From the IMG/VR virus record IMGVR_UViG_3300021197_001531, positions 1 through 57,936 of that record: a stretch of DNA of 57,936 nt; one strand, given 5' to 3'. Of the stretch, positions 1 to 57,936 are shown piece after piece. This stretch comes from a virus (lineage: Duplodnaviria; Caudoviricetes). The notes beneath the pieces are model-generated. The model ran no database searches. It saw nothing but the letters and a program-made list of their open reading frames with translations, and was not told where the DNA came from. Each line of letters begins with the position of its first letter. Within the stretch, counting starts at the first letter, position 1. Position numbers and translations under genes: made by a program.

Positions 1-10
1 GTACCACGGT

Positions 11-134
11 CTATAGAGTGGGGCACTGCGGCCCACCCACCCCATAGCATGGCCCTATAGCACCCCCTTAGAAGGAGCCATAGCAAGGTGCTATCCCATA
101 GCACTTCTTTTGGGCACGCATAGCGTTCCCAAAA
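11..134. repeat. Non-coding cluster of (C/T)ATAGC(A) motifs with two hairpins
   Basis: CCATAGCA at 42-49, 78-85, 96-103; CTATAGCA at 55-62; inverted copy TGCTAT 89-94; CATAGCG 119-125. Hairpins GTGCTAT/ATAGCAC (88-104) and TTTTGGG-C-ACGC-ATA-GCGT-T-CCCAAAA (108-134). Confidence 0.65.
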
Positions 135-154
135 AAAAATTACAAAAATCAATT

Positions 155-162
155 TTTTATAC
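155..162 (+). promoter_or_regulatory. Archaeal TATA-box-like promoter for a leaderless transcript (ATG 183)
   Basis: TTTTATAC about 20 nt before ATG 183, preceded by an A-rich BRE-like stretch; the same spacing recurs elsewhere in the window. Confidence 0.5.
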
Positions 163-182
163 TAAAACTCCCTGTGCGTGCT

Positions 183-959
183 ATGACCAGTCCTTTTGAG
201 TCTGCATGGGCACTACTCAAAAACGATGATGAGGATTACATGCACCACGCCTCTGATTACATTGAGAGAATGTTTGGTATTCCTAACCAAAGGGCCATGG
301 AATTAGCGCAAGAATTGATGCAACACCAGTTATCACGAGCAAATATCCCTCAATCAAAAATTGATTTGCATACCGGAGATGCTGGAATGACAAGTGATTT
401 TCTCAATCAAAAGTTTGCTAAGCCCTTGGCTGGTAGCCTTTACAACATGAATAGAAACATAAACGAAGTAGTGGATAATCATCTTGGCGACGAAAATCTT
501 AGCCAGCAAATCGGTCAACGAACCAGCAACGAGGCATTCTCACGGCGTGGCTTAAAGGGTAATCCCCGTGTCCCACAAATGGATGAAGAGGCCAGTTATG
601 CTAACATTTCAATTCCTCGTGAATCGCCTATCCATGGCTTAGAGCCATTTGGCGAGAACGAGCCAATGGGCGCAACCATGGGAATGCCAATGGCTGATGA
701 TGTTCTTGAGCCAATTCGTGAACGCCAACGCATGCGTGAGCAAGAGTCATTCAATCCATTTACCGCAAAACCTTCTCGTCCTCCTGCGCCCCCAATGCAA
801 GAGTCGGATGTGCCGATGAGTAACGAACCCATGTCCCGTGGCCCAATGCGCTCTCGCAAGCGAGGCGACCCTGCTCGCCAACCAAGATTCGTCCGACCGG
901 GTTTCCGTTCTACCGAAAGTATGCCCTTAACGGACAAATCCGCTGAAAGCAGATTGTAG
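183..959 (+). CDS. Hypothetical protein with N-terminal SPFESAWALLK tag; putative virion-internal protein
   Basis: ORF 174-959; ATG 183 preferred from TATA spacing; tag shared with other ORFs; low-complexity M/P/R-rich C-terminus. Confidence 0.7.
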   Translation: MTSPFESAWALLKNDDEDYMHHASDYIERMFGIPNQRAMELAQELMQHQLSRANIPQSKIDLHTGDAGMTSDFLNQKFAKPLAGSLYNMNRNINEVVDNHLGDENLSQQIGQRTSNEAFSRRGLKGNPRVPQMDEEASYANISIPRESPIHGLEPFGENEPMGATMGMPMADDVLEPIRERQRMREQESFNPFTAKPSRPPAPPMQESDVPMSNEPMSRGPMRSRKRGDPARQPRFVRPGFRSTESMPLTDKSAESRL

Positions 960-999
960 TAGCCGTTAAGTTTATTTTATGCACCGGCCTCACCGTGTC

Positions 1000-1170
1000 A
1001 TGGTCGGTTTTTTCTTCTCTTACTTGCTTGTGGCACTCATTACGGTGTGGTGGGGCACAGCCGTTTGGATGTTCAATGACTTAGGTGAAGGTGTTGAGAT
1101 TTTCAAAGAAGGTGATGAGGCTGAGTTTCATCAAGCCTGCTTCAACGGTATGCGGAGAGGGATTCAGTGA
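1000..1170 (+). CDS. Small single-pass membrane protein
   Basis: Hydrophobic stretch FFFSYLLVALITVWWGTAVWMF; TATA-like TTTTATTT at 970-977; stop overlaps the next start (GTGA). Confidence 0.55.
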   Translation: MVGFFFSYLLVALITVWWGTAVWMFNDLGEGVEIFKEGDEAEFHQACFNGMRRGIQ

Positions 1171-2006
1171 ATATCACCGTGTACGAGGTCGGCCCTCGTG
1201 ACGGTCTTCAATCTATAGAACATTTTATTCAAACGCCGATAAAACAAAATCTGATTGCCGCTTTGTACAATGCTGGTTTAGAGCATGTGGAAGAGGTGAG
1301 TTTTGCTCACCCGAAACTTGTGCCGCAAATGGCTGACGCAGAAGAAGTGTATGACAGGGGTGCCGCTTTAATCATGAACAAGCGTGGGTATGACCGTGCA
1401 GTGGCGGCTGGAGTTGACAAGTTCAACATCGTTTTTAGTCCGTGTGAAACTTTCAACATCAACAACATGGGCAAGACTCGCAGTGAAATTGTGTTGATGT
1501 ACAAGACATTCATGAAAGAAATACCCAAAGACAAGGTGCGAGTGTACATCAGCATGGCATTTGGTTCACCCCATAGCGGCACACCTCGCCTCAACACTCT
1601 CATTTCGTGCATTCGTGATGCCAAGATGTTTGGTAATACTGTGGTGTTTGCTGACACTGTAGGTGTAGCGACTCGTCGGGACATGGAATATGTGGGTGAA
1701 TTGGCGAAAAACGAAGGTGTGCGACCAGCACTCCACCTGCATCACAATGGCAACGAAGGGCGAGCCATGGAATTAGTGCGTCACGCCATCTTCCATGGCA
1801 TTCACGAGATTGATTCCAGTATTGGTGGTCTTGGTGGGTGTCCGTTTGCTACCAACAGTGGGGCAAATTTGTCCACTGAGTCATTGGTTGTTAATTTACA
1901 CGCTTGGGGTTTTGAAACTGGTGTAAATGAAAATGTATTGAAAGAAGCATCACTCATAGCGAGCAAAATAAAATTCAATGATGAGGGCCGTAAAATAGTG
2001 GCATGA
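1167..2006 (+). CDS. hmgL: Hydroxymethylglutaryl-CoA lyase-like protein (DRE-TIM metallolyase); auxiliary metabolic gene
   Basis: EVGPRDGLQ, SFAHPKLVPQMADA, ADTVG, HLH metal motif and DSSIGGLGGCPFA..SGANLSTE signature. Confidence 0.88.
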   Translation: MNITVYEVGPRDGLQSIEHFIQTPIKQNLIAALYNAGLEHVEEVSFAHPKLVPQMADAEEVYDRGAALIMNKRGYDRAVAAGVDKFNIVFSPCETFNINNMGKTRSEIVLMYKTFMKEIPKDKVRVYISMAFGSPHSGTPRLNTLISCIRDAKMFGNTVVFADTVGVATRRDMEYVGELAKNEGVRPALHLHHNGNEGRAMELVRHAIFHGIHEIDSSIGGLGGCPFATNSGANLSTESLVVNLHAWGFETGVNENVLKEASLIASKIKFNDEGRKIVA

Positions 2007-3621
2007 TTGGGCGTTGTTTTGTTGGTGTCAAATTACCCATGTGTTTCTCAGCCAGCAGTTTTACAACCTGCTCCATGTCGGGATGAATACCCTCAATGAG
2101 TGTGCCTTCGTTAGTGTCGGTCATTTTATGCGCCCGGTCAAGGGTGGTGAGGTCACCTCGCAGTGCCTCGGTGATTTGATGCGGCAACTGCAACTCGCCT
2201 TTGAGCATACGCCAAGCCATGTCCATTGGTGATGATTTGAGAATGCCTCGTGCAACCAACTGGTTGAATACCGCTTGTTCCATAATTGGTAATGTGCGGA
2301 TTCGTTGTGGTGAAATCTGTTTATTATTGTAAGTGTACATATTCGGGTAACCCATAAGGTTGTCAAACTTGCCTGCTATTTCCTTTCCTTCATCGGTATC
2401 AAGGAACTTATCTTTCACAATCGTTTCTTCGGCGGTGGCAAGTTCATCTTTCATTCTTACCGCATCCTCTTTAGCCTGCCTGTTAGCGGCCAATGTATCT
2501 GCACGCTTTCTTTTTGTTTCATCTCTCATGCTTTGTTCTGCTTGACTCTTTTTTTCTTCAACTTCCCTTTTCCTTTCGGCCTCTTCTTCCTCTTCCTTCT
2601 TTCGCCTTTGCTCAAGCATTTCGGCGTATCGCCTTTCTCTTTCTTCACGAGTGTTCTCGTTGTGTTGACGATTAGCGGCAAGTAAACTTTCTTTGGAATC
2701 AAGGTTAGGGCGCATAACATTCTTTGGACGAACCATTTGCTCGTAGTCAACATCATGGTCTTGCTCTAACACTGTGGTCAAGCCCGGTGAAGCCATTTCT
2801 TGGAGAAGTGGCTGATATTGCTGAGTTGTTTTACTTCCAACGCCACTTCTTTTACTCTCAAAGAGATTTTTTACAGCACCTCTCATTCGGTCGGAGCCAC
2901 CCTTTTCTTCGTTGAACTTTGGAAGAGCAGTAAAATCAATGTGTTGTTCAAGAGCGTTCATCAGTTGGTGGGATGGGATATTGTACATTCCGGGGAAACT
3001 TTTGGGGTCACTGTGCTCTTGGTCGTACATGTAATCGGGATTAAATCGTGTTGAGGTCCAATCATCAGCAGTGTCCCTGTATTCTGTTTTCCCCTGCATA
3101 TCTCTTATGTTTGATTTGCCTTGGGTATCAAATTTAGGAATGTCTTCAACGAAACCTGCTCGCACTTTACCGTGCTGGTTGGGTTGGAAAAGATTGGGAT
3201 TTTGCATATTTTCAATGCTCGTGTCAATGATTCGTTGGCGAGATTGAGCGTATTCGGGTGTTCGGAAAGGTGAAGTAAAATACATGTCCTTCAGCATTCG
3301 CCACGACATATCCATAGGCTCTCCCGTGGTGATTTGCGAGCCAGCCTTGGCTTTGTCGGCCATTTGCTGGCCACGCTGTTCCATGTTCTGTTGGCTTTGT
3401 TTTGTTTGCTCAGCAATTTTATTTCCAACATCTTGTGGGGCACCCGCTATGCGTTCAGCGGCGGCGTCCTTTATTTTGTCAGTAAAAGTCTGTTTTGCTG
3501 TTTCCTTTGCGACTTTTTTAGCCGCTTGTCCTGCTACAACATTCGTCACAACATTAGCGGCGGCAACAGCACCAGCGGCGGCAACAGGCGGTGCTTTGCG
3601 AATAGCGACACGCCTGCTCAT
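1975..3621 (-). CDS. Hypothetical modular protein (N-terminal RRVAIRKA plus two internal PMDMxWRMLK tags; E/K-rich coiled coil)
   Basis: 548-aa ORF; tags at 3289-3324 and 2200-2235; divergent promoter shared with the gene at 3673. Confidence 0.75.
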   Translation of the reverse strand: MSRRVAIRKAPPVAAAGAVAAANVVTNVVAGQAAKKVAKETAKQTFTDKIKDAAAERIAGAPQDVGNKIAEQTKQSQQNMEQRGQQMADKAKAGSQITTGEPMDMSWRMLKDMYFTSPFRTPEYAQSRQRIIDTSIENMQNPNLFQPNQHGKVRAGFVEDIPKFDTQGKSNIRDMQGKTEYRDTADDWTSTRFNPDYMYDQEHSDPKSFPGMYNIPSHQLMNALEQHIDFTALPKFNEEKGGSDRMRGAVKNLFESKRSGVGSKTTQQYQPLLQEMASPGLTTVLEQDHDVDYEQMVRPKNVMRPNLDSKESLLAANRQHNENTREERERRYAEMLEQRRKKEEEEEAERKREVEEKKSQAEQSMRDETKRKRADTLAANRQAKEDAVRMKDELATAEETIVKDKFLDTDEGKEIAGKFDNLMGYPNMYTYNNKQISPQRIRTLPIMEQAVFNQLVARGILKSSPMDMAWRMLKGELQLPHQITEALRGDLTTLDRAHKMTDTNEGTLIEGIHPDMEQVVKLLAEKHMGNLTPTKQRPIMPLFYGPHH

Positions 3622-3672
3622 GCCTTACGCATGAGGGGATATATCTTTAAATTATTCACTCATAAGAAAATC
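3622..3672. promoter_or_regulatory. Bidirectional TATA promoter
   Basis: Palindromic TTTAAA (3646-3651) lies about 21 nt from ATG 3673 (+) and about 24 nt from ATG 3621 (-). Confidence 0.55.
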
Positions 3673-4950
3673 ATGGCGAGGGTGCTGATAAGCAAGGCTA
3701 CTCTTGCTGATTTCGGTGTACCTCGCCAAGAAGTGGCAGTTCGCCCACCTATGCCCACCGAACAACAAATTCGTGAAGCGGTGTTGGGGGATGAAAACTT
3801 GGGGTTAATGTCACCCGAACAGTACGGTATGCGAATGCCCCTTATTGAGCGTGAGCGAGATTCGTCTGTGGAAGAAAGACAAAGAGAAAAACACAATCCG
3901 GGTGAAACAGGAAGGAAATTTTTAGAGGGTATGAGGCTTGAAGGTGCGTTAGCAAGTGGTGTCGCTATGCGTGAGTTTCCTGCCATCGGGATGCACGATA
4001 ATCACGAAGTAATGCCATTTTTGCGTGATTACTATAGTCGGCAAACTACGATACCCGAACATGACTGGCAGTATCACACTGAAGGGCCGTATTATGATGA
4101 AGAAGGGAACATCTTGCCCGGACAGGTACCCCCTGTAGATGCTGTTAAGTTAATGGGAGAAGCCGACATCAAGCATGTGGGACAGGGGAGTGGATTTGGA
4201 TTAAAACCACTCCCTTTTTCACATGTAAACGAAAGGTGGGAAATAGACGATATAGAACCCGGAAAGCAATTTCCTGCTGAAAACATAGGTTTTGTCGGCC
4301 CAACTATGGAACAAGCCATAACACGAAATGCAGCCGCTAATGTTTCACGACAAACTCCAAGGGGGTATGTTGGAGTAAGAGGATTCGGTAGGCCAAGCGA
4401 TAAGGCGTTTGCAAGAAGAACATTTGAAGGTGGAGAAGGTGGTTTTACAGCACCCATACCACCGGAACGCTTAGTAGGTGCTATGCCTGCATCAAGAGCC
4501 AATTTAGGAAAAGATTCTTCAAGAGTATTACCTGTAATGAAGCCGACAATTGTTGAACCAAAAACCGATAAGGAAAAAATAATGGAAGCAGTGAGAGATG
4601 GTATCATATCCCCATTAGATGTGCCATTACTATTGGCCCGTAAAAAATATATGAGTCACGAATTTCCTTACGACGCAGAATGGTATGAAGGTGTTATACC
4701 AACATTTTCAAATAAAATGCGGCGGGAAAGCCAACCAGCGGTAAATGCCATTAAAAATGCTTTTAAAAACGCTATACCTAAGTCGTGGGAAGAAGGGCAT
4801 TTCGGGCTGGAGAATGCAATTTTAACCGACGCTGAAAAAGCGAATTACATCCGTCAACTGGAAGAGCAACAGGAAAAACTACCCTTTTCATATGTAGATG
4901 AAGATAACACGGTACTTTATCCAAAGAAAACAGGGGTGCGTTTCACATGA
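3673..4950 (+). CDS. Hypothetical protein (N-terminal MARVLISKA tag)
   Basis: ORF track starts at 3334, but that extension overlaps the antisense gene. In-frame ATG 3673 follows a TATA box and gives the recurring VLxxK leader. Confidence 0.72.
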   Translation: MARVLISKATLADFGVPRQEVAVRPPMPTEQQIREAVLGDENLGLMSPEQYGMRMPLIERERDSSVEERQREKHNPGETGRKFLEGMRLEGALASGVAMREFPAIGMHDNHEVMPFLRDYYSRQTTIPEHDWQYHTEGPYYDEEGNILPGQVPPVDAVKLMGEADIKHVGQGSGFGLKPLPFSHVNERWEIDDIEPGKQFPAENIGFVGPTMEQAITRNAAANVSRQTPRGYVGVRGFGRPSDKAFARRTFEGGEGGFTAPIPPERLVGAMPASRANLGKDSSRVLPVMKPTIVEPKTDKEKIMEAVRDGIISPLDVPLLLARKKYMSHEFPYDAEWYEGVIPTFSNKMRRESQPAVNAIKNAFKNAIPKSWEEGHFGLENAILTDAEKANYIRQLEEQQEKLPFSYVDEDNTVLYPKKTGVRFT

Positions 4951-6518
4951 AGCCCGTGCTGGTCAAGAAGGCTTTGCCTCGGCATTGGTCAAAGGATTTT
5001 GATACCACTGAGGATTTACGCAGTGTGTTAAGACAGGCTCGTTTGATGTCTCTTGAGGATGCAAAAAACATTGAAAACATACCGCTAAGACCCGAAATAA
5101 GAGATTGGGAATTAGAACAAACCGCTGAAGGAATGAAAAGTATTGTTCCGGGTATTCAAGGTGGAAAAATCACAGACCAAGGATATGTGGATGAAGGTGG
5201 GGCGTTTACTTATCCCCCTCAATTACAATCATTTCTACCCTTGATACACCCCGAAGCAAGAATGAGCGGCGTTACTATGCCCGACATACCCGGCTCAATG
5301 GGTAAACCGGGTGGAAGACCGAGTGTTTTAGTTGGTTCCTTTGAAAAGCCGGAGTTTCACGCCACTCAAAAAGAAGGGCGTGTACAAACAGAAGGGTTCA
5401 TGCCGGGTGGTTTTGACCCTTCTCAAGCGGTTCTTCTCACAGAACCCTCTCGTGCCTTCGCAAGACAAGAAGTGCCAATGGCTATACACAATCTTGTAGG
5501 AGGAAAAATGAAGGATTATGCTCCCGGCACCTTTGGTTATAATGAACCCGCAGGAAGGGCCATGGAATCATTCAACATTTTACCACATGGTGCAGAAAGT
5601 CCATTGTCGCAGTATTCGGGGTGGGGGAAACCCCGAACTGTTGATGATGAATTTCGCCTTAGCGAACCAATGGACATCGCTTTCCAACTGCTCAAAGCGT
5701 ATGATGTTGAAGAAGTCAAAAGAAAACTTATGGACAAGGGTTCTTATGAAGACTATGTTGACTATCAAATCACTGATGCACAACCCGGTATGGACAGGAC
5801 ATTACCCCGTCCTTACGGTTTAATGAGCCACCAAGCGTTGAATGCTTTACATAACGGGTGGTTTGAAGGGGATATTCGGGACATGCTTGATGACCCCAAT
5901 TTTTCCTTTGAAAGAGATAACGAGGGAAATGCGATTTGGAGTGCTCACAATTTAGGATGGGGAAACCCCGAACACGCCGACCCCGAACATATGGGTTTTA
6001 TGATTGAAAATCAATTAGAAGGAACCCCTGTGGACTTTGAAGGAATAGGTAGAGAGAGTAATTTAAGGACATTGGAAAATGTACCCTTTGAACTCAATGA
6101 GCCACAATCGTCATCCTTTTTGGGAATGAAAATGAACCCCACATCCACTACCAGTTTTTCCACTCATTCAGCACACGGTCCAACAAACACCTTAGAGGAA
6201 GTTGAGGGAATGAAAGGGCGAGGTTTTCAAGACATTTACACAGGCGAACCAATGAACATCGCTTTCCAACTGCTCAAAGAGCGTGTAAGCCCCGAAGCCA
6301 AGCGGCACAAGTTGGAGTACGACAAGAAGTACGAGTCCAGCCCGGAACGGGTGAAGTATCGGGAGGACTTGAACCGTGAACGCCGCCGCCGTGGTATCTA
6401 TGGTAGTCATAATCACCAAGATGTAAGTCACACTGAGGGCGGCAAATTAACCCTTGAAAGCGAGCATGAAAACAGGGCACGGCACTTCAAAGACAAGGGA
6501 ACCCTTCGGGAATTGTGA
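4947..6518 (+). CDS. Three-module protein separated by EPMxIAFQLLK tags; C-terminal module basic and possibly HNH-like
   Basis: MKPVLVKKA leader; SEPMDIAFQLLK (5661-5696) and GEPMNIAFQLLK (6243-6278); last module has DVSH...ENRAR, reminiscent of small phage HNH proteins. Confidence 0.72.
   Translation: MKPVLVKKALPRHWSKDFDTTEDLRSVLRQARLMSLEDAKNIENIPLRPEIRDWELEQTAEGMKSIVPGIQGGKITDQGYVDEGGAFTYPPQLQSFLPLIHPEARMSGVTMPDIPGSMGKPGGRPSVLVGSFEKPEFHATQKEGRVQTEGFMPGGFDPSQAVLLTEPSRAFARQEVPMAIHNLVGGKMKDYAPGTFGYNEPAGRAMESFNILPHGAESPLSQYSGWGKPRTVDDEFRLSEPMDIAFQLLKAYDVEEVKRKLMDKGSYEDYVDYQITDAQPGMDRTLPRPYGLMSHQALNALHNGWFEGDIRDMLDDPNFSFERDNEGNAIWSAHNLGWGNPEHADPEHMGFMIENQLEGTPVDFEGIGRESNLRTLENVPFELNEPQSSSFLGMKMNPTSTTSFSTHSAHGPTNTLEEVEGMKGRGFQDIYTGEPMNIAFQLLKERVSPEAKRHKLEYDKKYESSPERVKYREDLNRERRRRGIYGSHNHQDVSHTEGGKLTLESEHENRARHFKDKGTLREL
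5662..6279 (+). repeat. 36-nt direct repeat pair (5662-5697 and 6244-6279), 35/36 identical
   Basis: GCGAACCAATG(G/A)ACATCGCTTTCCAACTGCTCAAAG read at both positions, 582 nt apart and in frame. Confidence 0.92.
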
Positions 6519-6700
6519 GTATTCACTTACCTCACTTTACTCAAACTTCACTTCACCTAAAATGAGGTAACTGGAATAGTCACTTTACTCATAGGTACTA
6601 CTCTTAATATAATATAATTATAGAATATAGTGAATAAATGAAGTAAACTGGGGGGTCAAAAATGGTGAGTGAAGTTTTGACTAAAGTGACGAAAGCGAAA
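6519..6700. other. Origin-like intergenic region (short repeats flanking an AT-rich core)
   Basis: TCACTTTACTCA at 6532-6543 and 6580-6591; multiple TCACT copies on the left and AGTGA copies on the right; imperfect inverted repeat 6541-6557 / 6664-6680; AT-rich core about 6604-6640. Confidence 0.5.
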
Positions 6701-6702
6701 CG

Positions 6703-6710
6703 CTTATATT
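6703..6710 (+). promoter_or_regulatory. TATA-box-like promoter of the membrane protein/GTPase operon
   Basis: CTTATATT preceded by purine-rich GAAAGCGAAA (BRE-like); GGTGAGG RBS at 6730 precedes ATG 6740. Confidence 0.5.
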
Positions 6711-6739
6711 GACCACTATTTTGACCATGGGTGAGGACA

Positions 6740-7306
6740 ATGCAACCGAATGGTAACACTTCCGAAGCCGAAATCCGTTTGATGGGTTTGATTTTAGCGC
6801 AATCCGCACTGGTTGGTTTGGCCATCGGTTTGTTTGATGCTGACATGTGGTTGAACACTGAAGACCCAATGGTAAACGGTTTTACTTATGCCATGGCCGC
6901 TTTCTTTGTACAGGGTATTGCCTACTATTTCTTCAAAATGTTCTTTGAACAAAACATGCAAGAGCGTGTGAGAGTGCAAAACATGGAGCGACAGCGGCAA
7001 GGCCGGTACCGCAGTATGCAATACAATTTTGATAACCGGAGAGCCGAAATGGAATTGCGTATGCAAGAGGCGCAGTTGGAAACTGAGTTGAGTTGGATGG
7101 AGAAAAACCCCGGTAAGATGCCCCCTTCTTGGGGCGTTCCCGGTGGTGCCCCTTCGTTGGTTGAGCAACAAGAAAACAAACTTATCACCAATCCACCGAA
7201 ACATTCAGCGGAAATTAAAACCCCAGTAAATCTTGGTATCAAGCAAGATGAGGATGTACCCGTCAAAAAAGACGGTACGCCCGATAAGCGTTACAAGAGC
7301 GATTGA
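6740..7306 (+). CDS. Membrane protein with two TM helices and a cytoplasmic coiled coil
   Basis: Hydrophobic LMGLILAQSALVGLAIGLF and FTYAMAAFFVQGIAYYFF followed by Q/E/R-rich heptads; ORF track start 6731. Confidence 0.75.
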   Translation: MQPNGNTSEAEIRLMGLILAQSALVGLAIGLFDADMWLNTEDPMVNGFTYAMAAFFVQGIAYYFFKMFFEQNMQERVRVQNMERQRQGRYRSMQYNFDNRRAEMELRMQEAQLETELSWMEKNPGKMPPSWGVPGGAPSLVEQQENKLITNPPKHSAEIKTPVNLGIKQDEDVPVKKDGTPDKRYKSD

Positions 7307-7578
7307 GTGGTGATGATGTGGGTCGTATTTTCAAAACACCTACGGATGACTCTACTGAAGCCACGCTTCGTGCAATGCACACACAAAACACACTGGACAA
7401 TTATTACGAAAAGGGCGTTGGATGGCTACGCACTTTTCTTTTTGTTTTGGTTGCCATACTTGGTACCAGTTATTGGGAAATTTATACAGGTGAATCAGCA
7501 TGGGAAAACACAGTGGAATGGATGTGGCAAAAAGTTCAAGATGTCGCAGACTGGCTTTGGGGGCTTGTAAATGGTTGA
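7303..7578 (+). CDS. Small membrane protein (one TM plus Trp-rich amphipathic helix)
   Basis: WLRTFLFVLVAILGTSYW and WENTVEWMWQKVQDVADWLWGLV; overlaps neighbours; true start may be GTG 7318 after a GGTGA RBS. Confidence 0.68.
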   Translation: MSGDDVGRIFKTPTDDSTEATLRAMHTQNTLDNYYEKGVGWLRTFLFVLVAILGTSYWEIYTGESAWENTVEWMWQKVQDVADWLWGLVNG

Positions 7579-8287
7579 ACCTGCTGGTACGGCGATGGTC
7601 GGAGCGATGGTGTGGGGAAAAGCCATATTCAACGCATGGAGGCCACGCAAGGTCGGTATTTACGGTGCTGGACTAACAGGTAAAACCACACTTGACCGTT
7701 ATATGACAACACCGGGAGAAATGGAAGAAATTCCCGAAGAAGAACGGACAACACATTTCAAAATGTTAGGTCGTTACAACTTACCCAAACCAACCCGTAA
7801 GCGAGTGTCTTGGAAGGGTGAAAAACGAGTTGTATTTTCTGCTGATGTAGGCGGTCAAGAGCGATTTTGGAACTTGTGGATTGATGACATGGTGAATCGT
7901 AATGTGGAATGTGTTGTTTACATGTTTGATGACCGTGCTATCAAAGGTGGGGAAGAAGCACTTCAGCAAATTGCCGGATTCAAATATCTCGTTGATGCAG
8001 TAGTAAACAGGCAATATCGTTATCGCAACATTCGGAGCAGATGGCGGGGAAAAAAATACACCCCTAAACTCATTATGTTGGTCGCAAATAAAGCAGACCG
8101 CTTTTTTGATGATACAGCGGTTATGCTTTGGCAACAAGAGCGTATCGGTGAGCACAAAATTTTTGATGCGTTTCGTGATGATTTAGTTCGCTTACAAAAA
8201 GCAGGGGTGCCTACACGCCGCTCCTTTATGGCTACACGAATTGGTTGGAATGTTGATACAACCATGATTTCTCTTTTGACGACTTAG
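7571..8287 (+). CDS. Ras-superfamily small GTPase, Arf-like
   Basis: G1 GAGLTGKTT (7664-7690), G3 DVGGQ followed by ERFWNLW (7844 onward), VVYMFD strand, G4 NKAD (8087-8098); hydrophobic N-terminal helix. Confidence 0.85.
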   Translation: MVEPAGTAMVGAMVWGKAIFNAWRPRKVGIYGAGLTGKTTLDRYMTTPGEMEEIPEEERTTHFKMLGRYNLPKPTRKRVSWKGEKRVVFSADVGGQERFWNLWIDDMVNRNVECVVYMFDDRAIKGGEEALQQIAGFKYLVDAVVNRQYRYRNIRSRWRGKKYTPKLIMLVANKADRFFDDTAVMLWQQERIGEHKIFDAFRDDLVRLQKAGVPTRRSFMATRIGWNVDTTMISLLTT

Positions 8288-8295
8288 GTGATAAA

Positions 8296-8466
8296 ATGAC
8301 GAAAACTACAGTGGCTTCAGTGGGACAATCCAGCAACAGTGTGCGAACAGTAATCCCAATGTGGATTGCTGAAATGATGAAACTTGAAAAGGGAGCAAAG
8401 ATTGAATGGGAATTGATTCGTACCGAAAAAGGGTACGCCGCCCAGTTCAAAGGTGATGTTTCATGA
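8296..8466 (+). CDS. AbrB/MazE/SpoVT-family DNA-binding protein (56 aa, absent from the ORF track)
   Basis: Manual translation MTKTTVASVGQSSNSVRTVIPMWIAEMMKLEKGAKIEWELIRTEKGYAAQFKGDVS matches the S-x-R-x-x-IP...L-x-x-G-x-x-I-x-W pattern; GGTGA RBS at 8287; fills the gap between genes. Confidence 0.8.
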   Translation: MTKTTVASVGQSSNSVRTVIPMWIAEMMKLEKGAKIEWELIRTEKGYAAQFKGDVS

Positions 8467-9395
8467 TGAATTTTACACGACAACAACCACAACAGCGTCT
8501 TGGGGATGCTAATGAAGCACACTTGTATGCACTCGCACAGCAAGGTAACGGTGGGTTATCCCATGCCGCACTCATGGAGCAGGCCACAGCGCAACAACAA
8601 ATGCAAAATGTAGCAGAACAAAACAATTTACAAGTTCCTAAAGTCAATTTTTATCCTTCTCGTCACCCCGACCCCCACAAGGCTCGTCGTAAAGACATCA
8701 AACAGGCTTATTCTTTGTTGATGCCTTCTAAACGCAGTATTTTCAATCCAGTGAGAACATTCCTTGGTCGTAAATACAGGTACGACAAGCAAACACATGT
8801 ATGTGTGGTAGATGGTTGCGACTGTGCTACACTCATTCAGTATGACAATCTGTACGCCAAGATAACAGATGAAGATACAGGAAAGAGTCTTTGGGAATTG
8901 TATTGGCGAAATCCAGTAACAGGTGAAGCAGAAGCGTTTATTGCAAGAGATAAAGTGACCAATGGGCGAAAAATGAGGGGTACTTATTGCCCCGAACATC
9001 TTCATCTCTATCATCTGCTATGCAAATGGGAAGCAGAAGAAGAAAAAGTACGAGAAAACAACCCTCGCCGTCTTCGTGACCAAGTAAAGCGTGGTGTCAG
9101 TGTTGTCACTGTACCCGTTGCCTCTATTGCAAAGAAGGATAGAACACCTCCTATGTTGGAAAAATATGAACCATTCTTTGATGAGTTGATGCGAGACTCA
9201 AAGAAAACCGAAGGTATCAACATCATACACTACAAAAATCCAGTTACTAAACAGAACGATGTGACCATGGTGGTGTTTGATTTGCGAATTTTTGAGCATG
9301 AACTGGCTATGATGAATCAACCTACTCCGTCATTTCAAAACATGATGAATCAACAAAACAATCTTGAACATGAAGGTACTGGGTTAGGTGAGTGA
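8463..9395 (+). CDS. Hypothetical protein, Q-rich N-terminus, possible Cys/His zinc site
   Basis: 310-aa ORF; CVVDGCDC and YCPEHLH; overlapping start/stop with neighbours. Confidence 0.75.
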   Translation: MMNFTRQQPQQRLGDANEAHLYALAQQGNGGLSHAALMEQATAQQQMQNVAEQNNLQVPKVNFYPSRHPDPHKARRKDIKQAYSLLMPSKRSIFNPVRTFLGRKYRYDKQTHVCVVDGCDCATLIQYDNLYAKITDEDTGKSLWELYWRNPVTGEAEAFIARDKVTNGRKMRGTYCPEHLHLYHLLCKWEAEEEKVRENNPRRLRDQVKRGVSVVTVPVASIAKKDRTPPMLEKYEPFFDELMRDSKKTEGINIIHYKNPVTKQNDVTMVVFDLRIFEHELAMMNQPTPSFQNMMNQQNNLEHEGTGLGE

Positions 9396-10023
9396 CATGT
9401 TGGGACTGGGCGGAAACAATCAACCACCGATGAATAATGGAACGCTGAATTTAGGAGTTTCGGGGCATCAACAACCGTGGCCAGCCCAGCAACCCCAGCA
9501 AAATCCGTTTGCACAAACACCGCAATCTCCTTTTGTTGGTGGTATGGCTAACGGTGCGGCTGGCCAGTGGGGTCAACAACCAGTTGCCCCACCAAGTGAT
9601 ATTGAAATTCAAATTATGCTTCTTCGTGGTATTGTACCTATGGACAGATTTGTGGCAAGTCAACAAATGGCGACTCTCGTACAAATGCTCAACAACCTTG
9701 TAAGTTTCAGTGTTCTTGAAGTGATGAAAAACGCAGTATTCGCTGAAGATGGTGAAGGAAATCTCAAAATGGACATTACGAAATTGCCCTCCCATCTTCA
9801 AACCATGAGTGCTGAAAACATCAAGGCGGAGTTCAATACACTACAAAGTAATGCACAACAAAACATCACATTGGCTGAGCAAGGACAAAGCCAAATTGCC
9901 GCTTACTCTCAGCAGAATATGATGAGTGGTGCGCTTTCAGCGGCTTTGGCTGATGAAGGTATGATGGAAAAAGTCGGCGGTGGTGTTGGTAGCGTTGCAA
10001 GGGGAATGTTGGGGCTGAGATGA
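9388..10023 (+). CDS. Hypothetical protein with Q/P/G-rich disordered N-terminus and helical C-terminus
   Basis: 211-aa ORF in the operon; Gly-rich amphipathic C-terminal end. Confidence 0.72.
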   Translation: MSDMLGLGGNNQPPMNNGTLNLGVSGHQQPWPAQQPQQNPFAQTPQSPFVGGMANGAAGQWGQQPVAPPSDIEIQIMLLRGIVPMDRFVASQQMATLVQMLNNLVSFSVLEVMKNAVFAEDGEGNLKMDITKLPSHLQTMSAENIKAEFNTLQSNAQQNITLAEQGQSQIAAYSQQNMMSGALSAALADEGMMEKVGGGVGSVARGMLGLR

Positions 10024-10262
10024 TGGAAAAGCAATTCATTGGTAATTCGTTTGCCGCAACTTCATTAAATGTCCTTAATCCTCATCGTAGTGTCATTGTT
10101 GACATGATTATGGTACAGATTTTGGCCGCTATCATCACGCTTTCACTTCTTTTGCTTCTCAAAGGAAACGAAATCGGCTCAACCAATGCTTCTTACTTGA
10201 TGGTGGCCCTATTCGGTACTGTTGTTTTCTTGAGTGCTGTTTATTCTCGCATCACTCGCTGA
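10020..10262 (+). CDS. Small two-TM membrane protein (holin-like topology)
   Basis: IMVQILAAIITLSLLLLL and YLMVALFGTVVFLSAVY; basic C-terminus. Confidence 0.68.
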   Translation: MMEKQFIGNSFAATSLNVLNPHRSVIVDMIMVQILAAIITLSLLLLLKGNEIGSTNASYLMVALFGTVVFLSAVYSRITR

Positions 10263-10502
10263 AGGCCATTTTCCGATTGGACACTCCGAAGATAGCAGTG
10301 CGGTTTTTATTTTAATAAAACAGCCGCATTGTCGGCATCTCGTATCTTCTTTAAATGGACATGTGTAACAAATCCGTAATCGCTCTTCCCGTAAAATCTC
10401 CGGTGCTTCACGCCCCAACACTTTATCCTTAACTGCGTTGGTGAGACTACGCATGGTTTCGTATGAAAGAGGAACTTTACCCACACGAGGTACCCTTCTC
10501 AT
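10209..10502 (-). CDS. Cys-rich small protein (DUF6171-like)
   Basis: RLRICYTCP..CRQCGCFIKIK..CPIGKW pattern common in marine viral proteins; divergent promoter with 10553. Confidence 0.65.
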   Translation of the reverse strand: MRRVPRVGKVPLSYETMRSLTNAVKDKVLGREAPEILREERLRICYTCPFKEDTRCRQCGCFIKIKTALLSSECPIGKWPSASDARINSTQENNSTE

Positions 10503-10552
10503 GAAGATTTTTAATTCGGAATCGTTTTTAACTCCTCCCTCTTAACACCGCT
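10503..10552. promoter_or_regulatory. Bidirectional TATA promoter
   Basis: TTTTTAAC (10525-10532) about 20 nt before ATG 10553 and about 22 nt from the antisense ATG 10502. Confidence 0.5.
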
Positions 10553-11230
10553 ATGGCGGGGGAGCGAGTGATAAAGCGTTCTTGTGCTTTTTGCGTCTGT
10601 GAAGACCGAGATTCATTTGAAGAACAGATGCTTCAAGGCTTCATATCTGCTCGTCAATTGGATAAAGACATGGGTTGGCGAGCCAATACAGCAGACCGAC
10701 ATTACCGGAATCACATGGGAGATTACCACATGGCGGCAAATACAGAATGTGCTTTGTGCACTACGCCGATGCGTGGCGAATACGAGCGTGTCTTTTACGA
10801 AGACGGTAGTACAAGTGAGCAAATCGCTCAAGACTTGGGTATATCAGTGGATAATGTGTTCCATCACATGAAGCATCACTTCCAACCACTTGTGCAAAAG
10901 TCTGCGGCCATTGAGGTTGCACTAACCGCTGGAAATGAAATTTCTTTACTACGCTCAAATGCTGAAAAATTAAATTACAAACTCAGCGAGTTGCTTAACG
11001 AGGGCACCGTACACGAAGATGGGTTTGTGCGAGATGCCGTGGCTTTGCACAAGGAAGTTCGTGAAACCGTCAAAGACTTGTTGCGCTTTCAAGACCAATG
11101 GGGACCAAAAGGTGACGGCCAACAAGTCAATCAAACATTCAACATTTTGCAAGTGGAGTTGGGTAAAGAAAGCCCCGACACATGGATGCGAATTAAAAAA
11201 CAGTTACAAGAAAACATGGGGGCTGAATGA
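10553..11230 (+). CDS. Tandem CxxC-HTH-HxxxH protein; candidate terminase small subunit
   Basis: Two units (CAFC...HYRNH and CALC...HMKHH) followed by a helical region and QVNQTFNIL strand; heads the operon containing terL. Confidence 0.5.
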   Translation: MAGERVIKRSCAFCVCEDRDSFEEQMLQGFISARQLDKDMGWRANTADRHYRNHMGDYHMAANTECALCTTPMRGEYERVFYEDGSTSEQIAQDLGISVDNVFHHMKHHFQPLVQKSAAIEVALTAGNEISLLRSNAEKLNYKLSELLNEGTVHEDGFVRDAVALHKEVRETVKDLLRFQDQWGPKGDGQQVNQTFNILQVELGKESPDTWMRIKKQLQENMGAE

Positions 11231-12501
11231 TGTCAATGGGTCGTGGTTCGGACACTCGCATGTATGCGCCTCGTAGTGAGTCGGATAAGATGTACTCTTC
11301 AGCCAATGAGGATGAAGATAAATACAGTCCTGCTGACCCGGACTATAATGAGAAAAAGCGTGAAGAAAAAAAGCGCAGGGTTGAAGAAAAGAAGGCTCAG
11401 CGTGACAAAATTAAACATATTAAAATTCGTGCTACACAGGGTTTGAGTGGGGAAGAATCTTCTAATCCGCTTGATGATGGCAACAAGCGTGATGATGAGC
11501 GTGAAATGGGACTACAGGGTGGCCCTGCTGGTAGTCGGGGTACGCTTCTTGACCTCGCTACTGGGGCAAAAAGCGGAACAGGCTCAGCCATGAGTCCCGG
11601 CCTTCCAATCGCTATGAGCGAACCGATGGAGGATGCTTGGAGTACATTGCTCAAGCGAGAAACACCACGCACCATCGCAGGACGACGCAAGCGTGAGGCT
11701 CGCCAGCAATTCCGTCCCTCTACGGGCCAGTTCAAGACACCCCCCGGAGGAATGGCTGGTGGTGCCGGTGCTACGATGCGCCGCTTCAAAGCACAGATGC
11801 GTGGTATCAAAAGTGGAAAAAAGACTGGATTGATGAAACCGCATCTGTCGGTTGAGATGAGCCACCGTGGTATTCAAACTAAACAACCGTTGTCTAAAGA
11901 CCCGCAAAAATACACGGCCTACAAAGGACAATCCGAGGCTCGTAAAATTTTAGGTGGAGCGAGGACCACTTTCTCACCCCACGCAAGGTATGGTGTACGC
12001 TCTAACAGGGCAGGACCAACTGGTGCTGGGCGACTGGGTGGGTTAATGCCCGGACAACGAGGCCAGTTGGCCCGTCCTGCTCTTCGTCGTATGCGTCAAC
12101 CTCGTATGCCTCGTATGCCTCGTATGAGCGCACCTATGCCTCCTACCCCACCTATGATGCCACAGATGCAATCCAGCGTTCCCGCTATGCCTTCCCCATC
12201 CTCAAGCATCATGATGAGTGAAGAGCGATACCGAAGTGAAATTCTCAAAGCACGAAACAGCCTTCATCGTATTGAATTGCTCAACCTTATGCGACGGCTT
12301 ATCCAAGCCAAAGAGCGAGAGGCAAAGATTAAGAAAAATTTGACAGCGACAGATGCCGCTGATTTACCCGGTCACCCTGCTGGTGTCAAACCGACCGATG
12401 ACGAAGACCCCCAAGGGCCGACTGAAAATCTTGAAACTGACCCCAAAACATTTGGGTTGGACCCTGTGGGTATAATTAACAGCAGACGGGGTGGAATGTG
12501 A
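11227..12501 (+). CDS. Basic low-complexity protein with SEPMEDAWSTLLK tag; putative internal head protein
   Basis: Tag at 11617-11655 and a second SEILKA site; R/G/M/P-rich; CCTCGTATG x3 at 12100-12126. Confidence 0.72.
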   Translation: MMSMGRGSDTRMYAPRSESDKMYSSANEDEDKYSPADPDYNEKKREEKKRRVEEKKAQRDKIKHIKIRATQGLSGEESSNPLDDGNKRDDEREMGLQGGPAGSRGTLLDLATGAKSGTGSAMSPGLPIAMSEPMEDAWSTLLKRETPRTIAGRRKREARQQFRPSTGQFKTPPGGMAGGAGATMRRFKAQMRGIKSGKKTGLMKPHLSVEMSHRGIQTKQPLSKDPQKYTAYKGQSEARKILGGARTTFSPHARYGVRSNRAGPTGAGRLGGLMPGQRGQLARPALRRMRQPRMPRMPRMSAPMPPTPPMMPQMQSSVPAMPSPSSSIMMSEERYRSEILKARNSLHRIELLNLMRRLIQAKEREAKIKKNLTATDAADLPGHPAGVKPTDDEDPQGPTENLETDPKTFGLDPVGIINSRRGGM

Positions 12502-14462
12502 TGATTCGTGTGGGTCGGCCAATTAAGAAGGCATGGAGCCTTGTTGGACACGGCCCAGCGGGAGCACAAATTTTTCGCAACCCACCACCACAGGCTTTCC
12601 GCCCCGAAGGAGAGGATGACCTTCCTGCACACGCTCACGATGGTGTAGGAAATCATTTACCGGGCGAGTGGGCACTTGGGGAACATGGTCAAAAATCCTA
12701 CAAAACACAATTTGGGGATTTTCACCACCCAATTGATGCAGTAGCACGCAAACTTGGTGATTTCCTTCGTGCAAGGGGATTCAACATTCCAGCATCCGAG
12801 GTTATTAACAACGCAATAAACGAGTTTAATGACACACATACTCATGGTGACGCACATGCGCTGGCTGATTTTGACTCCCCCGAATGGCGTAAAATTAGGG
12901 CTTCGGATATGCCCGAAGGGGATGTAACACGAGAGCGAAACACTATGCCTACTCGTACTCAAGGTGGTACCAAAATCACCATGCTTACCAATAAAAATCA
13001 GATGGACACCCCAATAGGTAAATTCGTTGAGGGTGGCTACATTCCATTTCACCGTAATATAATTCACCAATTAGAGGATATGGGTATTCCAACACAAGAA
13101 ATACGACAAGGGCTTAAGATTCTTGACTACCCTTGGCTACAACCCTACTTTCTTACACCTAAAAAATTCCTCGTTTCAAATAAGGGGCAACATGGTGCTG
13201 ATGTTGACGAAGCGATGATGAGTCGTGGCCCGGAAGGGTATTTTGGGGAAACCGAGGGTGTACGCACTTGGGAAGTCATGCACCACCTTCCCGATGCTTT
13301 CTTTTATCCTGCTTTAAACAAGCAAGGTACACAAAAATCGGGAAAAGCCGGTTCTTGGGAACATAAAAATGGGTTATATCAAGCGGCATCAAAAATGATT
13401 CAAAGTGCCTTACAACAAGGTATGGAACACATTCCCAATGTGGATGTCACTGTCAATACTGGTTCGTTTGGTGCCCCTAACATGATTCAACGACCACTTC
13501 ACGAAATCCTTCAAACACCCGATTTGCGAAATAAACTGATAGAGGACATGGCTCATGTACCTGCTATGATGTTTCTGTTTGGTCGTAGCGGGCAAGGCAA
13601 TTTCAAAAAGTTGTACGACCACATGATGGAAAAGTACGGTGCGTCCGATGACATGCTTTCAGCAGGTGAACAGGCCAAGTACCTTTCAGCAGGTAACAAG
13701 GGTGGTAAAGGAATGCACGAGTCGGCTAAGCGTATGTTTGCTCTTGCTCGTGCATCGGGTGAAGGAAGTGAAGAGGGCCGTAGCCGATTTGGTGAGCATC
13801 CTATTTCTGCTGACGAGTTGCAAGCAATGGGTATGCACCACAGTGATAATCTCATGAACCAAGTGGATAGATTTCGTGGTGTTCTTGAAGCATTGGCCGA
13901 CCACCAAGCCAGCGCACAAGGCCACGAAGTCAAGCGTGGACTTGGTGATATTCCTACCACAGCCCGTCCGGGGATGTCCATTGGTGGTTATCCCGAACTC
14001 AACGCTGAAACGGGGGAATACTCCATGCCTCCTCTTGACCCACACATGGATGCCTACTTTCACGAAGTCCATGACTTCGCTCCAACGGAGTCCTTTGACC
14101 CGTCCCTTACACAGTCGCCCGACCCGCAGGGAATTTCCTCTCCTGTTCAGCCCGCTTTATCTCCAGCGGTTCCGGCTCCGGTTCGGGCGACACCTTCTTC
14201 CTATCCTCATACACCACGAGAGCAGTATCAACAACTGCGACCACAAATCGGACAACTTGAACCCATGCAATTCCGACAATTGCTTGAGCAATCCGGTCGT
14301 CGCAGGCCCATGCCGATGAGCGATGCACCTCTTTCTCCCATGGATGCGGCGGCTCAACGCCTTATGGCAGACCCTCAACAGAATCTTCTCAGTGAATACT
14401 ACAAATCTATGGACCGCACCATGGATGATGTCATGCGAATTGTAAAAGGTGGGCGACGATGA
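12498..14462 (+). CDS. Hypothetical protein (His/Gly/Pro-rich), putative virion-associated
   Basis: 654-aa ORF translationally coupled on both sides; RPIKKA leader. Confidence 0.75.
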   Translation: MMIRVGRPIKKAWSLVGHGPAGAQIFRNPPPQAFRPEGEDDLPAHAHDGVGNHLPGEWALGEHGQKSYKTQFGDFHHPIDAVARKLGDFLRARGFNIPASEVINNAINEFNDTHTHGDAHALADFDSPEWRKIRASDMPEGDVTRERNTMPTRTQGGTKITMLTNKNQMDTPIGKFVEGGYIPFHRNIIHQLEDMGIPTQEIRQGLKILDYPWLQPYFLTPKKFLVSNKGQHGADVDEAMMSRGPEGYFGETEGVRTWEVMHHLPDAFFYPALNKQGTQKSGKAGSWEHKNGLYQAASKMIQSALQQGMEHIPNVDVTVNTGSFGAPNMIQRPLHEILQTPDLRNKLIEDMAHVPAMMFLFGRSGQGNFKKLYDHMMEKYGASDDMLSAGEQAKYLSAGNKGGKGMHESAKRMFALARASGEGSEEGRSRFGEHPISADELQAMGMHHSDNLMNQVDRFRGVLEALADHQASAQGHEVKRGLGDIPTTARPGMSIGGYPELNAETGEYSMPPLDPHMDAYFHEVHDFAPTESFDPSLTQSPDPQGISSPVQPALSPAVPAPVRATPSSYPHTPREQYQQLRPQIGQLEPMQFRQLLEQSGRRRPMPMSDAPLSPMDAAAQRLMADPQQNLLSEYYKSMDRTMDDVMRIVKGGRR

Positions 14463-15550
14463 GTAAGAAAGTTTTGATTCGTAAGCAAGCAGATGGCATC
14501 GTCAATTATCGCGATATTTCTCATGGACGACCTTCTGCTGGGGCTTTAGCGAGAAGGTTGTTTGCTGACCCCACTGCCGGTAAATGGCAAAAAATCAACG
14601 CCGGTTTGAATCTTGCAGGGAAGGGTGCGGCGGCTGTTTTAGCGGCCAATGATGCGGCCCAACGACTCCATGGAGGTAACATTACTGCGCCACTTACTAT
14701 TGGTCAAACTTATGCCTCGCTGGACCCTTCAAGCATGAGTGGCCAAACTGCTCAAGAGCAACAACAAATGGAGATTGAAAAAAGGAAAAATGCACAAAGA
14801 GCGAAGAAGATAAACGCTCTCACGGACTTGAGAATCAATGTTGGGGACACTATCACAAATCCACAGGGTGTTCAAAATCAACTTCAAACACACGCACTAT
14901 CCGTTCAGCAACCCCCTGCTGGACTACCAGTACCAGCAAGTGGGCCTCGTGCTGGTGCTACTCCCCCCGGAATGGGTGGTACTAATTTTGCTCATCCGTA
15001 CCAAGCGCAGTGGGAGGCTACGGGGGCAACAGGAAGGGCACCCCCTACCTTTACAGGAGCGAGAGGGCCAACAGGTCCACCTCCTGTGACTCAGCCACCG
15101 GCGGCAACGGCAACTCAGCCAACTCAGCCAGCGGCACCACTTGACCCCAGTTTGGTAGAGGCGACAGCAAATACAGGCGTTCCAACTGCCGCACCTGCCG
15201 CACCTGCCGTACCTCCCCAAGCAACAACACAGAATCCCGGTGGCTATGGGGTGGACGGGGTAACACACCAAGAGCAAGGCACACTTTCTTTCCCAACCTA
15301 CGCTCCGAATACTGGACCAAATCCTCCACCCCTTCCCCCCAATCCTGCGCCGGTATATGTATCTCCTCAAGGAAATACACATAAATTAGGCACTCCCGAA
15401 AGCCGGGAATGGGCAGATAGAAACCAATGGAATAGGTCTTTTGCTACATATGTGCTTGACCAGTTTGGCGACATGCTTCACAAAGCCGACCCCCATGTAG
15501 CAGGTTTGCTCGCCTTCCGAGTGTACATGGACAAAGTGTTGAAGGAGTGA
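14459..15550 (+). CDS. Hypothetical Pro/Ala/Thr-rich protein (KKVLIRKQ leader)
   Basis: 363-aa ORF directly upstream of terL. Confidence 0.72.
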   Translation: MSKKVLIRKQADGIVNYRDISHGRPSAGALARRLFADPTAGKWQKINAGLNLAGKGAAAVLAANDAAQRLHGGNITAPLTIGQTYASLDPSSMSGQTAQEQQQMEIEKRKNAQRAKKINALTDLRINVGDTITNPQGVQNQLQTHALSVQQPPAGLPVPASGPRAGATPPGMGGTNFAHPYQAQWEATGATGRAPPTFTGARGPTGPPPVTQPPAATATQPTQPAAPLDPSLVEATANTGVPTAAPAAPAVPPQATTQNPGGYGVDGVTHQEQGTLSFPTYAPNTGPNPPPLPPNPAPVYVSPQGNTHKLGTPESREWADRNQWNRSFATYVLDQFGDMLHKADPHVAGLLAFRVYMDKVLKE

Positions 15551-15554
15551 TTCT

Positions 15555-17045
15555 ATGAGCGACATGGAAGATTTTATTCACGACATGGACAGGAAGATGT
15601 CTGCTAAGTCGTTTGAATACTTCTTCACTCAAATTTTAGGATTTGACTACTCCGCTCATCACGCATCGTGGGACGAGGGTTTGGCTGAACATCGTTATTA
15701 CTGTGTAAAAGCATCTCGTGACCACGGTAAGTCCGTATTTTTTATGTCTTATGCCCTATGGATTGCCGCCTTTCAACCGGGAACACATGTCATGATTTTT
15801 TCACATTCTCTTGAGCAGACGCTTGAACACATGCGATTCATACGCAACAACATAGAAGGTACACCTTGCTTACGATTCCTCATTCCCGAAGGTCGCCCTT
15901 GGCGAAAGACCTACTTTGAGTTCAATAACGGTAGCCGTATGATGGCAAAGTCAACAGGTGGTGGTACCCGTGGTTTCCACCCGAATGTTGTGGTCTGTGA
16001 CGACATCTTGTGGGGAACAACGGGAACTGAACTTCAGCGTGCCGCAGATTGGTTTTACGGTGTCCTTCTCCCTGTTCTTCACCACACAGGTCGCCTTATG
16101 ATGGTGGGTACTCCGTTTTCATACAACGATTTGTATTCTCAGTTGGAACAAACTGAAACTTTCCAAGTTGAAACATACCCTGCTATCAACAAAGAAGGTG
16201 AGGCGTTGTGGCCCGAACGCTGGGATTTAGAGTCACTTGACCAGCGGCGTTTGACTATGCCAGCCATTCAATTTTCTCGTGAGTACCTGTGTGAACCAAT
16301 CCACGATGTTGCAAGTATGTTCCCTCATGATATATTGGAAAAAGCCCGTAACAAGGATTTAGTGTTGCTTGACCGAGCAGATACAGAATACGATGCTGAC
16401 GGTGAACCTGCTGGAATTTTCGGGCAACATTTCATTGGATGGGACACAGCCATTGCTTCGGATAAGAATGCTGACTTTACAGCCATGACTGTTCTGCGTA
16501 TGTTACCCGAAGAAGATGTAAAACAGGTTGTTGGGATTGTGCATGAAAGAGGTATGACTGGGCTGGCACAAAAGAATCAAATCATGATGCTCAACAATCG
16601 CTTTCAGCCCGACTTGATTGAGTTGGAAGGTAACAACTTCCAACGCATGTTTCAAGCCGAGTTGCTTGAGATGAGGCAAGACATCCCCATCAAGACTTTC
16701 ATCACGACCCGTACACGCAAGGAGAGTCTGTTTATGTCCCTCTTGATGGCGTTTGAGCAGGGTAAGATACAAACACCATATGGAGACAAGCGTAGCCGTG
16801 AATTTACTCATAAATTAGAAACTGAACTCAATCGTTTCGGTATGCAAAAGAGCGGGAAGTTGGAAAGTGTTGGTACACATGACGACTTGGCTATGTCTCT
16901 CGCATTGGCCAATTGGGGTACAAAAGAGTTCAAAGGCTCAGTTGTTCTTCTTGATGATGTACTACCGGGCTTTGATGAGTGGATTCGTGGTAAACCACAC
17001 CGTTCACAAAACGACAATCCGGCTGATGGGTGGATGATACCATAA
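15555..17045 (+). CDS. terL: Terminase large subunit
   Basis: Walker A ASRDHGKS, Walker B VVCDDI, coupling motif GTP, ALWPERW, RNase-H-like nuclease residues IGWD, DFTA, IELE and HDDLAMS. Confidence 0.95.
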   Translation: MSDMEDFIHDMDRKMSAKSFEYFFTQILGFDYSAHHASWDEGLAEHRYYCVKASRDHGKSVFFMSYALWIAAFQPGTHVMIFSHSLEQTLEHMRFIRNNIEGTPCLRFLIPEGRPWRKTYFEFNNGSRMMAKSTGGGTRGFHPNVVVCDDILWGTTGTELQRAADWFYGVLLPVLHHTGRLMMVGTPFSYNDLYSQLEQTETFQVETYPAINKEGEALWPERWDLESLDQRRLTMPAIQFSREYLCEPIHDVASMFPHDILEKARNKDLVLLDRADTEYDADGEPAGIFGQHFIGWDTAIASDKNADFTAMTVLRMLPEEDVKQVVGIVHERGMTGLAQKNQIMMLNNRFQPDLIELEGNNFQRMFQAELLEMRQDIPIKTFITTRTRKESLFMSLLMAFEQGKIQTPYGDKRSREFTHKLETELNRFGMQKSGKLESVGTHDDLAMSLALANWGTKEFKGSVVLLDDVLPGFDEWIRGKPHRSQNDNPADGWMIP

Positions 17046-17074
17046 TGTTTCCATTTGATGACTGGGGGTTTTGA

Positions 17075-17263
17075 ATGAGTTGCGATTGCGGTCACTGTGT
17101 TGGAATGGGTACCGCTTGGGACGCTCTTGAAAAGAAACTTTGTCCCGAAGGTAAAGCGGCGGCGAAGCGTAAGTTCAAAGTTTATCCCTCAGCGTATGCT
17201 AACGGATGGGCTGTACAATACTGCCGTGGTAAATTTAAGGGTAAAAAGGGGAAGAAGAAATGA
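17075..17263 (+). CDS. Small basic protein (KVYPSAYAN type) behind an MGTAWDALEK tag
   Basis: Lys-rich; KRKFKVYPSAYANGWAVQYC resembles small basic proteins of marine viruses. Confidence 0.65.
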   Translation: MSCDCGHCVGMGTAWDALEKKLCPEGKAAAKRKFKVYPSAYANGWAVQYCRGKFKGKKGKKK

Positions 17264-17478
17264 TTGAAATAGATTATGTCATGGCTTTTCTTAAATCAAA
17301 GGAAGGGAGTGAGGTAAAACTCAAAAAAGACAAGTGTTGCTGTGGTGGTAACAAAAAGACTCCTTGTGTATGTATGATACAGGGAAATCAATGTTCGGCC
17401 ACATCCCCTAAATGTCCTTGTTATTCTTTACTTGATAAACAAAAGAAGTCGTTGAAAAAAATGGTCGGTGTATATTGA
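17260..17478 (+). CDS. Small Cys/Lys-rich protein
   Basis: Leader IDYVMAFLKS followed by CCC..CVC..C..CPC; coupled to neighbours. Confidence 0.55.
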   Translation: MIEIDYVMAFLKSKEGSEVKLKKDKCCCGGNKKTPCVCMIQGNQCSATSPKCPCYSLLDKQKKSLKKMVGVY

Positions 17479-17871
17479 ATGTCCGACCGATGCACCTGTC
17501 ATGATGTACTCATTGTGAAAAACTTGAATCGTTGGTTCAAGGAAAAGTGGGTGGATGTATCTCGTAAAGACAAAGATGGTAAGCACCCTCCTTGTGGACG
17601 AAGTAAAGCCAGCAAATCTTCCAAAGGTTACCCTAAGTGTCGTCCCAGCATTAAAGTGTCAAATAAAACTCCCAACACCAGTGGCTCCATGAGCGAAGGG
17701 CAAAAGCGTGCGGCAACAAAACGCAAGCGAGCCAAGAAGCAGGGTGTGGGTGGCAAACCAACAGTGGTGAAAGCAATGAAAGATGAAAAGAAAGGCAAGA
17801 AAGGTATGGTCATGGTGATTGCGGTTACCGCTAAGCCAAAGAAAGTCGGCGTCAAAAAGAAAAAGGATTAA
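17479..17871 (+). CDS. Small basic protein (LNRWFKEKWVDV..CGRS..YPKCRP type)
   Basis: Very Lys-rich; motif resembles small basic marine viral proteins; VLIVK leader. Confidence 0.68.
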   Translation: MSDRCTCHDVLIVKNLNRWFKEKWVDVSRKDKDGKHPPCGRSKASKSSKGYPKCRPSIKVSNKTPNTSGSMSEGQKRAATKRKRAKKQGVGGKPTVVKAMKDEKKGKKGMVMVIAVTAKPKKVGVKKKKD

Positions 17872-17888
17872 AGTCAAAGGTCAATTGA

Positions 17889-19193
17889 GTGGTCATTATG
17901 TGGGGGAGTATGTTCATAGGTGACGAGTACGATGTACCGTTGCAAATGAATGACGATTTCTCCAACACGGTGTTGAAGAGTTTATCTCAACACCCTAATT
18001 TTCAACCCGAAAATGTGCCTTTGAGGGTGATTGACAGTGTTGTAAAACAAGATGACATCAAGCCACAATTTGCCATGAATGGCGACGGATGGTTTGAAAG
18101 TAAGTATGGAAAGGACGCTAACACAATCATTCGCATGTGTCGTAAAATGAGGCGACATGATAAATCATTTAAAGAAGAATATGATGGTATTATCAAAGAT
18201 ATTCGTCGTGTTAAAGCGATGGAAGTTGATGCTACCATTAAATCGCTGGATTGGGCAGATGGATTGGAAGATGTCATTCGTAACATTGGTCTTAACGACC
18301 GCTCACTCAAAGCATTACGAAAATTCGGTAGTTCAAGAAGTACCAGCCTACAGAAAGCCTGTCAGCAATACCTCAAAGCCATGACCGTTCTTCAGCATCT
18401 CAATGGATTAGAAGACTGGGAAGCGGAGGACCAGCAGAATTGGGTCAAAGCAAATGAATTGAAAAAGGATGCACAAAAAATGTGGAGGAACACCCTTCAC
18501 CAAATGGATAACCTCAAAAAAACAGAAGTATCTGCTATTGAGTTTGCTTCCGACCTTCTTGAAAAAGAAGGGGCACTCGGTAGTCGTGAAATTATACGAC
18601 GGGGGTACGGTATTATCAATAAATCTATGACACCGGGGCGTATGAGTGCTTTGCTGAAGATGTATGGAGAAGAGGTGGATGTTTACAAAGGAAGCACACG
18701 GCAAACTTTTGTGAAGAAGGGCACTGAGGGTTTCATCGTTAAAGATATGTGGGCATACACCGCCGGATTTGTAGATGCTGACGGTAGCATTTTCATCTCC
18801 GAGCGAGGTGACCCCCGTGTTACTATTGTAGCCAGTGGTAGTAACGGAAAAACTCACTGTGAGGAATTGCAAAAGATGATTGGTTGCGGTAGGCTCGTTT
18901 CCGACCAAAAATTGGCTAAAAACACCATCAAACCAGTTCATCGGCTTATTTTTTCTTCCAAGAACGATATTCGTGAAATTCTTAAAGGGGTATTACCCCA
19001 TTTGAAACTTAAATCGCTACAGGCAAAGGCTGTTTTAGATTACATTGGACAAAAAGACTCCATGCGAAAGACAGAACTGTACCAACTGGTAACTTACAAC
19101 AATTGGAAAGAGCATAAAAACAAAGCCACTTCTCTTCTTAACAAGTGGGGCTTGAGTGCTGACACTATTGGTGGATATGCTGAGGGGTTGTAA
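17889..19193 (+). CDS. Protein with a C-terminal LAGLIDADG endonuclease domain
   Basis: WAYTAGFVDADGSI and LPHLKLKSLQA motifs after about 285 aa of helical N-terminal region; start may be ATG 17898. Confidence 0.85.
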   Translation: MVIMWGSMFIGDEYDVPLQMNDDFSNTVLKSLSQHPNFQPENVPLRVIDSVVKQDDIKPQFAMNGDGWFESKYGKDANTIIRMCRKMRRHDKSFKEEYDGIIKDIRRVKAMEVDATIKSLDWADGLEDVIRNIGLNDRSLKALRKFGSSRSTSLQKACQQYLKAMTVLQHLNGLEDWEAEDQQNWVKANELKKDAQKMWRNTLHQMDNLKKTEVSAIEFASDLLEKEGALGSREIIRRGYGIINKSMTPGRMSALLKMYGEEVDVYKGSTRQTFVKKGTEGFIVKDMWAYTAGFVDADGSIFISERGDPRVTIVASGSNGKTHCEELQKMIGCGRLVSDQKLAKNTIKPVHRLIFSSKNDIREILKGVLPHLKLKSLQAKAVLDYIGQKDSMRKTELYQLVTYNNWKEHKNKATSLLNKWGLSADTIGGYAEGL

Positions 19194-20965
19194 TGGCAGA
19201 AGAACAAGGAAGAATTACTCGCTTTCTTTCGGCGTTGGGTACACCCTTCCGTCGTAAGGAATCACCAACACCAACTATGCCGTTGTGGACAAGTGGTATT
19301 CAAGAACCCGTCATGGCGCAAGGTATCACCATACCCGCCCTTTATGCTGTAAGCAATGAATCGTTGATTCTTCGTACAGTTCTCGCTAAACTTCGTCAAG
19401 AAATGTTTCGCCGGGGTTATTACTGGGAAAAGAAATTTGCACGCATTTGCACTGTATGTAGCGAGGAATTTCAAAGTGAAGTTGAAACATGTAGCGAATG
19501 TGGTGGTTCAGTTCGTAAACCCGACATTGATGAGTTGACATACGCAAAATGGTTACTCAAGCAAGAAAACTCAATGGAGCAATCTTTCATACATGTACTC
19601 AACGAGATAGAGGCTGACCTCAACATTGTTGACGACGCCTTTTTGATTTTAGTCAAAGAGTATTTCATTGACCCTAAATCCAAAGAAGTTGCCTTTTTCC
19701 GTGTTAAAGAGATAATGCGTGGTGACCCAATCTTCATGCGTATTGTCGCTGACAAGCGTGGTGTTCGTGGTGGTCGTTACAAGACATGTTTGATACACCG
19801 TGACCAAATTAAAACTCACGCTGAACAAGATACCTGTGAAGAATGCGGCGCAGACCTACACGATGTACACTATGTGAACATGGCCGGTAGCGGTAAAACT
19901 CAATACTTTGTTGAAGGAGAAGTTCTTCATGTCAGTAAGTACAAACCTGCTAAATTGTATGGGCGTTCTCCGGTCAACACCATGTGGCGGCAAGCCATGA
20001 CCTTGACAGCGATGGACAATTACATTTACACCGCTTATCAAAAGCGTCGGATGCCCAAAGGAATCGTTTCGGTCACAACAGACAATTTGGAGTCAATGAA
20101 GTCTTTTTGGAAGGCTGTTGATGAGAAAATGGAGCGTGACCCTCATTACATTCCTAAAGTGGGAATTGAATCTTCCAGTGGTCGTGGGGGTGTAAATTGG
20201 ATTAAATTCATGGACACTCTTGAAGAAATGCAATACATGTCTGTGCGTGATGAAATTCGTAACAGAATAGCCGCTTTTTACGGTGTATCATCTGTTTTTA
20301 TGATTGACAGTGGTAAGTCGGGCGGTCTTAACAATGAAGGTATGCAAATTCTTGTGACCAATCGTGCTGTTGAGTTTGGGCAAAAAGTGTACACCGAAGT
20401 TCTTTTCCCTCGCTTGTTAAAGCAGATGAATATAAGTGACTGGAAACTAACACTGTACCCCAATGAGGAAGAAGATGAGATTACTCGCCTGCGCCGTGAT
20501 TCGGAAGAACTCAATGTTGCACAGCGTATGGCACAACTTGGTTTCATGCCCGAATTGATTGAAGACACGGCAAATCGTGATATTCGCTTTACTTACAAGC
20601 GACCCGAACCTCAACCACCGCAACAAGGTGCACCTCCGGGCGGTGCACCACCACCGGGTATGCCACCCGGTATGCCACCGGGTATGCCACCGGGTATGCC
20701 ACCGGGTATGCCACCGGGTATGCCACCGATGGGCGGTGCTGGACCACAAATGCCACCTCAACTCGCAAGACAAGTTATGCCTCCACCTCAACCCGGCGGG
20801 CAGGGTGTTGGTCTGCGTAACAGGGGTCCAGCGACCCCGGAACGCCGTGGGAGTATGGGGAGCGGCGCACCATTCACCAATGTGCAACAAAGAGGCCCGG
20901 AGCCTTCTATGCAACAGAATTTGAGTAACGCTTTACTAAACGCAAGACGCCCTCGTGGTCAGTAA
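19193..20965 (+). CDS. Portal protein with zinc-ribbon insertions and a Pro-rich tail
   Basis: Position after terL; DLNIVDDAF, EVLH, YGRSP, MPKGIV and EMQY..RNRIAAFYGV portal-like motifs; CTVC/CSEC and CLIH/CEEC. Confidence 0.88.
   Translation: MAEEQGRITRFLSALGTPFRRKESPTPTMPLWTSGIQEPVMAQGITIPALYAVSNESLILRTVLAKLRQEMFRRGYYWEKKFARICTVCSEEFQSEVETCSECGGSVRKPDIDELTYAKWLLKQENSMEQSFIHVLNEIEADLNIVDDAFLILVKEYFIDPKSKEVAFFRVKEIMRGDPIFMRIVADKRGVRGGRYKTCLIHRDQIKTHAEQDTCEECGADLHDVHYVNMAGSGKTQYFVEGEVLHVSKYKPAKLYGRSPVNTMWRQAMTLTAMDNYIYTAYQKRRMPKGIVSVTTDNLESMKSFWKAVDEKMERDPHYIPKVGIESSSGRGGVNWIKFMDTLEEMQYMSVRDEIRNRIAAFYGVSSVFMIDSGKSGGLNNEGMQILVTNRAVEFGQKVYTEVLFPRLLKQMNISDWKLTLYPNEEEDEITRLRRDSEELNVAQRMAQLGFMPELIEDTANRDIRFTYKRPEPQPPQQGAPPGGAPPPGMPPGMPPGMPPGMPPGMPPGMPPMGGAGPQMPPQLARQVMPPPQPGGQGVGLRNRGPATPERRGSMGSGAPFTNVQQRGPEPSMQQNLSNALLNARRPRGQ
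20651..20722 (+). repeat. 12-nt tandem repeat CCACCGGGTATG x6 (PPGM x6) in the portal C-terminus
   Basis: Read directly; one unit carries a synonymous change (CCACCCGGTATG). Confidence 0.95.
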
Positions 20966-21011
20966 GCGTTTTAAAGACGAATAGCATGAGAAACACATAG
21001 CAGGGATTAAC

Positions 21012-21362
21012 ATGGACTTATTGAAGATGCACCCGATGGCTCGTAAAATGGAACAAGCGAACAAGGCATTTCTTGATGCTCTTGAAAGTGGGGATGGCCG
21101 AATGGCCAAGCAACACCTCACTGAAGTTCAAAAACTCAGTGACTTTCTCGCTGATGATTTGCAAGGAGAAATTACCAAGTCGGATGTTGTAACACCACAA
21201 GGTCCACGGGACATTTTCGCTGGTGGTGTACCAGTTTTGAAAATGGATTCTCAACAAGCCGCTCAACCTGCTTTGAAGGGAGAACGGATTGGTTTTATGT
21301 CATCCACTGCTCACAAGCGACAGTACAAGCGAAGTGCCGGTAGTTACGGTCGTCGTCTTTGA
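21012..21362 (+). CDS. Hypothetical head-module protein
   Basis: 116-aa ORF; upstream TTTTAAAG at 20969-20976; MDLLK and EITKS sites. Confidence 0.7.
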   Translation: MDLLKMHPMARKMEQANKAFLDALESGDGRMAKQHLTEVQKLSDFLADDLQGEITKSDVVTPQGPRDIFAGGVPVLKMDSQQAAQPALKGERIGFMSSTAHKRQYKRSAGSYGRRL

Positions 21363-21371
21363 GGTGATTTA

Positions 21372-21713
21372 ATGAGTGATTCCACTAACGCCGAGCAATT
21401 GATTGGTGTCCTCATCAACAAAATGGAAACTATGGATTCCGACCTTTCGCTTATCAAGGCTGAAAATGTGGCTCTAAGAAATATCATCAATAATCCTCAA
21501 CAACTTCTTCGTAAAATGGGACTTGTGAGTGTTGCTACACCCTTGACCGATGATTTGCAAGTTGACCCATTTCGGGGAGACATGTCGCTTGAAGGGGGTT
21601 CTTTGTTGAAAAGTACACCCCAAGTTGGGACAATGAGTAACGAGGACATTCACGCTATGTCATGGGAACAAATCCATGAAATGGCCGTAGGAGCAAAGGG
21701 GGCAGTACAATGA
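21372..21713 (+). CDS. Coiled-coil protein with a scaffold-like C-terminal motif
   Basis: GAGGTGA RBS; C-terminal SNEDIHAMSWEQIHEMA resembles the end of the protease/scaffold. Confidence 0.72.
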   Translation: MSDSTNAEQLIGVLINKMETMDSDLSLIKAENVALRNIINNPQQLLRKMGLVSVATPLTDDLQVDPFRGDMSLEGGSLLKSTPQVGTMSNEDIHAMSWEQIHEMAVGAKGAVQ

Positions 21714-22306
21714 AACCACGAGCAGTTAGTAACGAATACATTTCAAAGGCTATTGAACTTAAACAGCGGCTTGATGCTTTGGAAATCTCCAAAGCAAAGT
21801 GTGACTGTAAAGAAGGAGAGTGTGACTGTAAAGACTGTCCTAAGTGCGGTTCTAAAATGAACAAAATGGGTGGCTGTATGAAGATGGGTTGCGGAGGCAA
21901 AATGGAAAAAGCCGAACCGGGATTCAAGACTGAGAAAATCACCGATGTCAATCCTTCCTTCCACGCTGAGTCGGGTGGACAAACCAAGAGTGGTTACTTT
22001 ACCACCAATGGACGCACCATTGAAACTGAGGACGCACCTAAGAAAAAGAAGGCTAAAGAAACAAGTGACATGCAAAGCCTTGGTTCTCGTATGAACCCTC
22101 ACGAGGGTGGCGGTGTAGAGCGAGAGGATTCGGCTGGCGACTCCAAACCCTTGAAGAAGGCTAATCCAAAAACAGCCATGCGTGAAGGAGCGGCACCGGT
22201 AATTTGCGGTCTTTGTGGAGGCACTGAGCGTACAGGTTGCCAACTCCCGCAACACGGCGGTATGGATTTGCTTGCTTGTCCATCATTCCAACCGCTTCAT
22301 CGTTGA
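21710..22306 (+). CDS. Cys/Lys-rich hypothetical head-module protein
   Basis: CDCKEGECDCKDCPKC and CGLC..C..C; ISKA x2, MEKA and LKKA sites. Confidence 0.7.
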   Translation: MKPRAVSNEYISKAIELKQRLDALEISKAKCDCKEGECDCKDCPKCGSKMNKMGGCMKMGCGGKMEKAEPGFKTEKITDVNPSFHAESGGQTKSGYFTTNGRTIETEDAPKKKKAKETSDMQSLGSRMNPHEGGGVEREDSAGDSKPLKKANPKTAMREGAAPVICGLCGGTERTGCQLPQHGGMDLLACPSFQPLHR

Positions 22307-22318
22307 GGCGGTGAAAGC

Positions 22319-25300
22319 GTGGACGACCATTTCTATGTTTGCGGCAACGAGTTGCTAAAATCGTTAGAAGATGGATTTGACCTTCGTTATTCTGCGGCTG
22401 AGTATATCCTCGCATATGAGGCTCTTGACACGCCTCCAAAAGAACCGCTGTACAAATCACTCAAAGCCACGGCTGAGATGATTTACAAAGAAGAAGAAGA
22501 AAAAACAAAGGTGGAACAAGATTATCATTTCCCCGAAGGTCTTGGTTACCTTTTTGCTCATCACCATACACATGGAGAGCCTACAGACCATGTTTGGAAA
22601 AACGGTCTTCAAACCCCTATAGATTCAAAAGTTCGTCATGCTGTATGGCCCTATTACCAACCTAAAGATGGCAAGCAACCATACCAAAGTCACCATTTCC
22701 CATTCCACGAAATCAATCATCCACTTTTGCGTACACATGCTGTAAATGGTACACCTCATTATGTTGAAATGCTACGCTCATGGGCGTTGGGTGGGCATGG
22801 TGAAAAAGAAAAAGAAATGGAAAAAGATTTCTTTGACCATGTTGGTAAAAAACACCCAATCGTTGATGGTTTCAAGGCCAATGAAAAACATGTGAAGATT
22901 ATTGGTGATACCCGACCAAACGGGACACTGTTGCATCATCAACACGATTTGTATGAGAGAGATTACTTTCGCTGGTTGAAGAAAAATAAAAATCGTGAAG
23001 AAGAACTACTGAGCGAAGGTATGTCAAACGCTGAACTGAAAGAGCAACTCCGTAAGGAACATTTTGCTGACCGTGCGGCCATGTGGGAGGCTGATGATGA
23101 TAAGAATATGGTCTTGAGTGACAAATACGAAGAGCACCCAACTCGTCTTGGACATCTTGGTTATATGTTAGGACTTGAATGGTTAGACCCCGAAGAGCGT
23201 ACAGCCGTTATGAATCATATTGATGAAAAAGGACTTGATGACCATGATTTAATTTCTCTCCCTAACGGGCAAAAAATACCTTCTGCTCGCCTCAAGTATA
23301 ACGCTCTCATGCGTATGACGCCCGAAATGAATTGGGCAGTAAGACCGATGACACACATGGGGCGTAATACACATTATCACCAAGAAGACAATGATAAGGA
23401 CTACACAAAGGGAGAACAGGGGATGTTTCTTCAACAAGGATTAGGTGCACTTTCTCACGAACCTTTAGAAGAATTTGATAACCGTTCTATCGCCAGTCAT
23501 ATTCTTGAGCGCATTCGTGAAAATTACAATCTACCAAACAGCCGAAGAATGCTCCCTCGTTTAAATATTCACAAAGAGCCGATGAAAAATCTCACTCAAG
23601 ATGACATCACTGATGCGATGGACCTGCATCATAATACCAAAGGAAAAGGGCTTGAAAAAGTAAGGATGACAAAAGACGACTTGCTTTATTTGGCAGGATA
23701 TGACCCAAAAACACGAGAGTTGTTGACTGACCACCCTCTACATGGTAAATTGACAGAACCCGTTGTTGATGCAGGGATGATAGATTACATTGAGGCAATT
23801 GCTAAATCAAGAGCATCCCTTCATGCTGGGATAAAAGATATTCGTAATCTTCGGGCATTTTTTACTTCACCTCATGGGCCTCACCCCGAAGAAGAAAAGC
23901 CAAAGTTTTGGCGGGAGAGTAATGATGGTTTTACATATGGACCGGGGAGATTTTGGGCGCAACCGTTCGCTCGTACTGGTGGGGCGGGCATGACCACTGC
24001 CACATATCATGAAATTCTTGAAGGTACACACGGCGGAGGGGATGATACTCCTTCTCCTTTTGTTGAGCATATAGACGATGCAGGCGAAAATTTCTTTCAG
24101 CCTAATTCGTTAAATACCACTTTAGCGAATCACTTTATGCCGTTGAGAACTCGCATGATTGGTGAGGCAACGGGTAAAAAAATCGGTAAGAAGTTCAATT
24201 ACTTCAATGATTATGAAATACTACAGAACATGCTTTCACCGTTTGGTACCTCAAAAGCACATTTAGGTCGTGAGGGAGTAACCAACAAAAATAATTTTAC
24301 GGAACACAAAACAACTCTTAACCCAGCCTACGAATATGATATTCGCCATACAAGTAGGAATCAACGCAAGGATAAAATAGGCACGCATTTGCCTCCAAAC
24401 TCTTTTCCTCACACTGTAATCCCAATGCAACATGTAGGTGGAATTACAAGTTATGGTTCAAACCCATCGGATAGTAACTTGCATCGCAATGCCCAACTTT
24501 CACATTATCTTGAAACCCTTGGAGGGCGAATGAATCACCCATACACTCCTGCAAAAAAGATGATGATGAAAGTAAAAGACTTCCTTCGTGGTGATGAAGC
24601 CTTTAGTGGCGGAGCGAGTAAAGATGAGTTTACAGATTTCATGCGCTGGGGGACGGGTGGTGGTTTCTCATTCAAGGCTTTGAAAAATCAAGTGTTGGAC
24701 AATCCAAGCCTCAATCACGCAATGACCGCTATTTCACAAGCATCAAAGATATTGGGTACCGAGAGTCCTAAAGCGATTCTTAATTACCTAATGAACGATG
24801 AAAATAATGATAAATTAAATCAAGCAATGCTTGATAGGAACTTAGGAGAACTTGACAAAGAGAAACTAAGGGTGGGTATTCAAACTGTTATGGGGAACAT
24901 CACCAACGAAATTGAAGAGGCAAAGAAGAATCAAAAGACGAAGACAACAATACATGCTGATGAAAAGGATGCTGTGTCAAGATTGTTGCAATTTGGTGGT
25001 ATGTTACCATCTTCCCAAAAAGAAGAAGAAATCAACGAGCGGCTTGAAAATTTAAATGAGAGTTTAATGGAGGCACAAGCCACAAACGCCCCAATTGAGG
25101 AGATTCAATCTTACGGAGAGCAAATAAAATCGGCCACCGAAGAATTGGATAAAATACAGCGCAGTGCTCAAAAGTTCAAAATATCAAATCATTGGAAGAA
25201 AGATGCGGGGCGTATGGAAACGCTCATGGGTTCTCATCGCCAAACGGTAGCCGAAGTTGCACGAGATGTATTGTTACCTAAATTTCTTGAGCACGACCCG

Positions 25301-28006
25301 GATGCGTTTGACCCTAACAACCCAAAGAAATTCATTGACAACACACAACGCTTGGTTCGTGACGCTCAACGCTACATTGTGTCGGTACCTCACAGTGTAC
25401 ACGGTATTACAGCCAATAATTACGCCATTCAAGAATCAATTAAAGCCACAAAACCTTCTCAAAATCCTTTCCATGCCACTTTGGGTAAACACTTGTCAAC
25501 AGATGGTAAAATGATTGATGCTAACATGAGTGTTGACGAAGTGCTAAACATACTCAATGTGGAAAAAAGTGGCGTGGCTAAAGAAAAGGCACGAGAACTC
25601 ATTCAAGCCTCCGCTAAAGCCAACACTCCATTGTTTGCATCAACCGTCAAAGACATCTTGCTTAGCGGTAAAATCCCCAACATTGACGCTATCAACCTCA
25701 ATCATTTCAGTGATGAAGAATTGATGAACAAGCCCGAAGAAGAACTGAGTGACGAAGAGCGTTTCTTCCGTTACGCACGAGAAAACGGGTATCACAACGC
25801 CATGAATCATTTCCAGCAACAAACTGACATCAAACAATGGATGGGGCACCATGCACACGCCATTCCTCGCTATATGTCCATGATGCTGAGTCCTAAGCAG
25901 TTTGAAATGTCCATGCTTTCAGCGGGTATTGGGAGCATTGGTGGGGATATTCACAACGCTATGGGTACCGGTAGCAAAACAAAGGCTCGTAAAACAAATA
26001 CAACCAAAAACAACCTTGACACCATTGTACACTTTGACCCTCGTGCTTTAGAAGATGATGTGGGTATTGAAACTCCGGGTGAAGATATATCTCGCTCGGC
26101 TGGCTTTTCTCAAATTCCAGTGGGTAACCCTGCGCCAAACCATGGTGGTATATTGGATAATTTTGACAGTGGGGGGTGGCATCACGGCTACGAAGCAGAA
26201 CCAACCTTGGGTGCTGAGTTTGATGAGGATGGAAACATCCATGTTGGACAACACGCCGGTCCGGGTCTTTTCCAATCAGTACCCATGGAGATGGCCACGA
26301 TGATTCACGGAGATATGGCTCAACAAGCCTATGCTAATGTCCCACCACCTGTTTATCCCGACAACGCACATCAAAGCATGGACATGGAAACAGGTGAAAC
26401 TGCCAGTGAGGTACCGTACAAAATTTCAGCAAGTGAAATGACTGAGTTGATTACCGCTTTACTTGACCCCGATGTGTTGTTGGAAAAAAGTGATGATGCC
26501 AAATGGATTCCACCAGTTCGCCCCATGCACCGAATTTTTGATTTGAGTGACCTTCAGCATCTTCGTGGGTTTAGCGGCTCATGGGTAGTCAGTAAATGGT
26601 ATGATGGTAAGCGGATTGTGATTGTGCGTAACGATGGTGAAATTACAGCCTATGATGAAAACGGTCGTAAGAAAGGACTTCGTAAAGCAACTAAAGAAGC
26701 ACTTGAAAAGATGAATGACAAGAATTACACACTTGATGCCATCCTTGGGGAAGATGAGTTAAACATCATTGACATCATCAATTACGATGACAACAATGTG
26801 GGCGAAATGCAAATGTTTGAGCGGTTGAAAATTCTTCGCTCACAGTTTGACAGCCAAGAGCATGTTATTGTTCCCGGTCCACACGATACTCGTATGACGG
26901 ATGATGAGGGGCTATCCGATGCCGTCAAGAACCTCAAAGACGAGCATGACAACATATTGCTGAGAGATAACAAGTCAACCTATATGCGTGGTGAGCGGCG
27001 ACATCCAAAGTGGATTGTGTATAGGGACAGCCGTGATTTTAACTTCCTCATTCTTGACCGTAGAGGAAAAGGTCCGTACACTTACCAGTTAGGTGCCGGG
27101 CCTATTCTTGAAATTGAAGGCTTAGGTAATCGTGCAATTGAGCACAAAGGAGAACACTACATGGATGTGGGAACAGCCCACAATCAAAGTAAAGTATTCA
27201 AGGTTGGTGACATTGTTCGTGCTTCTGTTACAGGCATTTCCAAGAAAAACCGTAAAAATCGTCCGGTGTATAATGTACAGGTCAAAGAGTTGGAGGGTGA
27301 AGGTGAGGGTGAAGGTGCGGCCAGTACCGAATCACTTGACCTTATGACAAAATCCTTTGCTCCTATTCTCGTTCCTCATGATATTGAAATCTCAAATTCG
27401 CAGATTCAAATTTTACTAAAGGATATAGACACAGTTTACTATGAAATGGAAGAAATCGGTGACGCTTGGGTTGTTCATTCACCGAAAAGTAGTATAGGGG
27501 ATTTGACAAAAAGTGACTACCCAGTGATATTAGCGGAAAGTCTCATGCCGTTTTGGTCAGCGGTTGCTCCTTTATTGGTGAAAGGAATTTTGTCAAAGAA
27601 GGTGGAGGTTGATATGCCGAAGAAGCCAACTGAAGAAGAGATGGAAGAAGGAAGTGCTGGGATTATTGATGAGGAAGATGAAAACCGTTTACTCAAACCT
27701 AACGACACCAAGAAAGCGTTGGAAATCATTTCACGAGCATTGGACAAAATAAGCAAAGAGCGAATGACTTGGACGGGTCCAAAGGGCTTGGGTATTGATT
27801 TAGGTACACCTCAAGAATCACCTCGTGGCCCAACACAACTCCGAAACGAATCAACACTTCCCGATTTTGACGGTGAAAAGAAAGTTGAGGGTGAAACAAA
27901 AAAGAAGAAAACCGAGAGACTGAACCACATTCAAATAGAAACAGATGAAGGTGAACGGTTCTCTATAGACTACGACAAGGACCAGCCTTTAGCCTCCCGT
28001 ACATGA
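22319..28006 (+). CDS. 1895-aa head-module protein with a C-terminal ATP-dependent DNA-ligase-like domain (degenerate motifs)
   Basis: WVVSKWYDGKRIVI, TLDAIL, IIDII, ERLKIL, LLRDNKSTYMRGERRHPKW followed by an OB-fold-like region (about 26500-27330); GGTGA RBS. Confidence 0.8.
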   Translation: MDDHFYVCGNELLKSLEDGFDLRYSAAEYILAYEALDTPPKEPLYKSLKATAEMIYKEEEEKTKVEQDYHFPEGLGYLFAHHHTHGEPTDHVWKNGLQTPIDSKVRHAVWPYYQPKDGKQPYQSHHFPFHEINHPLLRTHAVNGTPHYVEMLRSWALGGHGEKEKEMEKDFFDHVGKKHPIVDGFKANEKHVKIIGDTRPNGTLLHHQHDLYERDYFRWLKKNKNREEELLSEGMSNAELKEQLRKEHFADRAAMWEADDDKNMVLSDKYEEHPTRLGHLGYMLGLEWLDPEERTAVMNHIDEKGLDDHDLISLPNGQKIPSARLKYNALMRMTPEMNWAVRPMTHMGRNTHYHQEDNDKDYTKGEQGMFLQQGLGALSHEPLEEFDNRSIASHILERIRENYNLPNSRRMLPRLNIHKEPMKNLTQDDITDAMDLHHNTKGKGLEKVRMTKDDLLYLAGYDPKTRELLTDHPLHGKLTEPVVDAGMIDYIEAIAKSRASLHAGIKDIRNLRAFFTSPHGPHPEEEKPKFWRESNDGFTYGPGRFWAQPFARTGGAGMTTATYHEILEGTHGGGDDTPSPFVEHIDDAGENFFQPNSLNTTLANHFMPLRTRMIGEATGKKIGKKFNYFNDYEILQNMLSPFGTSKAHLGREGVTNKNNFTEHKTTLNPAYEYDIRHTSRNQRKDKIGTHLPPNSFPHTVIPMQHVGGITSYGSNPSDSNLHRNAQLSHYLETLGGRMNHPYTPAKKMMMKVKDFLRGDEAFSGGASKDEFTDFMRWGTGGGFSFKALKNQVLDNPSLNHAMTAISQASKILGTESPKAILNYLMNDENNDKLNQAMLDRNLGELDKEKLRVGIQTVMGNITNEIEEAKKNQKTKTTIHADEKDAVSRLLQFGGMLPSSQKEEEINERLENLNESLMEAQATNAPIEEIQSYGEQIKSATEELDKIQRSAQKFKISNHWKKDAGRMETLMGSHRQTVAEVARDVLLPKFLEHDPDAFDPNNPKKFIDNTQRLVRDAQRYIVSVPHSVHGITANNYAIQESIKATKPSQNPFHATLGKHLSTDGKMIDANMSVDEVLNILNVEKSGVAKEKARELIQASAKANTPLFASTVKDILLSGKIPNIDAINLNHFSDEELMNKPEEELSDEERFFRYARENGYHNAMNHFQQQTDIKQWMGHHAHAIPRYMSMMLSPKQFEMSMLSAGIGSIGGDIHNAMGTGSKTKARKTNTTKNNLDTIVHFDPRALEDDVGIETPGEDISRSAGFSQIPVGNPAPNHGGILDNFDSGGWHHGYEAEPTLGAEFDEDGNIHVGQHAGPGLFQSVPMEMATMIHGDMAQQAYANVPPPVYPDNAHQSMDMETGETASEVPYKISASEMTELITALLDPDVLLEKSDDAKWIPPVRPMHRIFDLSDLQHLRGFSGSWVVSKWYDGKRIVIVRNDGEITAYDENGRKKGLRKATKEALEKMNDKNYTLDAILGEDELNIIDIINYDDNNVGEMQMFERLKILRSQFDSQEHVIVPGPHDTRMTDDEGLSDAVKNLKDEHDNILLRDNKSTYMRGERRHPKWIVYRDSRDFNFLILDRRGKGPYTYQLGAGPILEIEGLGNRAIEHKGEHYMDVGTAHNQSKVFKVGDIVRASVTGISKKNRKNRPVYNVQVKELEGEGEGEGAASTESLDLMTKSFAPILVPHDIEISNSQIQILLKDIDTVYYEMEEIGDAWVVHSPKSSIGDLTKSDYPVILAESLMPFWSAVAPLLVKGILSKKVEVDMPKKPTEEEMEEGSAGIIDEEDENRLLKPNDTKKALEIISRALDKISKERMTWTGPKGLGIDLGTPQESPRGPTQLRNESTLPDFDGEKKVEGETKKKKTERLNHIQIETDEGERFSIDYDKDQPLASRT

Positions 28007-28015
28007 CGAACCCTT

Positions 28016-28023
28016 CTTATACG
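28016..28023 (+). promoter_or_regulatory. TATA-like promoter for the protease/capsid genes
   Basis: CTTATACG 22 nt before ATG 28046. Confidence 0.4.
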
Positions 28024-28045
28024 ATAACAGGGAGTCGGAAGGTTA

Positions 28046-29422
28046 ATGCTTGCTATTCAGCGACCCACAGACGGTATCACTCTTCTCAAGAGTGGTAACG
28101 ACTTGGTAGTTGCTGGCTACGCATCGGTTGAACTTGTTGACAAACAAGGTGACCTCATCACTCGTGGTGCTTTGAAGAATGCCTTTGATGGCTTCATGAA
28201 AGGCGAAAAGTACCGAAATGTGCAATTGGCTCACTCCAACATTCAAGTTGGGGAAGTTATTGATTCGTACATTGATTCCAACGGACGCATGTGGAAATCC
28301 GAAACGGATGACACAGGTTTGTTTGTTGTAGTAAAACTCCGCAATGACATTGAGAAGGCTCGTGAAGTAGCCGCTGAAATCCGCAAGGGCAACCTTCGTG
28401 GATTTTCCATTGGAGGGCAAGCATTCAAGCGAGTGCGAAAGTCCGACATGGAAAAAGGCGACTACCAAGAGATTTCAAAAATGGAGTTGCATGAGGTGAC
28501 GATTTGTGAAAAGGGGATTAACCCCGAAGCACAGTTTCGCATTTTGAAGGAGGACACAAACATGAGTGAAGAAAACGATTTGACAGGAATTATGTCACGA
28601 CTTGAAGCCCGACTGGATGCCATGGAAAAGGGAGAATTGCCTCCCCAACTTCGTGAACACATGAAGGGTAAGGGTAGTGATGAAGAAAAGAAACCCGAAA
28701 AAGAAGAAGAAGGTGAAGAAATGAATGAAGAAAAGAAAGAGAACCCCTTTGCAAAGGGAGAATACAGCGATGTTATCTCATCTGAATACTTGAGTTGGAT
28801 GGAAAACACCCTCAAGTCTGCTGGAGTGGACACTGATGGTGCTCGTCACCACTTTGACGCTCTTGAAAAGGCACAACTTGGTGGCTTTGATAACCCCGAT
28901 GCCGTGGACGGTGCTGACTACTTTGCTGGTCAAGTTCGTGGCCGAGGACAAGAAAACGGCACTCCTTCCACCAACGCTATCAGCGCACTCACCTCCAGCG
29001 GCGGTAAAACTCCTGCTGGAGCCATGGGACCGGCTTCGCTTTCCAAGAGTTACATCAACTCCGAAAATGTGAGCGAGTCCGACCTTGAGGCCGCTTACGA
29101 AGTGTACAAAGCCGCCGCACTTGAGCAACATTTCCGCAATGACCTTGAAGGTAACTTTGCTACTCGTTTCAATAGCGAGATGGAAATTGCCAAGGCCGCT
29201 GAAGAAAAGCAACAGTTTGATGCACGAGCACCACTCAGTGAAATCGTGAAATCTATTGAGGCACTTTCGGAGCGCATTGACAACATCGGTACAGGTGAAG
29301 GTATGACCCTCCAAAAGTCAGCCTCTCCTTCCAATATCACTATCCCCTCAACGCAAGACATGGCAAACATGGGCTGGGACGAAGTTCACGCCCTTGCACA
29401 ACGCACAATGCGTGGGGAATGA
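28046..29422 (+). CDS. Prohead maturation protease (HK97/S78-type) fused to a scaffold domain
   Basis: GYASVELVDKQGD, LAHSN (His), GFSIGG (Ser), ELHEVTICEKGINPEA; acidic coiled-coil C-terminal half; directly upstream of the capsid gene. Confidence 0.92.
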   Translation: MLAIQRPTDGITLLKSGNDLVVAGYASVELVDKQGDLITRGALKNAFDGFMKGEKYRNVQLAHSNIQVGEVIDSYIDSNGRMWKSETDDTGLFVVVKLRNDIEKAREVAAEIRKGNLRGFSIGGQAFKRVRKSDMEKGDYQEISKMELHEVTICEKGINPEAQFRILKEDTNMSEENDLTGIMSRLEARLDAMEKGELPPQLREHMKGKGSDEEKKPEKEEEGEEMNEEKKENPFAKGEYSDVISSEYLSWMENTLKSAGVDTDGARHHFDALEKAQLGGFDNPDAVDGADYFAGQVRGRGQENGTPSTNAISALTSSGGKTPAGAMGPASLSKSYINSENVSESDLEAAYEVYKAAALEQHFRNDLEGNFATRFNSEMEIAKAAEEKQQFDARAPLSEIVKSIEALSERIDNIGTGEGMTLQKSASPSNITIPSTQDMANMGWDEVHALAQRTMRGE

Positions 29423-29447
29423 AACACAATAATTGAGGTGAAGAAAA

Positions 29448-30548
29448 ATGGCAAGAGATTACATTAGAAACATTACTGACATGGAACGATACTACTACGG
29501 TGCGGGTAACTCTATGGGTTACTCCTACTCCGGTAGCGAATTGCTCAAGGCTGACGCACCAATGCTGTCCACGACGGCTGGTACTTACCAAGCCATCTAT
29601 GGGCGCAAAGTTTGGAGCCAGTTGAACCAAGAGTTCAACGCCTTCTCTATCCTACCAAAGCGACCTTGGGAGCGAAGTGGATGGCGAGTCATCACTGAGC
29701 GTCCTTCGTTCAGCGTTGGTGGCGGTGTTGCAGAAAACGCAACCCTCCCCGACACCACCAAGCCCACCTTCCAGCACATTGCCGCCAAGCCAAAGACTGT
29801 GGTTCACACCTTTGACATGAGCGAAACCGCAATGTTCTTGTCCGACAAGGACGATGGATTGGGTGACATCCGTGCAATCCTCAAAGAAGAAATGGGTAAG
29901 CACCACGCAGAACATGTGAACAAGATGCTCACAACCGACAAAGGCACTGTTGCAGGGAACGACTTTGAATCCCTTGACCGTGTGACTGTTGGAGCCTCCG
30001 CTTCTTCCAACGAAGACATGTACTCCATTGACCGCAGTGCTAACTCGTGGTCATTGTCCGAGCACAATGAAAACAGTGGTACCGACCGTAACTTGTCCCT
30101 TGACCAACTGGACGACCTGTTCCAAAAGATTTGGACTCGTGGTGGCAACCCCAAGGTCATCTTGACAGGCTACGACACGCTCATGCGCCTTCAGCAACTT
30201 CTCCAGTCGCAACAGCGATTCATGGAAGAGAAGCGTGTTACGCCTACCTACAACGGTGTGAAAGGTGTCCCCGGTATTGAGGCTGGATTCATTGTGGCTA
30301 CCTACAACGGTGTCCCTATCATCCCTTCCAAGGATGTGCAAACCGACACCTTGAGTCGTATGTATTTCCTTGATACAGATTACCTGTACTTCAGCACTGC
30401 AATTCCAACCCAATACTTTGAGAGCGGTATTGAAACTGGTGACCCGTTTGCCATCAACCGCCTCGGACAAGAAGGAATGTACCGTACCATGGGAGAACTA
30501 TGGACGACTTTCTTCGGTGGCCACGGCTCAGTCCGTGACCTCAAGTGA
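29448..30548 (+). CDS. Major capsid protein (HK97 fold)
   Basis: Follows the protease; 366 aa; GGVAENATLP, KTVVHTFDMSE and YNGVPIIPS patterns; biased codon usage; GAGGTGA RBS. Confidence 0.9.
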   Translation: MARDYIRNITDMERYYYGAGNSMGYSYSGSELLKADAPMLSTTAGTYQAIYGRKVWSQLNQEFNAFSILPKRPWERSGWRVITERPSFSVGGGVAENATLPDTTKPTFQHIAAKPKTVVHTFDMSETAMFLSDKDDGLGDIRAILKEEMGKHHAEHVNKMLTTDKGTVAGNDFESLDRVTVGASASSNEDMYSIDRSANSWSLSEHNENSGTDRNLSLDQLDDLFQKIWTRGGNPKVILTGYDTLMRLQQLLQSQQRFMEEKRVTPTYNGVKGVPGIEAGFIVATYNGVPIIPSKDVQTDTLSRMYFLDTDYLYFSTAIPTQYFESGIETGDPFAINRLGQEGMYRTMGELWTTFFGGHGSVRDLK

Positions 30549-30583
30549 GGGTTGCAAAACAAAAAAAATAGGATGTGTAAATT

Positions 30584-31051
30584 ATGGCAACAGAAACAAA
30601 AACGCAAAAAGGCTTGACGATTTCATTTGATGATGCAGATTTCTCCACTGGAACCGTGTCGGTTCTTTTGGACTTGGATATGCGAACAGGAACACCAATT
30701 GACGAAACTGCTTGGTTGGACGGTAACGCTGGTGGGTCATACCCCGGCTCTCTTACCGGTTTCACCGCACAGAACGCTGACGGTAACGCCGCTGGAAGTA
30801 TGCGAATGGTGACCATCGGGTTTACCTTGGCTGACGCCGCTGAGCAAGTGCTGGTTCTTACCGCAGGTGCATCAAAGATTGTCGGTGTGCTTGGTACTAC
30901 TTTTGCGGTGGCTGACAAGGTTCTATCGGCTTCCTTCACCAACACTGGGTTGGCTCCTGCGGCAAAGACTGGTGGCTCAGACCCATCAATCGTTCTTCAC
31001 AGCGAAACTGCTGGCGGTGCCGGAACGGTCACCGTCATATTGCTTAACTGA
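30584..31051 (+). CDS. Putative capsid decoration or minor structural protein
   Basis: G/A/T-rich beta-type composition directly after the capsid gene. Confidence 0.55.
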   Translation: MATETKTQKGLTISFDDADFSTGTVSVLLDLDMRTGTPIDETAWLDGNAGGSYPGSLTGFTAQNADGNAAGSMRMVTIGFTLADAAEQVLVLTAGASKIVGVLGTTFAVADKVLSASFTNTGLAPAAKTGGSDPSIVLHSETAGGAGTVTVILLN

Positions 31052-31061
31052 GTGTGATTAG

Positions 31062-31376
31062 ATGCCAACAGTGACCTTCAAAGGCCCATTCTATGAGCGA
31101 AGGCGACGGGATTCCCCAAAGTCTTGGCTCCGTGAAGAGGTTGTTGAAGTCTCACAAGAGTGGTTGAATGAGTGGCGACATACGCTACCAATCAAACATT
31201 TCCGTATTGAAGGCGATGAAGGAGCCACCGTTGATGGTGGTAATGACGGCATCCCCGACGAAGGCTGGTCACGAAAGGACATCCTTAAGTGGTTGAGCGA
31301 TAACGGAGTTAGCAGGGGTAGTGGGTATCTTACAAAGACCGCCGCCCTTACACTCGTGGAAGAGCATCTAAATTAA
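31062..31376 (+). CDS. Hypothetical protein with a C-terminal HeH/SAP-like motif
   Basis: PDEGWSRKDILKWLSDNGV..TKTAALTLV. Confidence 0.6.
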   Translation: MPTVTFKGPFYERRRRDSPKSWLREEVVEVSQEWLNEWRHTLPIKHFRIEGDEGATVDGGNDGIPDEGWSRKDILKWLSDNGVSRGSGYLTKTAALTLVEEHLN

Positions 31377-31396
31377 ACAGAATAAGGTGATTATTT

Positions 31397-31624
31397 ATGG
31401 CAGTAACAATTGACAATAGACCAACCGTTTTCGGTGACCGCATGATTATAACTGGGAGTACCGATGGTGCAGAAACCATTGACCTCGCTTCTTTCCTTTC
31501 GGAAATTGACGGGGCTATGGTGAACGCCATTACTACCGCCGCAACCGTGACTCACGCTATTGATGGAACGGACCTCAAAGTTGGCGGGGCTTGCACTTTC
31601 GTAGCCATGGGTCGCCGTTCTTGA
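31397..31624 (+). CDS. Small structural protein (hypothetical)
   Basis: AGGTGA RBS; 75 aa with beta-type composition. Confidence 0.65.
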   Translation: MAVTIDNRPTVFGDRMIITGSTDGAETIDLASFLSEIDGAMVNAITTAATVTHAIDGTDLKVGGACTFVAMGRRS

Positions 31625-31635
31625 GGTGATTCCTC

Positions 31636-31818
31636 GTGGCGGTAAGTCCAGTTGTGACGATTCTCGGTCCTTACTCCCCAAAGGAGTTTAGCGACATTAG
31701 TACACTTAGCACATTGGTTTCAACTGAGGCTATATCACTTGTAGGCACCACGCTGATTTCGGCTGAACCGATTACCGTTCTCGGTAATGTGTTCATCGTT
31801 TTTACCACCGTGCCTTGA
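31636..31818 (+). CDS. Small hypothetical protein
   Basis: GAGGTGA RBS, GTG start, fills the gap between genes. Confidence 0.55.
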   Translation: MAVSPVVTILGPYSPKEFSDISTLSTLVSTEAISLVGTTLISAEPITVLGNVFIVFTTVP

Positions 31819-31827
31819 GGTGGTTAA

Positions 31828-32127
31828 GTGGCTTTTGATGTGCGAAATATAGACTTGAGCGACATTACTCGTGCTGGTAAGCAGGACCGTAAGGCAGACT
31901 TCCAATACGGTAGCGATGTGGTTACGAATACAGAAGGCCCACTTGAGGGCATTACGCAATCGCAACGCAAGCGCAATCAAGAAATAGGTGATGTGCTTAA
32001 CATCGGAGCAGGTACACGCTGTATTCATTGCGGGTTTCTCCACTTTCTGTGGAGGGCCACTTGTGGGGCTTGCGAGAAACCAATGGAATACAATATGGGA
32101 CATCGTGACGAAAAGAAGAGGTTGTGA
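31828..32127 (+). CDS. Zinc-ribbon protein
   Basis: CIHCG..CGAC; GAGGTGG RBS. Confidence 0.68.
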   Translation: MAFDVRNIDLSDITRAGKQDRKADFQYGSDVVTNTEGPLEGITQSQRKRNQEIGDVLNIGAGTRCIHCGFLHFLWRATCGACEKPMEYNMGHRDEKKRL

Positions 32128-33074
32128 ATATGAAAGTTCTAATTAAGGCAATGAGGCCACACCGACAAAAGGTTCTCACAGAAGATGGCGAAGAAATGCG
32201 CCTTCAACAGTGGGCTAACAAAGCGGCCAGTTCTGCACTTCGTCGTGCAGGTGGGGATGCAAACGGTGAGCAATTTACTCAAGCCCGTGAAGCCCTCATG
32301 CGTGAGGCTGTAGCCAACCCCGACGAGCATGGACTCAAGTTCATGGGCGAGCGTATGCCCTTTGATGGGCAAGAATTGGAAGAGTCGCTGAGCGAACCCG
32401 ATGTTGAGGGCGAGCAAGGCCCGGAGTCCGGCCCCGATGAATGGATGGGAGATGAATCTCCCGAACATTTTGAAAACTTAAGAGAACAAAAAGGCGTTAA
32501 ACAATTTGAACAATTGAGGGGCGGAAATCTCTTTGACGAGCAGGGCAAACTTCGCCAAACGCTTCCGCAAGGTGAAGAAAAGGAAGAGGAGTTTGACCCC
32601 GATGCCGAGGCTGAACACCTCCGCCGTATCATGACCTCTCGTGATGTTGCTATGCGTGATGCTTGGTCCGTGTTGAAGAATGTACCTTCGTGTCAAGTTT
32701 GCCAAGGAGAGTTGAACAGTGCGCCCGATGGAGAAGGTATGGTGTGTCAAAACGCAAATTGTCCAGCAGTTATGATGAGGCAAGATGCAAAACAACCACC
32801 AAAACTCCGTTTCCCCGCACAAATGTTCCCGACTGGTGGCTTTAAAAATCTTGAAGAAATGACTCAAAACGCTCGTAACAATCGTGATTATTCAAGGGAT
32901 ATGTACTCAAAGAGCGTGTTGAAAAATGATTTCTTTAATCCACAGAAAGTACCGTGTGCTAAATGCGGAAGGCCGACTGAACCAATGATGTATTATGGCT
33001 CTAATGAAATGGGGCCACAGCACAACACTCTTTGCGAAGAATGTGAAGACAACACAATGATGGAAGACCAGTGA
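32124..33074 (+). CDS. Modular protein: acidic domain plus two zinc-ribbon modules, each preceded by an SVLKN site
   Basis: KVLIKA leader; AMRDAWSVLK (32649-32678) then CQVC..CQNANC; SKSVLK then CAKC..CEEC. Confidence 0.72.
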   Translation: MNMKVLIKAMRPHRQKVLTEDGEEMRLQQWANKAASSALRRAGGDANGEQFTQAREALMREAVANPDEHGLKFMGERMPFDGQELEESLSEPDVEGEQGPESGPDEWMGDESPEHFENLREQKGVKQFEQLRGGNLFDEQGKLRQTLPQGEEKEEEFDPDAEAEHLRRIMTSRDVAMRDAWSVLKNVPSCQVCQGELNSAPDGEGMVCQNANCPAVMMRQDAKQPPKLRFPAQMFPTGGFKNLEEMTQNARNNRDYSRDMYSKSVLKNDFFNPQKVPCAKCGRPTEPMMYYGSNEMGPQHNTLCEECEDNTMMEDQ

Positions 33075-33087
33075 GGGAGGGTAATGT

Positions 33088-34692
33088 ATGCCAGTAGTGT
33101 TCAGTCCCGGTGAGCCGGAAACCCGGCCTCTTGACCCATCTGCTGTTGTATATTGCACCGCTCAACAAGTCGCTGACCTACTGGACATCGGCCCACAAGA
33201 CGCTATCCTCATGAGTGCTGACGCTGACACGGATGCTGTGTATGTCACAGGCAACGAGTACCGTCAAGTAGGCTTTAGCAAAGGCGACAAAATCCGTGTG
33301 TACAGCGATGCTGACCCACTGGGTGAAGAGGAGTTGACTATCACCGCCATTGGTAAAGGAACTGGTGACAAATCCGGGCATGTCAAAATCTCATTTAGTG
33401 GAGCCTCATTGACCGCTACAGACTACGAGGTGGCCGATAACGGGTATGTGCAGAACAAGGCATCGTTCACCAACGGTCGTGTTCGTGGTGTGACCAAAGA
33501 TAAGGTGGAGCATGTTATCCTCAAGATGCAAGACCGCATTGACAACATGACTCGTAACGCTTGGCGACCTTACTTGGTGGCCGCTGAATACATCAATTTT
33601 GACACTTACAAGCCATACCGAAGGCGATACTACACCGATTATGTTGGTACCAGCCCACTCCTTTTCCGCAACATTCAGCAAGTTCTTCGTCTTGAACTAT
33701 GGCAAGGTGATGATTACCGTGAAATCGGTGCCGCTGAATGCCGCATCAAATTCAACGATGTAACTTCCCTTTCATCAGCAAGTATTTACATGTCTCCGGG
33801 CAACGGTAGTGTAGCAACGCTCGCACAAGGCACAGGTACAGGGCAATGGCGTGATGATTTTGACGCTACTACTGTCGCTCAAAACCTCGCTGACCTCATC
33901 AACAAGGAAAATAGGGTGGACAAGACGGCTGTGAACTTTCTCTTTACTCCAACTGATGCAACCACCACATTTACCTTGGAGGGTAGCACAAACGCCGTAG
34001 CGGTTCACAACGAGTTCTTGGCTTCAGCCAACAGTGACCTTGGTACTGGTGTAGTGAAAGTTACTTCTATGCGTCCTGTCAAGGCCGGTGAGGTGTGTAG
34101 CATTGTCAGCACTTCAAGCGATATTGAACTTGACCAAATGCAAAACAACAGCACGACATTTTCAAGCCTTGACGGTACTACAATCAATGTAGCATCAACA
34201 GAAGGCTTCGTAAACGCTGGTGTAGCGATAGATGCAAGCGGTGATGTATTCCGATACACAGGAAAGACCGCTACCTCCTTTACAGGGTGTGTGGCTGTTA
34301 CTGGTGATGATTTAACAGGTATCACTGGTGCGATTACGCAGAAGTCTTTCCTCGTTGACTTGCAGGGTGGTAGTGGTAGCGGCGATGTGGGTCGTTTGCG
34401 AGACTGGTGGATTGACCATGAAATGGGAATCATTTACTTCAACAACTCTTATCCATTCTTTGAGTGGAATGCTATCAAAGTGGCTTACATTTACGGTGAG
34501 CGATATGTGGAGAAAGCCATTGAAGACATTTGCACGAAGATGGTAGCCATTGAGTTGTTGATGGCTGACGACCGTAGTGTGTTGATTCCCGAAGGCACAC
34601 AGAACATTGACCTCGCCAGTAAGGTGCAACTGTACCAAGCCGAGATTGAGCGAACACTACCAAAATACATTGAGATGGTGGTGTTTGAGTGA
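33088..34692 (+). CDS. Head-tail adaptor/neck protein with inserted beta domains
   Basis: YCTAQQVA N-terminus, RIDNMTRNAW, IKVAYIYG..KAIEDICTKMVA pattern typical of gp6/gp15-like adaptors; position after the capsid genes. Confidence 0.65.
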   Translation: MPVVFSPGEPETRPLDPSAVVYCTAQQVADLLDIGPQDAILMSADADTDAVYVTGNEYRQVGFSKGDKIRVYSDADPLGEEELTITAIGKGTGDKSGHVKISFSGASLTATDYEVADNGYVQNKASFTNGRVRGVTKDKVEHVILKMQDRIDNMTRNAWRPYLVAAEYINFDTYKPYRRRYYTDYVGTSPLLFRNIQQVLRLELWQGDDYREIGAAECRIKFNDVTSLSSASIYMSPGNGSVATLAQGTGTGQWRDDFDATTVAQNLADLINKENRVDKTAVNFLFTPTDATTTFTLEGSTNAVAVHNEFLASANSDLGTGVVKVTSMRPVKAGEVCSIVSTSSDIELDQMQNNSTTFSSLDGTTINVASTEGFVNAGVAIDASGDVFRYTGKTATSFTGCVAVTGDDLTGITGAITQKSFLVDLQGGSGSGDVGRLRDWWIDHEMGIIYFNNSYPFFEWNAIKVAYIYGERYVEKAIEDICTKMVAIELLMADDRSVLIPEGTQNIDLASKVQLYQAEIERTLPKYIEMVVFE

Positions 34693-35057
34693 ATCAGCGT
34701 GACTTCAACAAGCAGGGTGAAACAATTCATCAGCGTATGATTGAAGAGATATTCAAGAAAGACAAGAACATGCAGGCGCAGTTTCGTGAGCAATTCACAA
34801 CTCAGCCTGCCGCTTTTCGTGAACAAATGGAGCGTATTGAGGCTGGTGCTAAGGGCTTCGCCATGCAAGACGGTGTAGCCATCAGCAACAAGACTGGCGA
34901 GCCAGCCAGTGAAGTAGAGAACAAACTCATTCAAGATGCTACGGACAAGGCCATGATGCGTCAAAATCCCAACCTTGAGCGGTACAACATGCGTTATGAC
35001 AACGGCTTCTTTATCCCCATTGACTTCAAGAAAATCATTGAGAAAGAGGGGCTATAA
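34689..35057 (+). CDS. Hypothetical neck-region protein
   Basis: 122-aa ORF coupled to both neighbours. Confidence 0.65.
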   Translation: MNQRDFNKQGETIHQRMIEEIFKKDKNMQAQFREQFTTQPAAFREQMERIEAGAKGFAMQDGVAISNKTGEPASEVENKLIQDATDKAMMRQNPNLERYNMRYDNGFFIPIDFKKIIEKEGL

Positions 35058-35506
35058 TGACCGCTACATGGACAGAAGGGCTTGACGCTCTTATCAACCT
35101 CTTTCAGTCCGATTGGAACCGTGGTAACACCAGTAATTACCGCCCCGTTGTACTTGATATTGCTGATACTTCAGCCGAGAAAGGAAAGCGTCTTGACTTG
35201 GACAAACACGATTATGTCCTGCTGTACGAGACAGCCCACAACGAGGAAGCACCCGAACTTTTTTACGACTTTGTGACGACACGCATAAATATAACAGTTG
35301 ATGTGAGAACAGTTAAGGGGCGCAAGCATTTACAAGCCCTTGAGAATGAAATTCGGAGGGTGGTACATACGAAAAGAAAAGGAGATGGTACTAACTTTGA
35401 CCGTCTTGTATTCAAAACTCGCACTGACCTCAGTGACCGAAGCAAATTCCTTTTCCGTATGACATTCCAAATTGAAGTCGTAATTTTAGCGGAACTGATA
35501 CCATAG
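35057..35506 (+). CDS. Putative tail completion/terminator protein
   Basis: 149 aa directly before the tail tube; alternating beta pattern INITVDVRT and FRMTFQIEV. Confidence 0.6.
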   Translation: MTATWTEGLDALINLFQSDWNRGNTSNYRPVVLDIADTSAEKGKRLDLDKHDYVLLYETAHNEEAPELFYDFVTTRINITVDVRTVKGRKHLQALENEIRRVVHTKRKGDGTNFDRLVFKTRTDLSDRSKFLFRMTFQIEVVILAELIP

Positions 35507-35516
35507 GTGAATTAAG

Positions 35517-37397
35517 ATGCCATCAACAGTGTACAAGGGCGATTTGGCGGAGGTCTCCTTCGCTCCCGAAGTTGGAATAAGTATCGTATGCGCTTCGGGC
35601 AGTGATGGAACATTTGTCCTTTCACACCCCGCCGCTGGCGACCACTCAAAATTGGTGTTCACAGGTGCAAACTCCGTGTTGTTTGACACCAATGATTTGC
35701 GATACCCCGATGGAATGCTGGTTGGCTCTCAAGCAAAGTTCACCCGAAGTTCGGGGTCTGCTATTGCAAATGGCGACTTAGACCGTGTGTTCACCATCGT
35801 GGGTAATGACGGGCCAAACTTGTACTTGTCTCCTAAAATGCTCACAGGAGCGGCTACAATCAACGATGCGAATGTCACTCTTCACATCCTACCCTACAAA
35901 ACCGCCCCTCTTGATGTATCAATGACTCAAGGTGCTAACAGCGAGTCTGTTTTGACTGACCAATTCCTCGGTATCGCTAACGCTCTTACCCTCCCCGAAA
36001 CCAAAATGGACTTGAAGCGATTCCATGTTGTTGGTCTTGGCCGAGATACCAGCGTGCAAGTGCCGGGTAAGTTCATCACCGAAGGTGGCTCGTTTGAGGT
36101 TGCTATGCACAGTGCCCGATGGCTCAAATACTGTCTCGGCGGTGAAGTGGTGACCAACGGTAGTGCTTCCGATGTCAATACCACTACTGCCGCAGATACG
36201 GAAGAAGGGCAAAGTTTCATCACCGTTGCATCAGCAAGTGGATTTGCAAAGGATGAGTATGTCATCATTCAAGACACAACCTATGTCCCGGTGACAACCA
36301 CTCATGATGCTGACATTAGTGATGCCAATTTGCAGTGGGATGGTACTTTCACTGATACACGATTTGACACGGCTCTTCGCAGTGAGGCTCGCCGCATTAT
36401 CGGTGTTGATGGAACCAAGATTTACTTGGATGAACCTCTTCAATACCCTCACGCTTCCGGCTCAACCGTACAATTGAGGGAATACGGCACAAACGCCGCC
36501 GACCGAAACGCTCCACTTGTTACCGTGTCGGGTAGTACAGCAACAATTACTGATGCACAAACTCACCTTCTCTTTACCAACACCTATCAGCCATCATTCA
36601 GCCTTGAGGTGTCGCAACGCCGCCGAAATGTGGACTCCAATGAAGGAGCCGTTGACGGTGGCCCTACTGACTCTAAGGAATTGACTCGTGTATTCCGTGG
36701 ATGCAAAGTCACTGACTTTACCATGACCACTGACAACGATGCCGCCCTTCGTTTGGCTGTAAATTTTAACTCAGCCTTGTGCTACACAGACACGGCTCGT
36801 TTGAATGGTAACCCTTCAAAATACGCCGCACATCGCATGTTTGACGACACTGCTAACACGGACACCAACAGGTACATTTCGGGTATCGCACCCTGTACTC
36901 AAAAGCCATTCATGTTTTACAACGGTACAATTAACATCGCAGGTGTACAAGCGGCACAAGTATTGAACTTTTCACTAAGTGGACAAACAGGCATGCAAGC
37001 ATTCCACACCATCGGAGGCCAAAGTAGTATCAACACGGCTACCGAGCAAGTTCCATTCGGCGGCTCTCGCAACACGAACATCATGGTTGAAGGACAGACT
37101 TCCTACGAGATGACCATGGAAATTGGTGTGGATGACCCCTTGTTTTATCACAAAATGCGCTCAGCCACCGAGTTCAACAGTAGCAAGGAAGGAGATGCTG
37201 ACAATCAAATTCGTATTGACTTTGAAAAGACGACCACCGAGGGTGAAACAGAACGCATGATGCTCATTATTGATGACTACTACATCGTTGAGGCACCACT
37301 GCAAATCCCCGAAGATAAGGGTATGGTGAAGTCAACACTCAAAATCATGCCAAAAGCCATCAAGGTCATCGCACGAGATACCATCATCAAATACTGA
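35517..37397 (+). CDS. Major tail (tube) protein with inserted domains
   Basis: GGSFEVAM..WLKYCLG, SFSLEV, RVFRGCKVTDFTM and PFMFYNGTI patterns; followed by chaperone and tape-measure genes; no sheath gene seen. Confidence 0.7.
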   Translation: MPSTVYKGDLAEVSFAPEVGISIVCASGSDGTFVLSHPAAGDHSKLVFTGANSVLFDTNDLRYPDGMLVGSQAKFTRSSGSAIANGDLDRVFTIVGNDGPNLYLSPKMLTGAATINDANVTLHILPYKTAPLDVSMTQGANSESVLTDQFLGIANALTLPETKMDLKRFHVVGLGRDTSVQVPGKFITEGGSFEVAMHSARWLKYCLGGEVVTNGSASDVNTTTAADTEEGQSFITVASASGFAKDEYVIIQDTTYVPVTTTHDADISDANLQWDGTFTDTRFDTALRSEARRIIGVDGTKIYLDEPLQYPHASGSTVQLREYGTNAADRNAPLVTVSGSTATITDAQTHLLFTNTYQPSFSLEVSQRRRNVDSNEGAVDGGPTDSKELTRVFRGCKVTDFTMTTDNDAALRLAVNFNSALCYTDTARLNGNPSKYAAHRMFDDTANTDTNRYISGIAPCTQKPFMFYNGTINIAGVQAAQVLNFSLSGQTGMQAFHTIGGQSSINTATEQVPFGGSRNTNIMVEGQTSYEMTMEIGVDDPLFYHKMRSATEFNSSKEGDADNQIRIDFEKTTTEGETERMMLIIDDYYIVEAPLQIPEDKGMVKSTLKIMPKAIKVIARDTIIKY

Positions 37398-37406
37398 GGG
37401 TTTGAA

Positions 37407-37886
37407 ATGAAAACTTCACTTCAACAATACCGTCGCATGGGACCAGCCGCCTACGCTCGTTGGTTGTGTGAAATTAACGATGTGGAGTTCAGCGAAGACA
37501 TGTTGGAACTTATGAATAACCACGCCCTTCACGCTCGTGTTGAAGGTATGCTGGTGCCTGTTCAAGAAGAGCCAGCATCGCTGGTAGAAGAAGAGGTCGT
37601 CAATCCCTTCCCTGCTGACCTACAAGAATACGATTCACTAACCGTCGCTGAACTGCGTGCGCTATGCAAAGAGCGTGGCCTGCCTGTGTACGGTACCAAG
37701 GCCGAAATCATCCTGCGACTTAAGCAGAATGAAGAAGTTACAATCCCCGAAGAGGAACCCGAAAGCCCCGCAGAAGCGGCCCTTGAAGGTGACTCGGAAG
37801 CCCCTACCGAAGAGGTAGCCGCATCCAATGGAGTGGAAACAAATGAAAACAGTGATAACCAACAAAAGCCTGCTACTGAAGAATGA
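37407..37886 (+). CDS. SAP-domain protein with an acidic tail
   Basis: YDSLTVAELRALCKERGLPVYGTKAEIILRL is a canonical SAP motif. Confidence 0.82.
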   Translation: MKTSLQQYRRMGPAAYARWLCEINDVEFSEDMLELMNNHALHARVEGMLVPVQEEPASLVEEEVVNPFPADLQEYDSLTVAELRALCKERGLPVYGTKAEIILRLKQNEEVTIPEEEPESPAEAALEGDSEAPTEEVAASNGVETNENSDNQQKPATEE

Positions 37887-38211
37887 CGATACAACCAAAC
37901 ATGTGATAGGGATAAGTCCCGAAGATGAATCACAGGTCATTGAGGTATGGGTACGAGACATCTCATTCCTTGACATTCAAGCCGCCGCACAACACATGCT
38001 TCGTGTTGAAAAAGGTGATGTAACACTTGACTTGGCGGGCTACTGGACATTTGCCTTCTCCAATTGGATTACCAAAACGAACCCCAGTTTAACGACTGAC
38101 GAATTACTTTCCCTCAAAGGCCACATCGGAGAACAGGTCTGCAAGGTGCTCCCACAGCCACAAGAGTTAGCGGAGGCACTGCAAGGGGGGTTTACCAATC
38201 CGACCGAGTGA
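37843..38211 (+). CDS. Putative tail assembly chaperone (lambda G-like)
   Basis: Lies between tube and tape measure; ends in a GGGGGGTTT run; ORF track start 37828. Confidence 0.55.
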   Translation: MKTVITNKSLLLKNDDTTKHVIGISPEDESQVIEVWVRDISFLDIQAAAQHMLRVEKGDVTLDLAGYWTFAFSNWITKTNPSLTTDELLSLKGHIGEQVCKVLPQPQELAEALQGGFTNPTE

Positions 38212-38483
38212 GGGTGGAGCGTTTCCTCAAGAAAGACAAGTATGATTCGGTAGAGGACATAAGCACACAGATTGAACTGTGGGCTTACATCATCGCTAAA
38301 CATTTTGGTATTTCACTGATGGAAGTGTACTCAATGCCCCCTCACTTGTTCAAGCAATCGCTTGTTTGGGCTATGGTATCAACCGAAGAGAACAATAAGG
38401 AGATTGAGCGTAAGAAGCAACAGGCCAAAGCGGGAGATAGGGAAGTCGTACCATTGGATTATTCGTTTTTAGATTGGGAGTGA
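38208..38483 (+). CDS. Putative tail assembly chaperone C-terminal part (lambda T-like)
   Basis: IAKHFGISLMEVYSMP pattern; in the -1 frame relative to the upstream ORF; precedes the tape measure. Confidence 0.55.
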   Translation: MRVERFLKKDKYDSVEDISTQIELWAYIIAKHFGISLMEVYSMPPHLFKQSLVWAMVSTEENNKEIERKKQQAKAGDREVVPLDYSFLDWE

Positions 38484-38487
38484 AGAT

Positions 38488-39708
38488 ATGTCGTTAATTT
38501 CAATGATTTCTTCCATGTCCAGCATGGTTTCGCAAATTGGGCCGGGTTTCAAAGCCGCTGGTAAGATGGCAGTGCAGGCTTTCAAAGACTTAGCAAAGTG
38601 GTTCAACGACAAAGTGGTTCAACCGATTAAGGATAAGATTGATGAGTTGTCGTGGGAAAGCATTAAGGAAAGTGCAAATGAGGCTTGGGATTCAATTAAA
38701 ACAAAAATTGGTGAACTTTGGGATAGCCTACCCGACCTCCCCGATGCGCTCACTTACGACTACTGGTTTGGTGAGGGTGGGGTATTCAATTGGAATTTGG
38801 ATTGGGACAGTTGGTTTGATTTTGACCTACCCGACGAATTGACTTACGACCATTGGTTTGGTGAAGGAGGAGTCTTTGACTGGGACTTTGATTGGGATGG
38901 GTGGTTTGACTTTGACCTGCCGGATGAACTAACCTATGACCACTACTTTGGTGAAGGTGGTGTCTTTGACTGGGACATTGATTGGGGGTCAATCTTTTCC
39001 TTTACACTGCCCGATTGGATGACGCTGGACTACTATTTCGGTGAAGGTGGTGTCTTTGACTGGGACATCTCGTGGAGTGACCTGTTTTCATTTACACTTC
39101 CCGACTGGCTCACCCTTGACTACTACTTCGGTGAAGGTGGTATTTTTGACTGGGACATCAACTGGGGTAGTCTCTTTTCTTTCACGCTTCCCGATTGGCT
39201 CACCCTTGACTACTACTTCGGTGAAGGAGGCATCTTTGACTGGGACTTTTCGGGCATTACTACCAAAATGAGCACTGCGTTCAGCAGTGTTGCCAGTACC
39301 ATTGGTGATACACTCAAAGCCCCCATTAACGGACTCATTGAGAGTATCAACAGTCTATTTGCTGGCATCAACTTTACGAAGACCATCCCGAATCCATTCG
39401 GTGATGACTACAAGGTTGGTTTGGATTTGTCCAATTGGAATATCCCAGCACTGGCAAAGGGTGGTATCGTAAACAAGCCTACACTCGCTATGATTGGTGA
39501 GGACGGGGCGGAGGCTGTCGTACCGCTTACTCAGCGCAACAATCCAAGTGGTGCAGGTATGGGCGGGGGCACGGTCAATGTTACCGTCAATGCCAGCGGC
39601 ATCACAGACCGCACGGACAAGCGCACGCTGGCTCGTGAGATTGGCAACATGATTCAGCAAGAAATGGCCCGCAACATCGGCGGCACCACCATGAGAGGGC
39701 GATACTGA
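38488..39708 (+). CDS. Short tape-measure-like protein with 30-aa Trp/Asp/Phe repeats
   Basis: AWDSIKTKIGELW-type helices; C-terminal LAKGGIVNKPTLAMIGEDGAEAVVPL typical of tape-measure ends. Confidence 0.72.
   Translation: MSLISMISSMSSMVSQIGPGFKAAGKMAVQAFKDLAKWFNDKVVQPIKDKIDELSWESIKESANEAWDSIKTKIGELWDSLPDLPDALTYDYWFGEGGVFNWNLDWDSWFDFDLPDELTYDHWFGEGGVFDWDFDWDGWFDFDLPDELTYDHYFGEGGVFDWDIDWGSIFSFTLPDWMTLDYYFGEGGVFDWDISWSDLFSFTLPDWLTLDYYFGEGGIFDWDINWGSLFSFTLPDWLTLDYYFGEGGIFDWDFSGITTKMSTAFSSVASTIGDTLKAPINGLIESINSLFAGINFTKTIPNPFGDDYKVGLDLSNWNIPALAKGGIVNKPTLAMIGEDGAEAVVPLTQRNNPSGAGMGGGTVNVTVNASGITDRTDKRTLAREIGNMIQQEMARNIGGTTMRGRY
38737..39250 (+). repeat. 90-nt (30-aa) tandem repeat, five full copies plus one partial
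   Basis: Units start at 38737, 38827, 38917, 39007, 39097 and 39187; consensus LPDxLTxDYxFGEGGVFDWDxxWxxxFxFx. Confidence 0.93.
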
Positions 39709-40856
39709 TGGGTACGCCAATTCGCCTTGTACGCAACGATGGCGGCATCATTGAGTTGATGGCCACCACCCTCACCATGAATGTGGACAGGGGTGTTTCC
39801 CCACTTTCTATACCATTCGGTGGGGGAAACAGGTATGCTTTTGACCTTAACTTACCCAAATCTCTCATCACAGTTGAGGGTGTGATGACGGACGACGACA
39901 TCCTCAACATGAACTCTATCGGTCAAGATGCAACGGGCATCATTGACTTTTCAAGAAGAAGTGACAGGATTGACACTGGTATTTTCGCTCAAGAGGCCGT
40001 AATTGACCCATTAGTTGAGAACACAACTCTCAATTCACCCGCTACCACCGATAACTACATTCAATTCAATCCATACGGCAAAGTGTACTTGGCTAAGCAA
40101 AACTCATCATTTGAAGGTAAAACCGCTGGTGGTCTTCATTATATTGCTATTCATGACGGCACATCGCCCCGTACTGCGGTTCAAATGGCGGCAAGCCTAC
40201 ACGCTTTGATTACCTCTTACAGTGCTGATTTGCAGTTATCCTCCACCATTATCAATTCCCCAATCAACGGTGAAATCAATACCGCAGTGGAGTTGACGAA
40301 CATCAATCAAGCCGCCGCTGGGAACGGCGTGATGTCGTTCCCATACCCCGGTTATCTTGCGCTACCCTACCATGTGCAATTTAAGGGTGGGCGAAACACC
40401 TCTCAAGTCACAAACAAATCCGCAGGTGATAAGGTGGCTGAGTTGTTTGCAGTGTTAAACAACAGTAACAATGGCGGTGGTGGCTACAATTCAACCTTTG
40501 GGGCCGGAAACTCTGTGCTTAAAATAGCGACACTGGGGGCGGGTGGTGCTTCTGCTTCGGATGTGAGTGGACATAAGAGTAGGCAATACGGGGATTACAT
40601 TATCGCCATACAAATCCCCTTCACATCCAATGTTAGAAGCAACGAATCACTGTTTTACATGCCTACCGGCCCTACAAACAAAATCACTGATAAAACAGTG
40701 AATAACGCACTTGCGGCTGGTACTGAATTTAAAGAAAGCAATAGCAAATACACCGGCATTAAAGGTGCTGTTGCAAACGCTACTTTTGTACAACTTGGTG
40801 GTGAACCAATTTATTCCTACACCATCAACTTTACACCCGTTGATTTCATATTTTGA
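39708..40856 (+). CDS. Putative distal tail/baseplate hub protein
   Basis: Directly after the tape measure; ITVEGVMTD and YSYTINFTP tube-fold-like termini. Confidence 0.55.
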   Translation: MGTPIRLVRNDGGIIELMATTLTMNVDRGVSPLSIPFGGGNRYAFDLNLPKSLITVEGVMTDDDILNMNSIGQDATGIIDFSRRSDRIDTGIFAQEAVIDPLVENTTLNSPATTDNYIQFNPYGKVYLAKQNSSFEGKTAGGLHYIAIHDGTSPRTAVQMAASLHALITSYSADLQLSSTIINSPINGEINTAVELTNINQAAAGNGVMSFPYPGYLALPYHVQFKGGRNTSQVTNKSAGDKVAELFAVLNNSNNGGGGYNSTFGAGNSVLKIATLGAGGASASDVSGHKSRQYGDYIIAIQIPFTSNVRSNESLFYMPTGPTNKITDKTVNNALAAGTEFKESNSKYTGIKGAVANATFVQLGGEPIYSYTINFTPVDFIF

Positions 40857-40865
40857 GGTGGTAGA

Positions 40866-43800
40866 ATGGTTGCAATCGGTCGCAGTAGTCACGCCTTCTT
40901 CTTTGATGGCGTGAGCGATTCGGTGATTATCCCTCAAGGTCGCTTTACCAAGACTGGTGTTAAGGATGCTGATGGCAACAAACTCATGACCAAAACCCTA
41001 CAGGGTAGCGGCGACATTGTTTCAATTAACGGTAAAACAATTGCAGATTTCGTAATTGAGGCATGGGTCGTTCCCGACTGTGGTGGTATCATTGCTCACC
41101 GAGAAGGGCAATTTACGCTTGAAATGGGCACAGTGGACACTCCCGGCCCTGCTGTGTTCACCGTTCAAGTTGAGTCACTGCAAGGCCCGTCTTATTTCCG
41201 TTTAGCAACCGCCTATGACGCGTCCACCCGTTGGGATGGTATCGTGTACCCTCAACAGGAGCACGGTGGTATTCACGATTCGTACAACCGTTATGACACA
41301 AGCAACTACGGTGATGCTACAAATCTCAACTTCAACAACCGACCGTTGTATCATGTCGTGGCTGGTATCAACCAAGACCGTGTGTTTTTGGCTGTCAACG
41401 GTGAGGTTGTTGCTGAGCAGGACATCCCGCCCGAAACTCGTCTTGCACGCTCTACTGAACATGTGTATCTTGGTGGTAAAGGTGGTGAGTTCCGTGGAGC
41501 AATTGAGGCTATTCATTTCTCTAACGAGTTTGACGAGAATATGATTCAACCTTCTATGGCGGTTAAAAGTTTGACTACTTCGGCCTTGTTCCGCTTTGAA
41601 GAACCCATTGATGTTGTGCAAGGAACCTACGATTTCAATGCCTATACTGTGACTGATGCGAGCACCAAGACCCTTACGATGAGTACCACTAACGCACAGG
41701 CTCTCATCGCTCGTTTGACGGGTAAAGCGTATGATTCATCCACCCCCACGACCACCTTCACGGCCAACCCGTATAGCATGGGTAACTACAAAGTTGTTGA
41801 CTACTACACAAATACCGGAACACCGACCACGCTGGCGGTTCCTCACACGCCCTACAACCTACTCATCAACCCCGGTGCTATCAACCGCAACACGCAGAAG
41901 CCCAATCAGTCCCCACCCGAACGGGTCCGATTGGAAAGCATCAACGGGAGCACAGGTGTTGTCACCTTCTCCAGTATTCACATTGACTTCGTGAACGGCA
42001 CAAGCGGCATCCGTGGTGCCCTGCACAGTCGTACCGCTGATGTTGACAATTACTTCGTGGTCGTTGGTGCTGACTTGCTCATTGACAATGGCACAGGTAA
42101 GCCCTATCAGCCTCCTCATTACGGCACTCAAATCTTTGACAAGACTGGGCAAATGGTTCTTGATGAGAGCAACACGGAAAACCACGGGTTGGTGTACTCC
42201 AATCGGATGGCCACCACCGACACGGACACGAACAATCCCTTTGCGGTCACTTGGCCTGCTGGTCTTGACACTCTTTTCCAAATCGGTCACAGTGGACGAC
42301 ACGCCTTTTCTCACATCACAGGTCATGAATACATGCGCCGTTTCCCAAAGCCTGCTGACCTCGTTGTTGACCAGCAAGCAGACGGTTCGGCTGACATTGT
42401 ACAAATGGCGTATGACTCCAACACTCGCAACATTGACGAAATGTTTGTGATGAACTCACTGGTTGATTTCTATTCCGAAACTTTGGAGGCACCTATCGCT
42501 CGTATTGAAAACTCGTCCAGCGTGGCCACCATCACGCACAACGGCCTTCCAGCCAGCAAGCGTGAACTTATCGCCATTGGTGGTAGCGGTTTCAAGTACG
42601 CCGCTTTCATGCTTAAAGGACCAGTTCCCGAAACAGGAGCGATTGACGAGAACAATCGCTTGCATCATCTTGTTCCCGAAACTGAAAGCCGTGTCGCTCT
42701 CTTGCATGTTCCCGCCCTCAAAACGAGCCATGACCTTGCTCCTTATGTTGAGATACACTACAACGCTGTTGACCTCACGGGTGCCAGCATGGGTGAAAGC
42801 GCACCAATGTTGATGGTGGAAAAGACCGTACCAGCGGGTTCGTTTGATTTGGGAAGCGGTACACGGGTGCTGGATGTCATTACCTCCGACCTCGCTAACT
42901 GCACACTTTATTCACCCGGCGGTGTGATTTACCTGTCAAACGCTATCAGCGGTTACGGTTCACTCATGCAGGAGTCGCATACACTGATTGGTGACAACAC
43001 GGGTGGTCAAGAGAGCGATACTGAACTGGATTACTCTCGCACGCCCGAACTGTACACGCCCGTGAGCGATGTCAACGCTGAACCAGCCAGTCCACCCAAG
43101 GCCATTGCCCGCTCCCACAACTCCAGTACACACGAATCAGTGTATCATAGATTGGCCATTGAGAGCATGTCGTCAAGTGCTACGGACACAATCGTTGACG
43201 AAGGTGCAGGTAAGCGTACACGCCAGCCAACTACGGACAAGACAGGCACGGGCGTGTTTGACCTCGGCCCCACCACCCATTCAAGTCGTGTCTTTGAGAT
43301 GTTTAACATCATTGACAATGTTTTGATTACTGATGAAGCAGGTTTGCTGGCAAAGATTTTCGTCCAGCCATCTGTTAAATCACGAGTAAATCAATTGTCT
43401 TTGGTGCGTTCCCTTGGTGCAGGAGACACACCCAACATCGCCAGCATCATGTTCCTCATGAGTCGCTGTCGGGTGCGTGGGGTGTCTAAGCAAGAAAGCC
43501 CCGAAGGGAACATGTCCACCGTGGTTGTTACAGCAACAGGCATCGCTGATTCATTCGTCAACGAGAATGTGTCCGTGATTGGTAGCGGCTCACCCGATTC
43601 ACATGTGGTGAAGGAGATTGAACCCAATGCGCCTGTCGTGACTGTCACGCTGGGTGGGCCGGGACAAGGTGGTGTAAACACCAAGCCTACCTTTGACCCC
43701 AGCCCGTTGATGCGCTTACCGGGTTCAACTCGTCGTAACTGCGTGGTGCAGGCAAAGGTGGTTCACACTGCTACTGTGAGTGCACTTCCCTTTTCAATGA

Positions 43801-46800
43801 GTATCACTCCGATTAACAACGGGTCGCCCGATATAGCCTCATGGGGAACGATTTGTTTCCCCAAGAAAGGGCGTGTTTACCTGCAAGACGGTGCCAGTGC
43901 CGAGTACAATAGTAAAAGCGGAAGCGGATTCTATTTTGACCAAACCACTACTGCTATTAAAGACAGGAAGTATTTGGATGCGGCAGGTACCGCATATGCT
44001 AATTTCCACGACTGGTGCAACGCTACAGGCATCATCAACCAAGCCAGCACTGGAACACATCTCACTTCGGTGTACATTTCAAATGACGGTGATTTTGATA
44101 GTGATTCACTGGCACAAGACGGTAGCACCGTCAACGACCGTTTGTTCCAATCTCTTGACACGGTGACCCACGACTACCAGTTGGGTACGCAATTTGCCAG
44201 TACCCGTGCTATGGTGGAGATTCCCGTCTTCCCTCAGCAGTTCTTTGACCATACCGAACTCGGTATATTCCCCGGCCCCGACAACAGTATGAAACTCCAT
44301 GTTGATGCGACCTACACGGCCCACACATGGAACCCTACTCCTGTGGGTAGGCGTGCGAATGACATTGAAGCGGCTGACAAAACAAAGTTTTCAGCATACA
44401 GTTACACAATGAATAGCCAAGAACATGTAGGTTCTGCCATGATTACAAAGTTTGAGGTTGTAGGGAACTTTTACTATCTGTATGTATCTCACCCTCAATT
44501 GTTCCCCGATGCTTCCACTACTGGTACTTTTGGTGGAATAAAGGATGTAAGACGAGTTAGAAGAGTTTTTGTCAATGATGAAGATTGGGCGTTTTATGTC
44601 AACGACCCTTCAACAGATGGTTACTTGAAAATACCATATAACTCAAATGGTGGTTTTCACGAAGGGGTTTCCGACACATTTGCCTTTAATGCGATTGTAG
44701 GTTCAAGGATTTATATTGTGGATTCCCGAAATGAATCTCTCATACCGTTAAGTTCGGATAGTGATACCCCTTCCTCGGATTATGAGGGTCGCTCTCCGTT
44801 TTATCACGATATGGCGAATGTGATGACACAAGGTGGTAATCTTGACTACGGTTTGCGCCAGTATGTATCGGCTGTAGAGTTTAAGGCCGGACCGTTGGCT
44901 AACCCACACGCTCCCCGAACAGTGAGTAAGCGTGCATCGTCAAAAATCTTGCAAGTGACACAAGAAAGTGCGATAGGTGGTGGGACACAACTTGAGTTGA
45001 TTCTTGAAGACGCATCCCTATTCCCCGATGCACCTTTTACTAAAGATTCATCAAACGCAATTTCGTTTGAGCAAGGTGACCTTTTGTTTATTAGTGAAAT
45101 TATGCTTGACACTCCAATTGAAGGTTTTTACTATGGGCGTGTTACTAACACTGCTGGTACCAATTCGGTTATCATGGTGATACCCGATGGTGTTTCATTT
45201 ACTGCTGGTGATTTTGTTGGTGTTAATTTGCGACTTAAGAAATATGGTCGTGCGTTGAGTGGTTTGAGTGACCCTGCAAATGCAATCCTAAGTGAAAGGG
45301 CGATAACTACATTTTACCCTACCACTGCCGACGAACGGTGGGAATTTCCAACGGCCTATTCAGCAGGCACCACCACTGTACTCAACATTACCAACGGTAG
45401 CAAACGGTTTGCACACGCCAATACTGTAGGTGTAAACATCCGAAAGGGCGACAAGTTGTACAAACAAACCGGAACAGGTACATTGAACATTAAATATGTT
45501 GGTGAGGTGAGTGCGGTTGAATCCAACGAAGTTACTGGTGTTTACACTCAAATTACTCTCACAGCGAACAACGCCGTTGGTATTTCTGCTAATGACCGTG
45601 TACGCATTGGTGCTAACTCGGTGATTACTGAAGACTTTGATGCTATTCTTAACCGTAGTTGGTTGTACCCATACGCACAAGGAGGTCTGCGTAATGGTGA
45701 TACCGTATGGATGAACATGACCCTTAACAATCCCCACGCTGTTGAGGGTTTGTTCGCAAAGAGTCGTGGTGTATTCAACGAGGCGGCTGTATGGAAGGGG
45801 TTCAACGGTGGGCAGGGAACACTGGCTGACCGCCCACGAGATTCAATCCCTCTTGAAAACTTCTTGATTGGTGATTCATGTCTTGAAACGGCACAAAACT
45901 TCGCTCAGCATGTGAACAAGACAATGGAGATGAATTACGAGGCCATGGGGTTGGATGCAAGCCAAGCACCTACGGTGGCCTATATTGACCCATATTTGTC
46001 CACTGACGGTAATGCCCGTGTGCTATTGTTTGATGTAGCCCACGACCGTGAGTTCATCGCATTCCATGATTTGCACATGCAGGTACAATCCAGTGCCGCA
46101 ACACCCACACTGGGATATACTCGTGACATTGCCCACTCCACAGGTACCATCAAGTTGGACAAGCACCTCGTGAGTATTAACGGGGGCGCACCGCACTACT
46201 TCACGACTCAGTTGGATGTAGCCAACGGTTTTCCTTCGGAAAACAAATACCTACGCTCAACACAACAGTCCAAGTTCATTGAGAGTGCTTATGCCCATAA
46301 CACCCCGAACATGGGGGGCGGGGCATATACACTTACCGACCCGTCTTCACGAGGTGCAAACCCATTCGTGCGTGGTAAAGGACACGGGCACTTTGTACAC
46401 ACTGGCTACTTTCATGAGGAAACTTCCAACACACACACTGTTGGTGACAGTACGCTTCCAAGAGTACAACCAGCCGTAGCCTCAGTTTATTACGCCAATC
46501 AAGCGCATAAAACTGTACGAATTGAAAGGGCTGGTGATTCTCTTATTAGCACCTTACGAAGTCATAGATTGTCCAAAGACCCAAATACACATTCTTTCAA
46601 AGACAGTAGTACCTTATTTGATACGCCCGATGGCACTCGTGTTATTTCGGCTTTCCTTTGTTTGAAGGGTAAGAGAAGTAACCATCTTGATTTAGTCAAC
46701 CATGAAGAGTCTCGCCTGCAACATCTCAAACATTGGTCACAGATGGATTTCGTTCGTCGCATGACCCTTGATTTGGGTGAGGTTGGTGTGAAGGAAGGAG

Positions 46801-49800
46801 TCACTGACATTGAAGCGGCGGCTCGTGAATTAGTGCGAATTATCAATCAAGGAGGTGCACCTAAAGGACGCACCCATGCTCGTCGGCCTTCTCAGCAATA
46901 CCCCGGTGAGAGTGAAAGGCTTGACCTTACACGCATTGGTGTACGACAAGACATAGGTGACGAAAATAAAGACCCCACTTCAGCACACATCAATGCTGAC
47001 TTCGCCGCCACTGGTTCCACATATGACCCATCACCGTTTTGGTACGGTGATATAGCCTTTGATACCCACGACCGTGGTTCTCACATGGGGTATGTACGAG
47101 CACATTTGGGGCGTGTTGTTGAAGACATCAATGGTAACGAAGGTTACAGCATTGTCATTCACTCCACTATTCCGGGTGCTTCGGGTCGTAATTTCTGCGT
47201 ATGGCTTGACAACAGCAAGGGTCAATCCTCGTATCAACCCCAGTTCCTTATTGGTCATGGTGGCCGATTCCGTAACTTTTGGGCGCAACCCGACGAAATC
47301 TTGGGCGAAAATATGCACCCTGCTCCAATGCCTCTCAACAAAGACGGGCGACCCTTTGCACCCGTTACCACTCTACGGGAGTTTGTTCCACAAGAAAAAC
47401 CCAATGAAGCATTCACGAGTAATCATGATGTTTCTTCAAGAGGGGACAAAACAACCAACCCAAACGGTCGTAACATTTCTGCCCATCTTGGGGGCATTTC
47501 TCACAACAGTGTAAACGATGAGTCGTTTGAAGCACAAAGCCCTTCAACTACGCTTGTGAAAGGTTTGAGGACTGGAAAACAGGCCACTGCACGAATTAAC
47601 TTTGGTGGTTTGGTAGAAACTGGTGTACCGGGTTTTTCACCTATCGCTGGTAAATATGGCCTTGGGCGAAAAGGAGATTTGTCGTTTAACAAGCGATACA
47701 ACGAGACAATTTTGACCGGCGGAACTTCACCTGTTGCAAATGGTTCCTACACGAATCATATTCTTAGCACTGAACTACTTGATGAAAAGATTGGCGATGC
47801 CCCGTTGTATGGCTTCCGTTTTACTGACCATCGTGGTATTGGATATGGTATTCGTTTAATTTATCGTGAAATGAACTCTCCCTTTGCTAACGAATTAACA
47901 ACAATTCCTTCAACAATTGACGAAGAAATTTGTGTATATTTTGATGATAGAGATGTCGCTCAAGGTGGATTTACCATTGGTCAAAACATGCTCGGTGCTG
48001 GTGATGGTACGGGTCGCCTCACAGTAGAAAGTGGAATGACAGAAGCACTGTGGAGGGGAAACCAATGGCGAGGAATGTACGCACCCTCTATTGGTGTTGA
48101 TTCGCAAATTAAGTGGGATAGCACAGATAGCACTATTGAGATTCGTCTTGAGGCTCCTTTTGATACCGCAACAAGCGATTTTGATGCAATAAATGACATT
48201 CTCGGTTATCTTGGCTTCCCAAGGGAAAATGGAGTTTTGCAAATTACAGACCCAATTTACGACTCAGATTTGACATACATAGGGTCATTGGGTAATACTG
48301 TTTCATATGAAAGCAGAACACAAAACGATGCTACAGGTACTCATATCTTTTATGGAGTGCGAGGTTCTTCTTTCACTATTTCTCACTATTTGAGTACATT
48401 TGGTGGTGCGGCTACTGAGGGAACTGGTGCTGAACAATTACCTGCCACCTCTAACAACATCATTCGTGGACTTATTTCACCACGACTTAACATGACGACA
48501 CTGGTTACCGATGAATTGTTGGCCGCTGTCACCGCCGCCGCCGTCAACTTGGAAAACCCTAACATACAGGAGGGATTTTCATTTAATTGCCGAGAAATGT
48601 ATGCACCCGATGGGCGTACTTTTGGTGAGTGGGGAGTTGCGGCTGACGCAATTAAAATCCGTGCTCACAACCCACAACAGGGTGCTCGTTCACTTTCTAA
48701 AATGTTCACAGCCAGTGTACACAAAGACTTGGGAATCGCCGCTCCACATTTAGAGTTTGGAGAATATCAATCTTTAATCCAATCGGGTTCTTCGTGGACT
48801 GTAACAGATGGTAGTACAGCAGTGAACGAGCCATATTCGGATGATGATATAGAAACCCACCATAAGAAAATTGATTGCGGTTACATTCCTCACACGGTAT
48901 TACAAATTACTTCAAAGGCCCGTGGGTTCCATACAAACACACCTACACCCATACTGGTTGATTCTTACAATGACCCTGTACCTGTTTCTCGCTGGCGAAA
49001 TAATCTCAAGGGTATTCGTTTTACAAGGAAGAGTGGTGACCACATCACTCCTGCTCTTGACAACACCGCTGTGATATATGATTCTTTTAACGGCTCAACA
49101 GGCGTTTTTACCTTACTTAATTCAATAGCGGCGATTTTAATTCCAGCGGGTTTTGAAAGTGATGCGCTCAGTATCAGTGGTAGCAACAGGGACAGGCTTG
49201 TTTCATATGGTGATAAGACAGTCATTTATCACGGTACACTAAAGAAAGCACTTGGAACATCATTACAAGATTCATCTGCAAGTGGCCTTGACAAACTGTT
49301 AGTGGATATTTCGGAAAGTAATGAGGCTTGGAAAGGCGAGTATGAAGGTGTAAGCACTATAACCGACGACGGATTACTTGCCGTACAAAATCAAAATGTT
49401 TTCACGGGTATTCGCCTATACGGTAGTGTTGAAAGTGAGCCAATCACATACTTCAAGGGAGGACAGGACAGCAAAGACCACAGTGTACCTTTGTACTTCG
49501 GTGGTGGATTTAGTGGGGTCGTGCTGGATGTCAATGACGGCTCAAAAAACGATTACTCGTCATTCTATACCCATCCCTATTCCACTGGTCCTACTGGCAC
49601 CGCAGGCATCCAAAACGCCAACGAAATCAGCACGGCATATGCACTGGTAGATTGCAACGCACTTCTCGCCTTCTTCCCCGGTACGCCTTTCCTTGACCAA
49701 CACCGTGGTAGCATCAACCCACCGGCTTACAATCAAGACAGTTTGCTGTCACCCGACATTGATGTGGGTACACTTGCAACCCTTACGGCCCTCCCCGGCC

Positions 49801-52800
49801 ATGTAAAGAGCCGCTATTTGGCAGGTATTGTACGCCAGCGTCCTGTACCCCTCGTTATGCGTATGCCGCATCAAACGGCACGCTATACGGACCACAAAAA
49901 CAACACGCAATACTTCACTACTTACCTCATTTACGGCCCCGGTCAAGCCTTCCCCTTCAACGAAACCAGCACTGGTACGCTGGGGGCAAAGGAGCCTCAC
50001 CCCGGTTATGTTGTTACGACAGGTAATACTTGGAGTAAGGTACCTCACAGTCAAAACTTACCCAATGAAATCACCAACAGCGACGGTGACTACGGCCCAC
50101 CCAGCACCACTTATCAATCCAACCGTCACCGATTCAATTACCATACAACGCTTAACTGGTCACCGGCCCAAGGTATTCCAAACATAGGAGCCGATACTTC
50201 TTCTTCTTTCGGATTGGGTCAGCGTCTTGAACATGGTTATCACTACGGTGAACACTTCGGTAACATCAACATCACCGTCAACAGCAACAACGAGTCAGCC
50301 TTTGGTAAAGCGCATCCATACCAACATTGCGCTATTGGTTACTACGGTATTGCGATGAGTGCCGACATGACTTTCCACATGGATGGTGGTTACCACCCCG
50401 GCGGCTCGTGGCTTGATAATCAAATGGCATTTAATCCACCCATGGAAAAGGGCGACTTCCAACTGGATAAAATTAGCGGAAATCTTGTTCACCCTACTGC
50501 ATTCCGGGTTTCCGGTGTTATGGCTGAGAAGGTGCTGGCAGGCGCACTGGCTGAGGTTGCTACAGACTTTGACCGTGAAATCATTGTAGTGGACGGCACA
50601 CGATGTCAAAACGGTGAAGAGATGGCGACTATCATAGGACAAGCCATTAACGAAAATCCCGGTAAAGGTACTCTCAAGGCTATGGGTGGCACCTTCATGC
50701 CCAGCATGGGTAACGCCCAACGGCAAGACCGTTACGGTTGGACAGAACTCACCTTCAGTTCATACAGTTACGGTGGTTCCTACACGGATTTGGGTACTAC
50801 ACCCACCAGTGTGGCATATGTGGAAGCCACAATCGGTAGTGGTGATAAGCAAGATGAGTTAGAGCAAATACCAGCATCGGGTTGGATTCGTACCGATGAC
50901 GGACGGCTAAGCGGTGGTGCTTTTGGTGCATATCATTCTCGTGAAGTGTATGACAACAGCGGTACATGGACCGTGCGATTTTGGTTAGCACCTAACAAAA
51001 TTAGTGGTCAAGGGGCAATGGAAGATACTCAAACTTGGAAAGACAAAACTACCTCCGCTACACTCACTGGGCCGCAATTAAGTTCAGCATCTAAGGTCTT
51101 TGTATGGAGCAAGTCGGGTGTTCACTACTACAACAACGAGAATGCCAGCACTCGTGACCACATGACCCGTGTTCACTTTAGTGGGCTGGTGGATGCTCTT
51201 GACCGCACTCGCCCCGTGGGTGCCGTAGGGTGGGCTGGTGAGCGATACTCGTACCTCAACTCCCTCAAGGTAGGCACGGAGGGCTATGGTGCAGGTTTGG
51301 GTGCATGGCACCCGATGTTAGGCTTCTCACCCTACGGCAAAGCATCCAGTGTGATGAGCACTTTCAGTCATTTACCTCACTTTAATCCATTCAAGCACGG
51401 ACCCGAAGCCAGTGGACCCATCAACGGGTATGGTACAACGAATACCATATTGACCACACCATACACTTGGCAGTACGATGATTACAAACCATCGGGTTAT
51501 ACTTTCCAAGAGTCCGATGGTTCCTCCTATGGAGTCAAACCCTTGCACATCACTGATGCTAACGAAGTACCCCGTGCCCTCCACAGCACGCAGGGGTTGT
51601 TCAGCAAAGCATCCCTTGTGATTTCGTATGAAGGTGAGTTGTCTCTTGTTGCTAAGCATGACCGTGACGGTATCACGGCAACAGGTGACTGGCTTGCGGT
51701 GGTCAACAAGACCGCTGGCGGTACTGCCGCCGCTGACGCTATCAAGTTCGCAGGTACCACTCAGTGGGACGAGCGTGTGCACGGTGTTGACCGATTTGTG
51801 GCCCCTGCTCACGGCGGGCCTAACATTGAAGCCCTCATGATGGACTTAACTCTACCAATAAGCAACATCATAGCAGGTGCTTATGATTTTCACACCGCCA
51901 TTGGTAGCGATGATAACAGCGTGTACAACGCTGAACCCTGCTTCGCAAAGACTGGTGATTTGTTCTTTGACCTTGACAAAAGCCCCGGTAGTTTCTTCTT
52001 GGAAAATGCAAACGCTGTTGAACGCAATCGTATTACTGATTATTTCACACTCGGTAATGCGGCTTTAGACCGCTATACTGAGGACGATGATTTTTGGTTG
52101 GGCAACACCAACGCATTCAAGATGAATCAACGCTCTCCAGCCAAAAATTTCTCCGTAGAACATGTCGTATGGAAGCGTATGGATGGTGGTAACCTCTCCC
52201 TCCCTGCGGTCAACGCCCGTGGTCTTGGTGCCGTACCTTTCGTGACACGGGTTGACAGCGGTACACCGTACACCATGGGTGAGAAACTGTACGGTATCAA
52301 CCGATTTTCGTTTGAAACGACGAACAGTGCCATGTTCCCCATCATTCAAGCGCAAGAATTGGCTCACCCGCAAATTGCCGCCAGTCACCCCGATGAGTTG
52401 CGAAATGTGTTGGCCATTCCCAACGAGGAAGCACAATTTGAGGAAATGCAGGTGGAAGATGACACCGGCCAAGTACATATCGTTGAGGGTGGTTCACCCT
52501 TTGGGACGATTATCCGCACTTTCAACCCCATTTCCGACCGTAGTGCTGAAGGTCTTGCACCTGCTACTGCTGGAAGCGGTGTGGAGCCTAATCTCAAAGT
52601 ACGCCTCCCCAACCCCGATAGCATACCCGGTAATCTGCTGGTGCGTGCAGGGTTTGACCGCTTGCAAGCCTATCAAAACGAAACGATGGGTACTGGCGGA
52701 ATGATGCGCCCGCTATCAAGCGACAGTACAAAACATTTATTCACTGATGAAACGAAAGGTCCACGCCGTGGTGGTACCTTCAGCGACCACAATTGGGAAC

Positions 52801-55800
52801 ACATCAGTCAGTCCAGTTTCCCCGACCCTACTTATTCGGGTTGGGAAACAGCAACGGGTAACGCCCCGTTGGAAACCTCATACGAACTGCACGACCGCAC
52901 CCTGTTCTTCCACATCACCAAGAATGGTAACACTCACAGCCACCGTTACCCAACTTACTACACTCATGCTAACGGTATCACCAATAACGATTTGACCGCT
53001 GTTTCGTTTAGCAGTGGCACGCTGACTGTGAACGCTACAGTGGACCAATCGTTGTTTAATGAAACAATTCGTGACGGGCGCAGATTCCTGCGACTGTATG
53101 ACCCAGTGACCGACCGTGGTGGTGTTGCATCGTGTACGGGCATCAGCGGTGCTACATTTACAGGTTGCGTAGGCGATGCTGACTTTGCTGAGTTGGTCAA
53201 GTCATCCATTACCTCGCTCAAGGTTGTACCGTCATACTACATTCCCGCCGGTAGCACTCGTTTCTTCGCCGCTCGTCGTCTGCGTGACCATGCTGAAGTG
53301 AGCGGTAACAGCCCCGACATGCTTCACACCCTTTACGGTACGAATTTCGTTGACACTGACACGCTTTGCCACACCGTGTATGCTCAACCTAAGATGAGTC
53401 CACTCGCCTTACCTCGCATGGGTCACCACTTCGTAAATCCAACCATGGCGATGTTACCCGGTCACTTGGCTCATCCCGCATACCAAGGTGTGTACGACAA
53501 ACACCGAGCAATCCGTTCAGCCACCGTTAAGGCTCACGAAACTTCTCTCATGGAAGAACAGGGACTTAATGACCTCAAGAGTGATATTTCAACTACCCTT
53601 AACGATAAGTTGTACGGCTACGACACCTTGCATACTTTCAGCAGTTTAACAGCCACACCAAGCGGCCCCAGTGATATTCACGGCGGTGCGTTTACACTGA
53701 TGTTTGAGTCCAAAATTCGTAGCGATGGTTACGGTGTACTGGCATCTAAAGGACAGGCTGGGGTCATCAATGCCGCTGGTGGGCACTCCATCGTATTGGA
53801 AGCCGCCGCATCGTACACCCTGCGCCATCACTTCCCCGACCCATCCGAAGTCGGTGCTTACCAAATTGTCATTCAACCCAATATGCACAAGTCGCAGTTT
53901 ATCGGTTTCCATCAAAACAGTACGACTGGGTTCCCCGATGGTTCGGTTAAGGAATTGACCAGTCAACAGGTAGCACTTGTTGTTGGTTTGCGTGAAGCCG
54001 ATAGCGCAACAGGGGCGGTGGCTTTGGTATTGGCGGAGGCTACAGTGGCCGATGTGCGTGGTTGTGAAGTCTTCATCAACGAACTCATCATTGACCAAGA
54101 CCCCGACCACGGAAGCCAATTCACGAACATTCCACCACTGATGTTGTACAACTCCTTGGGTGTACAGGGTACGGAAAGTCCAGCATTCGTTAAGCGGTCA
54201 TTGCCTTACCAACCACAAATGTTTGCTCGTGCTACACCCGGTATGACCACCAACATTCCATGGTGGAGTATTGTACACAAGGATGGACCCGACCACGCTG
54301 ATGCCACTGGCTTCCGTCATCTCAGCCACCACCGCCTTGACAACTACTACGAGTTCTTGCGAGCCAGTGCTGGTAGCATCGCCTGTCAAATCACGCTTGC
54401 GGGCTACCCAAGCCTGTACCCCGACCTGTACCACGAGGTGCTTGAGAACATCAGCCTCAACCCAGTGTGCACCGTGGTAAGCGTTACATCAACCACCATT
54501 ACGGTTGACGATGCTCGTGGCTTCCCACAATTGCCTTATTACGGTAACAAGTTGGAGTACACCGATGCAAACGGTGTACGACGCACACACACTTACACTG
54601 AGCGCAGTGGGTATGACGCCACGAACATGAATGAACCAAAGCAATTTACTATCGTTGCAAACAATGATTTCACGAGCAATCTAAACACCGGAACGAAACT
54701 ACGCCTTACCCGCCCATACGACTTCCAACCCGCTGGTGCTATTTTGACAGACTCCAAGACCAGCATGGTAACCCGTATCTTACCGCAGATGCTACAGGGT
54801 AGCCGTGACACGAACAGTTTGCACATGGCTGATGCTTTCCTGTGCCTGTGGCACCCCAATCTCGGTCGCCCTCATACTTACTATTCGGACTCCGCTTCTC
54901 GTACTTGGTTGAACCCAACCAGTGACCGTGCTGGTGACAAGAAGCCACTCAATAGTATGCCCGAACACTTTGAAACGGTACACTATCACGATGCGTCATA
55001 CTACGCCAGCCTTGGGCCATTTGCCTTCCATCGCAAGACACCCCGCCCCCCGTATGAGATAATAGACACTTATGGTGAGCCTGCAATAGTTACAGCGTTT
55101 AACGCAACTGCCAAGACAATCACAACGGAATTAAGAGGTTACGCCCTTGCAGTGGGTTCCAAAATTATTGTTGATGGAGTCGCTTATACTGTGGCGAGTG
55201 ACAGTGTTCCTACAGCGGTGATAACGGTTAGTGAGGCAATAAATGGGGAAATCCGCATTGGCTCAACTATTCTCATTGACGGTGATGGTACAATGGAAAC
55301 TGCTGATGTTTTGGACACCACATACGGGACAACTGGTGTTATCGCTAATCGCTTTGACCCACAGGGTGGACAGTGGGATTCAACTGACGACAGCACCAAG
55401 GTCAACCTCAACCACTACTGGCCTTGTGGAAGCCGCGGTGGGCCGCTGGTGAGTCGTCTTGACGGGTACGGTTATGTTTCAGCCGCATGGAACTTCCCAC
55501 GAGAATACACCTTTGATGGTCCTGTTTGGGTTGACGGTGATGATGATGGAACATACAACATTCAAAACGGCGTGAGCAAGACCTCTTACGATGGTATCAG
55601 CAACCCAACACGCACCCGACCTTTCGGTTACCGCATTGGCCTACGCCAACCCTACAACAAGCCTCAGTGGGCATTGTATGGTATGCGTTCTTTCCGTGAA
55701 GCCGCCATCACCACCCCAGCAGTTGACAAACTCAGCATCGGCTACCCCCATGGCCCATTGGTACAAGACGAAACCGAAACTTGGACCTACGCTGGTGGCG

Positions 55801-57608
55801 ACGGATTGAGCAACGGTACTTACCCCAACACACAAATCGGTATCATGGAACGGCAAACCAACTTCAGTGGTATGCTTGGGGTGGACAAGACTGAATGGCA
55901 AGTGCGCTACAGTGACGGTATGCGTGTCGCTCGTCCATTCGGTTGCCCTGTTCGCACGCTACGCAACAAATCCACCGTCCTTCGTGACTGGTGGGGTGAC
56001 GCTGAAGGTAAGGACATCGCCAATCTTGACGAGGCTATCAATTACTATCTTGTTGATTGGTGGGGCAACACCCGTGGCGAGGATGTTCGCCGCCACCCAG
56101 TTCGTGGTTTTGGTATTCGTCCAGCGTGGGATGCAGGTGACGCATACGAATACGACCGCACCAACAATAAATCACCCTTTGAACGCTTAGTCAATACTGA
56201 TGACCCGATTGTAAACCTAAAGGGTGTAATCAATTTCACGAGTAAAGATGTGAGTGTAGCGTCGGGTGTAACACTTCCACGCTTTGGTGGTCGCCTTAAC
56301 GATACCAACAACAACGACGCCACTGAACTGGTGGATGTGTACATGCCTACCAATGCTCACCGTGTAGGTGACGATGGACACGGGCGTGGTTTGCGTTATC
56401 CAACCGCTTTCAATGAAGATGTACTCACCGCACTTGACGAACCTTATCATGCCACGGGGCTGGTGCTTTCGCATCACACCGCTGAGCCGAACATGAACGA
56501 TGGTTACATCCGTGCACGCAACGATGTACTTCAACCCGATGAGGTACCTCGTGGTATCAGTGCACGCCTTGACATCGCTGAGGATGGTCTGCTTAAGCCC
56601 GAAGCAGTGGTGAGCGACCGTGTTGAAACGGTGAGCGGTGACTCGCCTCACAAGGATGCCGTAAGCCGCAGTGCCCCTCGTATCGGTCTTGACACCGAGA
56701 ATGTAGAGGGCGTTGATGACAATCTCATCGCCATCAACACCGAGGCTCACAGTTTGCACACCGACCGTGGTGTAGGCCAGCGTGTTATCGTGCAGGGCGG
56801 GCATGAAGGTGGCTCTCAAACACTACTCAATTATGACCTCAATGCTGTGGACTTCACCGGACAGCCACAGGGTGGCGTCATGCGCCTTTCACACACTTCT
56901 AATTTCAATCCACTGGGTGGTACATATCTCGCTGAAACCCGCAATTTCGTGCAACCAATTGACGATAGTGGTTGGGGTGGCATTGATGGTAGTAACAAGA
57001 CCGCCAACCCCTACGAAACCAGCATATTTGATGCTTCCAGCGACCAAACCAACTTCACGGACAAGCGCATCACCTACATGTTGCGCCCTGTCCGTTTGTT
57101 GGACAAGCAACACATTGAGATGTTCCGACCCAACAACAACTTGAATGCCCTATCACCTCAATTCGGGAGCAATTATTTCTCCACTACAGCAGGCGGTAAG
57201 TACGGTGCATATGCTTACGAGATTACAGGTGGTCGTGCAACCAGTGGTAACTACATCCGGTCCACCAATCCCGATGGTAACCCTCCTTACGCTCCATTGT
57301 ATGTCATGGACATCTCTTCCAACGACAGCACACCTGTCAGTACCGGACCAAACATCCTTGGTACCGCCAAGTCAACATTTGATTCGTCCAAGTTGGACAA
57401 CGAAGTTACCCGTGTTATCATCAGCGAGAATACCCTGCAACACTACCGTGCTGACGCATCACGCCGACGCACGCACCAAGAGGGTGAAAGCAAGGAGGAA
57501 CGCATGGATTATACCGTCCAGCCTCGCTTCTCTCAATCTCTACATCCAAAAGGACATAAAGGGGATGTAACCTACAATTCAAATGACCACAGTGGTGATG
57601 CTTCGTGA
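40866..57608 (+). CDS. Giant (5580 aa) tail/adhesin protein with an N-terminal LamG/concanavalin-like domain
   Basis: Uninterrupted ORF; FFFDGVSDSV..FVIEAWV..YHVVA..LAVNG..YLGG..FRGAIEAI LamG pattern; G/T/S/D-rich; GAGGTGG RBS. Confidence 0.8.
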   Translation: MVAIGRSSHAFFFDGVSDSVIIPQGRFTKTGVKDADGNKLMTKTLQGSGDIVSINGKTIADFVIEAWVVPDCGGIIAHREGQFTLEMGTVDTPGPAVFTVQVESLQGPSYFRLATAYDASTRWDGIVYPQQEHGGIHDSYNRYDTSNYGDATNLNFNNRPLYHVVAGINQDRVFLAVNGEVVAEQDIPPETRLARSTEHVYLGGKGGEFRGAIEAIHFSNEFDENMIQPSMAVKSLTTSALFRFEEPIDVVQGTYDFNAYTVTDASTKTLTMSTTNAQALIARLTGKAYDSSTPTTTFTANPYSMGNYKVVDYYTNTGTPTTLAVPHTPYNLLINPGAINRNTQKPNQSPPERVRLESINGSTGVVTFSSIHIDFVNGTSGIRGALHSRTADVDNYFVVVGADLLIDNGTGKPYQPPHYGTQIFDKTGQMVLDESNTENHGLVYSNRMATTDTDTNNPFAVTWPAGLDTLFQIGHSGRHAFSHITGHEYMRRFPKPADLVVDQQADGSADIVQMAYDSNTRNIDEMFVMNSLVDFYSETLEAPIARIENSSSVATITHNGLPASKRELIAIGGSGFKYAAFMLKGPVPETGAIDENNRLHHLVPETESRVALLHVPALKTSHDLAPYVEIHYNAVDLTGASMGESAPMLMVEKTVPAGSFDLGSGTRVLDVITSDLANCTLYSPGGVIYLSNAISGYGSLMQESHTLIGDNTGGQESDTELDYSRTPELYTPVSDVNAEPASPPKAIARSHNSSTHESVYHRLAIESMSSSATDTIVDEGAGKRTRQPTTDKTGTGVFDLGPTTHSSRVFEMFNIIDNVLITDEAGLLAKIFVQPSVKSRVNQLSLVRSLGAGDTPNIASIMFLMSRCRVRGVSKQESPEGNMSTVVVTATGIADSFVNENVSVIGSGSPDSHVVKEIEPNAPVVTVTLGGPGQGGVNTKPTFDPSPLMRLPGSTRRNCVVQAKVVHTATVSALPFSMSITPINNGSPDIASWGTICFPKKGRVYLQDGASAEYNSKSGSGFYFDQTTTAIKDRKYLDAAGTAYANFHDWCNATGIINQASTGTHLTSVYISNDGDFDSDSLAQDGSTVNDRLFQSLDTVTHDYQLGTQFASTRAMVEIPVFPQQFFDHTELGIFPGPDNSMKLHVDATYTAHTWNPTPVGRRANDIEAADKTKFSAYSYTMNSQEHVGSAMITKFEVVGNFYYLYVSHPQLFPDASTTGTFGGIKDVRRVRRVFVNDEDWAFYVNDPSTDGYLKIPYNSNGGFHEGVSDTFAFNAIVGSRIYIVDSRNESLIPLSSDSDTPSSDYEGRSPFYHDMANVMTQGGNLDYGLRQYVSAVEFKAGPLANPHAPRTVSKRASSKILQVTQESAIGGGTQLELILEDASLFPDAPFTKDSSNAISFEQGDLLFISEIMLDTPIEGFYYGRVTNTAGTNSVIMVIPDGVSFTAGDFVGVNLRLKKYGRALSGLSDPANAILSERAITTFYPTTADERWEFPTAYSAGTTTVLNITNGSKRFAHANTVGVNIRKGDKLYKQTGTGTLNIKYVGEVSAVESNEVTGVYTQITLTANNAVGISANDRVRIGANSVITEDFDAILNRSWLYPYAQGGLRNGDTVWMNMTLNNPHAVEGLFAKSRGVFNEAAVWKGFNGGQGTLADRPRDSIPLENFLIGDSCLETAQNFAQHVNKTMEMNYEAMGLDASQAPTVAYIDPYLSTDGNARVLLFDVAHDREFIAFHDLHMQVQSSAATPTLGYTRDIAHSTGTIKLDKHLVSINGGAPHYFTTQLDVANGFPSENKYLRSTQQSKFIESAYAHNTPNMGGGAYTLTDPSSRGANPFVRGKGHGHFVHTGYFHEETSNTHTVGDSTLPRVQPAVASVYYANQAHKTVRIERAGDSLISTLRSHRLSKDPNTHSFKDSSTLFDTPDGTRVISAFLCLKGKRSNHLDLVNHEESRLQHLKHWSQMDFVRRMTLDLGEVGVKEGVTDIEAAARELVRIINQGGAPKGRTHARRPSQQYPGESERLDLTRIGVRQDIGDENKDPTSAHINADFAATGSTYDPSPFWYGDIAFDTHDRGSHMGYVRAHLGRVVEDINGNEGYSIVIHSTIPGASGRNFCVWLDNSKGQSSYQPQFLIGHGGRFRNFWAQPDEILGENMHPAPMPLNKDGRPFAPVTTLREFVPQEKPNEAFTSNHDVSSRGDKTTNPNGRNISAHLGGISHNSVNDESFEAQSPSTTLVKGLRTGKQATARINFGGLVETGVPGFSPIAGKYGLGRKGDLSFNKRYNETILTGGTSPVANGSYTNHILSTELLDEKIGDAPLYGFRFTDHRGIGYGIRLIYREMNSPFANELTTIPSTIDEEICVYFDDRDVAQGGFTIGQNMLGAGDGTGRLTVESGMTEALWRGNQWRGMYAPSIGVDSQIKWDSTDSTIEIRLEAPFDTATSDFDAINDILGYLGFPRENGVLQITDPIYDSDLTYIGSLGNTVSYESRTQNDATGTHIFYGVRGSSFTISHYLSTFGGAATEGTGAEQLPATSNNIIRGLISPRLNMTTLVTDELLAAVTAAAVNLENPNIQEGFSFNCREMYAPDGRTFGEWGVAADAIKIRAHNPQQGARSLSKMFTASVHKDLGIAAPHLEFGEYQSLIQSGSSWTVTDGSTAVNEPYSDDDIETHHKKIDCGYIPHTVLQITSKARGFHTNTPTPILVDSYNDPVPVSRWRNNLKGIRFTRKSGDHITPALDNTAVIYDSFNGSTGVFTLLNSIAAILIPAGFESDALSISGSNRDRLVSYGDKTVIYHGTLKKALGTSLQDSSASGLDKLLVDISESNEAWKGEYEGVSTITDDGLLAVQNQNVFTGIRLYGSVESEPITYFKGGQDSKDHSVPLYFGGGFSGVVLDVNDGSKNDYSSFYTHPYSTGPTGTAGIQNANEISTAYALVDCNALLAFFPGTPFLDQHRGSINPPAYNQDSLLSPDIDVGTLATLTALPGHVKSRYLAGIVRQRPVPLVMRMPHQTARYTDHKNNTQYFTTYLIYGPGQAFPFNETSTGTLGAKEPHPGYVVTTGNTWSKVPHSQNLPNEITNSDGDYGPPSTTYQSNRHRFNYHTTLNWSPAQGIPNIGADTSSSFGLGQRLEHGYHYGEHFGNINITVNSNNESAFGKAHPYQHCAIGYYGIAMSADMTFHMDGGYHPGGSWLDNQMAFNPPMEKGDFQLDKISGNLVHPTAFRVSGVMAEKVLAGALAEVATDFDREIIVVDGTRCQNGEEMATIIGQAINENPGKGTLKAMGGTFMPSMGNAQRQDRYGWTELTFSSYSYGGSYTDLGTTPTSVAYVEATIGSGDKQDELEQIPASGWIRTDDGRLSGGAFGAYHSREVYDNSGTWTVRFWLAPNKISGQGAMEDTQTWKDKTTSATLTGPQLSSASKVFVWSKSGVHYYNNENASTRDHMTRVHFSGLVDALDRTRPVGAVGWAGERYSYLNSLKVGTEGYGAGLGAWHPMLGFSPYGKASSVMSTFSHLPHFNPFKHGPEASGPINGYGTTNTILTTPYTWQYDDYKPSGYTFQESDGSSYGVKPLHITDANEVPRALHSTQGLFSKASLVISYEGELSLVAKHDRDGITATGDWLAVVNKTAGGTAAADAIKFAGTTQWDERVHGVDRFVAPAHGGPNIEALMMDLTLPISNIIAGAYDFHTAIGSDDNSVYNAEPCFAKTGDLFFDLDKSPGSFFLENANAVERNRITDYFTLGNAALDRYTEDDDFWLGNTNAFKMNQRSPAKNFSVEHVVWKRMDGGNLSLPAVNARGLGAVPFVTRVDSGTPYTMGEKLYGINRFSFETTNSAMFPIIQAQELAHPQIAASHPDELRNVLAIPNEEAQFEEMQVEDDTGQVHIVEGGSPFGTIIRTFNPISDRSAEGLAPATAGSGVEPNLKVRLPNPDSIPGNLLVRAGFDRLQAYQNETMGTGGMMRPLSSDSTKHLFTDETKGPRRGGTFSDHNWEHISQSSFPDPTYSGWETATGNAPLETSYELHDRTLFFHITKNGNTHSHRYPTYYTHANGITNNDLTAVSFSSGTLTVNATVDQSLFNETIRDGRRFLRLYDPVTDRGGVASCTGISGATFTGCVGDADFAELVKSSITSLKVVPSYYIPAGSTRFFAARRLRDHAEVSGNSPDMLHTLYGTNFVDTDTLCHTVYAQPKMSPLALPRMGHHFVNPTMAMLPGHLAHPAYQGVYDKHRAIRSATVKAHETSLMEEQGLNDLKSDISTTLNDKLYGYDTLHTFSSLTATPSGPSDIHGGAFTLMFESKIRSDGYGVLASKGQAGVINAAGGHSIVLEAAASYTLRHHFPDPSEVGAYQIVIQPNMHKSQFIGFHQNSTTGFPDGSVKELTSQQVALVVGLREADSATGAVALVLAEATVADVRGCEVFINELIIDQDPDHGSQFTNIPPLMLYNSLGVQGTESPAFVKRSLPYQPQMFARATPGMTTNIPWWSIVHKDGPDHADATGFRHLSHHRLDNYYEFLRASAGSIACQITLAGYPSLYPDLYHEVLENISLNPVCTVVSVTSTTITVDDARGFPQLPYYGNKLEYTDANGVRRTHTYTERSGYDATNMNEPKQFTIVANNDFTSNLNTGTKLRLTRPYDFQPAGAILTDSKTSMVTRILPQMLQGSRDTNSLHMADAFLCLWHPNLGRPHTYYSDSASRTWLNPTSDRAGDKKPLNSMPEHFETVHYHDASYYASLGPFAFHRKTPRPPYEIIDTYGEPAIVTAFNATAKTITTELRGYALAVGSKIIVDGVAYTVASDSVPTAVITVSEAINGEIRIGSTILIDGDGTMETADVLDTTYGTTGVIANRFDPQGGQWDSTDDSTKVNLNHYWPCGSRGGPLVSRLDGYGYVSAAWNFPREYTFDGPVWVDGDDDGTYNIQNGVSKTSYDGISNPTRTRPFGYRIGLRQPYNKPQWALYGMRSFREAAITTPAVDKLSIGYPHGPLVQDETETWTYAGGDGLSNGTYPNTQIGIMERQTNFSGMLGVDKTEWQVRYSDGMRVARPFGCPVRTLRNKSTVLRDWWGDAEGKDIANLDEAINYYLVDWWGNTRGEDVRRHPVRGFGIRPAWDAGDAYEYDRTNNKSPFERLVNTDDPIVNLKGVINFTSKDVSVASGVTLPRFGGRLNDTNNNDATELVDVYMPTNAHRVGDDGHGRGLRYPTAFNEDVLTALDEPYHATGLVLSHHTAEPNMNDGYIRARNDVLQPDEVPRGISARLDIAEDGLLKPEAVVSDRVETVSGDSPHKDAVSRSAPRIGLDTENVEGVDDNLIAINTEAHSLHTDRGVGQRVIVQGGHEGGSQTLLNYDLNAVDFTGQPQGGVMRLSHTSNFNPLGGTYLAETRNFVQPIDDSGWGGIDGSNKTANPYETSIFDASSDQTNFTDKRITYMLRPVRLLDKQHIEMFRPNNNLNALSPQFGSNYFSTTAGGKYGAYAYEITGGRATSGNYIRSTNPDGNPPYAPLYVMDISSNDSTPVSTGPNILGTAKSTFDSSKLDNEVTRVIISENTLQHYRADASRRRTHQEGESKEERMDYTVQPRFSQSLHPKGHKGDVTYNSNDHSGDAS

Positions 57609-57936
57609 TGGATTATGATTTTTGTGATTGTTGTTCTCCCGCTGAATTGGCCTTTGCGGTGATGAAAGCCAAGAAGGAAAAACCGTTTCATGGTTACAAC
57701 CCAAACAAGCACAGCAAAAAGGGTGGACTGAACGCTAAGGGTCGTGCCGCCGCCAAGCGCAAGAGTGGCGCAAACCTCAAACCTCCTGTGACAACCAAGC
57801 CAAGCAAACTCAAGCCCGGCTCAAAGAAAGCAAAGCGTCGTAAGTCGTTTTGCGCTCGTATGAGCGGTGTCAAAGGCCCGACCAGCAAAGGTGGTAAATT
57901 GACACCAAAGGGAGCATCCTTGAAGCGATGGAACTG
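57608..57936 (+). CDS. Partial small basic protein (DUF6321-like) behind an SPAELAFAVMK tag; absent from the ORF track, runs off the window end
   Basis: Manual translation from ATG overlapping the upstream TGA: MDYDFCDCCSPAELAFAVMKAKKEK..KGGLNAKGRAAAKRKSGANLKPPV..RRKSFCARMSG..SLKRWN. Confidence 0.75.
   Translation, partial: MDYDFCDCCSPAELAFAVMKAKKEKPFHGYNPNKHSKKGGLNAKGRAAAKRKSGANLKPPVTTKPSKLKPGSKKAKRRKSFCARMSGVKGPTSKGGKLTPKGASLKRWN

What the first reader, a model, noticed from the sequence alone, without database searches (positions are those of the whole stretch)
189..57667. Recurring helical Lys-ending tag leading or separating unrelated protein modules: candidate capsid-cargo targeting/processing system
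Seen: one short motif recurs in otherwise unrelated ORFs. Copies: SPFESAWALLK (189-221), SSPMDMAWRMLK (2200-2235, minus), GEPMDMSWRMLK (3289-3324, minus), SEPMDIAFQLLK (5661-5696), GEPMNIAFQLLK (6243-6278), SEPMEDAWSTLLK (11617-11655), MGTAWDALEK (17105-17134), IDYVMAFLK (ORF 17260), AMRDAWSVLK (32649-32678) and SPAELAFAVMK (57635-57667). Where domain boundaries can be judged, it sits at an N-terminus or at a junction ahead of a self-contained domain (basic peptides, zinc ribbons, HNH-like). The capsid protein has SELLK-A at K34 and the protease/scaffold has many hydrophobic-K-(A/S/G) sites (LLKS, MEKG, LEKA, LSKS, IAKA, IVKS, LQKS). Established: prohead proteases cleave capsid, scaffold and internal proteins at a shared motif, and T4 internal proteins use a cleavable capsid-targeting sequence. 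Inference: the tag docks cargo in the prohead and/or is cut after Lys, so these genes are polyproteins of swappable cargo delivered with the virion.
Basis: partly seen in the sequence, partly recalled or inferred. Interest (0 to 1): 0.9.

Follow-up and report, generated by a model that had tools for sequence, protein, structure and literature searches.

The report
Conserved peptide separator in archaeal-virus polyproteins
An abundant group of ocean archaeal viruses strings unrelated protein modules together with one conserved 12-residue helix ending in lysine, probably an address-and-cut signal for proteins carried in the virus head, though neither cutting nor packaging has been shown.

Summary
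The window is a 58-kb fragment (about 54% complete) of a magrovirus-like archaeal tailed virus.

**The tag.** Its consensus is [GS]-E-P-M-D-[IL]-A-[WMFY]-[RQ]-L-L-K.
- The window holds four canonical copies and five supported variants. One claimed copy (IDYVMAFLK) is unsupported.
- In IMG/VR it marks 56 of 56 magrovirus-like loci, with 130 distinct sites.
- It is absent from cellular genomes and from halovirus HVTV-1.

**Where it sits.**
- It starts at the initiator Met, lies 0-6 residues before a stop, or lies between modules. One ORF has seven tags.
- The same module follows up to 14 different upstream modules.
- Some junctions keep only hydrophobic-hydrophobic-K.
- In complete ~100-kb relatives, all tags lie in the arm next to, or inside, the head-assembly genes. 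None lies in the tail or DNA-polymerase parts.
- AlphaFold models make the tag a short helix that ends at or within one residue of the Lys.

**Reading.** Best explanation (about 0.4): a T4-CTS-like targeting and processing cassette, cut after Lys by the S78 prohead protease. Cleavage, binding and virion location are untested. The tag codons also show unexplained nucleotide-level conservation.

The parts
183..959 (+). ORF A: Met, then the variant tag (MTSPFESAWALLK, 183-221), then a 245-aa module with no known family
   Evidence: no Pfam hit; no homologue in G001 or G004
1975..3621 (-). ORF B polyprotein-like gene: 98-aa Ala/Lys-rich head, tag 1, 351-aa module, tag 2, 74-aa module (GELQLP...)
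   Evidence: The C-terminal module recurs after other upstream modules in L003, L014, L021 and L046
3289..3324 (-). Canonical tag GEPMDMSWRMLK
   Evidence: 31.6 bits; E = 2.7e-11
2200..2235 (-). Tag SSPMDMAWRMLK, directly preceded by ARGILK (2236-2253)
4947..6518 (+). ORF C polyprotein-like gene: 238-aa module, tag, 182-aa module, tag, 79-aa HNH-like beta-beta-alpha module
5661..5696 (+). Tag SEPMDIAFQLLK; predicted helix at residues 241-249
6243..6278 (+). Tag GEPMNIAFQLLK; predicted helix at residues 435-445
11227..12501 (+). ORF D, the one tagged gene kept in synteny in relatives: charged N-module, tag, 281-aa very basic disordered module
   Evidence: (cluster 0 is followed by cluster 1 in 15 of 22 cases)
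11617..11655 (+). Tag variant with one extra residue: SEPMEDAWSTLLK
17105..17134 (+). Tag variant MGTAWDALEK, ahead of a small basic module (KLCPEGKAAAKRKFKVYPSAYANGW)
   Evidence: 7 of 7 orthologues have a tag there; sub-threshold DUF5872 match
32124..33074 (+). Head-cluster gene: conserved N-domain, acidic linker, helix, tag variant, then two zinc-ribbon modules
32649..32678 (+). Tag variant AMRDAWSVLK, at the end of the conserved part; predicted helix 177-185 ending at K185
32907..32924 (+). Minimal junction SKSVLK before the module NDFFNP..., which in relatives directly follows the full tag
57635..57667 (+). Tag variant SPAELAFAVMK ahead of a DUF6321 module (ORF 57605-57934, which runs off the window)
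   Evidence: (DUF6321, E = 1.9e-16)
28046..29422 (+). Prohead protease (Peptidase_S78, about residues 10-177) fused to a scaffold-like C-terminal half; the candidate processing enzyme
29303..29317 (+). Conserved phi-x-K|S site (MTLQK|S) in the variable linker before the C-terminal tail
29339..29401 (+). C-terminal tail motif of the protease-scaffold (DMANMGWDEVHALA)
21372..21713 (+). Small scaffold-like protein with GGSLLK|S (21594-21611) and the same C-terminal tail motif (21627-21689)
29448..30548 (+). Major capsid protein (SU10_MCP family) with GSELLK|ADAP at residues 29-34 (29532-29549)

Best explanation
The tag is a self-contained 12-residue amphipathic helix: [GS]-E-P-M-D-[IL]-A-[W/M/F/Y]-[R/Q]-L-L-K. 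Magrovirus-like archaeal tailed viruses put it at the start, at the end or between otherwise unrelated protein modules. The result is single-module genes and beads-on-a-string polyproteins.

Most likely it is an address-and-cut cassette, like the capsid-targeting sequence of T4 internal proteins. The helix would bring the polypeptide into the assembling prohead. The virus's own S78 prohead protease would then cut after the invariant Lys (P3-P1 = hydrophobic-Leu-Lys). That would free the modules as proteins carried in the head and delivered with the DNA.

**Shown:**
- the motif, its lineage-wide conservation and its helical prediction;
- its place at module boundaries and the shuffling of modules;
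- its restriction to the genome arm beside and inside the head genes;
- the presence of the protease.

**Inferred:** docking, cleavage after Lys, which protease does it, and presence in the virion.
For: 1. **Conservation pattern.** Among 112 distinct 16-mers, E is 112/112, P 109/112, M 112/112, the last Leu 109/112 and K 111/112. Conservation stops at K. The next residue varies: E 33, A 20, M 19, S 15 of 142. Met is three-fold enriched (p = 1e-5), as expected for former start codons.
2. **Position.** Of 130 distinct sites, 10 lie 0-4 residues before a stop. Sixteen lie within 30 residues of an ORF start, and in 12 of those the tag begins at or 1-2 residues after a Met. ORFs carry 1 to 7 tags.
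3. **Shuffling.** The 200 modules of 35 aa or more fall into 92 clusters. The HNH-like module (15 members) follows 14 different upstream clusters. Modules occur both as stand-alone tagged genes and inside polyproteins.
4. **Degenerate junctions.** The same module follows a full tag in some contigs and only phi-phi-(x)-K in others: VIRK|ERVSPEAKR, PVPVIK|RQTELGEFH, SKSVLK|NDFFNP.
5. **A head-cluster gene.** In 37 of 38 orthologue rows of ORF 32124-33074, the conserved part ends in ..RDAWS[VI]LK. It is then followed by a stop within 6 residues (9 rows) or by about 14 different kinds of module.
6. **Genome position.**
   - In four relatives rated 90-100% complete, every profile hit at E of 1e-3 or better lies within about 30 kb upstream of the capsid gene.
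   - A looser pattern, run on G001 and G004 only, adds one site 2 kb downstream of the capsid gene in G004.
   - No site lies in the tail genes or near the family-B DNA polymerase.
7. **Protease and candidate sites.**
   - The only protease recognised is Peptidase_S78.
   - A phi-x-K|S/G site is conserved in otherwise variable linkers 15-22 residues before a tail motif shared by the protease-scaffold and a small scaffold-like protein.
   - The capsid protein has GS[ED][LI]LK|ADAP in 3 of 3 genomes, aligned to MSK|AD in HVTV-1.
   - [GAS]xx[LIVM]LK occurs 17 times in the window proteome against 3.1 +/- 1.8 in shuffles. This pattern was chosen after seeing some of the sites.
8. **Helix.** The tag is a helix in 3 of 3 modelled copies.
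9. **Hypervariability.** The tagged genes are variable islands: ORFs A and B have no homologue in G001 or G004, while flanking genes are 37-70% identical. T4 internal proteins are described the same way, as diverse proteins sharing only a capsid-targeting sequence (PMC3012670, passages read).
Against: - There is no evidence of any kind for cleavage, for binding to capsid, scaffold or protease, or for the modules being in virions.
- The protease's specificity is unknown.
- The phi-phi-K stretches at both ends of the protease domain recur in S78 proteases only 27-63% identical. They are therefore probably strands of the fold.
- The 34 N-terminal residues of the capsid protein are as conserved as the mature part, which is unlike a disposable leader.
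- Twelve conserved residues are far more than a cleavage site needs. Tags at extreme C-termini need no cutting.
- A profile-profile comparison found no relation between the tag and the scaffold tail.
- No tagged or neighbouring left-arm gene that was scanned (5 tagged ORFs and 7 neighbours) matches a virion family in Pfam or PHROGs.
- ORF B lies on the strand opposite to the structural genes.
- The tag codons depart strongly from the codon usage of their own ORFs: CGG 36/78 against 6% background, CTC 62/133 against 10%. Some DNA-level process is therefore also at work.
Confidence: 0.4

Rival explanations
1. Uncut short linear motif. The helix is a binding peptide that recruits every tagged module, or several at once in a polyprotein, to one common partner. 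The partner could be a host factor or a viral hub that has nothing to do with the capsid.
For: - The conserved stretch is long (12 residues) and forms an amphipathic helix in a disordered context.
- It works at N-terminal, internal and C-terminal positions.
- C-terminal tags need no cutting.
- The left-arm genes have no virion annotation.
Against: - This does not explain why the tag sits exactly at module boundaries.
- It does not explain why conservation ends at an invariant Lys.
- It does not explain why some junctions keep only phi-phi-K.
- It does not explain why Met is enriched right after the Lys.
- No candidate partner was identified.
Confidence: 0.25
2. Polyprotein processing outside the capsid. 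The tag is a cleavage signal, but it is cut in the cytoplasm by a host protease or by an unrecognised viral protease. The freed modules act in the infected cell and are not packaged.
For: - The junction evidence is the same as for the best explanation.
- The modules look like enzymes or effectors: weak GNAT, HD and DnaJ-type zinc-finger hits, and an HNH-like fold.
Against: - The tags lie strictly next to and inside the head-assembly genes.
- One tagged gene lies among the head genes themselves.
- Similar phi-x-K|S sites occur in the scaffold proteins.
- No second protease was found among the ORFs scanned.
Confidence: 0.15
3. Recombination joint. The 36-nt tag sequence mainly serves as shared homology that lets modules be swapped between genes and genomes. 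The encoded helix is only a tolerated neutral linker.
For: - A preferred nucleotide version exists and departs from local codon usage.
- Tags in one locus share identical codons more often (60%) than tags in different loci (48%).
- Module shuffling happens exactly at tags.
Against: - 136 of 137 tag DNAs differ, and every synonymous codon is used.
- W is replaced by M, F or Y, and I by L or M. These are changes of two nucleotides that keep the chemistry, so selection acts on the peptide.
- A neutral linker would not keep E, P, M, L and K nearly invariant.
Confidence: 0.1
4. Chance resemblance, or a leftover of recent duplication within this one genome.
For: Two of the tagged window ORFs (B and C) each hold two copies.
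Against: - None of 100 shuffled proteomes gave a hit.
- There are 130 distinct sites in 56 loci from many contigs.
- The flanks are unrelated.
Confidence: 0.01

Closest known systems
Capsid-targeting sequence (CTS) of phage T4 internal proteins
   Same: - A short conserved peptide is shared by otherwise very diverse, fast-evolving proteins.
- The review describes the internal proteins as a highly diverse set of defence proteins with only a conserved CTS that puts them into the scaffolding core (PMC3012670, passages read).
- Many tags here start at the initiator Met, as the CTS does.
- That the CTS is removed by the prohead protease is recalled. The title of Mullaney and Black 1996 was seen only in a reference list.
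   Different: - Here the peptide also lies between modules and at C-termini, giving polyproteins with up to seven tags.
- It ends in Lys. The T4 site ending in Glu is recalled, not checked.
- The protease is of the S78 type and the host is an archaeon.
- Neither targeting nor cleavage has been shown.
Prohead-protease processing of head and ejection proteins in giant phages (SPN3US gp245; phiKZ, 201phi2-1)
   Same: One short motif shared by many head proteins is cut by the prohead protease. In SPN3US there are 14 sites in 9 proteins, all after A-X-E, and some propeptides are cut several times (PMC10052503, passages read).
   Different: - That motif has three residues and removes propeptides.
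- Here a 12-residue helix separates unrelated, functional-looking modules.
- The candidate P1 residue is Lys.
- There are no mass-spectrometry data.
Phage P1 Dar antirestriction proteins packaged in the head
   Same: Large accessory proteins are carried inside the capsid. The DarA N-terminus is cleaved by the prohead protease Pro (PMC12810830, passages read).
   Different: The passages read describe no common tag shared by unrelated cargo and no polyprotein arrangement.
Encapsulin cargo-loading peptides (recalled, no call)
   Same: A short conserved peptide at a terminus of unrelated cargo proteins binds the inside of an HK97-fold shell.
   Different: - The consensus is different (Gly/Ser/Leu-rich and extended, not a Trp-centred helix).
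- There is no protease step.
- Those shells are not viruses.
Polyproteins of RNA viruses, and the adenovirus protease consensus sites (recalled, no call)
   Same: Several mature proteins are made from one ORF by cuts at a repeated short site. In adenovirus, basic core proteins are among the substrates.
   Different: - This is a tailed dsDNA virus of archaea.
- The modules are accessory and freely shuffled, not a fixed replication or structural set.
- The separator is a 12-residue helix.

Membership tests
T4-type capsid-targeting sequence | A short conserved peptide at the N-terminus of otherwise unrelated proteins | tested here: met
   In 12 of the 16 sites near an ORF start, the tag begins at or 1-2 residues after a Met. 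The modules fall into 92 clusters. Tags also lie inside ORFs and at C-termini, which goes beyond the T4 pattern.
T4-type capsid-targeting sequence | The peptide ends at a prohead-protease cleavage site and is removed | not testable with these tools
   Only indirect signs exist: an invariant Lys, a sharp end of conservation, and phi-phi-K at degenerate junctions.
T4-type capsid-targeting sequence | The tagged proteins are in the virion, and the tag is enough to carry a foreign protein in | not testable with these tools
   There are no proteomic or experimental data. Gene position beside and inside the head genes is the only hint.
Prohead-protease substrate motif shared with capsid, scaffold and protease | The same P3-P1 motif at processing sites of the core head proteins | tested here: inconclusive
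   - GSELLK|ADAP in the capsid protein.
- phi-x-K|S/G before the tails of two scaffold-like proteins.
- The protease's own LLK and FRILK look like fold elements.
- The capsid N-terminus is not variable.
Viral polyprotein | One ORF made of several independent modules that elsewhere occur as separate genes | tested here: met
Viral polyprotein | Cleavage into mature products by a viral protease | not testable with these tools
   An S78 protease is present. Cleavage has not been shown.
Encapsulin-type cargo-loading peptide | An HK97-fold shell protein encoded together with the tagged cargo | tested here: met
   The capsid protein matches Pfam SU10_MCP at 48 bits against a cut-off of 24.1 and is 34-36% identical to the capsid proteins of haloarchaeal siphoviruses.
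Encapsulin-type cargo-loading peptide | The peptide binds the inner face of the shell protein | not tested
No job with the capsid protein was possible.
Peptidase_S78 prohead protease (ORF 28046-29422) | A match above Pfam's curated cut-off | tested here: met
   PF04586 at 42.2 bits (cut-off 21) and PF14550 at 32.5 bits (cut-off 24). There are 1293 homologues at E of 1e-3 or better. S121 is invariant and H63 nearly invariant in the alignment.
Magroviruses (viruses assigned to Marine Group II / Poseidoniales archaea) | Capsid protein about 33% identical only to haloarchaeal siphoviruses; genome of about 100 kb with family-B DNA polymerase; a ligase within the structural module | tested here: met
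   - Capsid protein 34-36% identical to HVTV-1, HCTV-1 and HCTV-5, against the paper's description (PMC5434244, passages read).
- Syntenic relatives of 96-110 kb each carry DNA_pol_B.
- There is a sub-threshold ligase domain in the 1895-aa head-module protein.
- No direct comparison with a named magrovirus genome was possible, and the host was not tested.

The most novel reading that the evidence does not exclude
An abundant lineage of ocean archaeal viruses may use one universal 12-residue address-and-cut cassette to assemble combinatorial polyproteins of injected effector modules. The partly homogenised 36-nt coding sequence of the cassette would double as the recombination joint through which modules are exchanged. 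In effect this would be a cassette system for virion cargo, working at both protein and DNA level.
Probability: 0.2. Interest if true: 0.9.

Novelty: new variant of a known kind. Interest (0 to 1): 0.78.

Why it matters
Magroviruses are reported to dominate the archaeal virome of surface oceans (PMC5434244, passage read), yet most of their genes have no known function.

- **A key to unknown genes.** A single conserved separator splits long unknown ORFs into about 100 independent module families. That gives a simple way to parse this dark matter and to find the accessory or effector repertoire.
- **A first for archaeal tailed viruses, as far as my searches show.** If the cassette is a capsid-targeting and cleavage signal, it would be the first such system in an archaeal tailed virus. 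It would also be a case of polyprotein-style gene expression in a tailed dsDNA virus.
- **A possible tool.** The tag could be used to load foreign proteins into HK97-fold capsids.
- **Directly testable.** Protease assays and virus-fraction proteomics can test it.

**Searches behind "not in print".**
- The exact strings EPMDLAW, EPMDIAW, PMDLAWRLLK and EPMDMAW occur in 0 papers of the library.
- "Polyprotein" occurs 0 times in the main texts of three magrovirus papers, and the only "motif" mentions concern an HTH motif.
- Supplements could not be seen.

Tried and rejected
- **Complex prediction.** Protease-scaffold (alignment A2) plus a 36-residue tag segment (alignment A3) gave the verdict "no answer". 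This counts neither for nor against binding.
- **Tag versus scaffold tail.** hhalign of the tag profile against the tail profile gave probability 0.2%. The resemblance I saw by eye (acidic, hydrophobic, small, W, hydrophobic, basic) is not supported.
- **Protease N-terminal GITLLK|S and domain-end FRILK|E as cleavage evidence.** Downgraded, because both are conserved in distant S78 proteases and are probably strands of the fold.
- **Capsid homologue search.** It was meant to show whether K34 follows a variable leader. The 120 proteins listed are all about 80% identical or more, and the N-terminus is invariant, so it was uninformative.
- **Word-based protein search with a 41-residue tag region.** Only 3 hits among 6 candidates, so it says nothing about spread.
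- **Family and structure look-ups that found nothing:**
  - Pfam on tagged ORFs and single modules gave nothing above cut-off except DUF6321 and DUF5872.
  - PHROGs on 10 ORFs (7 left-arm, 3 head-region) gave nothing, except two hits for ORF 33088.
  - The PDB sequence search with the protease gave nothing.
  - The ESM Atlas search with ORF D gave nothing.
- **Internal Shine-Dalgarno idea for the odd CGG codon.** Rejected. AGG, which would make GGAGG, is used in only 3 of 78 cases.
- **RNA hairpin in the tag.** Real tags fold slightly better than synonymously recoded ones (-6.2 against -4.9 kcal/mol). They are also richer in G+C (48% against 44%), so this was left open.
- **HVTV-1 capsid processing.** The original virion-protein paper is not in the searchable library.
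Full report
**1. What the window is**

The window is the whole of its record: one contig of 57,936 bp. It has no terminal repeat, and CheckV rates it 54% complete.

It encodes a tailed-virus morphogenesis block:
- a large terminase (15555-17045);
- a portal (19193-20965);
- a Peptidase_S78 prohead protease fused to a long scaffold-like C-terminal half (28046-29422);
- an SU10-type HK97-fold capsid protein (29448-30548).

The capsid protein is 34-36% identical to those of the haloarchaeal siphoviruses HVTV-1, HCTV-1 and HCTV-5, and to little else in the phage collection. The magrovirus paper gives this same property for magroviruses (PMC5434244, passages read).

Four IMG/VR records of 96-110 kb, rated 90-100% complete, carry capsid proteins 77-82% identical to the window's. 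Two of them, G001 and G004, were fetched whole and are syntenic with the window. All four encode a family-B DNA polymerase in the part that the window lacks.

The 1895-aa protein just upstream of the protease has a sub-threshold ATP-dependent ligase domain. That fits the paper's remark about a ligase inside the structural module.

I therefore read the window as roughly half of a magrovirus-like genome. The host assignment (Marine Group II archaea) comes from the paper and was not tested here.

**2.

All nine coordinate-bearing strings translate as claimed.

- A strict regex finds six sites in the six-frame translation, all in the long ORFs.
- A DNA pattern for EPMDxAWxxLK, with any synonymous codons, found 64 matches in 56 IMG/VR loci. 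All 56 loci have other magrovirus-like genes.
- The same pattern found six matches in 596 Gb of cellular genomes. Five sit in short or unrelated frames. The sixth is a true tag on a magrovirus-like contig binned into a bacterial MAG.
- HVTV-1 has no tag at E of 10 or less. The same profile found tags in the window and in the four relatives.

A profile iterated on the loci gives 112 distinct 16-mers. Their consensus is x-[IKF]-x-[TAK]-[GS]-E-P-M-D-[IL]-A-[W68 M20 F13 Y9]-[R66 Q34]-L-L-K:

| Residue | Count |
|---|---|
| E | 112/112 |
| P | 109/112 |
| M | 112/112 |
| last L | 109/112 |
| K | 111/112 |

In the window, four sites score 15-32 bits. None of 100 shuffled proteomes reached 10 bits.

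The weaker copies are real variants, as their orthologues show:
- SEPMEDAWSTLLK, with one extra residue, is kept in the ORF D family.
- MGTAWDALEK matches tags in 7 of 7 orthologues, one of them the canonical GEPMDIAFRMMK.
- SPAELAFAVMK and its relatives (M-x-AF[DE]EAW..[IL]EK) lead the DUF6321 modules.
- AMRDAWSVLK is present in 37 of 38 orthologue rows.

IDYVMAFLK has no counterpart in 3 orthologues. I drop it.

**3. Anatomy**

*Position.* There are 130 distinct tag sites in the 56 loci.
- Ten lie 0-4 residues before a stop.
- Sixteen lie within 30 residues of an ORF start. In 12 of these the tag begins at or 1-2 residues after a Met, for example M-EPMDLSWRLLK.
- The rest lie between modules.
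- Tags per ORF: 51 ORFs have one tag, 22 have two, three have three, two have four, and one each has five, six and seven.
- The multi-tag ORFs are strings of 80-350-aa segments separated by the tag.

*After the Lys.* Conservation stops at the Lys. The next residue is E 33, A 20, M 19 or S 15 of 142. Met is three-fold over background (p = 1e-5), as if former start codons had been kept.

*Shuffling.* Cutting the ORFs at the tags gives 200 modules of 35 aa or more, in 92 clusters.
- The HNH-like module that ends window ORF C has 15 members, preceded by 14 different clusters.
- Another cluster of seven has seven different predecessors.
- The same modules occur as stand-alone genes with a Met-tag and as inner segments of polyproteins.

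*Degenerate junctions.* Some junctions have lost the EPMD half but keep hydrophobic-hydrophobic-(x)-K right before the module:
- VIRK|ERVSPEAKR;
- VLVK|ERKSPEAM;
- PVPVIK|RQTELGEFH;
- SKSVLK|NDFFNP, in the window itself at 32907-32924.

*The head-cluster gene.* The clearest single case is ORF 32124-33074, which lies among the head genes.
- Its conserved N-terminal part ends in SRxV[AP][MF]RDAWS[VI]LK.
- After that, 9 rows have a stop within 6 residues.
- The other rows continue with about 14 different kinds of module, many of them zinc ribbons.

*Structure.* AlphaFold2 models make the tag a short helix that ends at or within one residue of the Lys in 3 of 3 cases.
- Residues 177-185 in ORF 32124 (model mean pLDDT 63.5, local pLDDT 50-63).
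- Residues 241-249 and 435-445 in ORF C (model mean pLDDT 47.7).
- Confidence is low, so "helical" is a prediction.

*Module functions.* Modules rarely match Pfam.
- The firm hits are DUF6321 and DUF5872.
- Weak hits are GNAT, HD and a DnaJ-type zinc finger.
- The "HNH-like" label rests on a predicted beta-beta-alpha unit and on conserved His, Asn and His columns. No family match supports it.

**4. Where the tags lie in the genome**

- In the four relatives rated 90-100% complete, every profile hit at E of 1e-3 or better (15, 10, 4 and 5) lies within about 30 kb upstream of the capsid gene, wrapping the contig ends. One weaker hit in G003 (E = 0.03) lies there too.
- A looser pattern was run on the window, G001 and G004. 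It gives 15 sites in G001, all at 107.0-108.6 kb and 0.5-20.4 kb. It gives 6 in G004, at 100.2-106.6 kb plus one at 25.25 kb, 2 kb downstream of the capsid gene.
- No site lies in the tail genes or in the part that holds the DNA polymerase.
- In the window, the tagged ORFs lie at 0.2-12.5 kb, ahead of the terminase. Variants lie at 17.1 kb, at 32.6 kb among the head genes, and at 57.6 kb.
- The tagged genes are hypervariable. ORFs A and B have no homologue in G001 or G004, while the genes between them are 37-70% identical.

**5. Is it a protease site?**

*In favour.*
- The only protease recognised is the S78 prohead protease.
- The protease-scaffold and the small protein 21372-21713 share a C-terminal tail motif, M-x-W-[DE]-[DE]-[VI]-H-x-[LM]-A. 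Of 81 distinct occurrences, 78 lie within 25 residues of a C-terminus.
- In both families a phi-x-K|S/G site is kept 15-22 residues upstream of that tail, in an otherwise variable linker: TIQK|SAS, SLLK|STP, ILK|G, IMK|S.
- The capsid protein has GS[ED][LI]LK|ADAP in 3 of 3 genomes. It aligns with MSK|AD in HVTV-1.
- The 1895-aa protein has [LA][LAY]K|SL.DG.D after leaders of different length.
- [GAS]xx[LIVM]LK occurs 17 times in the window proteome against 3.1 +/- 1.8 in shuffles, with 9 of the 10 non-tag sites in head-region genes.
- phi-x-K-[ASG] occurs 9 times in the protease-scaffold against 0.87 expected.
- Both of these last two patterns were chosen after seeing some of the sites, so the figures overstate significance.

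*Against, or neutral.*
- The protease's GITLLK|S, and NPEAQFRILK|E at the end of its domain, recur in S78 proteases only 27-63% identical. They are probably the first and last strands of the fold.
- The capsid N-terminus is invariant among the 120 close relatives listed, so it does not look like a disposable leader.

Nothing here measures cleavage.

**6. A DNA-level signal, unexplained**

136 of 137 tag DNAs differ, and every synonymous codon occurs. Even so, one nucleotide version is strongly preferred over the codon usage of the same ORFs outside the tags:

| Codon | In tags | Background |
|---|---|---|
| GGC | 43/74 | 17% |
| GAC | 85/112 | 38% |
| ATC | 45/62 | 21% |
| GCT | 88/120 | 32% |
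| CGG | 36/78 | 6% |
| CTC (last Leu) | 62/133 | 10% |

Tags within one locus share codons more often (60%) than tags in different loci (48%). This points to gene conversion or recombination through the tag, or to some RNA or DNA role, on top of clear selection on the peptide (W to M, F or Y; I to L or M).

**7. Best reading and rivals**

| Reading | Confidence |
|---|---|
| T4-CTS-like address-and-cut cassette for head cargo, cut after Lys by the S78 protease | about 0.4 |
| Uncut binding motif for a common partner | 0.25 |
| Cytoplasmic polyprotein processing unrelated to the capsid | 0.15 |
| Mainly a recombination joint | 0.1 |
| Chance | excluded |

**8. Comparison with what is known**

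The closest parallel is the T4 internal-protein system. [quoted passage not shown]

Giant-phage prohead proteases cut many head proteins after one short motif. In SPN3US this is A-X-E, at 14 sites in 9 proteins (PMC10052503, passages read).

Phage P1 packages Dar proteins, and the DarA N-terminus is cleaved by Pro (PMC12810830, passages read).

What differs here:
- the length and helical nature of the element;
- its use as an internal separator that builds polyproteins;
- the archaeal S78 setting;
- the codon-level conservation.

Not in print, as far as my searches go:
- four exact tag strings occur in 0 papers;
- in the main texts of three magrovirus papers, "polyprotein" occurs 0 times, and the only "motif" mentions concern an HTH motif;
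- supplements were closed and may hold gene tables that I could not see.

**9. Verdict**

This is a real, lineage-wide feature that I did not find described in print. Its role as a junction signal in shuffled modular polyproteins is well supported. Its mechanism (targeting, cleavage, virion cargo) is a reasoned but untested inference.

Noticed in passing
window 29339-29401 and 21627-21689: A second shared motif. The protease-scaffold and the small protein 21372-21713 end in the same tail, M-x-W-[DE]-[DE]-[VI]-H-x-[LM]-A. Of 81 distinct occurrences in the loci, 78 lie within 25 residues of a C-terminus. It may be the capsid-binding end of two scaffold proteins.
   Followed up: partly
all tag sites, e.g. 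window 3289-3324 (-) and 6243-6278 (+): The tag codons prefer one nucleotide version (for example CGG 36/78 against 6% background, CTC 62/133 against 10%). Tags within one locus share codons more often than tags in different loci (60% against 48%).
   Followed up: partly
window 22319-28006: A 1895-aa protein just upstream of the prohead protease has a sub-threshold ATP-dependent DNA ligase domain at residues 1439-1566 (22.7 bits, cut-off 26.2). Relatives have ORFs of 1863 aa at the same place.
   Followed up: partly
window 40866-57608: One 5580-aa ORF takes up 29% of the window. G001 and G004 have syntenic ORFs of 5526 and 5980 aa. From its position it is presumably a giant tail or fibre protein.
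   Followed up: no
window 1167-2006: An HMGL-like (pyruvate carboxyltransferase / HMG-CoA lyase type) gene, Pfam E = 1.6e-20. It is kept in G001 and G004 at 43-44% identity, among the tagged genes. It may be an auxiliary metabolic gene.
   Followed up: no
window 3631-4950 (+): A real gene of about 439 aa that is easy to miss, because a longer TTG-started frame overlaps ORF B. It is 44% identical to an ORF in L014, and part of it lies inside a 910-aa polyprotein in L021. Its stop overlaps the start of ORF C.
   Followed up: partly
window 38488-39708: This protein has about six tandem repeats of roughly 31 aa (..LPD.LT.D.YFGEGG.FDWD..W...F.F..). It lies where a tape-measure or tail protein would be expected.
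   Followed up: no
L157 (16-kb contig of a MAG labelled as a bacterium): This contig carries a true tag and gave 22 protein matches to magrovirus-like genes. It is probably viral DNA binned into a bacterial genome.
   Followed up: partly
window 17075-17263 and 17479-17871: The two halves of Pfam DUF5872 match two separate small basic ORFs: profile positions 11-43 (sub-threshold) and 55-114. In relatives, the second half heads tagged polyproteins (L027, L009).
   Followed up: no

Follow-up and report, generated by a model that had tools for sequence, protein, structure and literature searches.

A conserved peptide tag whose coding DNA probably serves as an in-frame joint for module exchange in a magrovirus-like archaeal tailed virus

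A peptide tag of 12 residues divides unrelated protein modules in the genes of a magrovirus-like virus and its relatives, and its coding DNA very probably acts as an in-frame joint at which such modules are gained, lost and shuffled. The window, i.e. the whole stretch of 57,936 bases analysed here, contains a gene (ORF 4947-6518) with the order M1-tag-M2-tag-M3. In this magrovirus-like tailed virus of archaea the gene is hyper-variable, and the allele of the window stands exactly one unit event, a gain or a loss, apart from a cassette-less M1-tag-M3 allele. Passages of PMC3157838 recall the modular theory of Botstein and the old debate between special linker sequences and random exchange that is then filtered. 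Modular evolution of viruses is mostly told gene by gene; here the modules are parts of genes and are combined with one dedicated conserved linker.

The modular gene and its repeat

The gene and its parts are the following.

4947-6518, plus strand: modular gene of 523 aa, made of leader, M1, tag 1, M2, tag 2 and M3
4947-4973, plus strand: N-terminal leader MKPVLVKKA, a conserved start and second, left-hand exchange boundary
4947-5660, plus strand: module M1, 238 aa
5661-5696, plus strand: codons of tag 1, SEPMDIAFQLLK, with the DNA repeat copy at 5662-5697 (tag profile 26.2 bits)
5697-6242, plus strand: cassette module M2, 182 aa
6243-6278, plus strand: codons of tag 2, GEPMNIAFQLLK, with the DNA repeat copy at 6244-6279 (tag profile 27.3 bits)
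6279-6515, plus strand: module M3, 79 aa, conserved C-terminal anchor (phrog_6437)

The two tags are encoded by a single 36-nt direct repeat, the copies of which are identical at 35 of 36 positions (97%) and start 582 nt, or 194 codons, apart in frame. A search allowing up to three mismatches finds exactly these two copies across the window, and none of 100 dinucleotide shuffles contains any repeat match. The preliminary description, made from the letters of the window, had pointed to near-identity down to the wobble positions and to this in-frame spacing, and both are borne out by measurement. All ten residues common to the two tags are written with the same codon, for which a hand estimate gives a chance of ~7e-4 under tag-specific codon use and ~1e-4 under background codon use. 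With the register shifted by one base the pair matches at 34/36, the third highest value among 99 within-ORF tag pairs; between loci, 40 of 26,096 tag pairs reach 35/36. The contrast drawn earlier with the neighbouring ORF 1975-3621 is equally real, its two tags (GEPMDMSWRMLK and SSPMDMAWRMLK) matching at just 27 of 42 aligned bases and differing at several synonymous sites.

No Pfam family covers the whole protein. M1 has no match in Pfam or PHROG, and in its family of 10 members six different module families come next across the tag, M3 following directly in three cases. M2 has 8 matches in total among 1.84 billion representative proteins, with no Pfam or PHROG family and no usable ESM Atlas match; its AF2 model (pLDDT 59.6) gives no fold match, the best structural match having a Z of 5.5 over 40 helical residues. 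M3 corresponds to phrog_6437 (E 3.2e-15 over aa 448-517), and only that part of the protein matches; the same part alone is matched in tblastn by the Synechococcus phages S-CBS2 and S-CRES1/2 (50-53%). Its family counts 101 members in 99 loci, is terminal in 97 and is preceded by 42 different module families. The M3 AF2 model (pLDDT 67.7) has three strands and a helix at the end, and residues D68, H71 and N85 are invariant, a motif which may resemble that of HNH nucleases (beta-beta-alpha-metal). Neither Pfam nor the PDB sequences (E up to 1) gave a match to M3, and a Foldseek search with its model (E up to 0.001) was equally empty.

The tag family

The tag has the consensus [S/G]-E-P-M-[D/E/N]-I-A-[F/W/M]-[Q/R]-L-L-K (12 residues). 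It is predicted to be helical, and it is so in the AF2 model of M3. Besides tags 1 and 2, the window holds four tags.

183-221, plus strand: N-terminal tag of ORF 174-959, MTSPFESAWALLK (14.7 bits)
3289-3324, minus strand: first tag of ORF 1975-3621, GEPMDMSWRMLK (21.5 bits)
2200-2235, minus strand: second tag of ORF 1975-3621, SSPMDMAWRMLK (22.9 bits)
11617-11655, plus strand: variant tag with one extra residue in ORF 11227-12501, SEPMEDAWSTLLK (10.1 bits)

All tags of the window are confined to four genes in its first 12.5 kb, upstream of those for packaging and the head. In a complete relative of 107,632 bp (G015), seven of eight tags lie at 67-74 kb, beside the packaging/head block, and none at 75-107 kb. 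A conserved block runs in the window from tag 2 to the tag of ORF 11227-12501, where homology to five relatives (L010, L012, L059, L033 and L007) stops at 11643-11661.

A survey of 146 sources (145 related loci and the window) with the tag profile retrieved 497 tags of at least 9 bits in 333 frames and 141 of the sources; reversed sequences gave no match at 8 bits or more. Tags occupy diverse positions, with 113 N-terminal, 373 internal and 11 C-terminal, and a frame may hold up to five of them. They separate 207 module families, as defined by clustering at 70% mutual coverage. Most modules belong to no known family in Pfam or PHROG, and matches to enzymes are few: a phosphohydrolase (phrog_990, 4.1e-35) and a module matching both DUF3293 (3.6e-6, over Pfam's cut-off) and S-AdoMet lyase (8.8e-6, under it). 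A Pfam scan of 54 module representatives yielded DUF5872 and DUF6321 and, more weakly, DUF3293 / S-AdoMet lyase, HD_4 and GNAT. At the codon level, tags within one ORF resemble each other more than others do, with a same-codon rate of 0.624 (99 pairs) versus 0.419 for non-orthologous tags of different loci and 0.385 for residues identical by chance.

The left-hand boundary is marked by the leader. A leader-like motif stands ahead of the first tag in 47 of the 333 tag-bearing frames, and leader DNA of the window is homologous to L010 (4914-4965) and L012 (4915-4978) despite differing M1 modules. Contigs part from the window at 4964/4965, within the leader.

Gain, loss and replacement of modules among relatives

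Relatives do not all share the three-module gene. Two contigs (L071 and L072) have the organization M1-tag-M3, which is the form shorter by exactly 582 nt that the preliminary description had predicted from recombination between the repeat copies. They match window positions 4947-5697 and 6244-6518 at 88-91%, with flanks at 90-91%, and the two homology blocks overlap on the subject by exactly 36 nt, corresponding to a single tag. Three other contigs (L001, L070 and L073) have the same flanks, with a 1337-nt three-module block in the cassette slot. M2 is absent from L071/L072 and replaced in L001; homology to these three contigs stops at 5697 and, as for L010 and L012, restarts at 6244-6246. 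Elsewhere M2 is found in L002, L013, L074, L075 and P0001-P0006, in varied contexts: behind a different N-module (L075), inside a 1187-aa open frame (L074), at the N-terminus of another protein (L002), or as a stand-alone tag-M2-tag protein of 204 aa, the last residue of which is the K of the tag (P0004).

The same pattern extends beyond this gene. Indels and replacements were surveyed between collinear blocks that are at least 85% identical. Of these 298 events, 66 start and end at a tag (no more than 9 nt from it), 133 have a single end there and 99 have none; for a random position the chance of falling so close is 2.4%. At the protein level, 673 internal HSP ends were counted, and 42% of them are at most 10 aa away from a tag, versus 14% expected. 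Indel breakpoints do coincide with tags, and the tag-bounded module differences among relatives strongly support the earlier proposal that tag DNA is a recombination joint. Even contigs that are nearly identical differ by cleanly gained, lost or replaced units. The pair L131/L140 differs by one tag-bounded unit between flanks that are 99.9% and 99.8% identical, and the other recent pairs are L120/L126 (flanks 99.7% and 99.3%) and L006/L092 (98.6% and 99.9%). Eight exchanged units (gap plus overlap, summed by hand) are each a multiple of 3. The lone tag of L092 combines parts of both L006 tags, and L120 has a tag-only mini-ORF (MNPFNQAWALLK followed by a stop) that is a hybrid of two L126 tags; such tag-only and hybrid-tag products are the expected leftovers of a homology-driven process. 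The gene is present in 18 runs from 7 seawater studies. Independent assemblies contain contigs whose match to the window breaks off precisely at positions 5661 and 6244, as well as one variant in which tag 2 and M3 are separated by ~275 additional nt.

The sole direct skip joint in public Logan contigs, which are themselves assembled, runs from 5696 to 6242. It was rejected as the 582-nt deletion: it occurs in one X1 contig, has 22 nt on its shorter side and removes 545 nt, which is not a multiple of 3.

Mechanistically, the 36 nt that encode a tag would provide 24-36 nt of near-identity at all module borders and in the same frame, because the tag is conserved as a protein. Homologous recombination or template switching could then take place between any two tags, whether these belong to a single gene, to different genes or to genomes that infect the same cell. 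As a result, units of 'module plus one tag' would be added, deleted or replaced with the frame intact. No recombinase was identified within the window. The joint may simply follow from the conservation of the peptide. Orthologous final tags have a same-codon rate of 0.559 versus 0.497 for the adjacent M3 codons, and this slight excess gives no sign that selection maintains identical DNA to enable recombination.

Age of the M2 cassette

The preliminary description had also read the near-identity of tags 1 and 2 as a mark of recent acquisition of M2. Both tags have the Ala codon GCT, present in 4 of 93 PM[DEN]IAFQLLK tags, and this rare choice points to a recent common origin of the two copies. 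The single tag of L071 and L072 has GCC. Recent acquisition is suggested by these codons, but gene conversion between old tags, or loss of the cassette in relatives, fits equally well and has a substantial, if minority, chance of being the explanation. Tags within an ORF are homogenized in general, as their same-codon rate indicates, and other near-perfect pairs exist (36/36 in L012 and 35/36 in L067). The GC3 of M2 (0.39) is close to that of M1 (0.374), and the flanks have relatives at least as close as the nearest ones of M2 (L075, 83% for DNA; P0001, 89% for protein). The rare GCT common to both tags speaks for the insertion. Entry of M2 into a single-tag ancestor with GCC, of the L071/L072 type, would explain it simply if the codon change came first; conversion would explain it equally.

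Alternative origins of the tag-bounded pattern

It is unlikely that selection alone accounts for the pattern, with illegitimate recombination occurring anywhere, only joins at module borders surviving and the identity of tag DNA playing no causal part. The 99 events without any end at a tag would be expected under such a scheme, as would orthologous tags that barely exceed their neighbouring codons at synonymous sites. However, the junctions inspected are in exact register and have 24-42 nt in common, and single tags combine sequence from both flanking tags. Selection for function hardly explains an ORF that has a tag and no module, nor clean unit differences that already separate contigs with 98.6-99.9% identical flanks. 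We infer that DNA homology drives the joints, beyond filtering by selection.

Chimeric contigs, produced by an assembler switching strains at the common 36-nt tag, are a very improbable source of these architectures. The concern is a real one, in that every comparison sequence is a metagenomic contig, repeats are sites where chimeric joins arise, and the tags are points at which contigs assembled from public runs with short k stop or fork, leaving loose ends at 5661 and 6244. Yet the architectures recur under different contig names, the cassette-less form in L071 and L072 and the three-module block in L001, L070 and L073, and contigs from other runs together span both junctions of the window (X13, 5490-6085; X16, 5416-6263; X1, 6146-6293, the last with zero differences). 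A 36-nt repeat is also shorter than ordinary reads and than the larger k-mers of current assemblers.

Still less credible is a nucleic-acid signal, in which the repeat would be an RNA structure, a protein-binding site or a packaging site and would match at wobble positions for that reason. Tag codons do deviate from background (AGC 72% versus 15%, CTC 53% versus 11%), but common descent of the tag DNA accounts for this skew, and tags vary freely at synonymous sites between loci. Moreover, the 36-nt tag folds no better than its shuffles (z -0.45); in context, tag 1 has a z of 0.17 and tag 2 a z of -2.04, the latter by flank-specific pairs, and no Rfam family occurs within the window. Finally, an internal tandem duplication, with M1 and M2 as diverged copies and the tags as remnants of the duplicated unit, is rejected, since apart from a 15-nt repeat (5624-5638 and 5959-5973) encoding GWG in both modules, M1 and M2 have a best BLASTP E of 0.14 over 11 residues and each is found without the other in relatives.

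Virus and genomic context

The window looks like part of a magrovirus genome. Magroviruses, tailed viruses of marine Poseidoniales archaea (order Magrovirales), are abundant and uncultured, and their variable genes are uncharacterized. Two head genes of the window are the following.

28046-29422, plus strand: S78 prohead protease with a fused scaffold-like tail (PF04586, 1.2e-10)
29448-30548, plus strand: major capsid protein, MCP (PF17236, 1.6e-12)

Magroviruses are recognized by a structural module with an HK97-type capsid protein nearest to that of haloarchaeal tailed viruses (Druskaviridae) (PMC10768690 and passages of PMC5434244), and the window has such a protein. Its MCP has just 11 matches among 50,697 phage records, the closest being the Haloarcula viruses HVTV-1, HCTV-5 and HCTV-1 (34-36% identity, 99% coverage), and two of the matches listed are viruses of methanogenic archaea. 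The gene order TerL-portal-large ORF-protease-MCP is similar to that of HVTV-1. An HMG-CoA lyase auxiliary gene, known from aoguangvirids and magroviruses (PMC10768690 and part of PMC10160649), is present as ORF 1167-2006 (PF00682 HMGL-like, E 1.6e-20). For groups A and B, part of PMC5434244 describes an ATP-dependent DNA ligase inside the structural module; in the window, ORF 22319-28006, in the portal-protease interval, has a weak match to PF01068 (E 9e-5, 22.7 bits), under Pfam's 26.2-bit cut-off. Magroviruses also have a near-complete replication module of archaeal type; its genes for PolB, MCM, PCNA and primase are absent from the window, which represents ~54% of a genome.

The backbone is kept while modules change: of 23 related virus records, 22 have an MCP at 80-98% identity, even where the orthologous modular gene holds different modules. 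The nearest isolate, HVTV-1, gave no tag in a profile search of the whole record, and its 40-90 kb region gave a top score of 3.1 bits, in a search run with no positive control. As for the literature, a word search of three magrovirus papers returned none of 'recombination', 'mosaic' and 'motif', and a search combining magrovirus with shuffling or mosaicism returned unrelated plant-virus papers only.

Related systems

Joints at conserved motifs are known from other systems, and the tags have the same two features: a coding motif flanks the variable segments, and breakpoints of natural variants lie inside the motif. In the T-even tail-fibre adhesins gp37/gp38, recombination occurs between conserved motifs (Tetart et al. 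1996, 1998, as cited in passages of Trojet et al. 2011, PMC3157838). In both cases, variable segments are flanked by conserved peptide-coding motifs. However, the T-even motifs, as portrayed in those passages, belong to the structure of a single receptor-binding domain, in which versions of the same loop are exchanged, whereas the universal magrovirus tag divides unrelated whole modules and also heads separate genes, with a varying number of modules and in viruses of an archaeal host.

A second parallel is found in the CDI and Rhs systems of bacteria, with their VENN-encoding sequence and orphan cdiA-CT/cdiI modules (parts of Poole et al. 2011, PMC3150448). There too, a short conserved peptide motif stands at the border of a variable payload, and according to the same parts orphan modules are proposed to be loaded onto the main gene through homologous recombination in the conserved VENN DNA. 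The free-standing protein P0004 (tag-M2-tag) and the ORF that holds only a tag are reminiscent of CDI orphans. In contrast, CDI/Rhs genes as presented there have one border each, only the C-terminal toxin is swapped and the genes are located on a bacterial chromosome, whereas the viral modules are accompanied by no immunity gene and are separated by up to five tags per frame.

At the scale of whole genes, PeSLs are short conserved sequences at module borders, and close relatives gain, lose and replace modules through the homology that they supply (2010, passages of PMC2839356). PeSLs, as these passages have it, are intergenic regulatory DNA that shuffles whole genes, whereas tags are coding DNA that shuffles protein parts in frame. 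Phages and conjugative elements also have polyvalent proteins, multi-domain mosaics whose genes neighbour those of the virion; these proteins are proposed to travel with the DNA, and some are processed by a protease (Iyer et al. 2017, parts of PMC5512222). Neither 'linker' nor 'shuffl' appears in this text (PMC5512222), so that no conserved inter-domain tag is described there. None of the polyvalent-protein domains (e.g. MPTase peptidase and DdrB-like ParB) was found by the Pfam scan of the 54 module representatives.

Possible role of the tag in the protein

The function of the tag at the protein level can be approached by analogy. The role we favour, though at somewhat less than even odds, is that of a portable signal for capsid loading and/or prohead-protease processing of proteins packed in the virion. 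Counted in favour of this role are the confinement of tags near packaging and head genes (the four genes of the window; 67-74 kb in G015), their varied positions, the helical character of the tag and the few enzyme-like modules. Set against it are the many modules that match no known family, the empty fold searches with M2 and M3, and the searches of HVTV-1, which gave no tag. The capsid targeting sequence of T4 internal proteins is a short amphipathic signal found on unrelated proteins, the genes of which lie near head genes; it is exclusively N-terminal and is cut off by the prohead protease after loading. The tag is proposed to work like it, with no sequence similarity between the two. As a member of the T4-type family itself the tag was rejected, since 113 of 497 tags are N-terminal and 373 internal.

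It is tempting to go further, on more doubtful ground, and to view the tag as a universal, position-independent load-and-cut capsid signal, with tag-bearing genes forming a plug-and-play arsenal of packaged effectors delivered with the DNA. The modules might then be called 'cargo'. Payloads bracketed by an identical 36 nt would undergo in-frame cassette exchange across the population, with homology in place of an integrase. If true, this would be a protein-level counterpart of the integron, in which payloads are tried in any order and number with loading kept. A capsid-loading tag would mark the packaged proteins of magroviruses, and as a short peptide that can be moved between proteins it would serve to load foreign ones into HK97-type capsids.

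As a mere lead on prohead-protease cleavage, for which the proposed cut would follow the Lys, the end of the tag, [LIM]LK, is seen again close to the N-terminus in the capsid protein (residues 32-34), the protease (13-15), ORF 21012 (3-5) and ORF 22319 (12-14). In seven ORFs of the head block it is observed 11 times, with ~3.5 expected (summed by hand).

A near-identical tag pair in ORF 4947-6518

ORF 4947-6518 (523 aa) is built of a leader and three modules (M1, M2 and M3) separated by two copies of a conserved 12-residue tag, SEPMDIAFQLLK and GEPMNIAFQLLK, each encoded in frame by one copy of a 36-nt direct repeat:

5662-5697, tag 1, between M1 and M2
6244-6279, tag 2, between M2 and M3

The copies, found by a repeat search of the window, are 35/36 identical and spaced 582 nt apart. 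No third copy occurs in the window at up to three mismatches, and 100 shuffled windows gave no match. All ten residues shared by the two tags use the same codon, with a chance of ~7e-4 under tag-specific codon use and ~1e-4 under background use (calculated by hand from codon frequencies). In contrast, the two tags of ORF 1975-3621 agree at just 27 of 42 bases. The preliminary description had reported both the near-identical and the divergent pair, correctly in each case. Several unrelated modules end in F-Q-D-I-x-[T/K]-G before the tag (GFQDIYTGEPM..., at 6207-6242 and in many loci); thus, some tag subtypes reach ~8 residues farther upstream.

Modules are gained, lost and moved at tags

The same description predicted a product shorter by 582 nt, and this product exists. 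In related loci L071 and L072, blastn blocks matching window positions 4947-5697 and 6244-6518 (88-91%) share exactly 36 nt on the subject. These genes therefore consist of M1, a single 36-nt tag and M3. In locus L001, the matches to 4901-5697 (88%) and 6246-6694 (91%) are separated by 1337 nt encoding three other modules. The edges of blastn homology to relatives are very clean for this ORF.

The cassette, M2 (5691-6277), also turns up in other settings: in L002 as the N-terminal part of another protein (80% identity), in L075 behind a different first module (83%) and in L074 well inside an open frame of 1187 aa (78%). A search of 1.84 billion representative proteins gave only eight matches to it; one of these (204 aa) has a tag at each end with M2 in between, and stops at the Lys of the second tag. 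When all frames were cut at tags and clustered, 207 module families were obtained. M3, with 101 members at 99 loci, is the last module in 97 and stands behind 42 different families; M1 (10 members) has right-hand neighbours of six kinds, and M2 (eight members) occurs in at least four left and at least three right contexts. M3 (6279-6515) is highly basic, and its closest relatives in cultured phages are small proteins of the Synechococcus siphoviruses S-CBS2 and S-CRES1/2. At L087:1600-4383, M1 and the homologue of window ORF 3673-4950 (the upstream gene) form a single in-frame fusion, an open frame of 928 aa, so that adjacent genes of the cluster can join into longer polyproteins.

Internal ends of protein HSPs (673 in all) fall no more than 10 residues from a tag in 42% of cases, versus 14% for random positions. 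At the DNA level, an event was defined as two collinear blocks, each with at least 85% identity, with an indel or replacement between them. De-duplication by query breakpoint left 298 events, which are not independent of each other: 66 have both ends within 9 nt of a tag, 133 one end and 99 neither, while a random position qualifies in 2.4% of cases. In many events the shorter sequence has 19-42 nt common to both flanking blocks, corresponding to the shared tag. Eight units (gap plus overlap, summed by hand) measure 300, 357, 411, 486, 489, 906, 1371 and, in the window, 582 nt, all multiples of three.

In eighteen public sequencing runs, from seven studies, half or more of the sampled words of the gene are present. 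Contigs of four runs (short-k contigs, not reads) were placed on the region. They span both window junctions, at 5490-6085 (run X13), 5416-6263 (X16) and 6146-6293 (X1, zero differences), and some part from the window precisely at positions 5661 and 6244. In run X16, one contig (record 22) follows 5416-6263 with seven differences, continues with ~275 other nt and returns to 6244-6304; its extra sequence lies between tag 2 and M3, and the contig thus represents a four-module variant of the window allele. A single cassette-skipping joint in the run contigs is too weak to use.

DNA homology at the joint

Three pairs of loci that are almost identical outside the exchanged unit capture recent differences. 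In L131 (flanks 99.9% and 99.8% identical to L140), DNA-identical tags surround a polymorphic module; L140 carries a single copy. L092 (flanks 98.6% and 99.9% identical to L006) has one tag, which combines the 5′ part of the left L006 tag with the 3′ part of the right one. L126 (flanks 99.7% and 99.3% identical to L120) carries a gene starting with a tag, followed by a 12-codon ORF made of the tag only; L120 is without that gene and retains a tag-only ORF of hybrid sequence, drawn from both L126 tags. The tag-only ORFs (MNPFNQAWALLK-stop and MKSFDQAWALLK-stop) are located at:

L120:2380-2420
L126:317-360
L126:617-660

Such ORFs resemble footprints left by tag-by-tag recombination, or landing pads for it; a tag without a module is not expected to be kept by selection for protein function. 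Codon sharing is more frequent between tags within a single ORF (0.624, 99 pairs) than between non-orthologous tags of different loci (0.419) or at residues that match by chance in unrelated flanks (0.385). Taken as a joint for gaining, losing and shuffling modules, as first proposed, tag DNA is well supported by these sequence comparisons, relatives differing by modules with edges at tags. Orthologous final tags have a same-codon share of 0.559, just slightly above the 0.497 of the next 40 codons of M3, which counts against a dedicated DNA function. A folding test detected no RNA structure in the tag, and no Rfam family was found in the window. Most likely, the joint is a by-product of strong peptide conservation and not a separately selected DNA element.

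Age of the cassette

In 93 tags of the type PM[DEN]IAFQLLK, the Ala codon is GCC in 76, GCA in 13 and GCT in four. Both window tags have GCT, and the tags inspected in L071, L072, L001 and L012 all have GCC. Given this rare codon, the two window tags are most closely related to each other, a pattern compatible with recent insertion into a gene that had one tag. Conversion between old tags explains the shared GCT equally well. GC3 is 0.39 in M2, 0.374 in M1 and much higher in M3 (0.62), and the nearest relatives of M2 are about as distant as those of the flanks. Neither composition nor distance marks M2 as new. A recent acquisition of the cassette, as first proposed, is only suggested by the tags, and the event may have run in either direction. 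M1 and M2 were also considered as paralogues; they are not paralogous.

The tag family and its conserved surroundings

A strict peptide pattern recovers five window tags and, from 68 related viral loci totalling 711,634 bases, another 160; reversed translations give no match. A 16-position profile built from these tags (threshold at least 9 bits) finds 270 tags in 190 frames and nothing at 8 bits or more in reversed sequences. With 77 metagenome loci added, the count reaches 497 tags in 333 frames from 141 of 146 sources, with at most five per frame; 373 are internal, 113 N-terminal directly after Met and 11 within 10 residues of the stop. Six profile tags occur in the window, all within four genes left of 12.5 kb, and the profile search found none in its structural genes. 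In a complete relative of 107,632 bases, seven of eight tags lie at 67-74 kb, adjoining the terminase-to-capsid block, and one at 11 kb; none occurs at 75-107 kb.

A second N-terminal signature, M-[K/R]-x-V-x-[V/I]-[K/R]-K-A, starts 47 of the 333 tag-bearing frames. Its DNA is kept even where the next module differs, and contigs part just behind it (4964/4965). Examples (MKPVLVKKA, MSRRVAIRKA, MARVLISKA and MSKKVLIRK) are found at:

4947-4973
start of ORF 1975-3621 (minus strand)
start of ORF 3673-4950
start of ORF 14459-15550

Of 23 related virus records, 22 encode a capsid protein with 80-98% identity. The records of L010, L012 and L059 have capsid proteins 96-98% identical and quite different module sets at the same position. 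Synteny with all close relatives is collinear from tag 2 (6244) to ~11650-11655, the tag of ORF 11227-12501; the conserved block therefore runs from tag to tag. Past its tag, the C-terminal part of ORF 11227-12501 is variable; L010 has ~470 nt extra there and a second tag in the ORF.

Possible role of the tag

The tag is short, conserved and position-independent, and is borne by otherwise unrelated modules encoded beside head-assembly genes. It is helical, with moderate confidence, in a model of M3. Most modules match nothing in Pfam or PHROG searches. A few match enzymes, namely a metal-dependent phosphohydrolase (phrog_990, 4.1e-35; HD_4, 5.6e-6), DUF3293 (3.6e-6) with S-AdoMet lyase (8.8e-6, below the Pfam cut-off), and part of tail-associated lysin families. 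It is tempting to propose, by analogy, that the tag acts as a capsid-loading and/or protease-processing signal; this reading is preferred, if tentatively, and a cargo role is inferred for the modules. The tag would work like the T4 targeting sequence, but would not belong to that family, given that the majority of tags are internal.

The closing tripeptide of the tag, [LIM]LK, is seen again close to the N-terminal ends of the capsid protein, the protease, ORF 21012 and a 1895-aa ORF:

29541-29549, capsid protein, aa 32-34
28082-28090, protease, aa 13-15
28541-28549, protease, aa 166-168
21018-21026, ORF 21012, aa 3-5
22352-22360, 1895-aa ORF, aa 12-14

In seven head-block ORFs, 11 occurrences are observed and ~3.5 expected (summed by hand). 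[LIM]LK is a possible prohead-protease cleavage site. The protease-scaffold has the C-terminal end ...MANMGWDEVHALAQR (29350-29419), and a similar end, ...MSWEQIHEMA (21630-21710), is found in the small ORF 21372-21713. The protease tail motif PST.D..NMSWDEVH.LA is kept in relatives, is distinct from the tag and probably represents a capsid-binding tail.

The virus and related exchange systems

The window, a 57,936-base virus record of ~54% estimated completeness, encodes a T4-type large terminase, a portal, an S78 prohead protease with a long C-terminal tail, a SU10-family capsid protein, a tape-measure-like protein and an HMG-CoA-lyase-like protein; the 1895-aa ORF, between portal and protease, has a weak match to ATP-dependent ligase. 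The capsid protein matches 11 of 50,697 phage records, best Haloarcula tailed viruses (34-36% identity over 99% of the length); two of the matches listed are viruses of methanogenic archaea. Published magroviruses are described with a halovirus-like structural module (PMC5434244, PMC10768690), a ligase embedded in it (PMC5434244) and an HMG-CoA lyase (PMC10768690, PMC10160649). With its capsid protein and HMG-CoA-lyase-like gene fitting these, the window is read as magrovirus-like. By word search, 'recombination', 'mosaic' and 'motif' are absent from the text of three magrovirus papers, whose supplements may list gene families. ORF 40866-57608 (5580 aa), downstream of the tape-measure-like gene, has a counterpart in the complete relative that is 57-63% conserved. 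ORF 7571-8287 (238 aa), 78% identical in the same relative and without Pfam or PHROG match, looks like a small GTPase from its P-loop-like GLTGKTT and DVGGQ motifs.

Conserved coding motifs are known as sites of exchange in T-even adhesins (PMC3157838) and are proposed as such for VENN-encoding DNA and orphan toxin modules (PMC3150448). Intergenic PeSL cassettes are described as shuffling genes in T4-type phages (PMC2839356), and polyvalent proteins as mosaic and encoded near virion genes, the text searched naming no conserved linker (PMC5512222). Unlike in these four systems, many unrelated modules here bear one universal tag, be it N-terminal, internal or C-terminal, the number of modules varies, and the lineage is that of an archaeal virus.

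Follow-up and report, generated by a model that had tools for sequence, protein, structure and literature searches.

Why would a tailed virus of prokaryotes keep a small Ras-like GTPase amid genes for membrane proteins? A sequence-only reading of the DNA analysed here (57,936 nt, "the window") had described seven tightly coupled genes, including an Arf-like GTPase, and took them for a GTP-switched system of egress, vesicle formation or superinfection exclusion. Our follow-up analysis confirmed the underlying observation and partly supported its interpretation; egress, vesicle or exclusion roles may be proposed from it. All seven open reading frames are present and abut (Table 1), joined by overlaps of 4 or 8 nt and a single 8-nt spacer. 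The block lies directly 5' of, and on the same strand as, g9 and the genes for TerL (15555-17045), portal, protease and MCP. It is a conserved operon heading the morphogenetic arm in an archaeal tailed virus that resembles magroviruses, and the gene order suggests late expression.

Table 1. The gene block (g1 to g7, 6740-10262) and its immediate surroundings in the window.
Feature	Position	Strand	Length	Description
g0	4947..6518	+	523 aa	N-terminus variable; C-terminal ~95 aa conserved, phrog_6437 (function unknown)
spacer 5' of g1	6519..6739	+	221 nt	AT-rich
g1	6740..7306	+	188 aa	two conserved hydrophobic segments; predicted membrane protein
g2	7303..7578	+	91 aa	small; predicted single-pass membrane protein
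g3	7571..8287	+	238 aa	GTPase; virus-specific, Ras superfamily, Arf-like fold
g4	8296..8466	+	56 aa	small protein of AbrB/MazE (SpoVT-AbrB) swapped-hairpin type
g5	8463..9395	+	310 aa	orphan; best-conserved GTPase partner
g6	9388..10023	+	211 aa	orphan protein
g7	10020..10262	+	80 aa	two predicted TM segments; short basic C-terminus (SRITR)
g8	10209..10502	-		small, Cys-rich; phrog_13558 (unknown function), E 6.1e-14
g9	10553..11230	+	225 aa	conserved; weak helix-turn-helix signal; next gene of the morphogenetic arm

The synteny check that the earlier reading had called for bore out the cluster. In 79 of 81 loci from related viruses, g1, g2, the GTPase gene, g5, g6 and g7 are colinear, and each gene of the block was detected in 79-81 of the 81 (80 for each of g1, g2 and g7), with the exception of g4 (59/81). 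Median pairwise dN/dS ranges from 0.08 to 0.24 across all seven genes, at a dS saturated near 2. The GTPase centre is genetically locked to g1, g2, g5, g6 and g7, to the three small membrane proteins among them (g1, g2 and g7) across deep divergence, and a g1/GTPase/g5 core is kept in clades whose GTPase is only ~37-39% identical. Among 13 P0125-type loci (GTPase ~37% identical to that of the window), g3, g5 and g6 occur in all (g6 by HMM), g7 in 12 and g1, again by HMM, in 10, while the four loci of a third clade (P0127-type) all have g1, g3 and g5; overall, g5 was found in 17 of 17 distant loci. RNA-seq contigs at least 99% identical to the block came from three libraries of three studies and cover parts of g2-g3, g5-g6, g7 and g8-g9, which documents presence in RNA libraries only, as DNA carry-over is possible. 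Our literature search found no paper that mentions the gene block.

At its borders, g0 is a syntenic 5' flank that is not part of the operon and contains two copies of an EPM(D/N)IAFQLLK motif. On the 3' side, the block is bounded by the convergent g8, which runs into the end of g7 and was detected in 42 of 81 loci. Linkage to g9 is tighter (80/81 loci and 12/13 P0125-type loci); this gene, for which tblastn against GenBank phage records gave no match, possibly encodes the small terminase subunit. A short motif is common to g0, g10 and ORF 174-959, all flanking the block.

The spacer upstream of g1 carries a TATA-like TTATAT (6704-6709) and a Shine-Dalgarno-like GGTGAGG (6730-6736) and is therefore a putative operon promoter and leader. 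Out of 78 sequences with sufficient upstream DNA, we aligned the 24 closest (g1 at least 60% identical, window included). The composite element TTATAT..TGACC..TGAC..GGTGAGG, ending directly 5' of the g1 ATG, is shared by 23 of the 24 (L067 does not align). A single promoter driving the block is plausible but putative. A generic sigma-70 and terminator scan returned chance level. GTGA-containing repeats lie farther 5'.

The block is carried by widespread marine tailed viruses of about 100-115 kb, whose hosts are probably archaea. The MCP matches archaeal tailed viruses only, and PolB is present in five of five relatives. MCM, reported in all 26 magroviruses (Philosof et al.), was detected in none of five complete relatives. 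The source virus also has an HMG-CoA-lyase-like gene (ORF 1167-2006; PF00682, E 1.6e-20), which likewise figures in a Magrovirales list (PMC10768690). Literature and similarity to haloarchaeal viruses point to Poseidoniales as the putative host.

Judged by its sequence, g3 is a genuine Ras-superfamily protein. The G1, G3 and G4 motifs, previously read as intact, are invariant at their key positions in 187 unique family sequences, and so is G5: G32, G37 and K38 of G1 (residues 32-39; T39 in 186/187), D92 and G95 of G3 (92-96), N173-K174-A175-D176 of G4 (173-176) and A221 and T222 of G5 (220-222). The switch II Gln position is less constrained (Q 135, E 40, D 9, H 3); with this catalytic-position residue replaced in 52 of 187 sequences, fast intrinsic hydrolysis is possibly dispensable or different. 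The structure model has a pLDDT of 88.6. Searching 1.84 billion proteins returned 88 representatives of the family, all viral, and no PHROG corresponds to it. The 50 best matches listed from the viral structure library BFVD are all giant-virus GTPases (E 1e-8 to 4e-5), none from a tailed virus, in line with the earlier remark that Ras-like GTPases are unusual in tailed prokaryotic viruses. Giant viruses (Nucleocytoviricota) also encode Ras-superfamily GTPases, yet theirs are eukaryotic Rab, Ran or Ras proteins lately captured by viruses of eukaryotes, whereas the present family is highly divergent, confined to prokaryote-type tailed viruses and set in an operon of its own together with membrane proteins.

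How Arf-like is this GTPase? With the family profile, the top PDB match is the Asgard ArfR protein GerdArfR1 (8oun, E 1.4e-9), with KRas and Rab at ~1e-5, and the alignment runs from the N-terminal helix over the P-loop and interswitch to switch II. We compared the Asgard ArfR structures GerdArfR1 (8oun/8oum) and HodArfR1 (8ouk; Vargova et al., bioRxiv 10.1101/2024.02.28.582541) and, among eukaryotic Arf/Arl/Sar1 proteins, Arl8b (8jc5), Arf6 (2a5f), Arl1, Arf1 and Sar1 (1m2o) as the best. Asgard ArfR and the viral protein have an N-terminal helix ahead of the G domain and an 'AT..G..V'-type G5 in common, and the switch II stretch DVGGQERFWNLW, in which the sequence-only reading had recognised an Arf parallel, aligns with DLGGQLHFRNLW of GerdArfR1, though its Gln is not fixed in the family. 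However, identity to Asgard ArfR is only ~17-18%, and the viral protein is ~50-60 residues longer owing to three inserts. Relative to eukaryotic Arf, these large inserts lie in switch I, behind beta4 and in the G4-G5 interval, one of them including a conserved basic/aromatic stretch (~148-163); besides, the viral GTPase lacks the Gly2 myristoylation context and varies at the switch II Gln. In phmmer searches of the PDB, its top matches, eukaryotic Arl8A and Arf2, reached only E 0.13-0.76. Across the family members, no E-value was better than that of Pfam Arf (5.2e-9, for P0207), which matched seven of 26 members at E<=0.1, but the window protein had no match to it at E<=1, nor in a six-frame search, and a tree did not place the viral GTPase within the Arf-type GTPases from an Asgard genome. 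Some members bear the automatic JGI name 'GTPase SAR1 family protein'. Thus the Arf resemblance stands at the level of profile-to-structure search and fold ranking, while Pfam, tree and hhalign comparisons do not prove that the protein belongs to the Arf family proper.

In the available part of the preprint, ArfR is reported from no lineages but Asgard archaea and a single korarchaeal clade, unlike the virus-encoded GTPase here, and its membrane binding is mediated by the N-terminal helix (bioRxiv 10.1101/2024.02.28.582541). The corresponding helix of g3 (predicted, residues 4-23) is strongly hydrophobic (mean hydrophobicity 0.66), as previously noted, and Gly/Ala-rich; unlike that of Asgard ArfR, it is not demonstrably amphipathic, its hydrophobic moment of 0.30 being matched by 22% of shuffles.

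Half of the six core genes (g1, g2 and g7) encode predicted TM proteins, as the sequence-only reading had it, by the criterion of hydrophobic 19-mers at TM level. In g1, residues 14-32 reach this level, and a second segment (~49-72) is weaker yet conserved; a conserved helical region, rich in Arg and Glu and coiled-coil-like, and a tail rich in Lys and Asp follow. g2, whose true start may lie a few codons within the frame, has a conserved N-terminal cytoplasmic segment (GRIFKTP..DD..E.TLRAMH), the TM-level 19-mer at 38-56 and then a Trp-rich segment. None of the three has a recognised family (g1: Pfam, PHROG, NCBIfam; g2: Pfam, PHROG; g7: Pfam and PHROG, nothing over noise).

Lambdoid phages place holin-based lysis cassettes just 5' of their terminase genes, and the block likewise encodes small TM proteins just before the packaging and morphogenesis genes. 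With its 80 aa, two TM segments and a charged C-terminus, g7 is holin-like in size and topology, a resemblance only; searches of Pfam and PHROG found no sequence relation of the block to holin families. In contrast to the lambdoid cassettes, the block has no endolysin or spanin and includes a GTPase and two large orphan proteins, and its host, unlike theirs, is presumably wall-less save for an S-layer. The missing endolysin, formerly used as an argument, carries no weight, since the likely hosts are archaea without murein, in which, going by the available part of a review, holin-endolysin lysis is unexpected (PMC10791045).

For g5 and g6, the two orphans, neither a fold nor a family is known, and no domain recognisable as GAP, GEF, coat or lytic was found in either. 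g5 has a Gln-rich N-terminal part and a small C-terminal domain of alpha/beta type, along with a basic helix, an acidic linker and a Cys/His region. Within the Cys/His region, C114, C176, H179, H181 and H184 are invariant and C119 nearly so in 41 sequences; the earlier description as a Q-rich Cys/His protein therefore fits, except that one deep clade (L162) does not keep the His residues, which are putative zinc ligands. Its structure model (pLDDT 70.4) contains long helices, and its 643 relatives are all unnamed or 'hypothetical', with no Pfam domain among the 120 listed. In g6, a low-complexity half rich in Gln, Asn, Gly and Met precedes a conserved helical half with a Gly-rich, hydrophobic tail; we found no significant PDB relative (best E 0.3) and no family in Pfam, PHROG or NCBIfam, and a g6-like frame is discernible by eye in L162.

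Low-complexity and helical composition is common in scaffolding-type proteins. g5 and g6 might be scaffold-like proteins or chaperones rather than egress factors, and the GTPase an assembly or packaging checkpoint that would, for instance, set the time at which procapsid, portal or tail is assembled at a site anchored in the membrane. The same-strand place between g0 and g9/TerL/portal/protease/MCP, kept in 79 of 81 loci, suits assembly as well as egress, and the motif shared by the flanking genes hints at a signal for targeting or processing that is common to the arm. Yet small integral membrane proteins, here three of six core genes, are unusual in tailed-virus head or tail assembly, g1-g7 match no PHROG structural family, and we know of no Ras-superfamily GTPase in tailed-virus assembly. 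On balance, we regard such a morphogenetic role as unlikely.

g4, immediately after the GTPase gene, was thought to be an AbrB-like member of the operon. PF04014 (MazE/AbrB) indeed matches nine of ten orthologues (best E 2.5e-5), with the window protein itself below cut-off (E 0.054, 13.9 bits), and could suggest a toxin-antitoxin-like or regulatory cassette with the GTPase as effector or toxin. However, 22 of 80 relatives lack g4 and retain all other genes, with 9-64 nt between GTPase and g5, and an HMM search found none in 17 distant loci. g4 is therefore not essential to the module but an accessory gene inserted in only some of these viruses, and as over a quarter of the blocks lack it while being intact otherwise, the toxin-antitoxin reading is largely refuted and highly improbable.

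A cellular parallel exists in Euryarchaeota, where the ArvA/B/C operon with its Arf-like GTPase drives vesicle budding, according to the accessible part of Mills et al. 2024 (PMC10927574). As described there, it resembles the viral block in its small GTPase with an N-terminal helix, compact operon, euryarchaeal setting and small partner proteins, one of them Cys-rich; it differs in lacking TM partners, of which the viral block has three. The viral GTPase and its membrane partners could then act on a host membrane process other than lysis (ArvA-type vesicle budding, cell division or receptor/envelope turnover), blocking superinfection or redirecting membrane and lipid supply. Such use of an Arf-like GTPase operon by euryarchaeal hosts is in keeping with this, as are the HMG-CoA-lyase-like gene, which touches isoprenoid lipid precursor metabolism, and a virus-specific, highly conserved GTPase family, as expected if tuned to a conserved host target. 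But homologues of ArvB (DUF2073) or ArvC (DUF2072) were undetectable in g4-g7 at a limit of E 1, and the block sits in the late arm, not among early genes, so we give host takeover or exclusion only a small chance.

In summary, the block is well supported as a membrane-associated GTP switch module; its membrane docking, partner binding, timing and output in egress we infer. The egress genes of archaeal head-tailed viruses are not known, as stated in the available part of the same review (PMC10791045). Our preferred, tentative reading is GTP-switched remodelling or permeabilisation of the host membrane for virion release. At the cytoplasmic membrane of the host, the GTPase would switch between its GTP and GDP states; g1/g2 and its own N-terminal helix would hold it there or activate it, and in its GTP state it would recruit g5/g6. 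The outcome would be late remodelling or permeabilisation of that membrane, most probably for virion release, with g7 as a candidate pore or holin-like component.

The reading that our analysis supports best is that g1-g7, the seven ORFs around the GTPase gene g3, form a membrane-associated GTP switch module. The gene cluster singled out by the sequence-only reading proved to be conserved: in 79 of 81 loci (80 fetched out of 129 IMG/VR relatives of the GTPase, plus the window's own copy), tblastn placed g1, g2, g3, g5, g6 and g7 colinear on one strand, the two exceptions being a locus without g1-g2 and another without g7 onward. Median dN/dS against relatives was 0.08-0.24 across all seven genes (pairs with dS <3, 6-33 per gene, with dS near saturation). 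Two deeper clades were reached via distant members of the GTPase family, P0125 and P0127. At the 13 P0125-type loci, whose GTPase is ~37% identical, family HMMs detected g3, g5 and g6 in 13/13, g7 and the downstream gene g9 in 12/13, g1 in 10/13 and g2, at the E-value limit, in 4/13. The same approach recovered g1, g3 and g5 from all four P0127-type loci, and g6, g7 and g9 from none (0/4). Reading of the related viral locus L162 revealed a small one-TM ORF in the place of g2 and, following g5, a Gln/Met-rich protein that resembles g6. Therefore, the GTPase has long been linked to g1 and g5, and for the most part also to g2, g6 and g7, and this association has been maintained. A search of viral contigs for loci of two further distant members, P0128 and P0157, found none, and tblastn of the GTPase, g5 and g9 returned no match among GenBank phage records, a collection that does not include the Magrovirales exemplar ON649702.

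Within the block, neighbouring ORFs overlap by 4 or 8 nt, except for a single 8-nt spacer, and a 221-nt AT-rich spacer lies 5' of g1. Among the 24 closest sequences (window included, g1 identity of 60% or more), 23, all but the non-aligning locus L067, keep the element TTATAT..TGACC..TGAC..GGTGAGG just 5' of the ATG at 6740. It comprises a TATA-like box (TTATAT, 6704-6709) 31-36 nt before the g1 start, followed by a Shine-Dalgarno-like site, and its conservation therefore makes it plausible that g1-g7 are a single operon. Generic scans of sigma-70 promoters and terminators remained at chance level (11 against 9.2 expected and 6 against 5.6 expected, respectively), and a tRNA search of the window found none. 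Besides, three or four words containing GTGA or ATGA, ~10-11 nt apart and conserved in position among relatives, precede the TATA-like box (6660-6700) and may be binding sites of a regulator.

Three RNA-seq libraries from three studies contained short contigs with 99% or more identity to the window, covering g2-g3 (X5, X6), g5-g6, g7 and g8-g9 (X4). They attest only to the presence of the sequence in RNA libraries, with DNA carry-over being possible; strand, ends and level are not readable from them, and uncovered parts of the block carry no meaning. One 500-nt contig in X4, in which position 9653 is fused to the earlier position 9145 by 4 added letters, probably arose as an artefact when a circularised or duplicated short fragment was assembled.

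Coordinates of the GTPase block and of other features in the window
Feature	Position	Strand or orientation	Description
HMG-CoA-lyase-like (HMGL-like) gene	1167-2006		PF00682, E 1.6e-20, 74 bits
LLK motif copies	204, 5679, 6261, 11635	+	in ORFs 174-959, 4947-6518 (twice), 11227-12501
g1	6740-7306	+	188 aa ORF
g2	7303-7578	+	91 aa ORF
g3 (GTPase)	7571-8287	+	238 aa ORF
g4	8296-8466	+	56 aa ORF
g5	8463-9395	+	310 aa ORF
g6	9388-10023	+	211 aa ORF
g7	10020-10262	+	80 aa ORF
g8	10209-10502	convergent to g7, overlaps g7 end	phrog_13558, E 6.1e-14
Large terminase subunit	15555-17045	same strand, downstream of block	Pfam and PHROGs
Portal	19193-20965	same strand, downstream of block	Pfam and PHROGs
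Prohead protease	28046-29422	same strand, downstream of block	Pfam and PHROGs
HK97-type major capsid protein (MCP)	29448-30548	same strand, downstream of block	Pfam and PHROGs

The g3 product combines the G1, G3, G4 and G5 motifs with the G-domain fold of a Ras-superfamily small GTPase (TRAFAC P-loop). The G1, G3 and G4 motifs, described as intact from the window alone, hold throughout the 187 unique family sequences: G32, G37 and K38 of G1, D92 and G95 of G3 and the NKAD of G4 are found in 187/187, and T39 in 186/187. The same applies to A221 and T222 of G5, where distant members carry ISA or VSA, to R59-T60-x-H62 and T47-P48-G49-E50 in the switch I region, and to W100, L102 and W103. An AF2 model built on a 26-sequence alignment (pLDDT 88.6, pTM 0.85) consists of a standard G domain carrying three inserts, preceded by an N-terminal helix (residues 4-23). 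Its PDB matches at E<=1e-3 number at least 500, those listed being G domains throughout, and in a viral structure library all 50 look-alikes among the matches listed were giant-virus GTPases. Arf proteins lack a conserved basic/aromatic insert that the viral GTPase has at residues 148-163 (RQYRYRN..SR..GKKY), with Y151, R152, G160, K161 and Y163 invariant and Y149 and R150 nearly so in 15 sequences; this insert could provide an extra membrane- or nucleic-acid-binding surface.

A collection of 5.8 billion proteins contained 454 relatives of the GTPase (clusters at 90% identity) at E<=1e-3, and the 120 of these that were listed are 76-93% identical and stem from marine metagenomes, on contigs of up to 150 kb. 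A 15-member profile of close relatives, searched against 1.84 billion proteins, retrieved 88 representatives (50% identity) at E<=1e-3, of which ~11 are full length. This is far below what a profile that extended to the large cellular Arf, Rab or Ras families would bring in; the GTPase family is thus a narrow one, so far seen only in viruses. Across 185,579 species genomes, the GTPase occurred only on three short contigs (8-16 kb) in MAGs of discordant taxonomy. These contigs (L082, L083 and L084) carry the viral block and were binned in MAGs labelled Promethearchaeati (Asgard), Maricaulis and Parvibaculum; we rejected these MAGs as hosts or sources of cellular homologues and read the three as mis-binned viral contigs.

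Does the GTPase belong to the Arf family? The sequence-only reading had stressed its resemblance to Arf, of which the switch II signature stood up. The stretch D92-V-G-G-Q-E-R-F-W-N-L-W103 matches DLGGQLHFRNLW of the Asgard protein GerdArfR1 column for column and conforms to the Arf signature DxGGQxxxRxxW, including the conserved Trp, with the position of the Arf catalytic Gln (Q96) being Q in only 135 of the 187 sequences (E in 40, D in 9, H in 3). GerdArfR1 (8oun) was also the best PDB match of a 26-sequence family profile (E 1.4e-9, aligned from the N-terminal helix to switch II), with KRas, HRas and Rab33B at ~1e-5, which makes a member of the Arf family (Arf/Arl/Sar1/SRbeta/ArfR) the closest structure. 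The N-terminal helix, predicted at pLDDT 54-72, aligns with the ArfR helix; its mean hydrophobicity is 0.66, and its hydrophobic moment of 0.30 was reached by 21.7% of shuffles. On the other hand, Pfam Arf (PF00025) matched neither the window GTPase at E<=1 nor the window in a six-frame search, the window copy having just a sub-threshold Roc match (E 0.02). Among family members, Pfam Arf gave the best E-value (P0207, 5.2e-9), followed by SRPRB. PF00025 was matched at E<=0.1 by 7 of 26 members; when ten distant members were scanned singly, P0207, the most peripheral one, was alone in exceeding its cut-off (36.2 bits against 22.3). In a protein-language-model atlas, the viral clusters were followed by bacterial clusters with PF00025 in 17-67% of their members, which we treat as a lead only.

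The phylogeny that the sequence-only reading had proposed as a check set the family apart and favoured no side. We computed a maximum-likelihood tree of 56 rows, 21 from the viral family and 35 small GTPases of one Asgard MAG, labelled by Pfam scores (9 Arf-type and 5 Rag-type, one ambiguous in each, and 21 Ras-type), with all references drawn from that single MAG. The viral GTPases formed their own clade (96/94), joining at the deep split between Ras-type and Arf- plus Rag-type sequences. AU tests rejected neither a grouping with Arf-type (p 0.283) nor one with Ras-type sequences (p 0.561), and hhalign scored the two alike (Arf-type 97.4%, E 1.5e-11; Ras-type 97.8%, E 1e-12). Judging from motifs, predicted fold and profile comparisons, g3 would work and looks like an Arf-type GTPase, and is a candidate for membership of the Arf family.

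As to the partner proteins, g1 shows conservation of two hydrophobic segments and of a helical region rich in Arg and Glu; g2, predicted to be single-pass, combines a cytoplasmic N-terminus, which is conserved, with a segment rich in Trp next to the membrane; and g7 carries two TM segments and ends in SRITR. Searches of g1, g2, g5, g6 and g7 against Pfam, PHROGs and NCBIfam returned sub-threshold noise only. The most conserved partner is g5 (52-89% identity): across 41 sequences, C114, C176, H179, H181 and H184 do not vary and C119 hardly does; in the L162 copy the His residues are replaced (CPQALQLFK), so zinc binding by g5 is uncertain. Pfam, NCBIfam, PHROG, PDB-profile and fold searches yielded no match for g5, and its 643 relatives include no named protein and, among the 120 of them listed, no Pfam domain. 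The g6 protein pairs a low-complexity N-terminal half with a conserved helical half and has no relative of known function, its best PDB profile match lying at E 0.3; the protein-language-model atlas gave no usable match for g5 or g6. Complex prediction of g5 (residues 55-300) with the GTPase, GTP and Mg scored 0.27 and 0.01, the mark being 0.32, and, run without controls, is uninformative on binding either way.

The remaining small protein, g4, is at the family level AbrB/MazE-like (SpoVT/AbrB/MazE swapped-hairpin), as judged from profile matches: the window copy stays below the PF04014 cut-off (E 0.054, 13.9 bits against 24.7), and 9 of 10 orthologues match this profile at E<=0.1 (best 2.5e-5), with the motif S.S.RTTIP.WI.E...L..G.K..W conserved. 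The block might accordingly be regarded as a toxin-antitoxin cassette built on g4. This is contradicted by the distribution of the gene, which occurs in 59 of the 81 loci; in 22 of the 80 relatives, just 9-64 nt separate the GTPase gene from g5, meaning that these blocks really lack g4.

The window record is linear, 57,936 bp long and estimated to be 54% complete (IMG/VR). Its MCP matches nine GenBank records only, namely HVTV-1, HCTV-5 and HCTV-1 types at 34-36% and one Methanofastidiosa virus at 29%. This is the same pattern that Philosof et al. give for magroviruses, whose MCPs, in the portion of that paper available to us, share 33% identity solely with haloviruses (PMC5434244). Magrovirales are characterised by genomes of ~65-100 kb, a PolB and a replication module on the opposite strand (PMC10768690, and the available portion of PMC5434244). 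Five near-complete relatives of the window virus (G001-G005; 99.6-115.5 kb, 94-100% complete, one with direct terminal repeats) all encode a family B DNA polymerase, which in G001, for which the strand was determined, lies opposite to the GTPase block. The HMGL-like gene of the window is a candidate for an auxiliary gene, with a link to the metabolism of isoprenoid-lipid precursors; the ICTV profile gives an HMG-CoA-lyase-like gene as an auxiliary function of Magrovirales (PMC10768690), whereas Philosof et al. report having seen no auxiliary metabolic genes in their magroviruses (PMC5434244). An MCM helicase (PF00493, E<=1e-3) was matched in none of the five relatives (0/5), which counts against a magrovirus assignment because MCM is reported there for all 26 original magrovirus genomes (PMC5434244, available portion). 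The helicase may be too divergent, or the group may use another one, in which case this GC-richer group (window 42-52% G+C) may represent a distinct lineage. We conclude that the window virus is a magrovirus-like archaeal tailed virus; its host would be Poseidoniales, an assignment taken over from the literature.

The structural arm also contains two giant ORFs, of 5,580 aa (40866-57608) and 1,895 aa (22319-28006), the latter with a weak, below-cut-off signal of an ATP-dependent DNA ligase (22.7 bits) at residues 1439-1566. Between terminase and portal, an ORF at 17889-19193 has an HNH-endonuclease-like C-terminal domain (phrog_5046, E 1.4e-7). Besides, the motif (S/G/T)(E/S)P(M/F)(D/E/N)xA(F/W)x(x)LLK recurs in three proteins flanking the GTPase block and may serve all three as a signal for targeting, docking or processing by a protease.

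Which output might the module have? Three of the six core genes encode predicted membrane proteins, and the GTPase has the fold, switch II signature and N-terminal helix of a class that binds membranes through such a helix, as demonstrated experimentally for Asgard ArfR (bioRxiv 10.1101/2024.02.28.582541) and argued for haloarchaeal ArvA (PMC10927574), each in the available portion of the source. In the ArvA system, as described there, ArvB (DUF2073) is encoded directly downstream and ArvC (a DUF2072 Zn-ribbon protein) within two genes (PMC10927574), whereas g4, g5, g6 and g7 showed no Pfam match to DUF2073 or DUF2072 at E<=1. Searches of Pfam and PHROGs detected no cell-wall hydrolase domain in g1-g7 or the tested flanking genes, so the pairing of a small TM protein with a wall hydrolase that marks a holin-endolysin cassette was not found; g7 has its two TM segments within 80 aa. 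The block sits at the head of the presumably late morphogenetic arm. In lambdoid phages, lysis genes occupy the same position, at the head of the late morphogenetic arm. We infer that egress is the most attractive output, because egress genes of archaeal tailed viruses are unknown according to the available portion of a recent review (PMC10791045). A role in assembly would fit the same facts nearly as well, and so would one in host-membrane takeover or exclusion. A bolder reading would take the block for a machine dedicated to membrane remodelling and egress, the first of its kind in archaeal tailed viruses. A virus-evolved Arf-type GTPase, anchored by its own TM partners, would time and drive the opening or budding of the host membrane, with no wall hydrolase involved. 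The same GTPase would stand for an Arf-like lineage of ancient origin, found beyond Asgard archaea and eukaryotes in viruses that rank among the most abundant of the surface ocean. We consider this bolder reading unlikely.

Literature searches combining magroviruses with GTPases found no paper, and those combining Poseidoniales, GTPase and virus found nothing on such a module. Among the papers listed, no virus-encoded small GTPase was described in the archaeal virus literature, and no such module in that on Caudoviricetes, Arf and small GTPases. The word 'GTPase' is absent from the main texts of three magrovirus papers, whose supplementary tables may hold an automatic annotation. Since the JGI pipeline names some family members 'GTPase SAR1 family protein', the gene has already been annotated automatically, with no discussion found in the literature as far as searched.

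We rate the block as a putative membrane switch of the Arf type whose setting is new, and one that may well prove to be more. How archaeal head-tailed viruses exit their hosts is an open question, holin genes remaining elusive in archaeal virus genomes according to the available portion of 'Archaeal virus entry and egress' (2024, PMC10791045), and the six-gene block offers a concrete, conserved, compact and experimentally tractable candidate in a group described, in the available portions of two papers, as among the most abundant viruses in the ocean (PMC11706807, PMC5434244). Arf-related GTPases with an N-terminal membrane helix have been reported almost only from Asgard archaea, where they are used as evidence for early endomembranes; a deep, Arf-like, virus-only family, of which three deep clades were examined here, bears on the origin and spread of such switches. 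Should egress prove wrong, a small GTPase would still be seen here in a new setting, tied to three membrane proteins within a prokaryotic virus.
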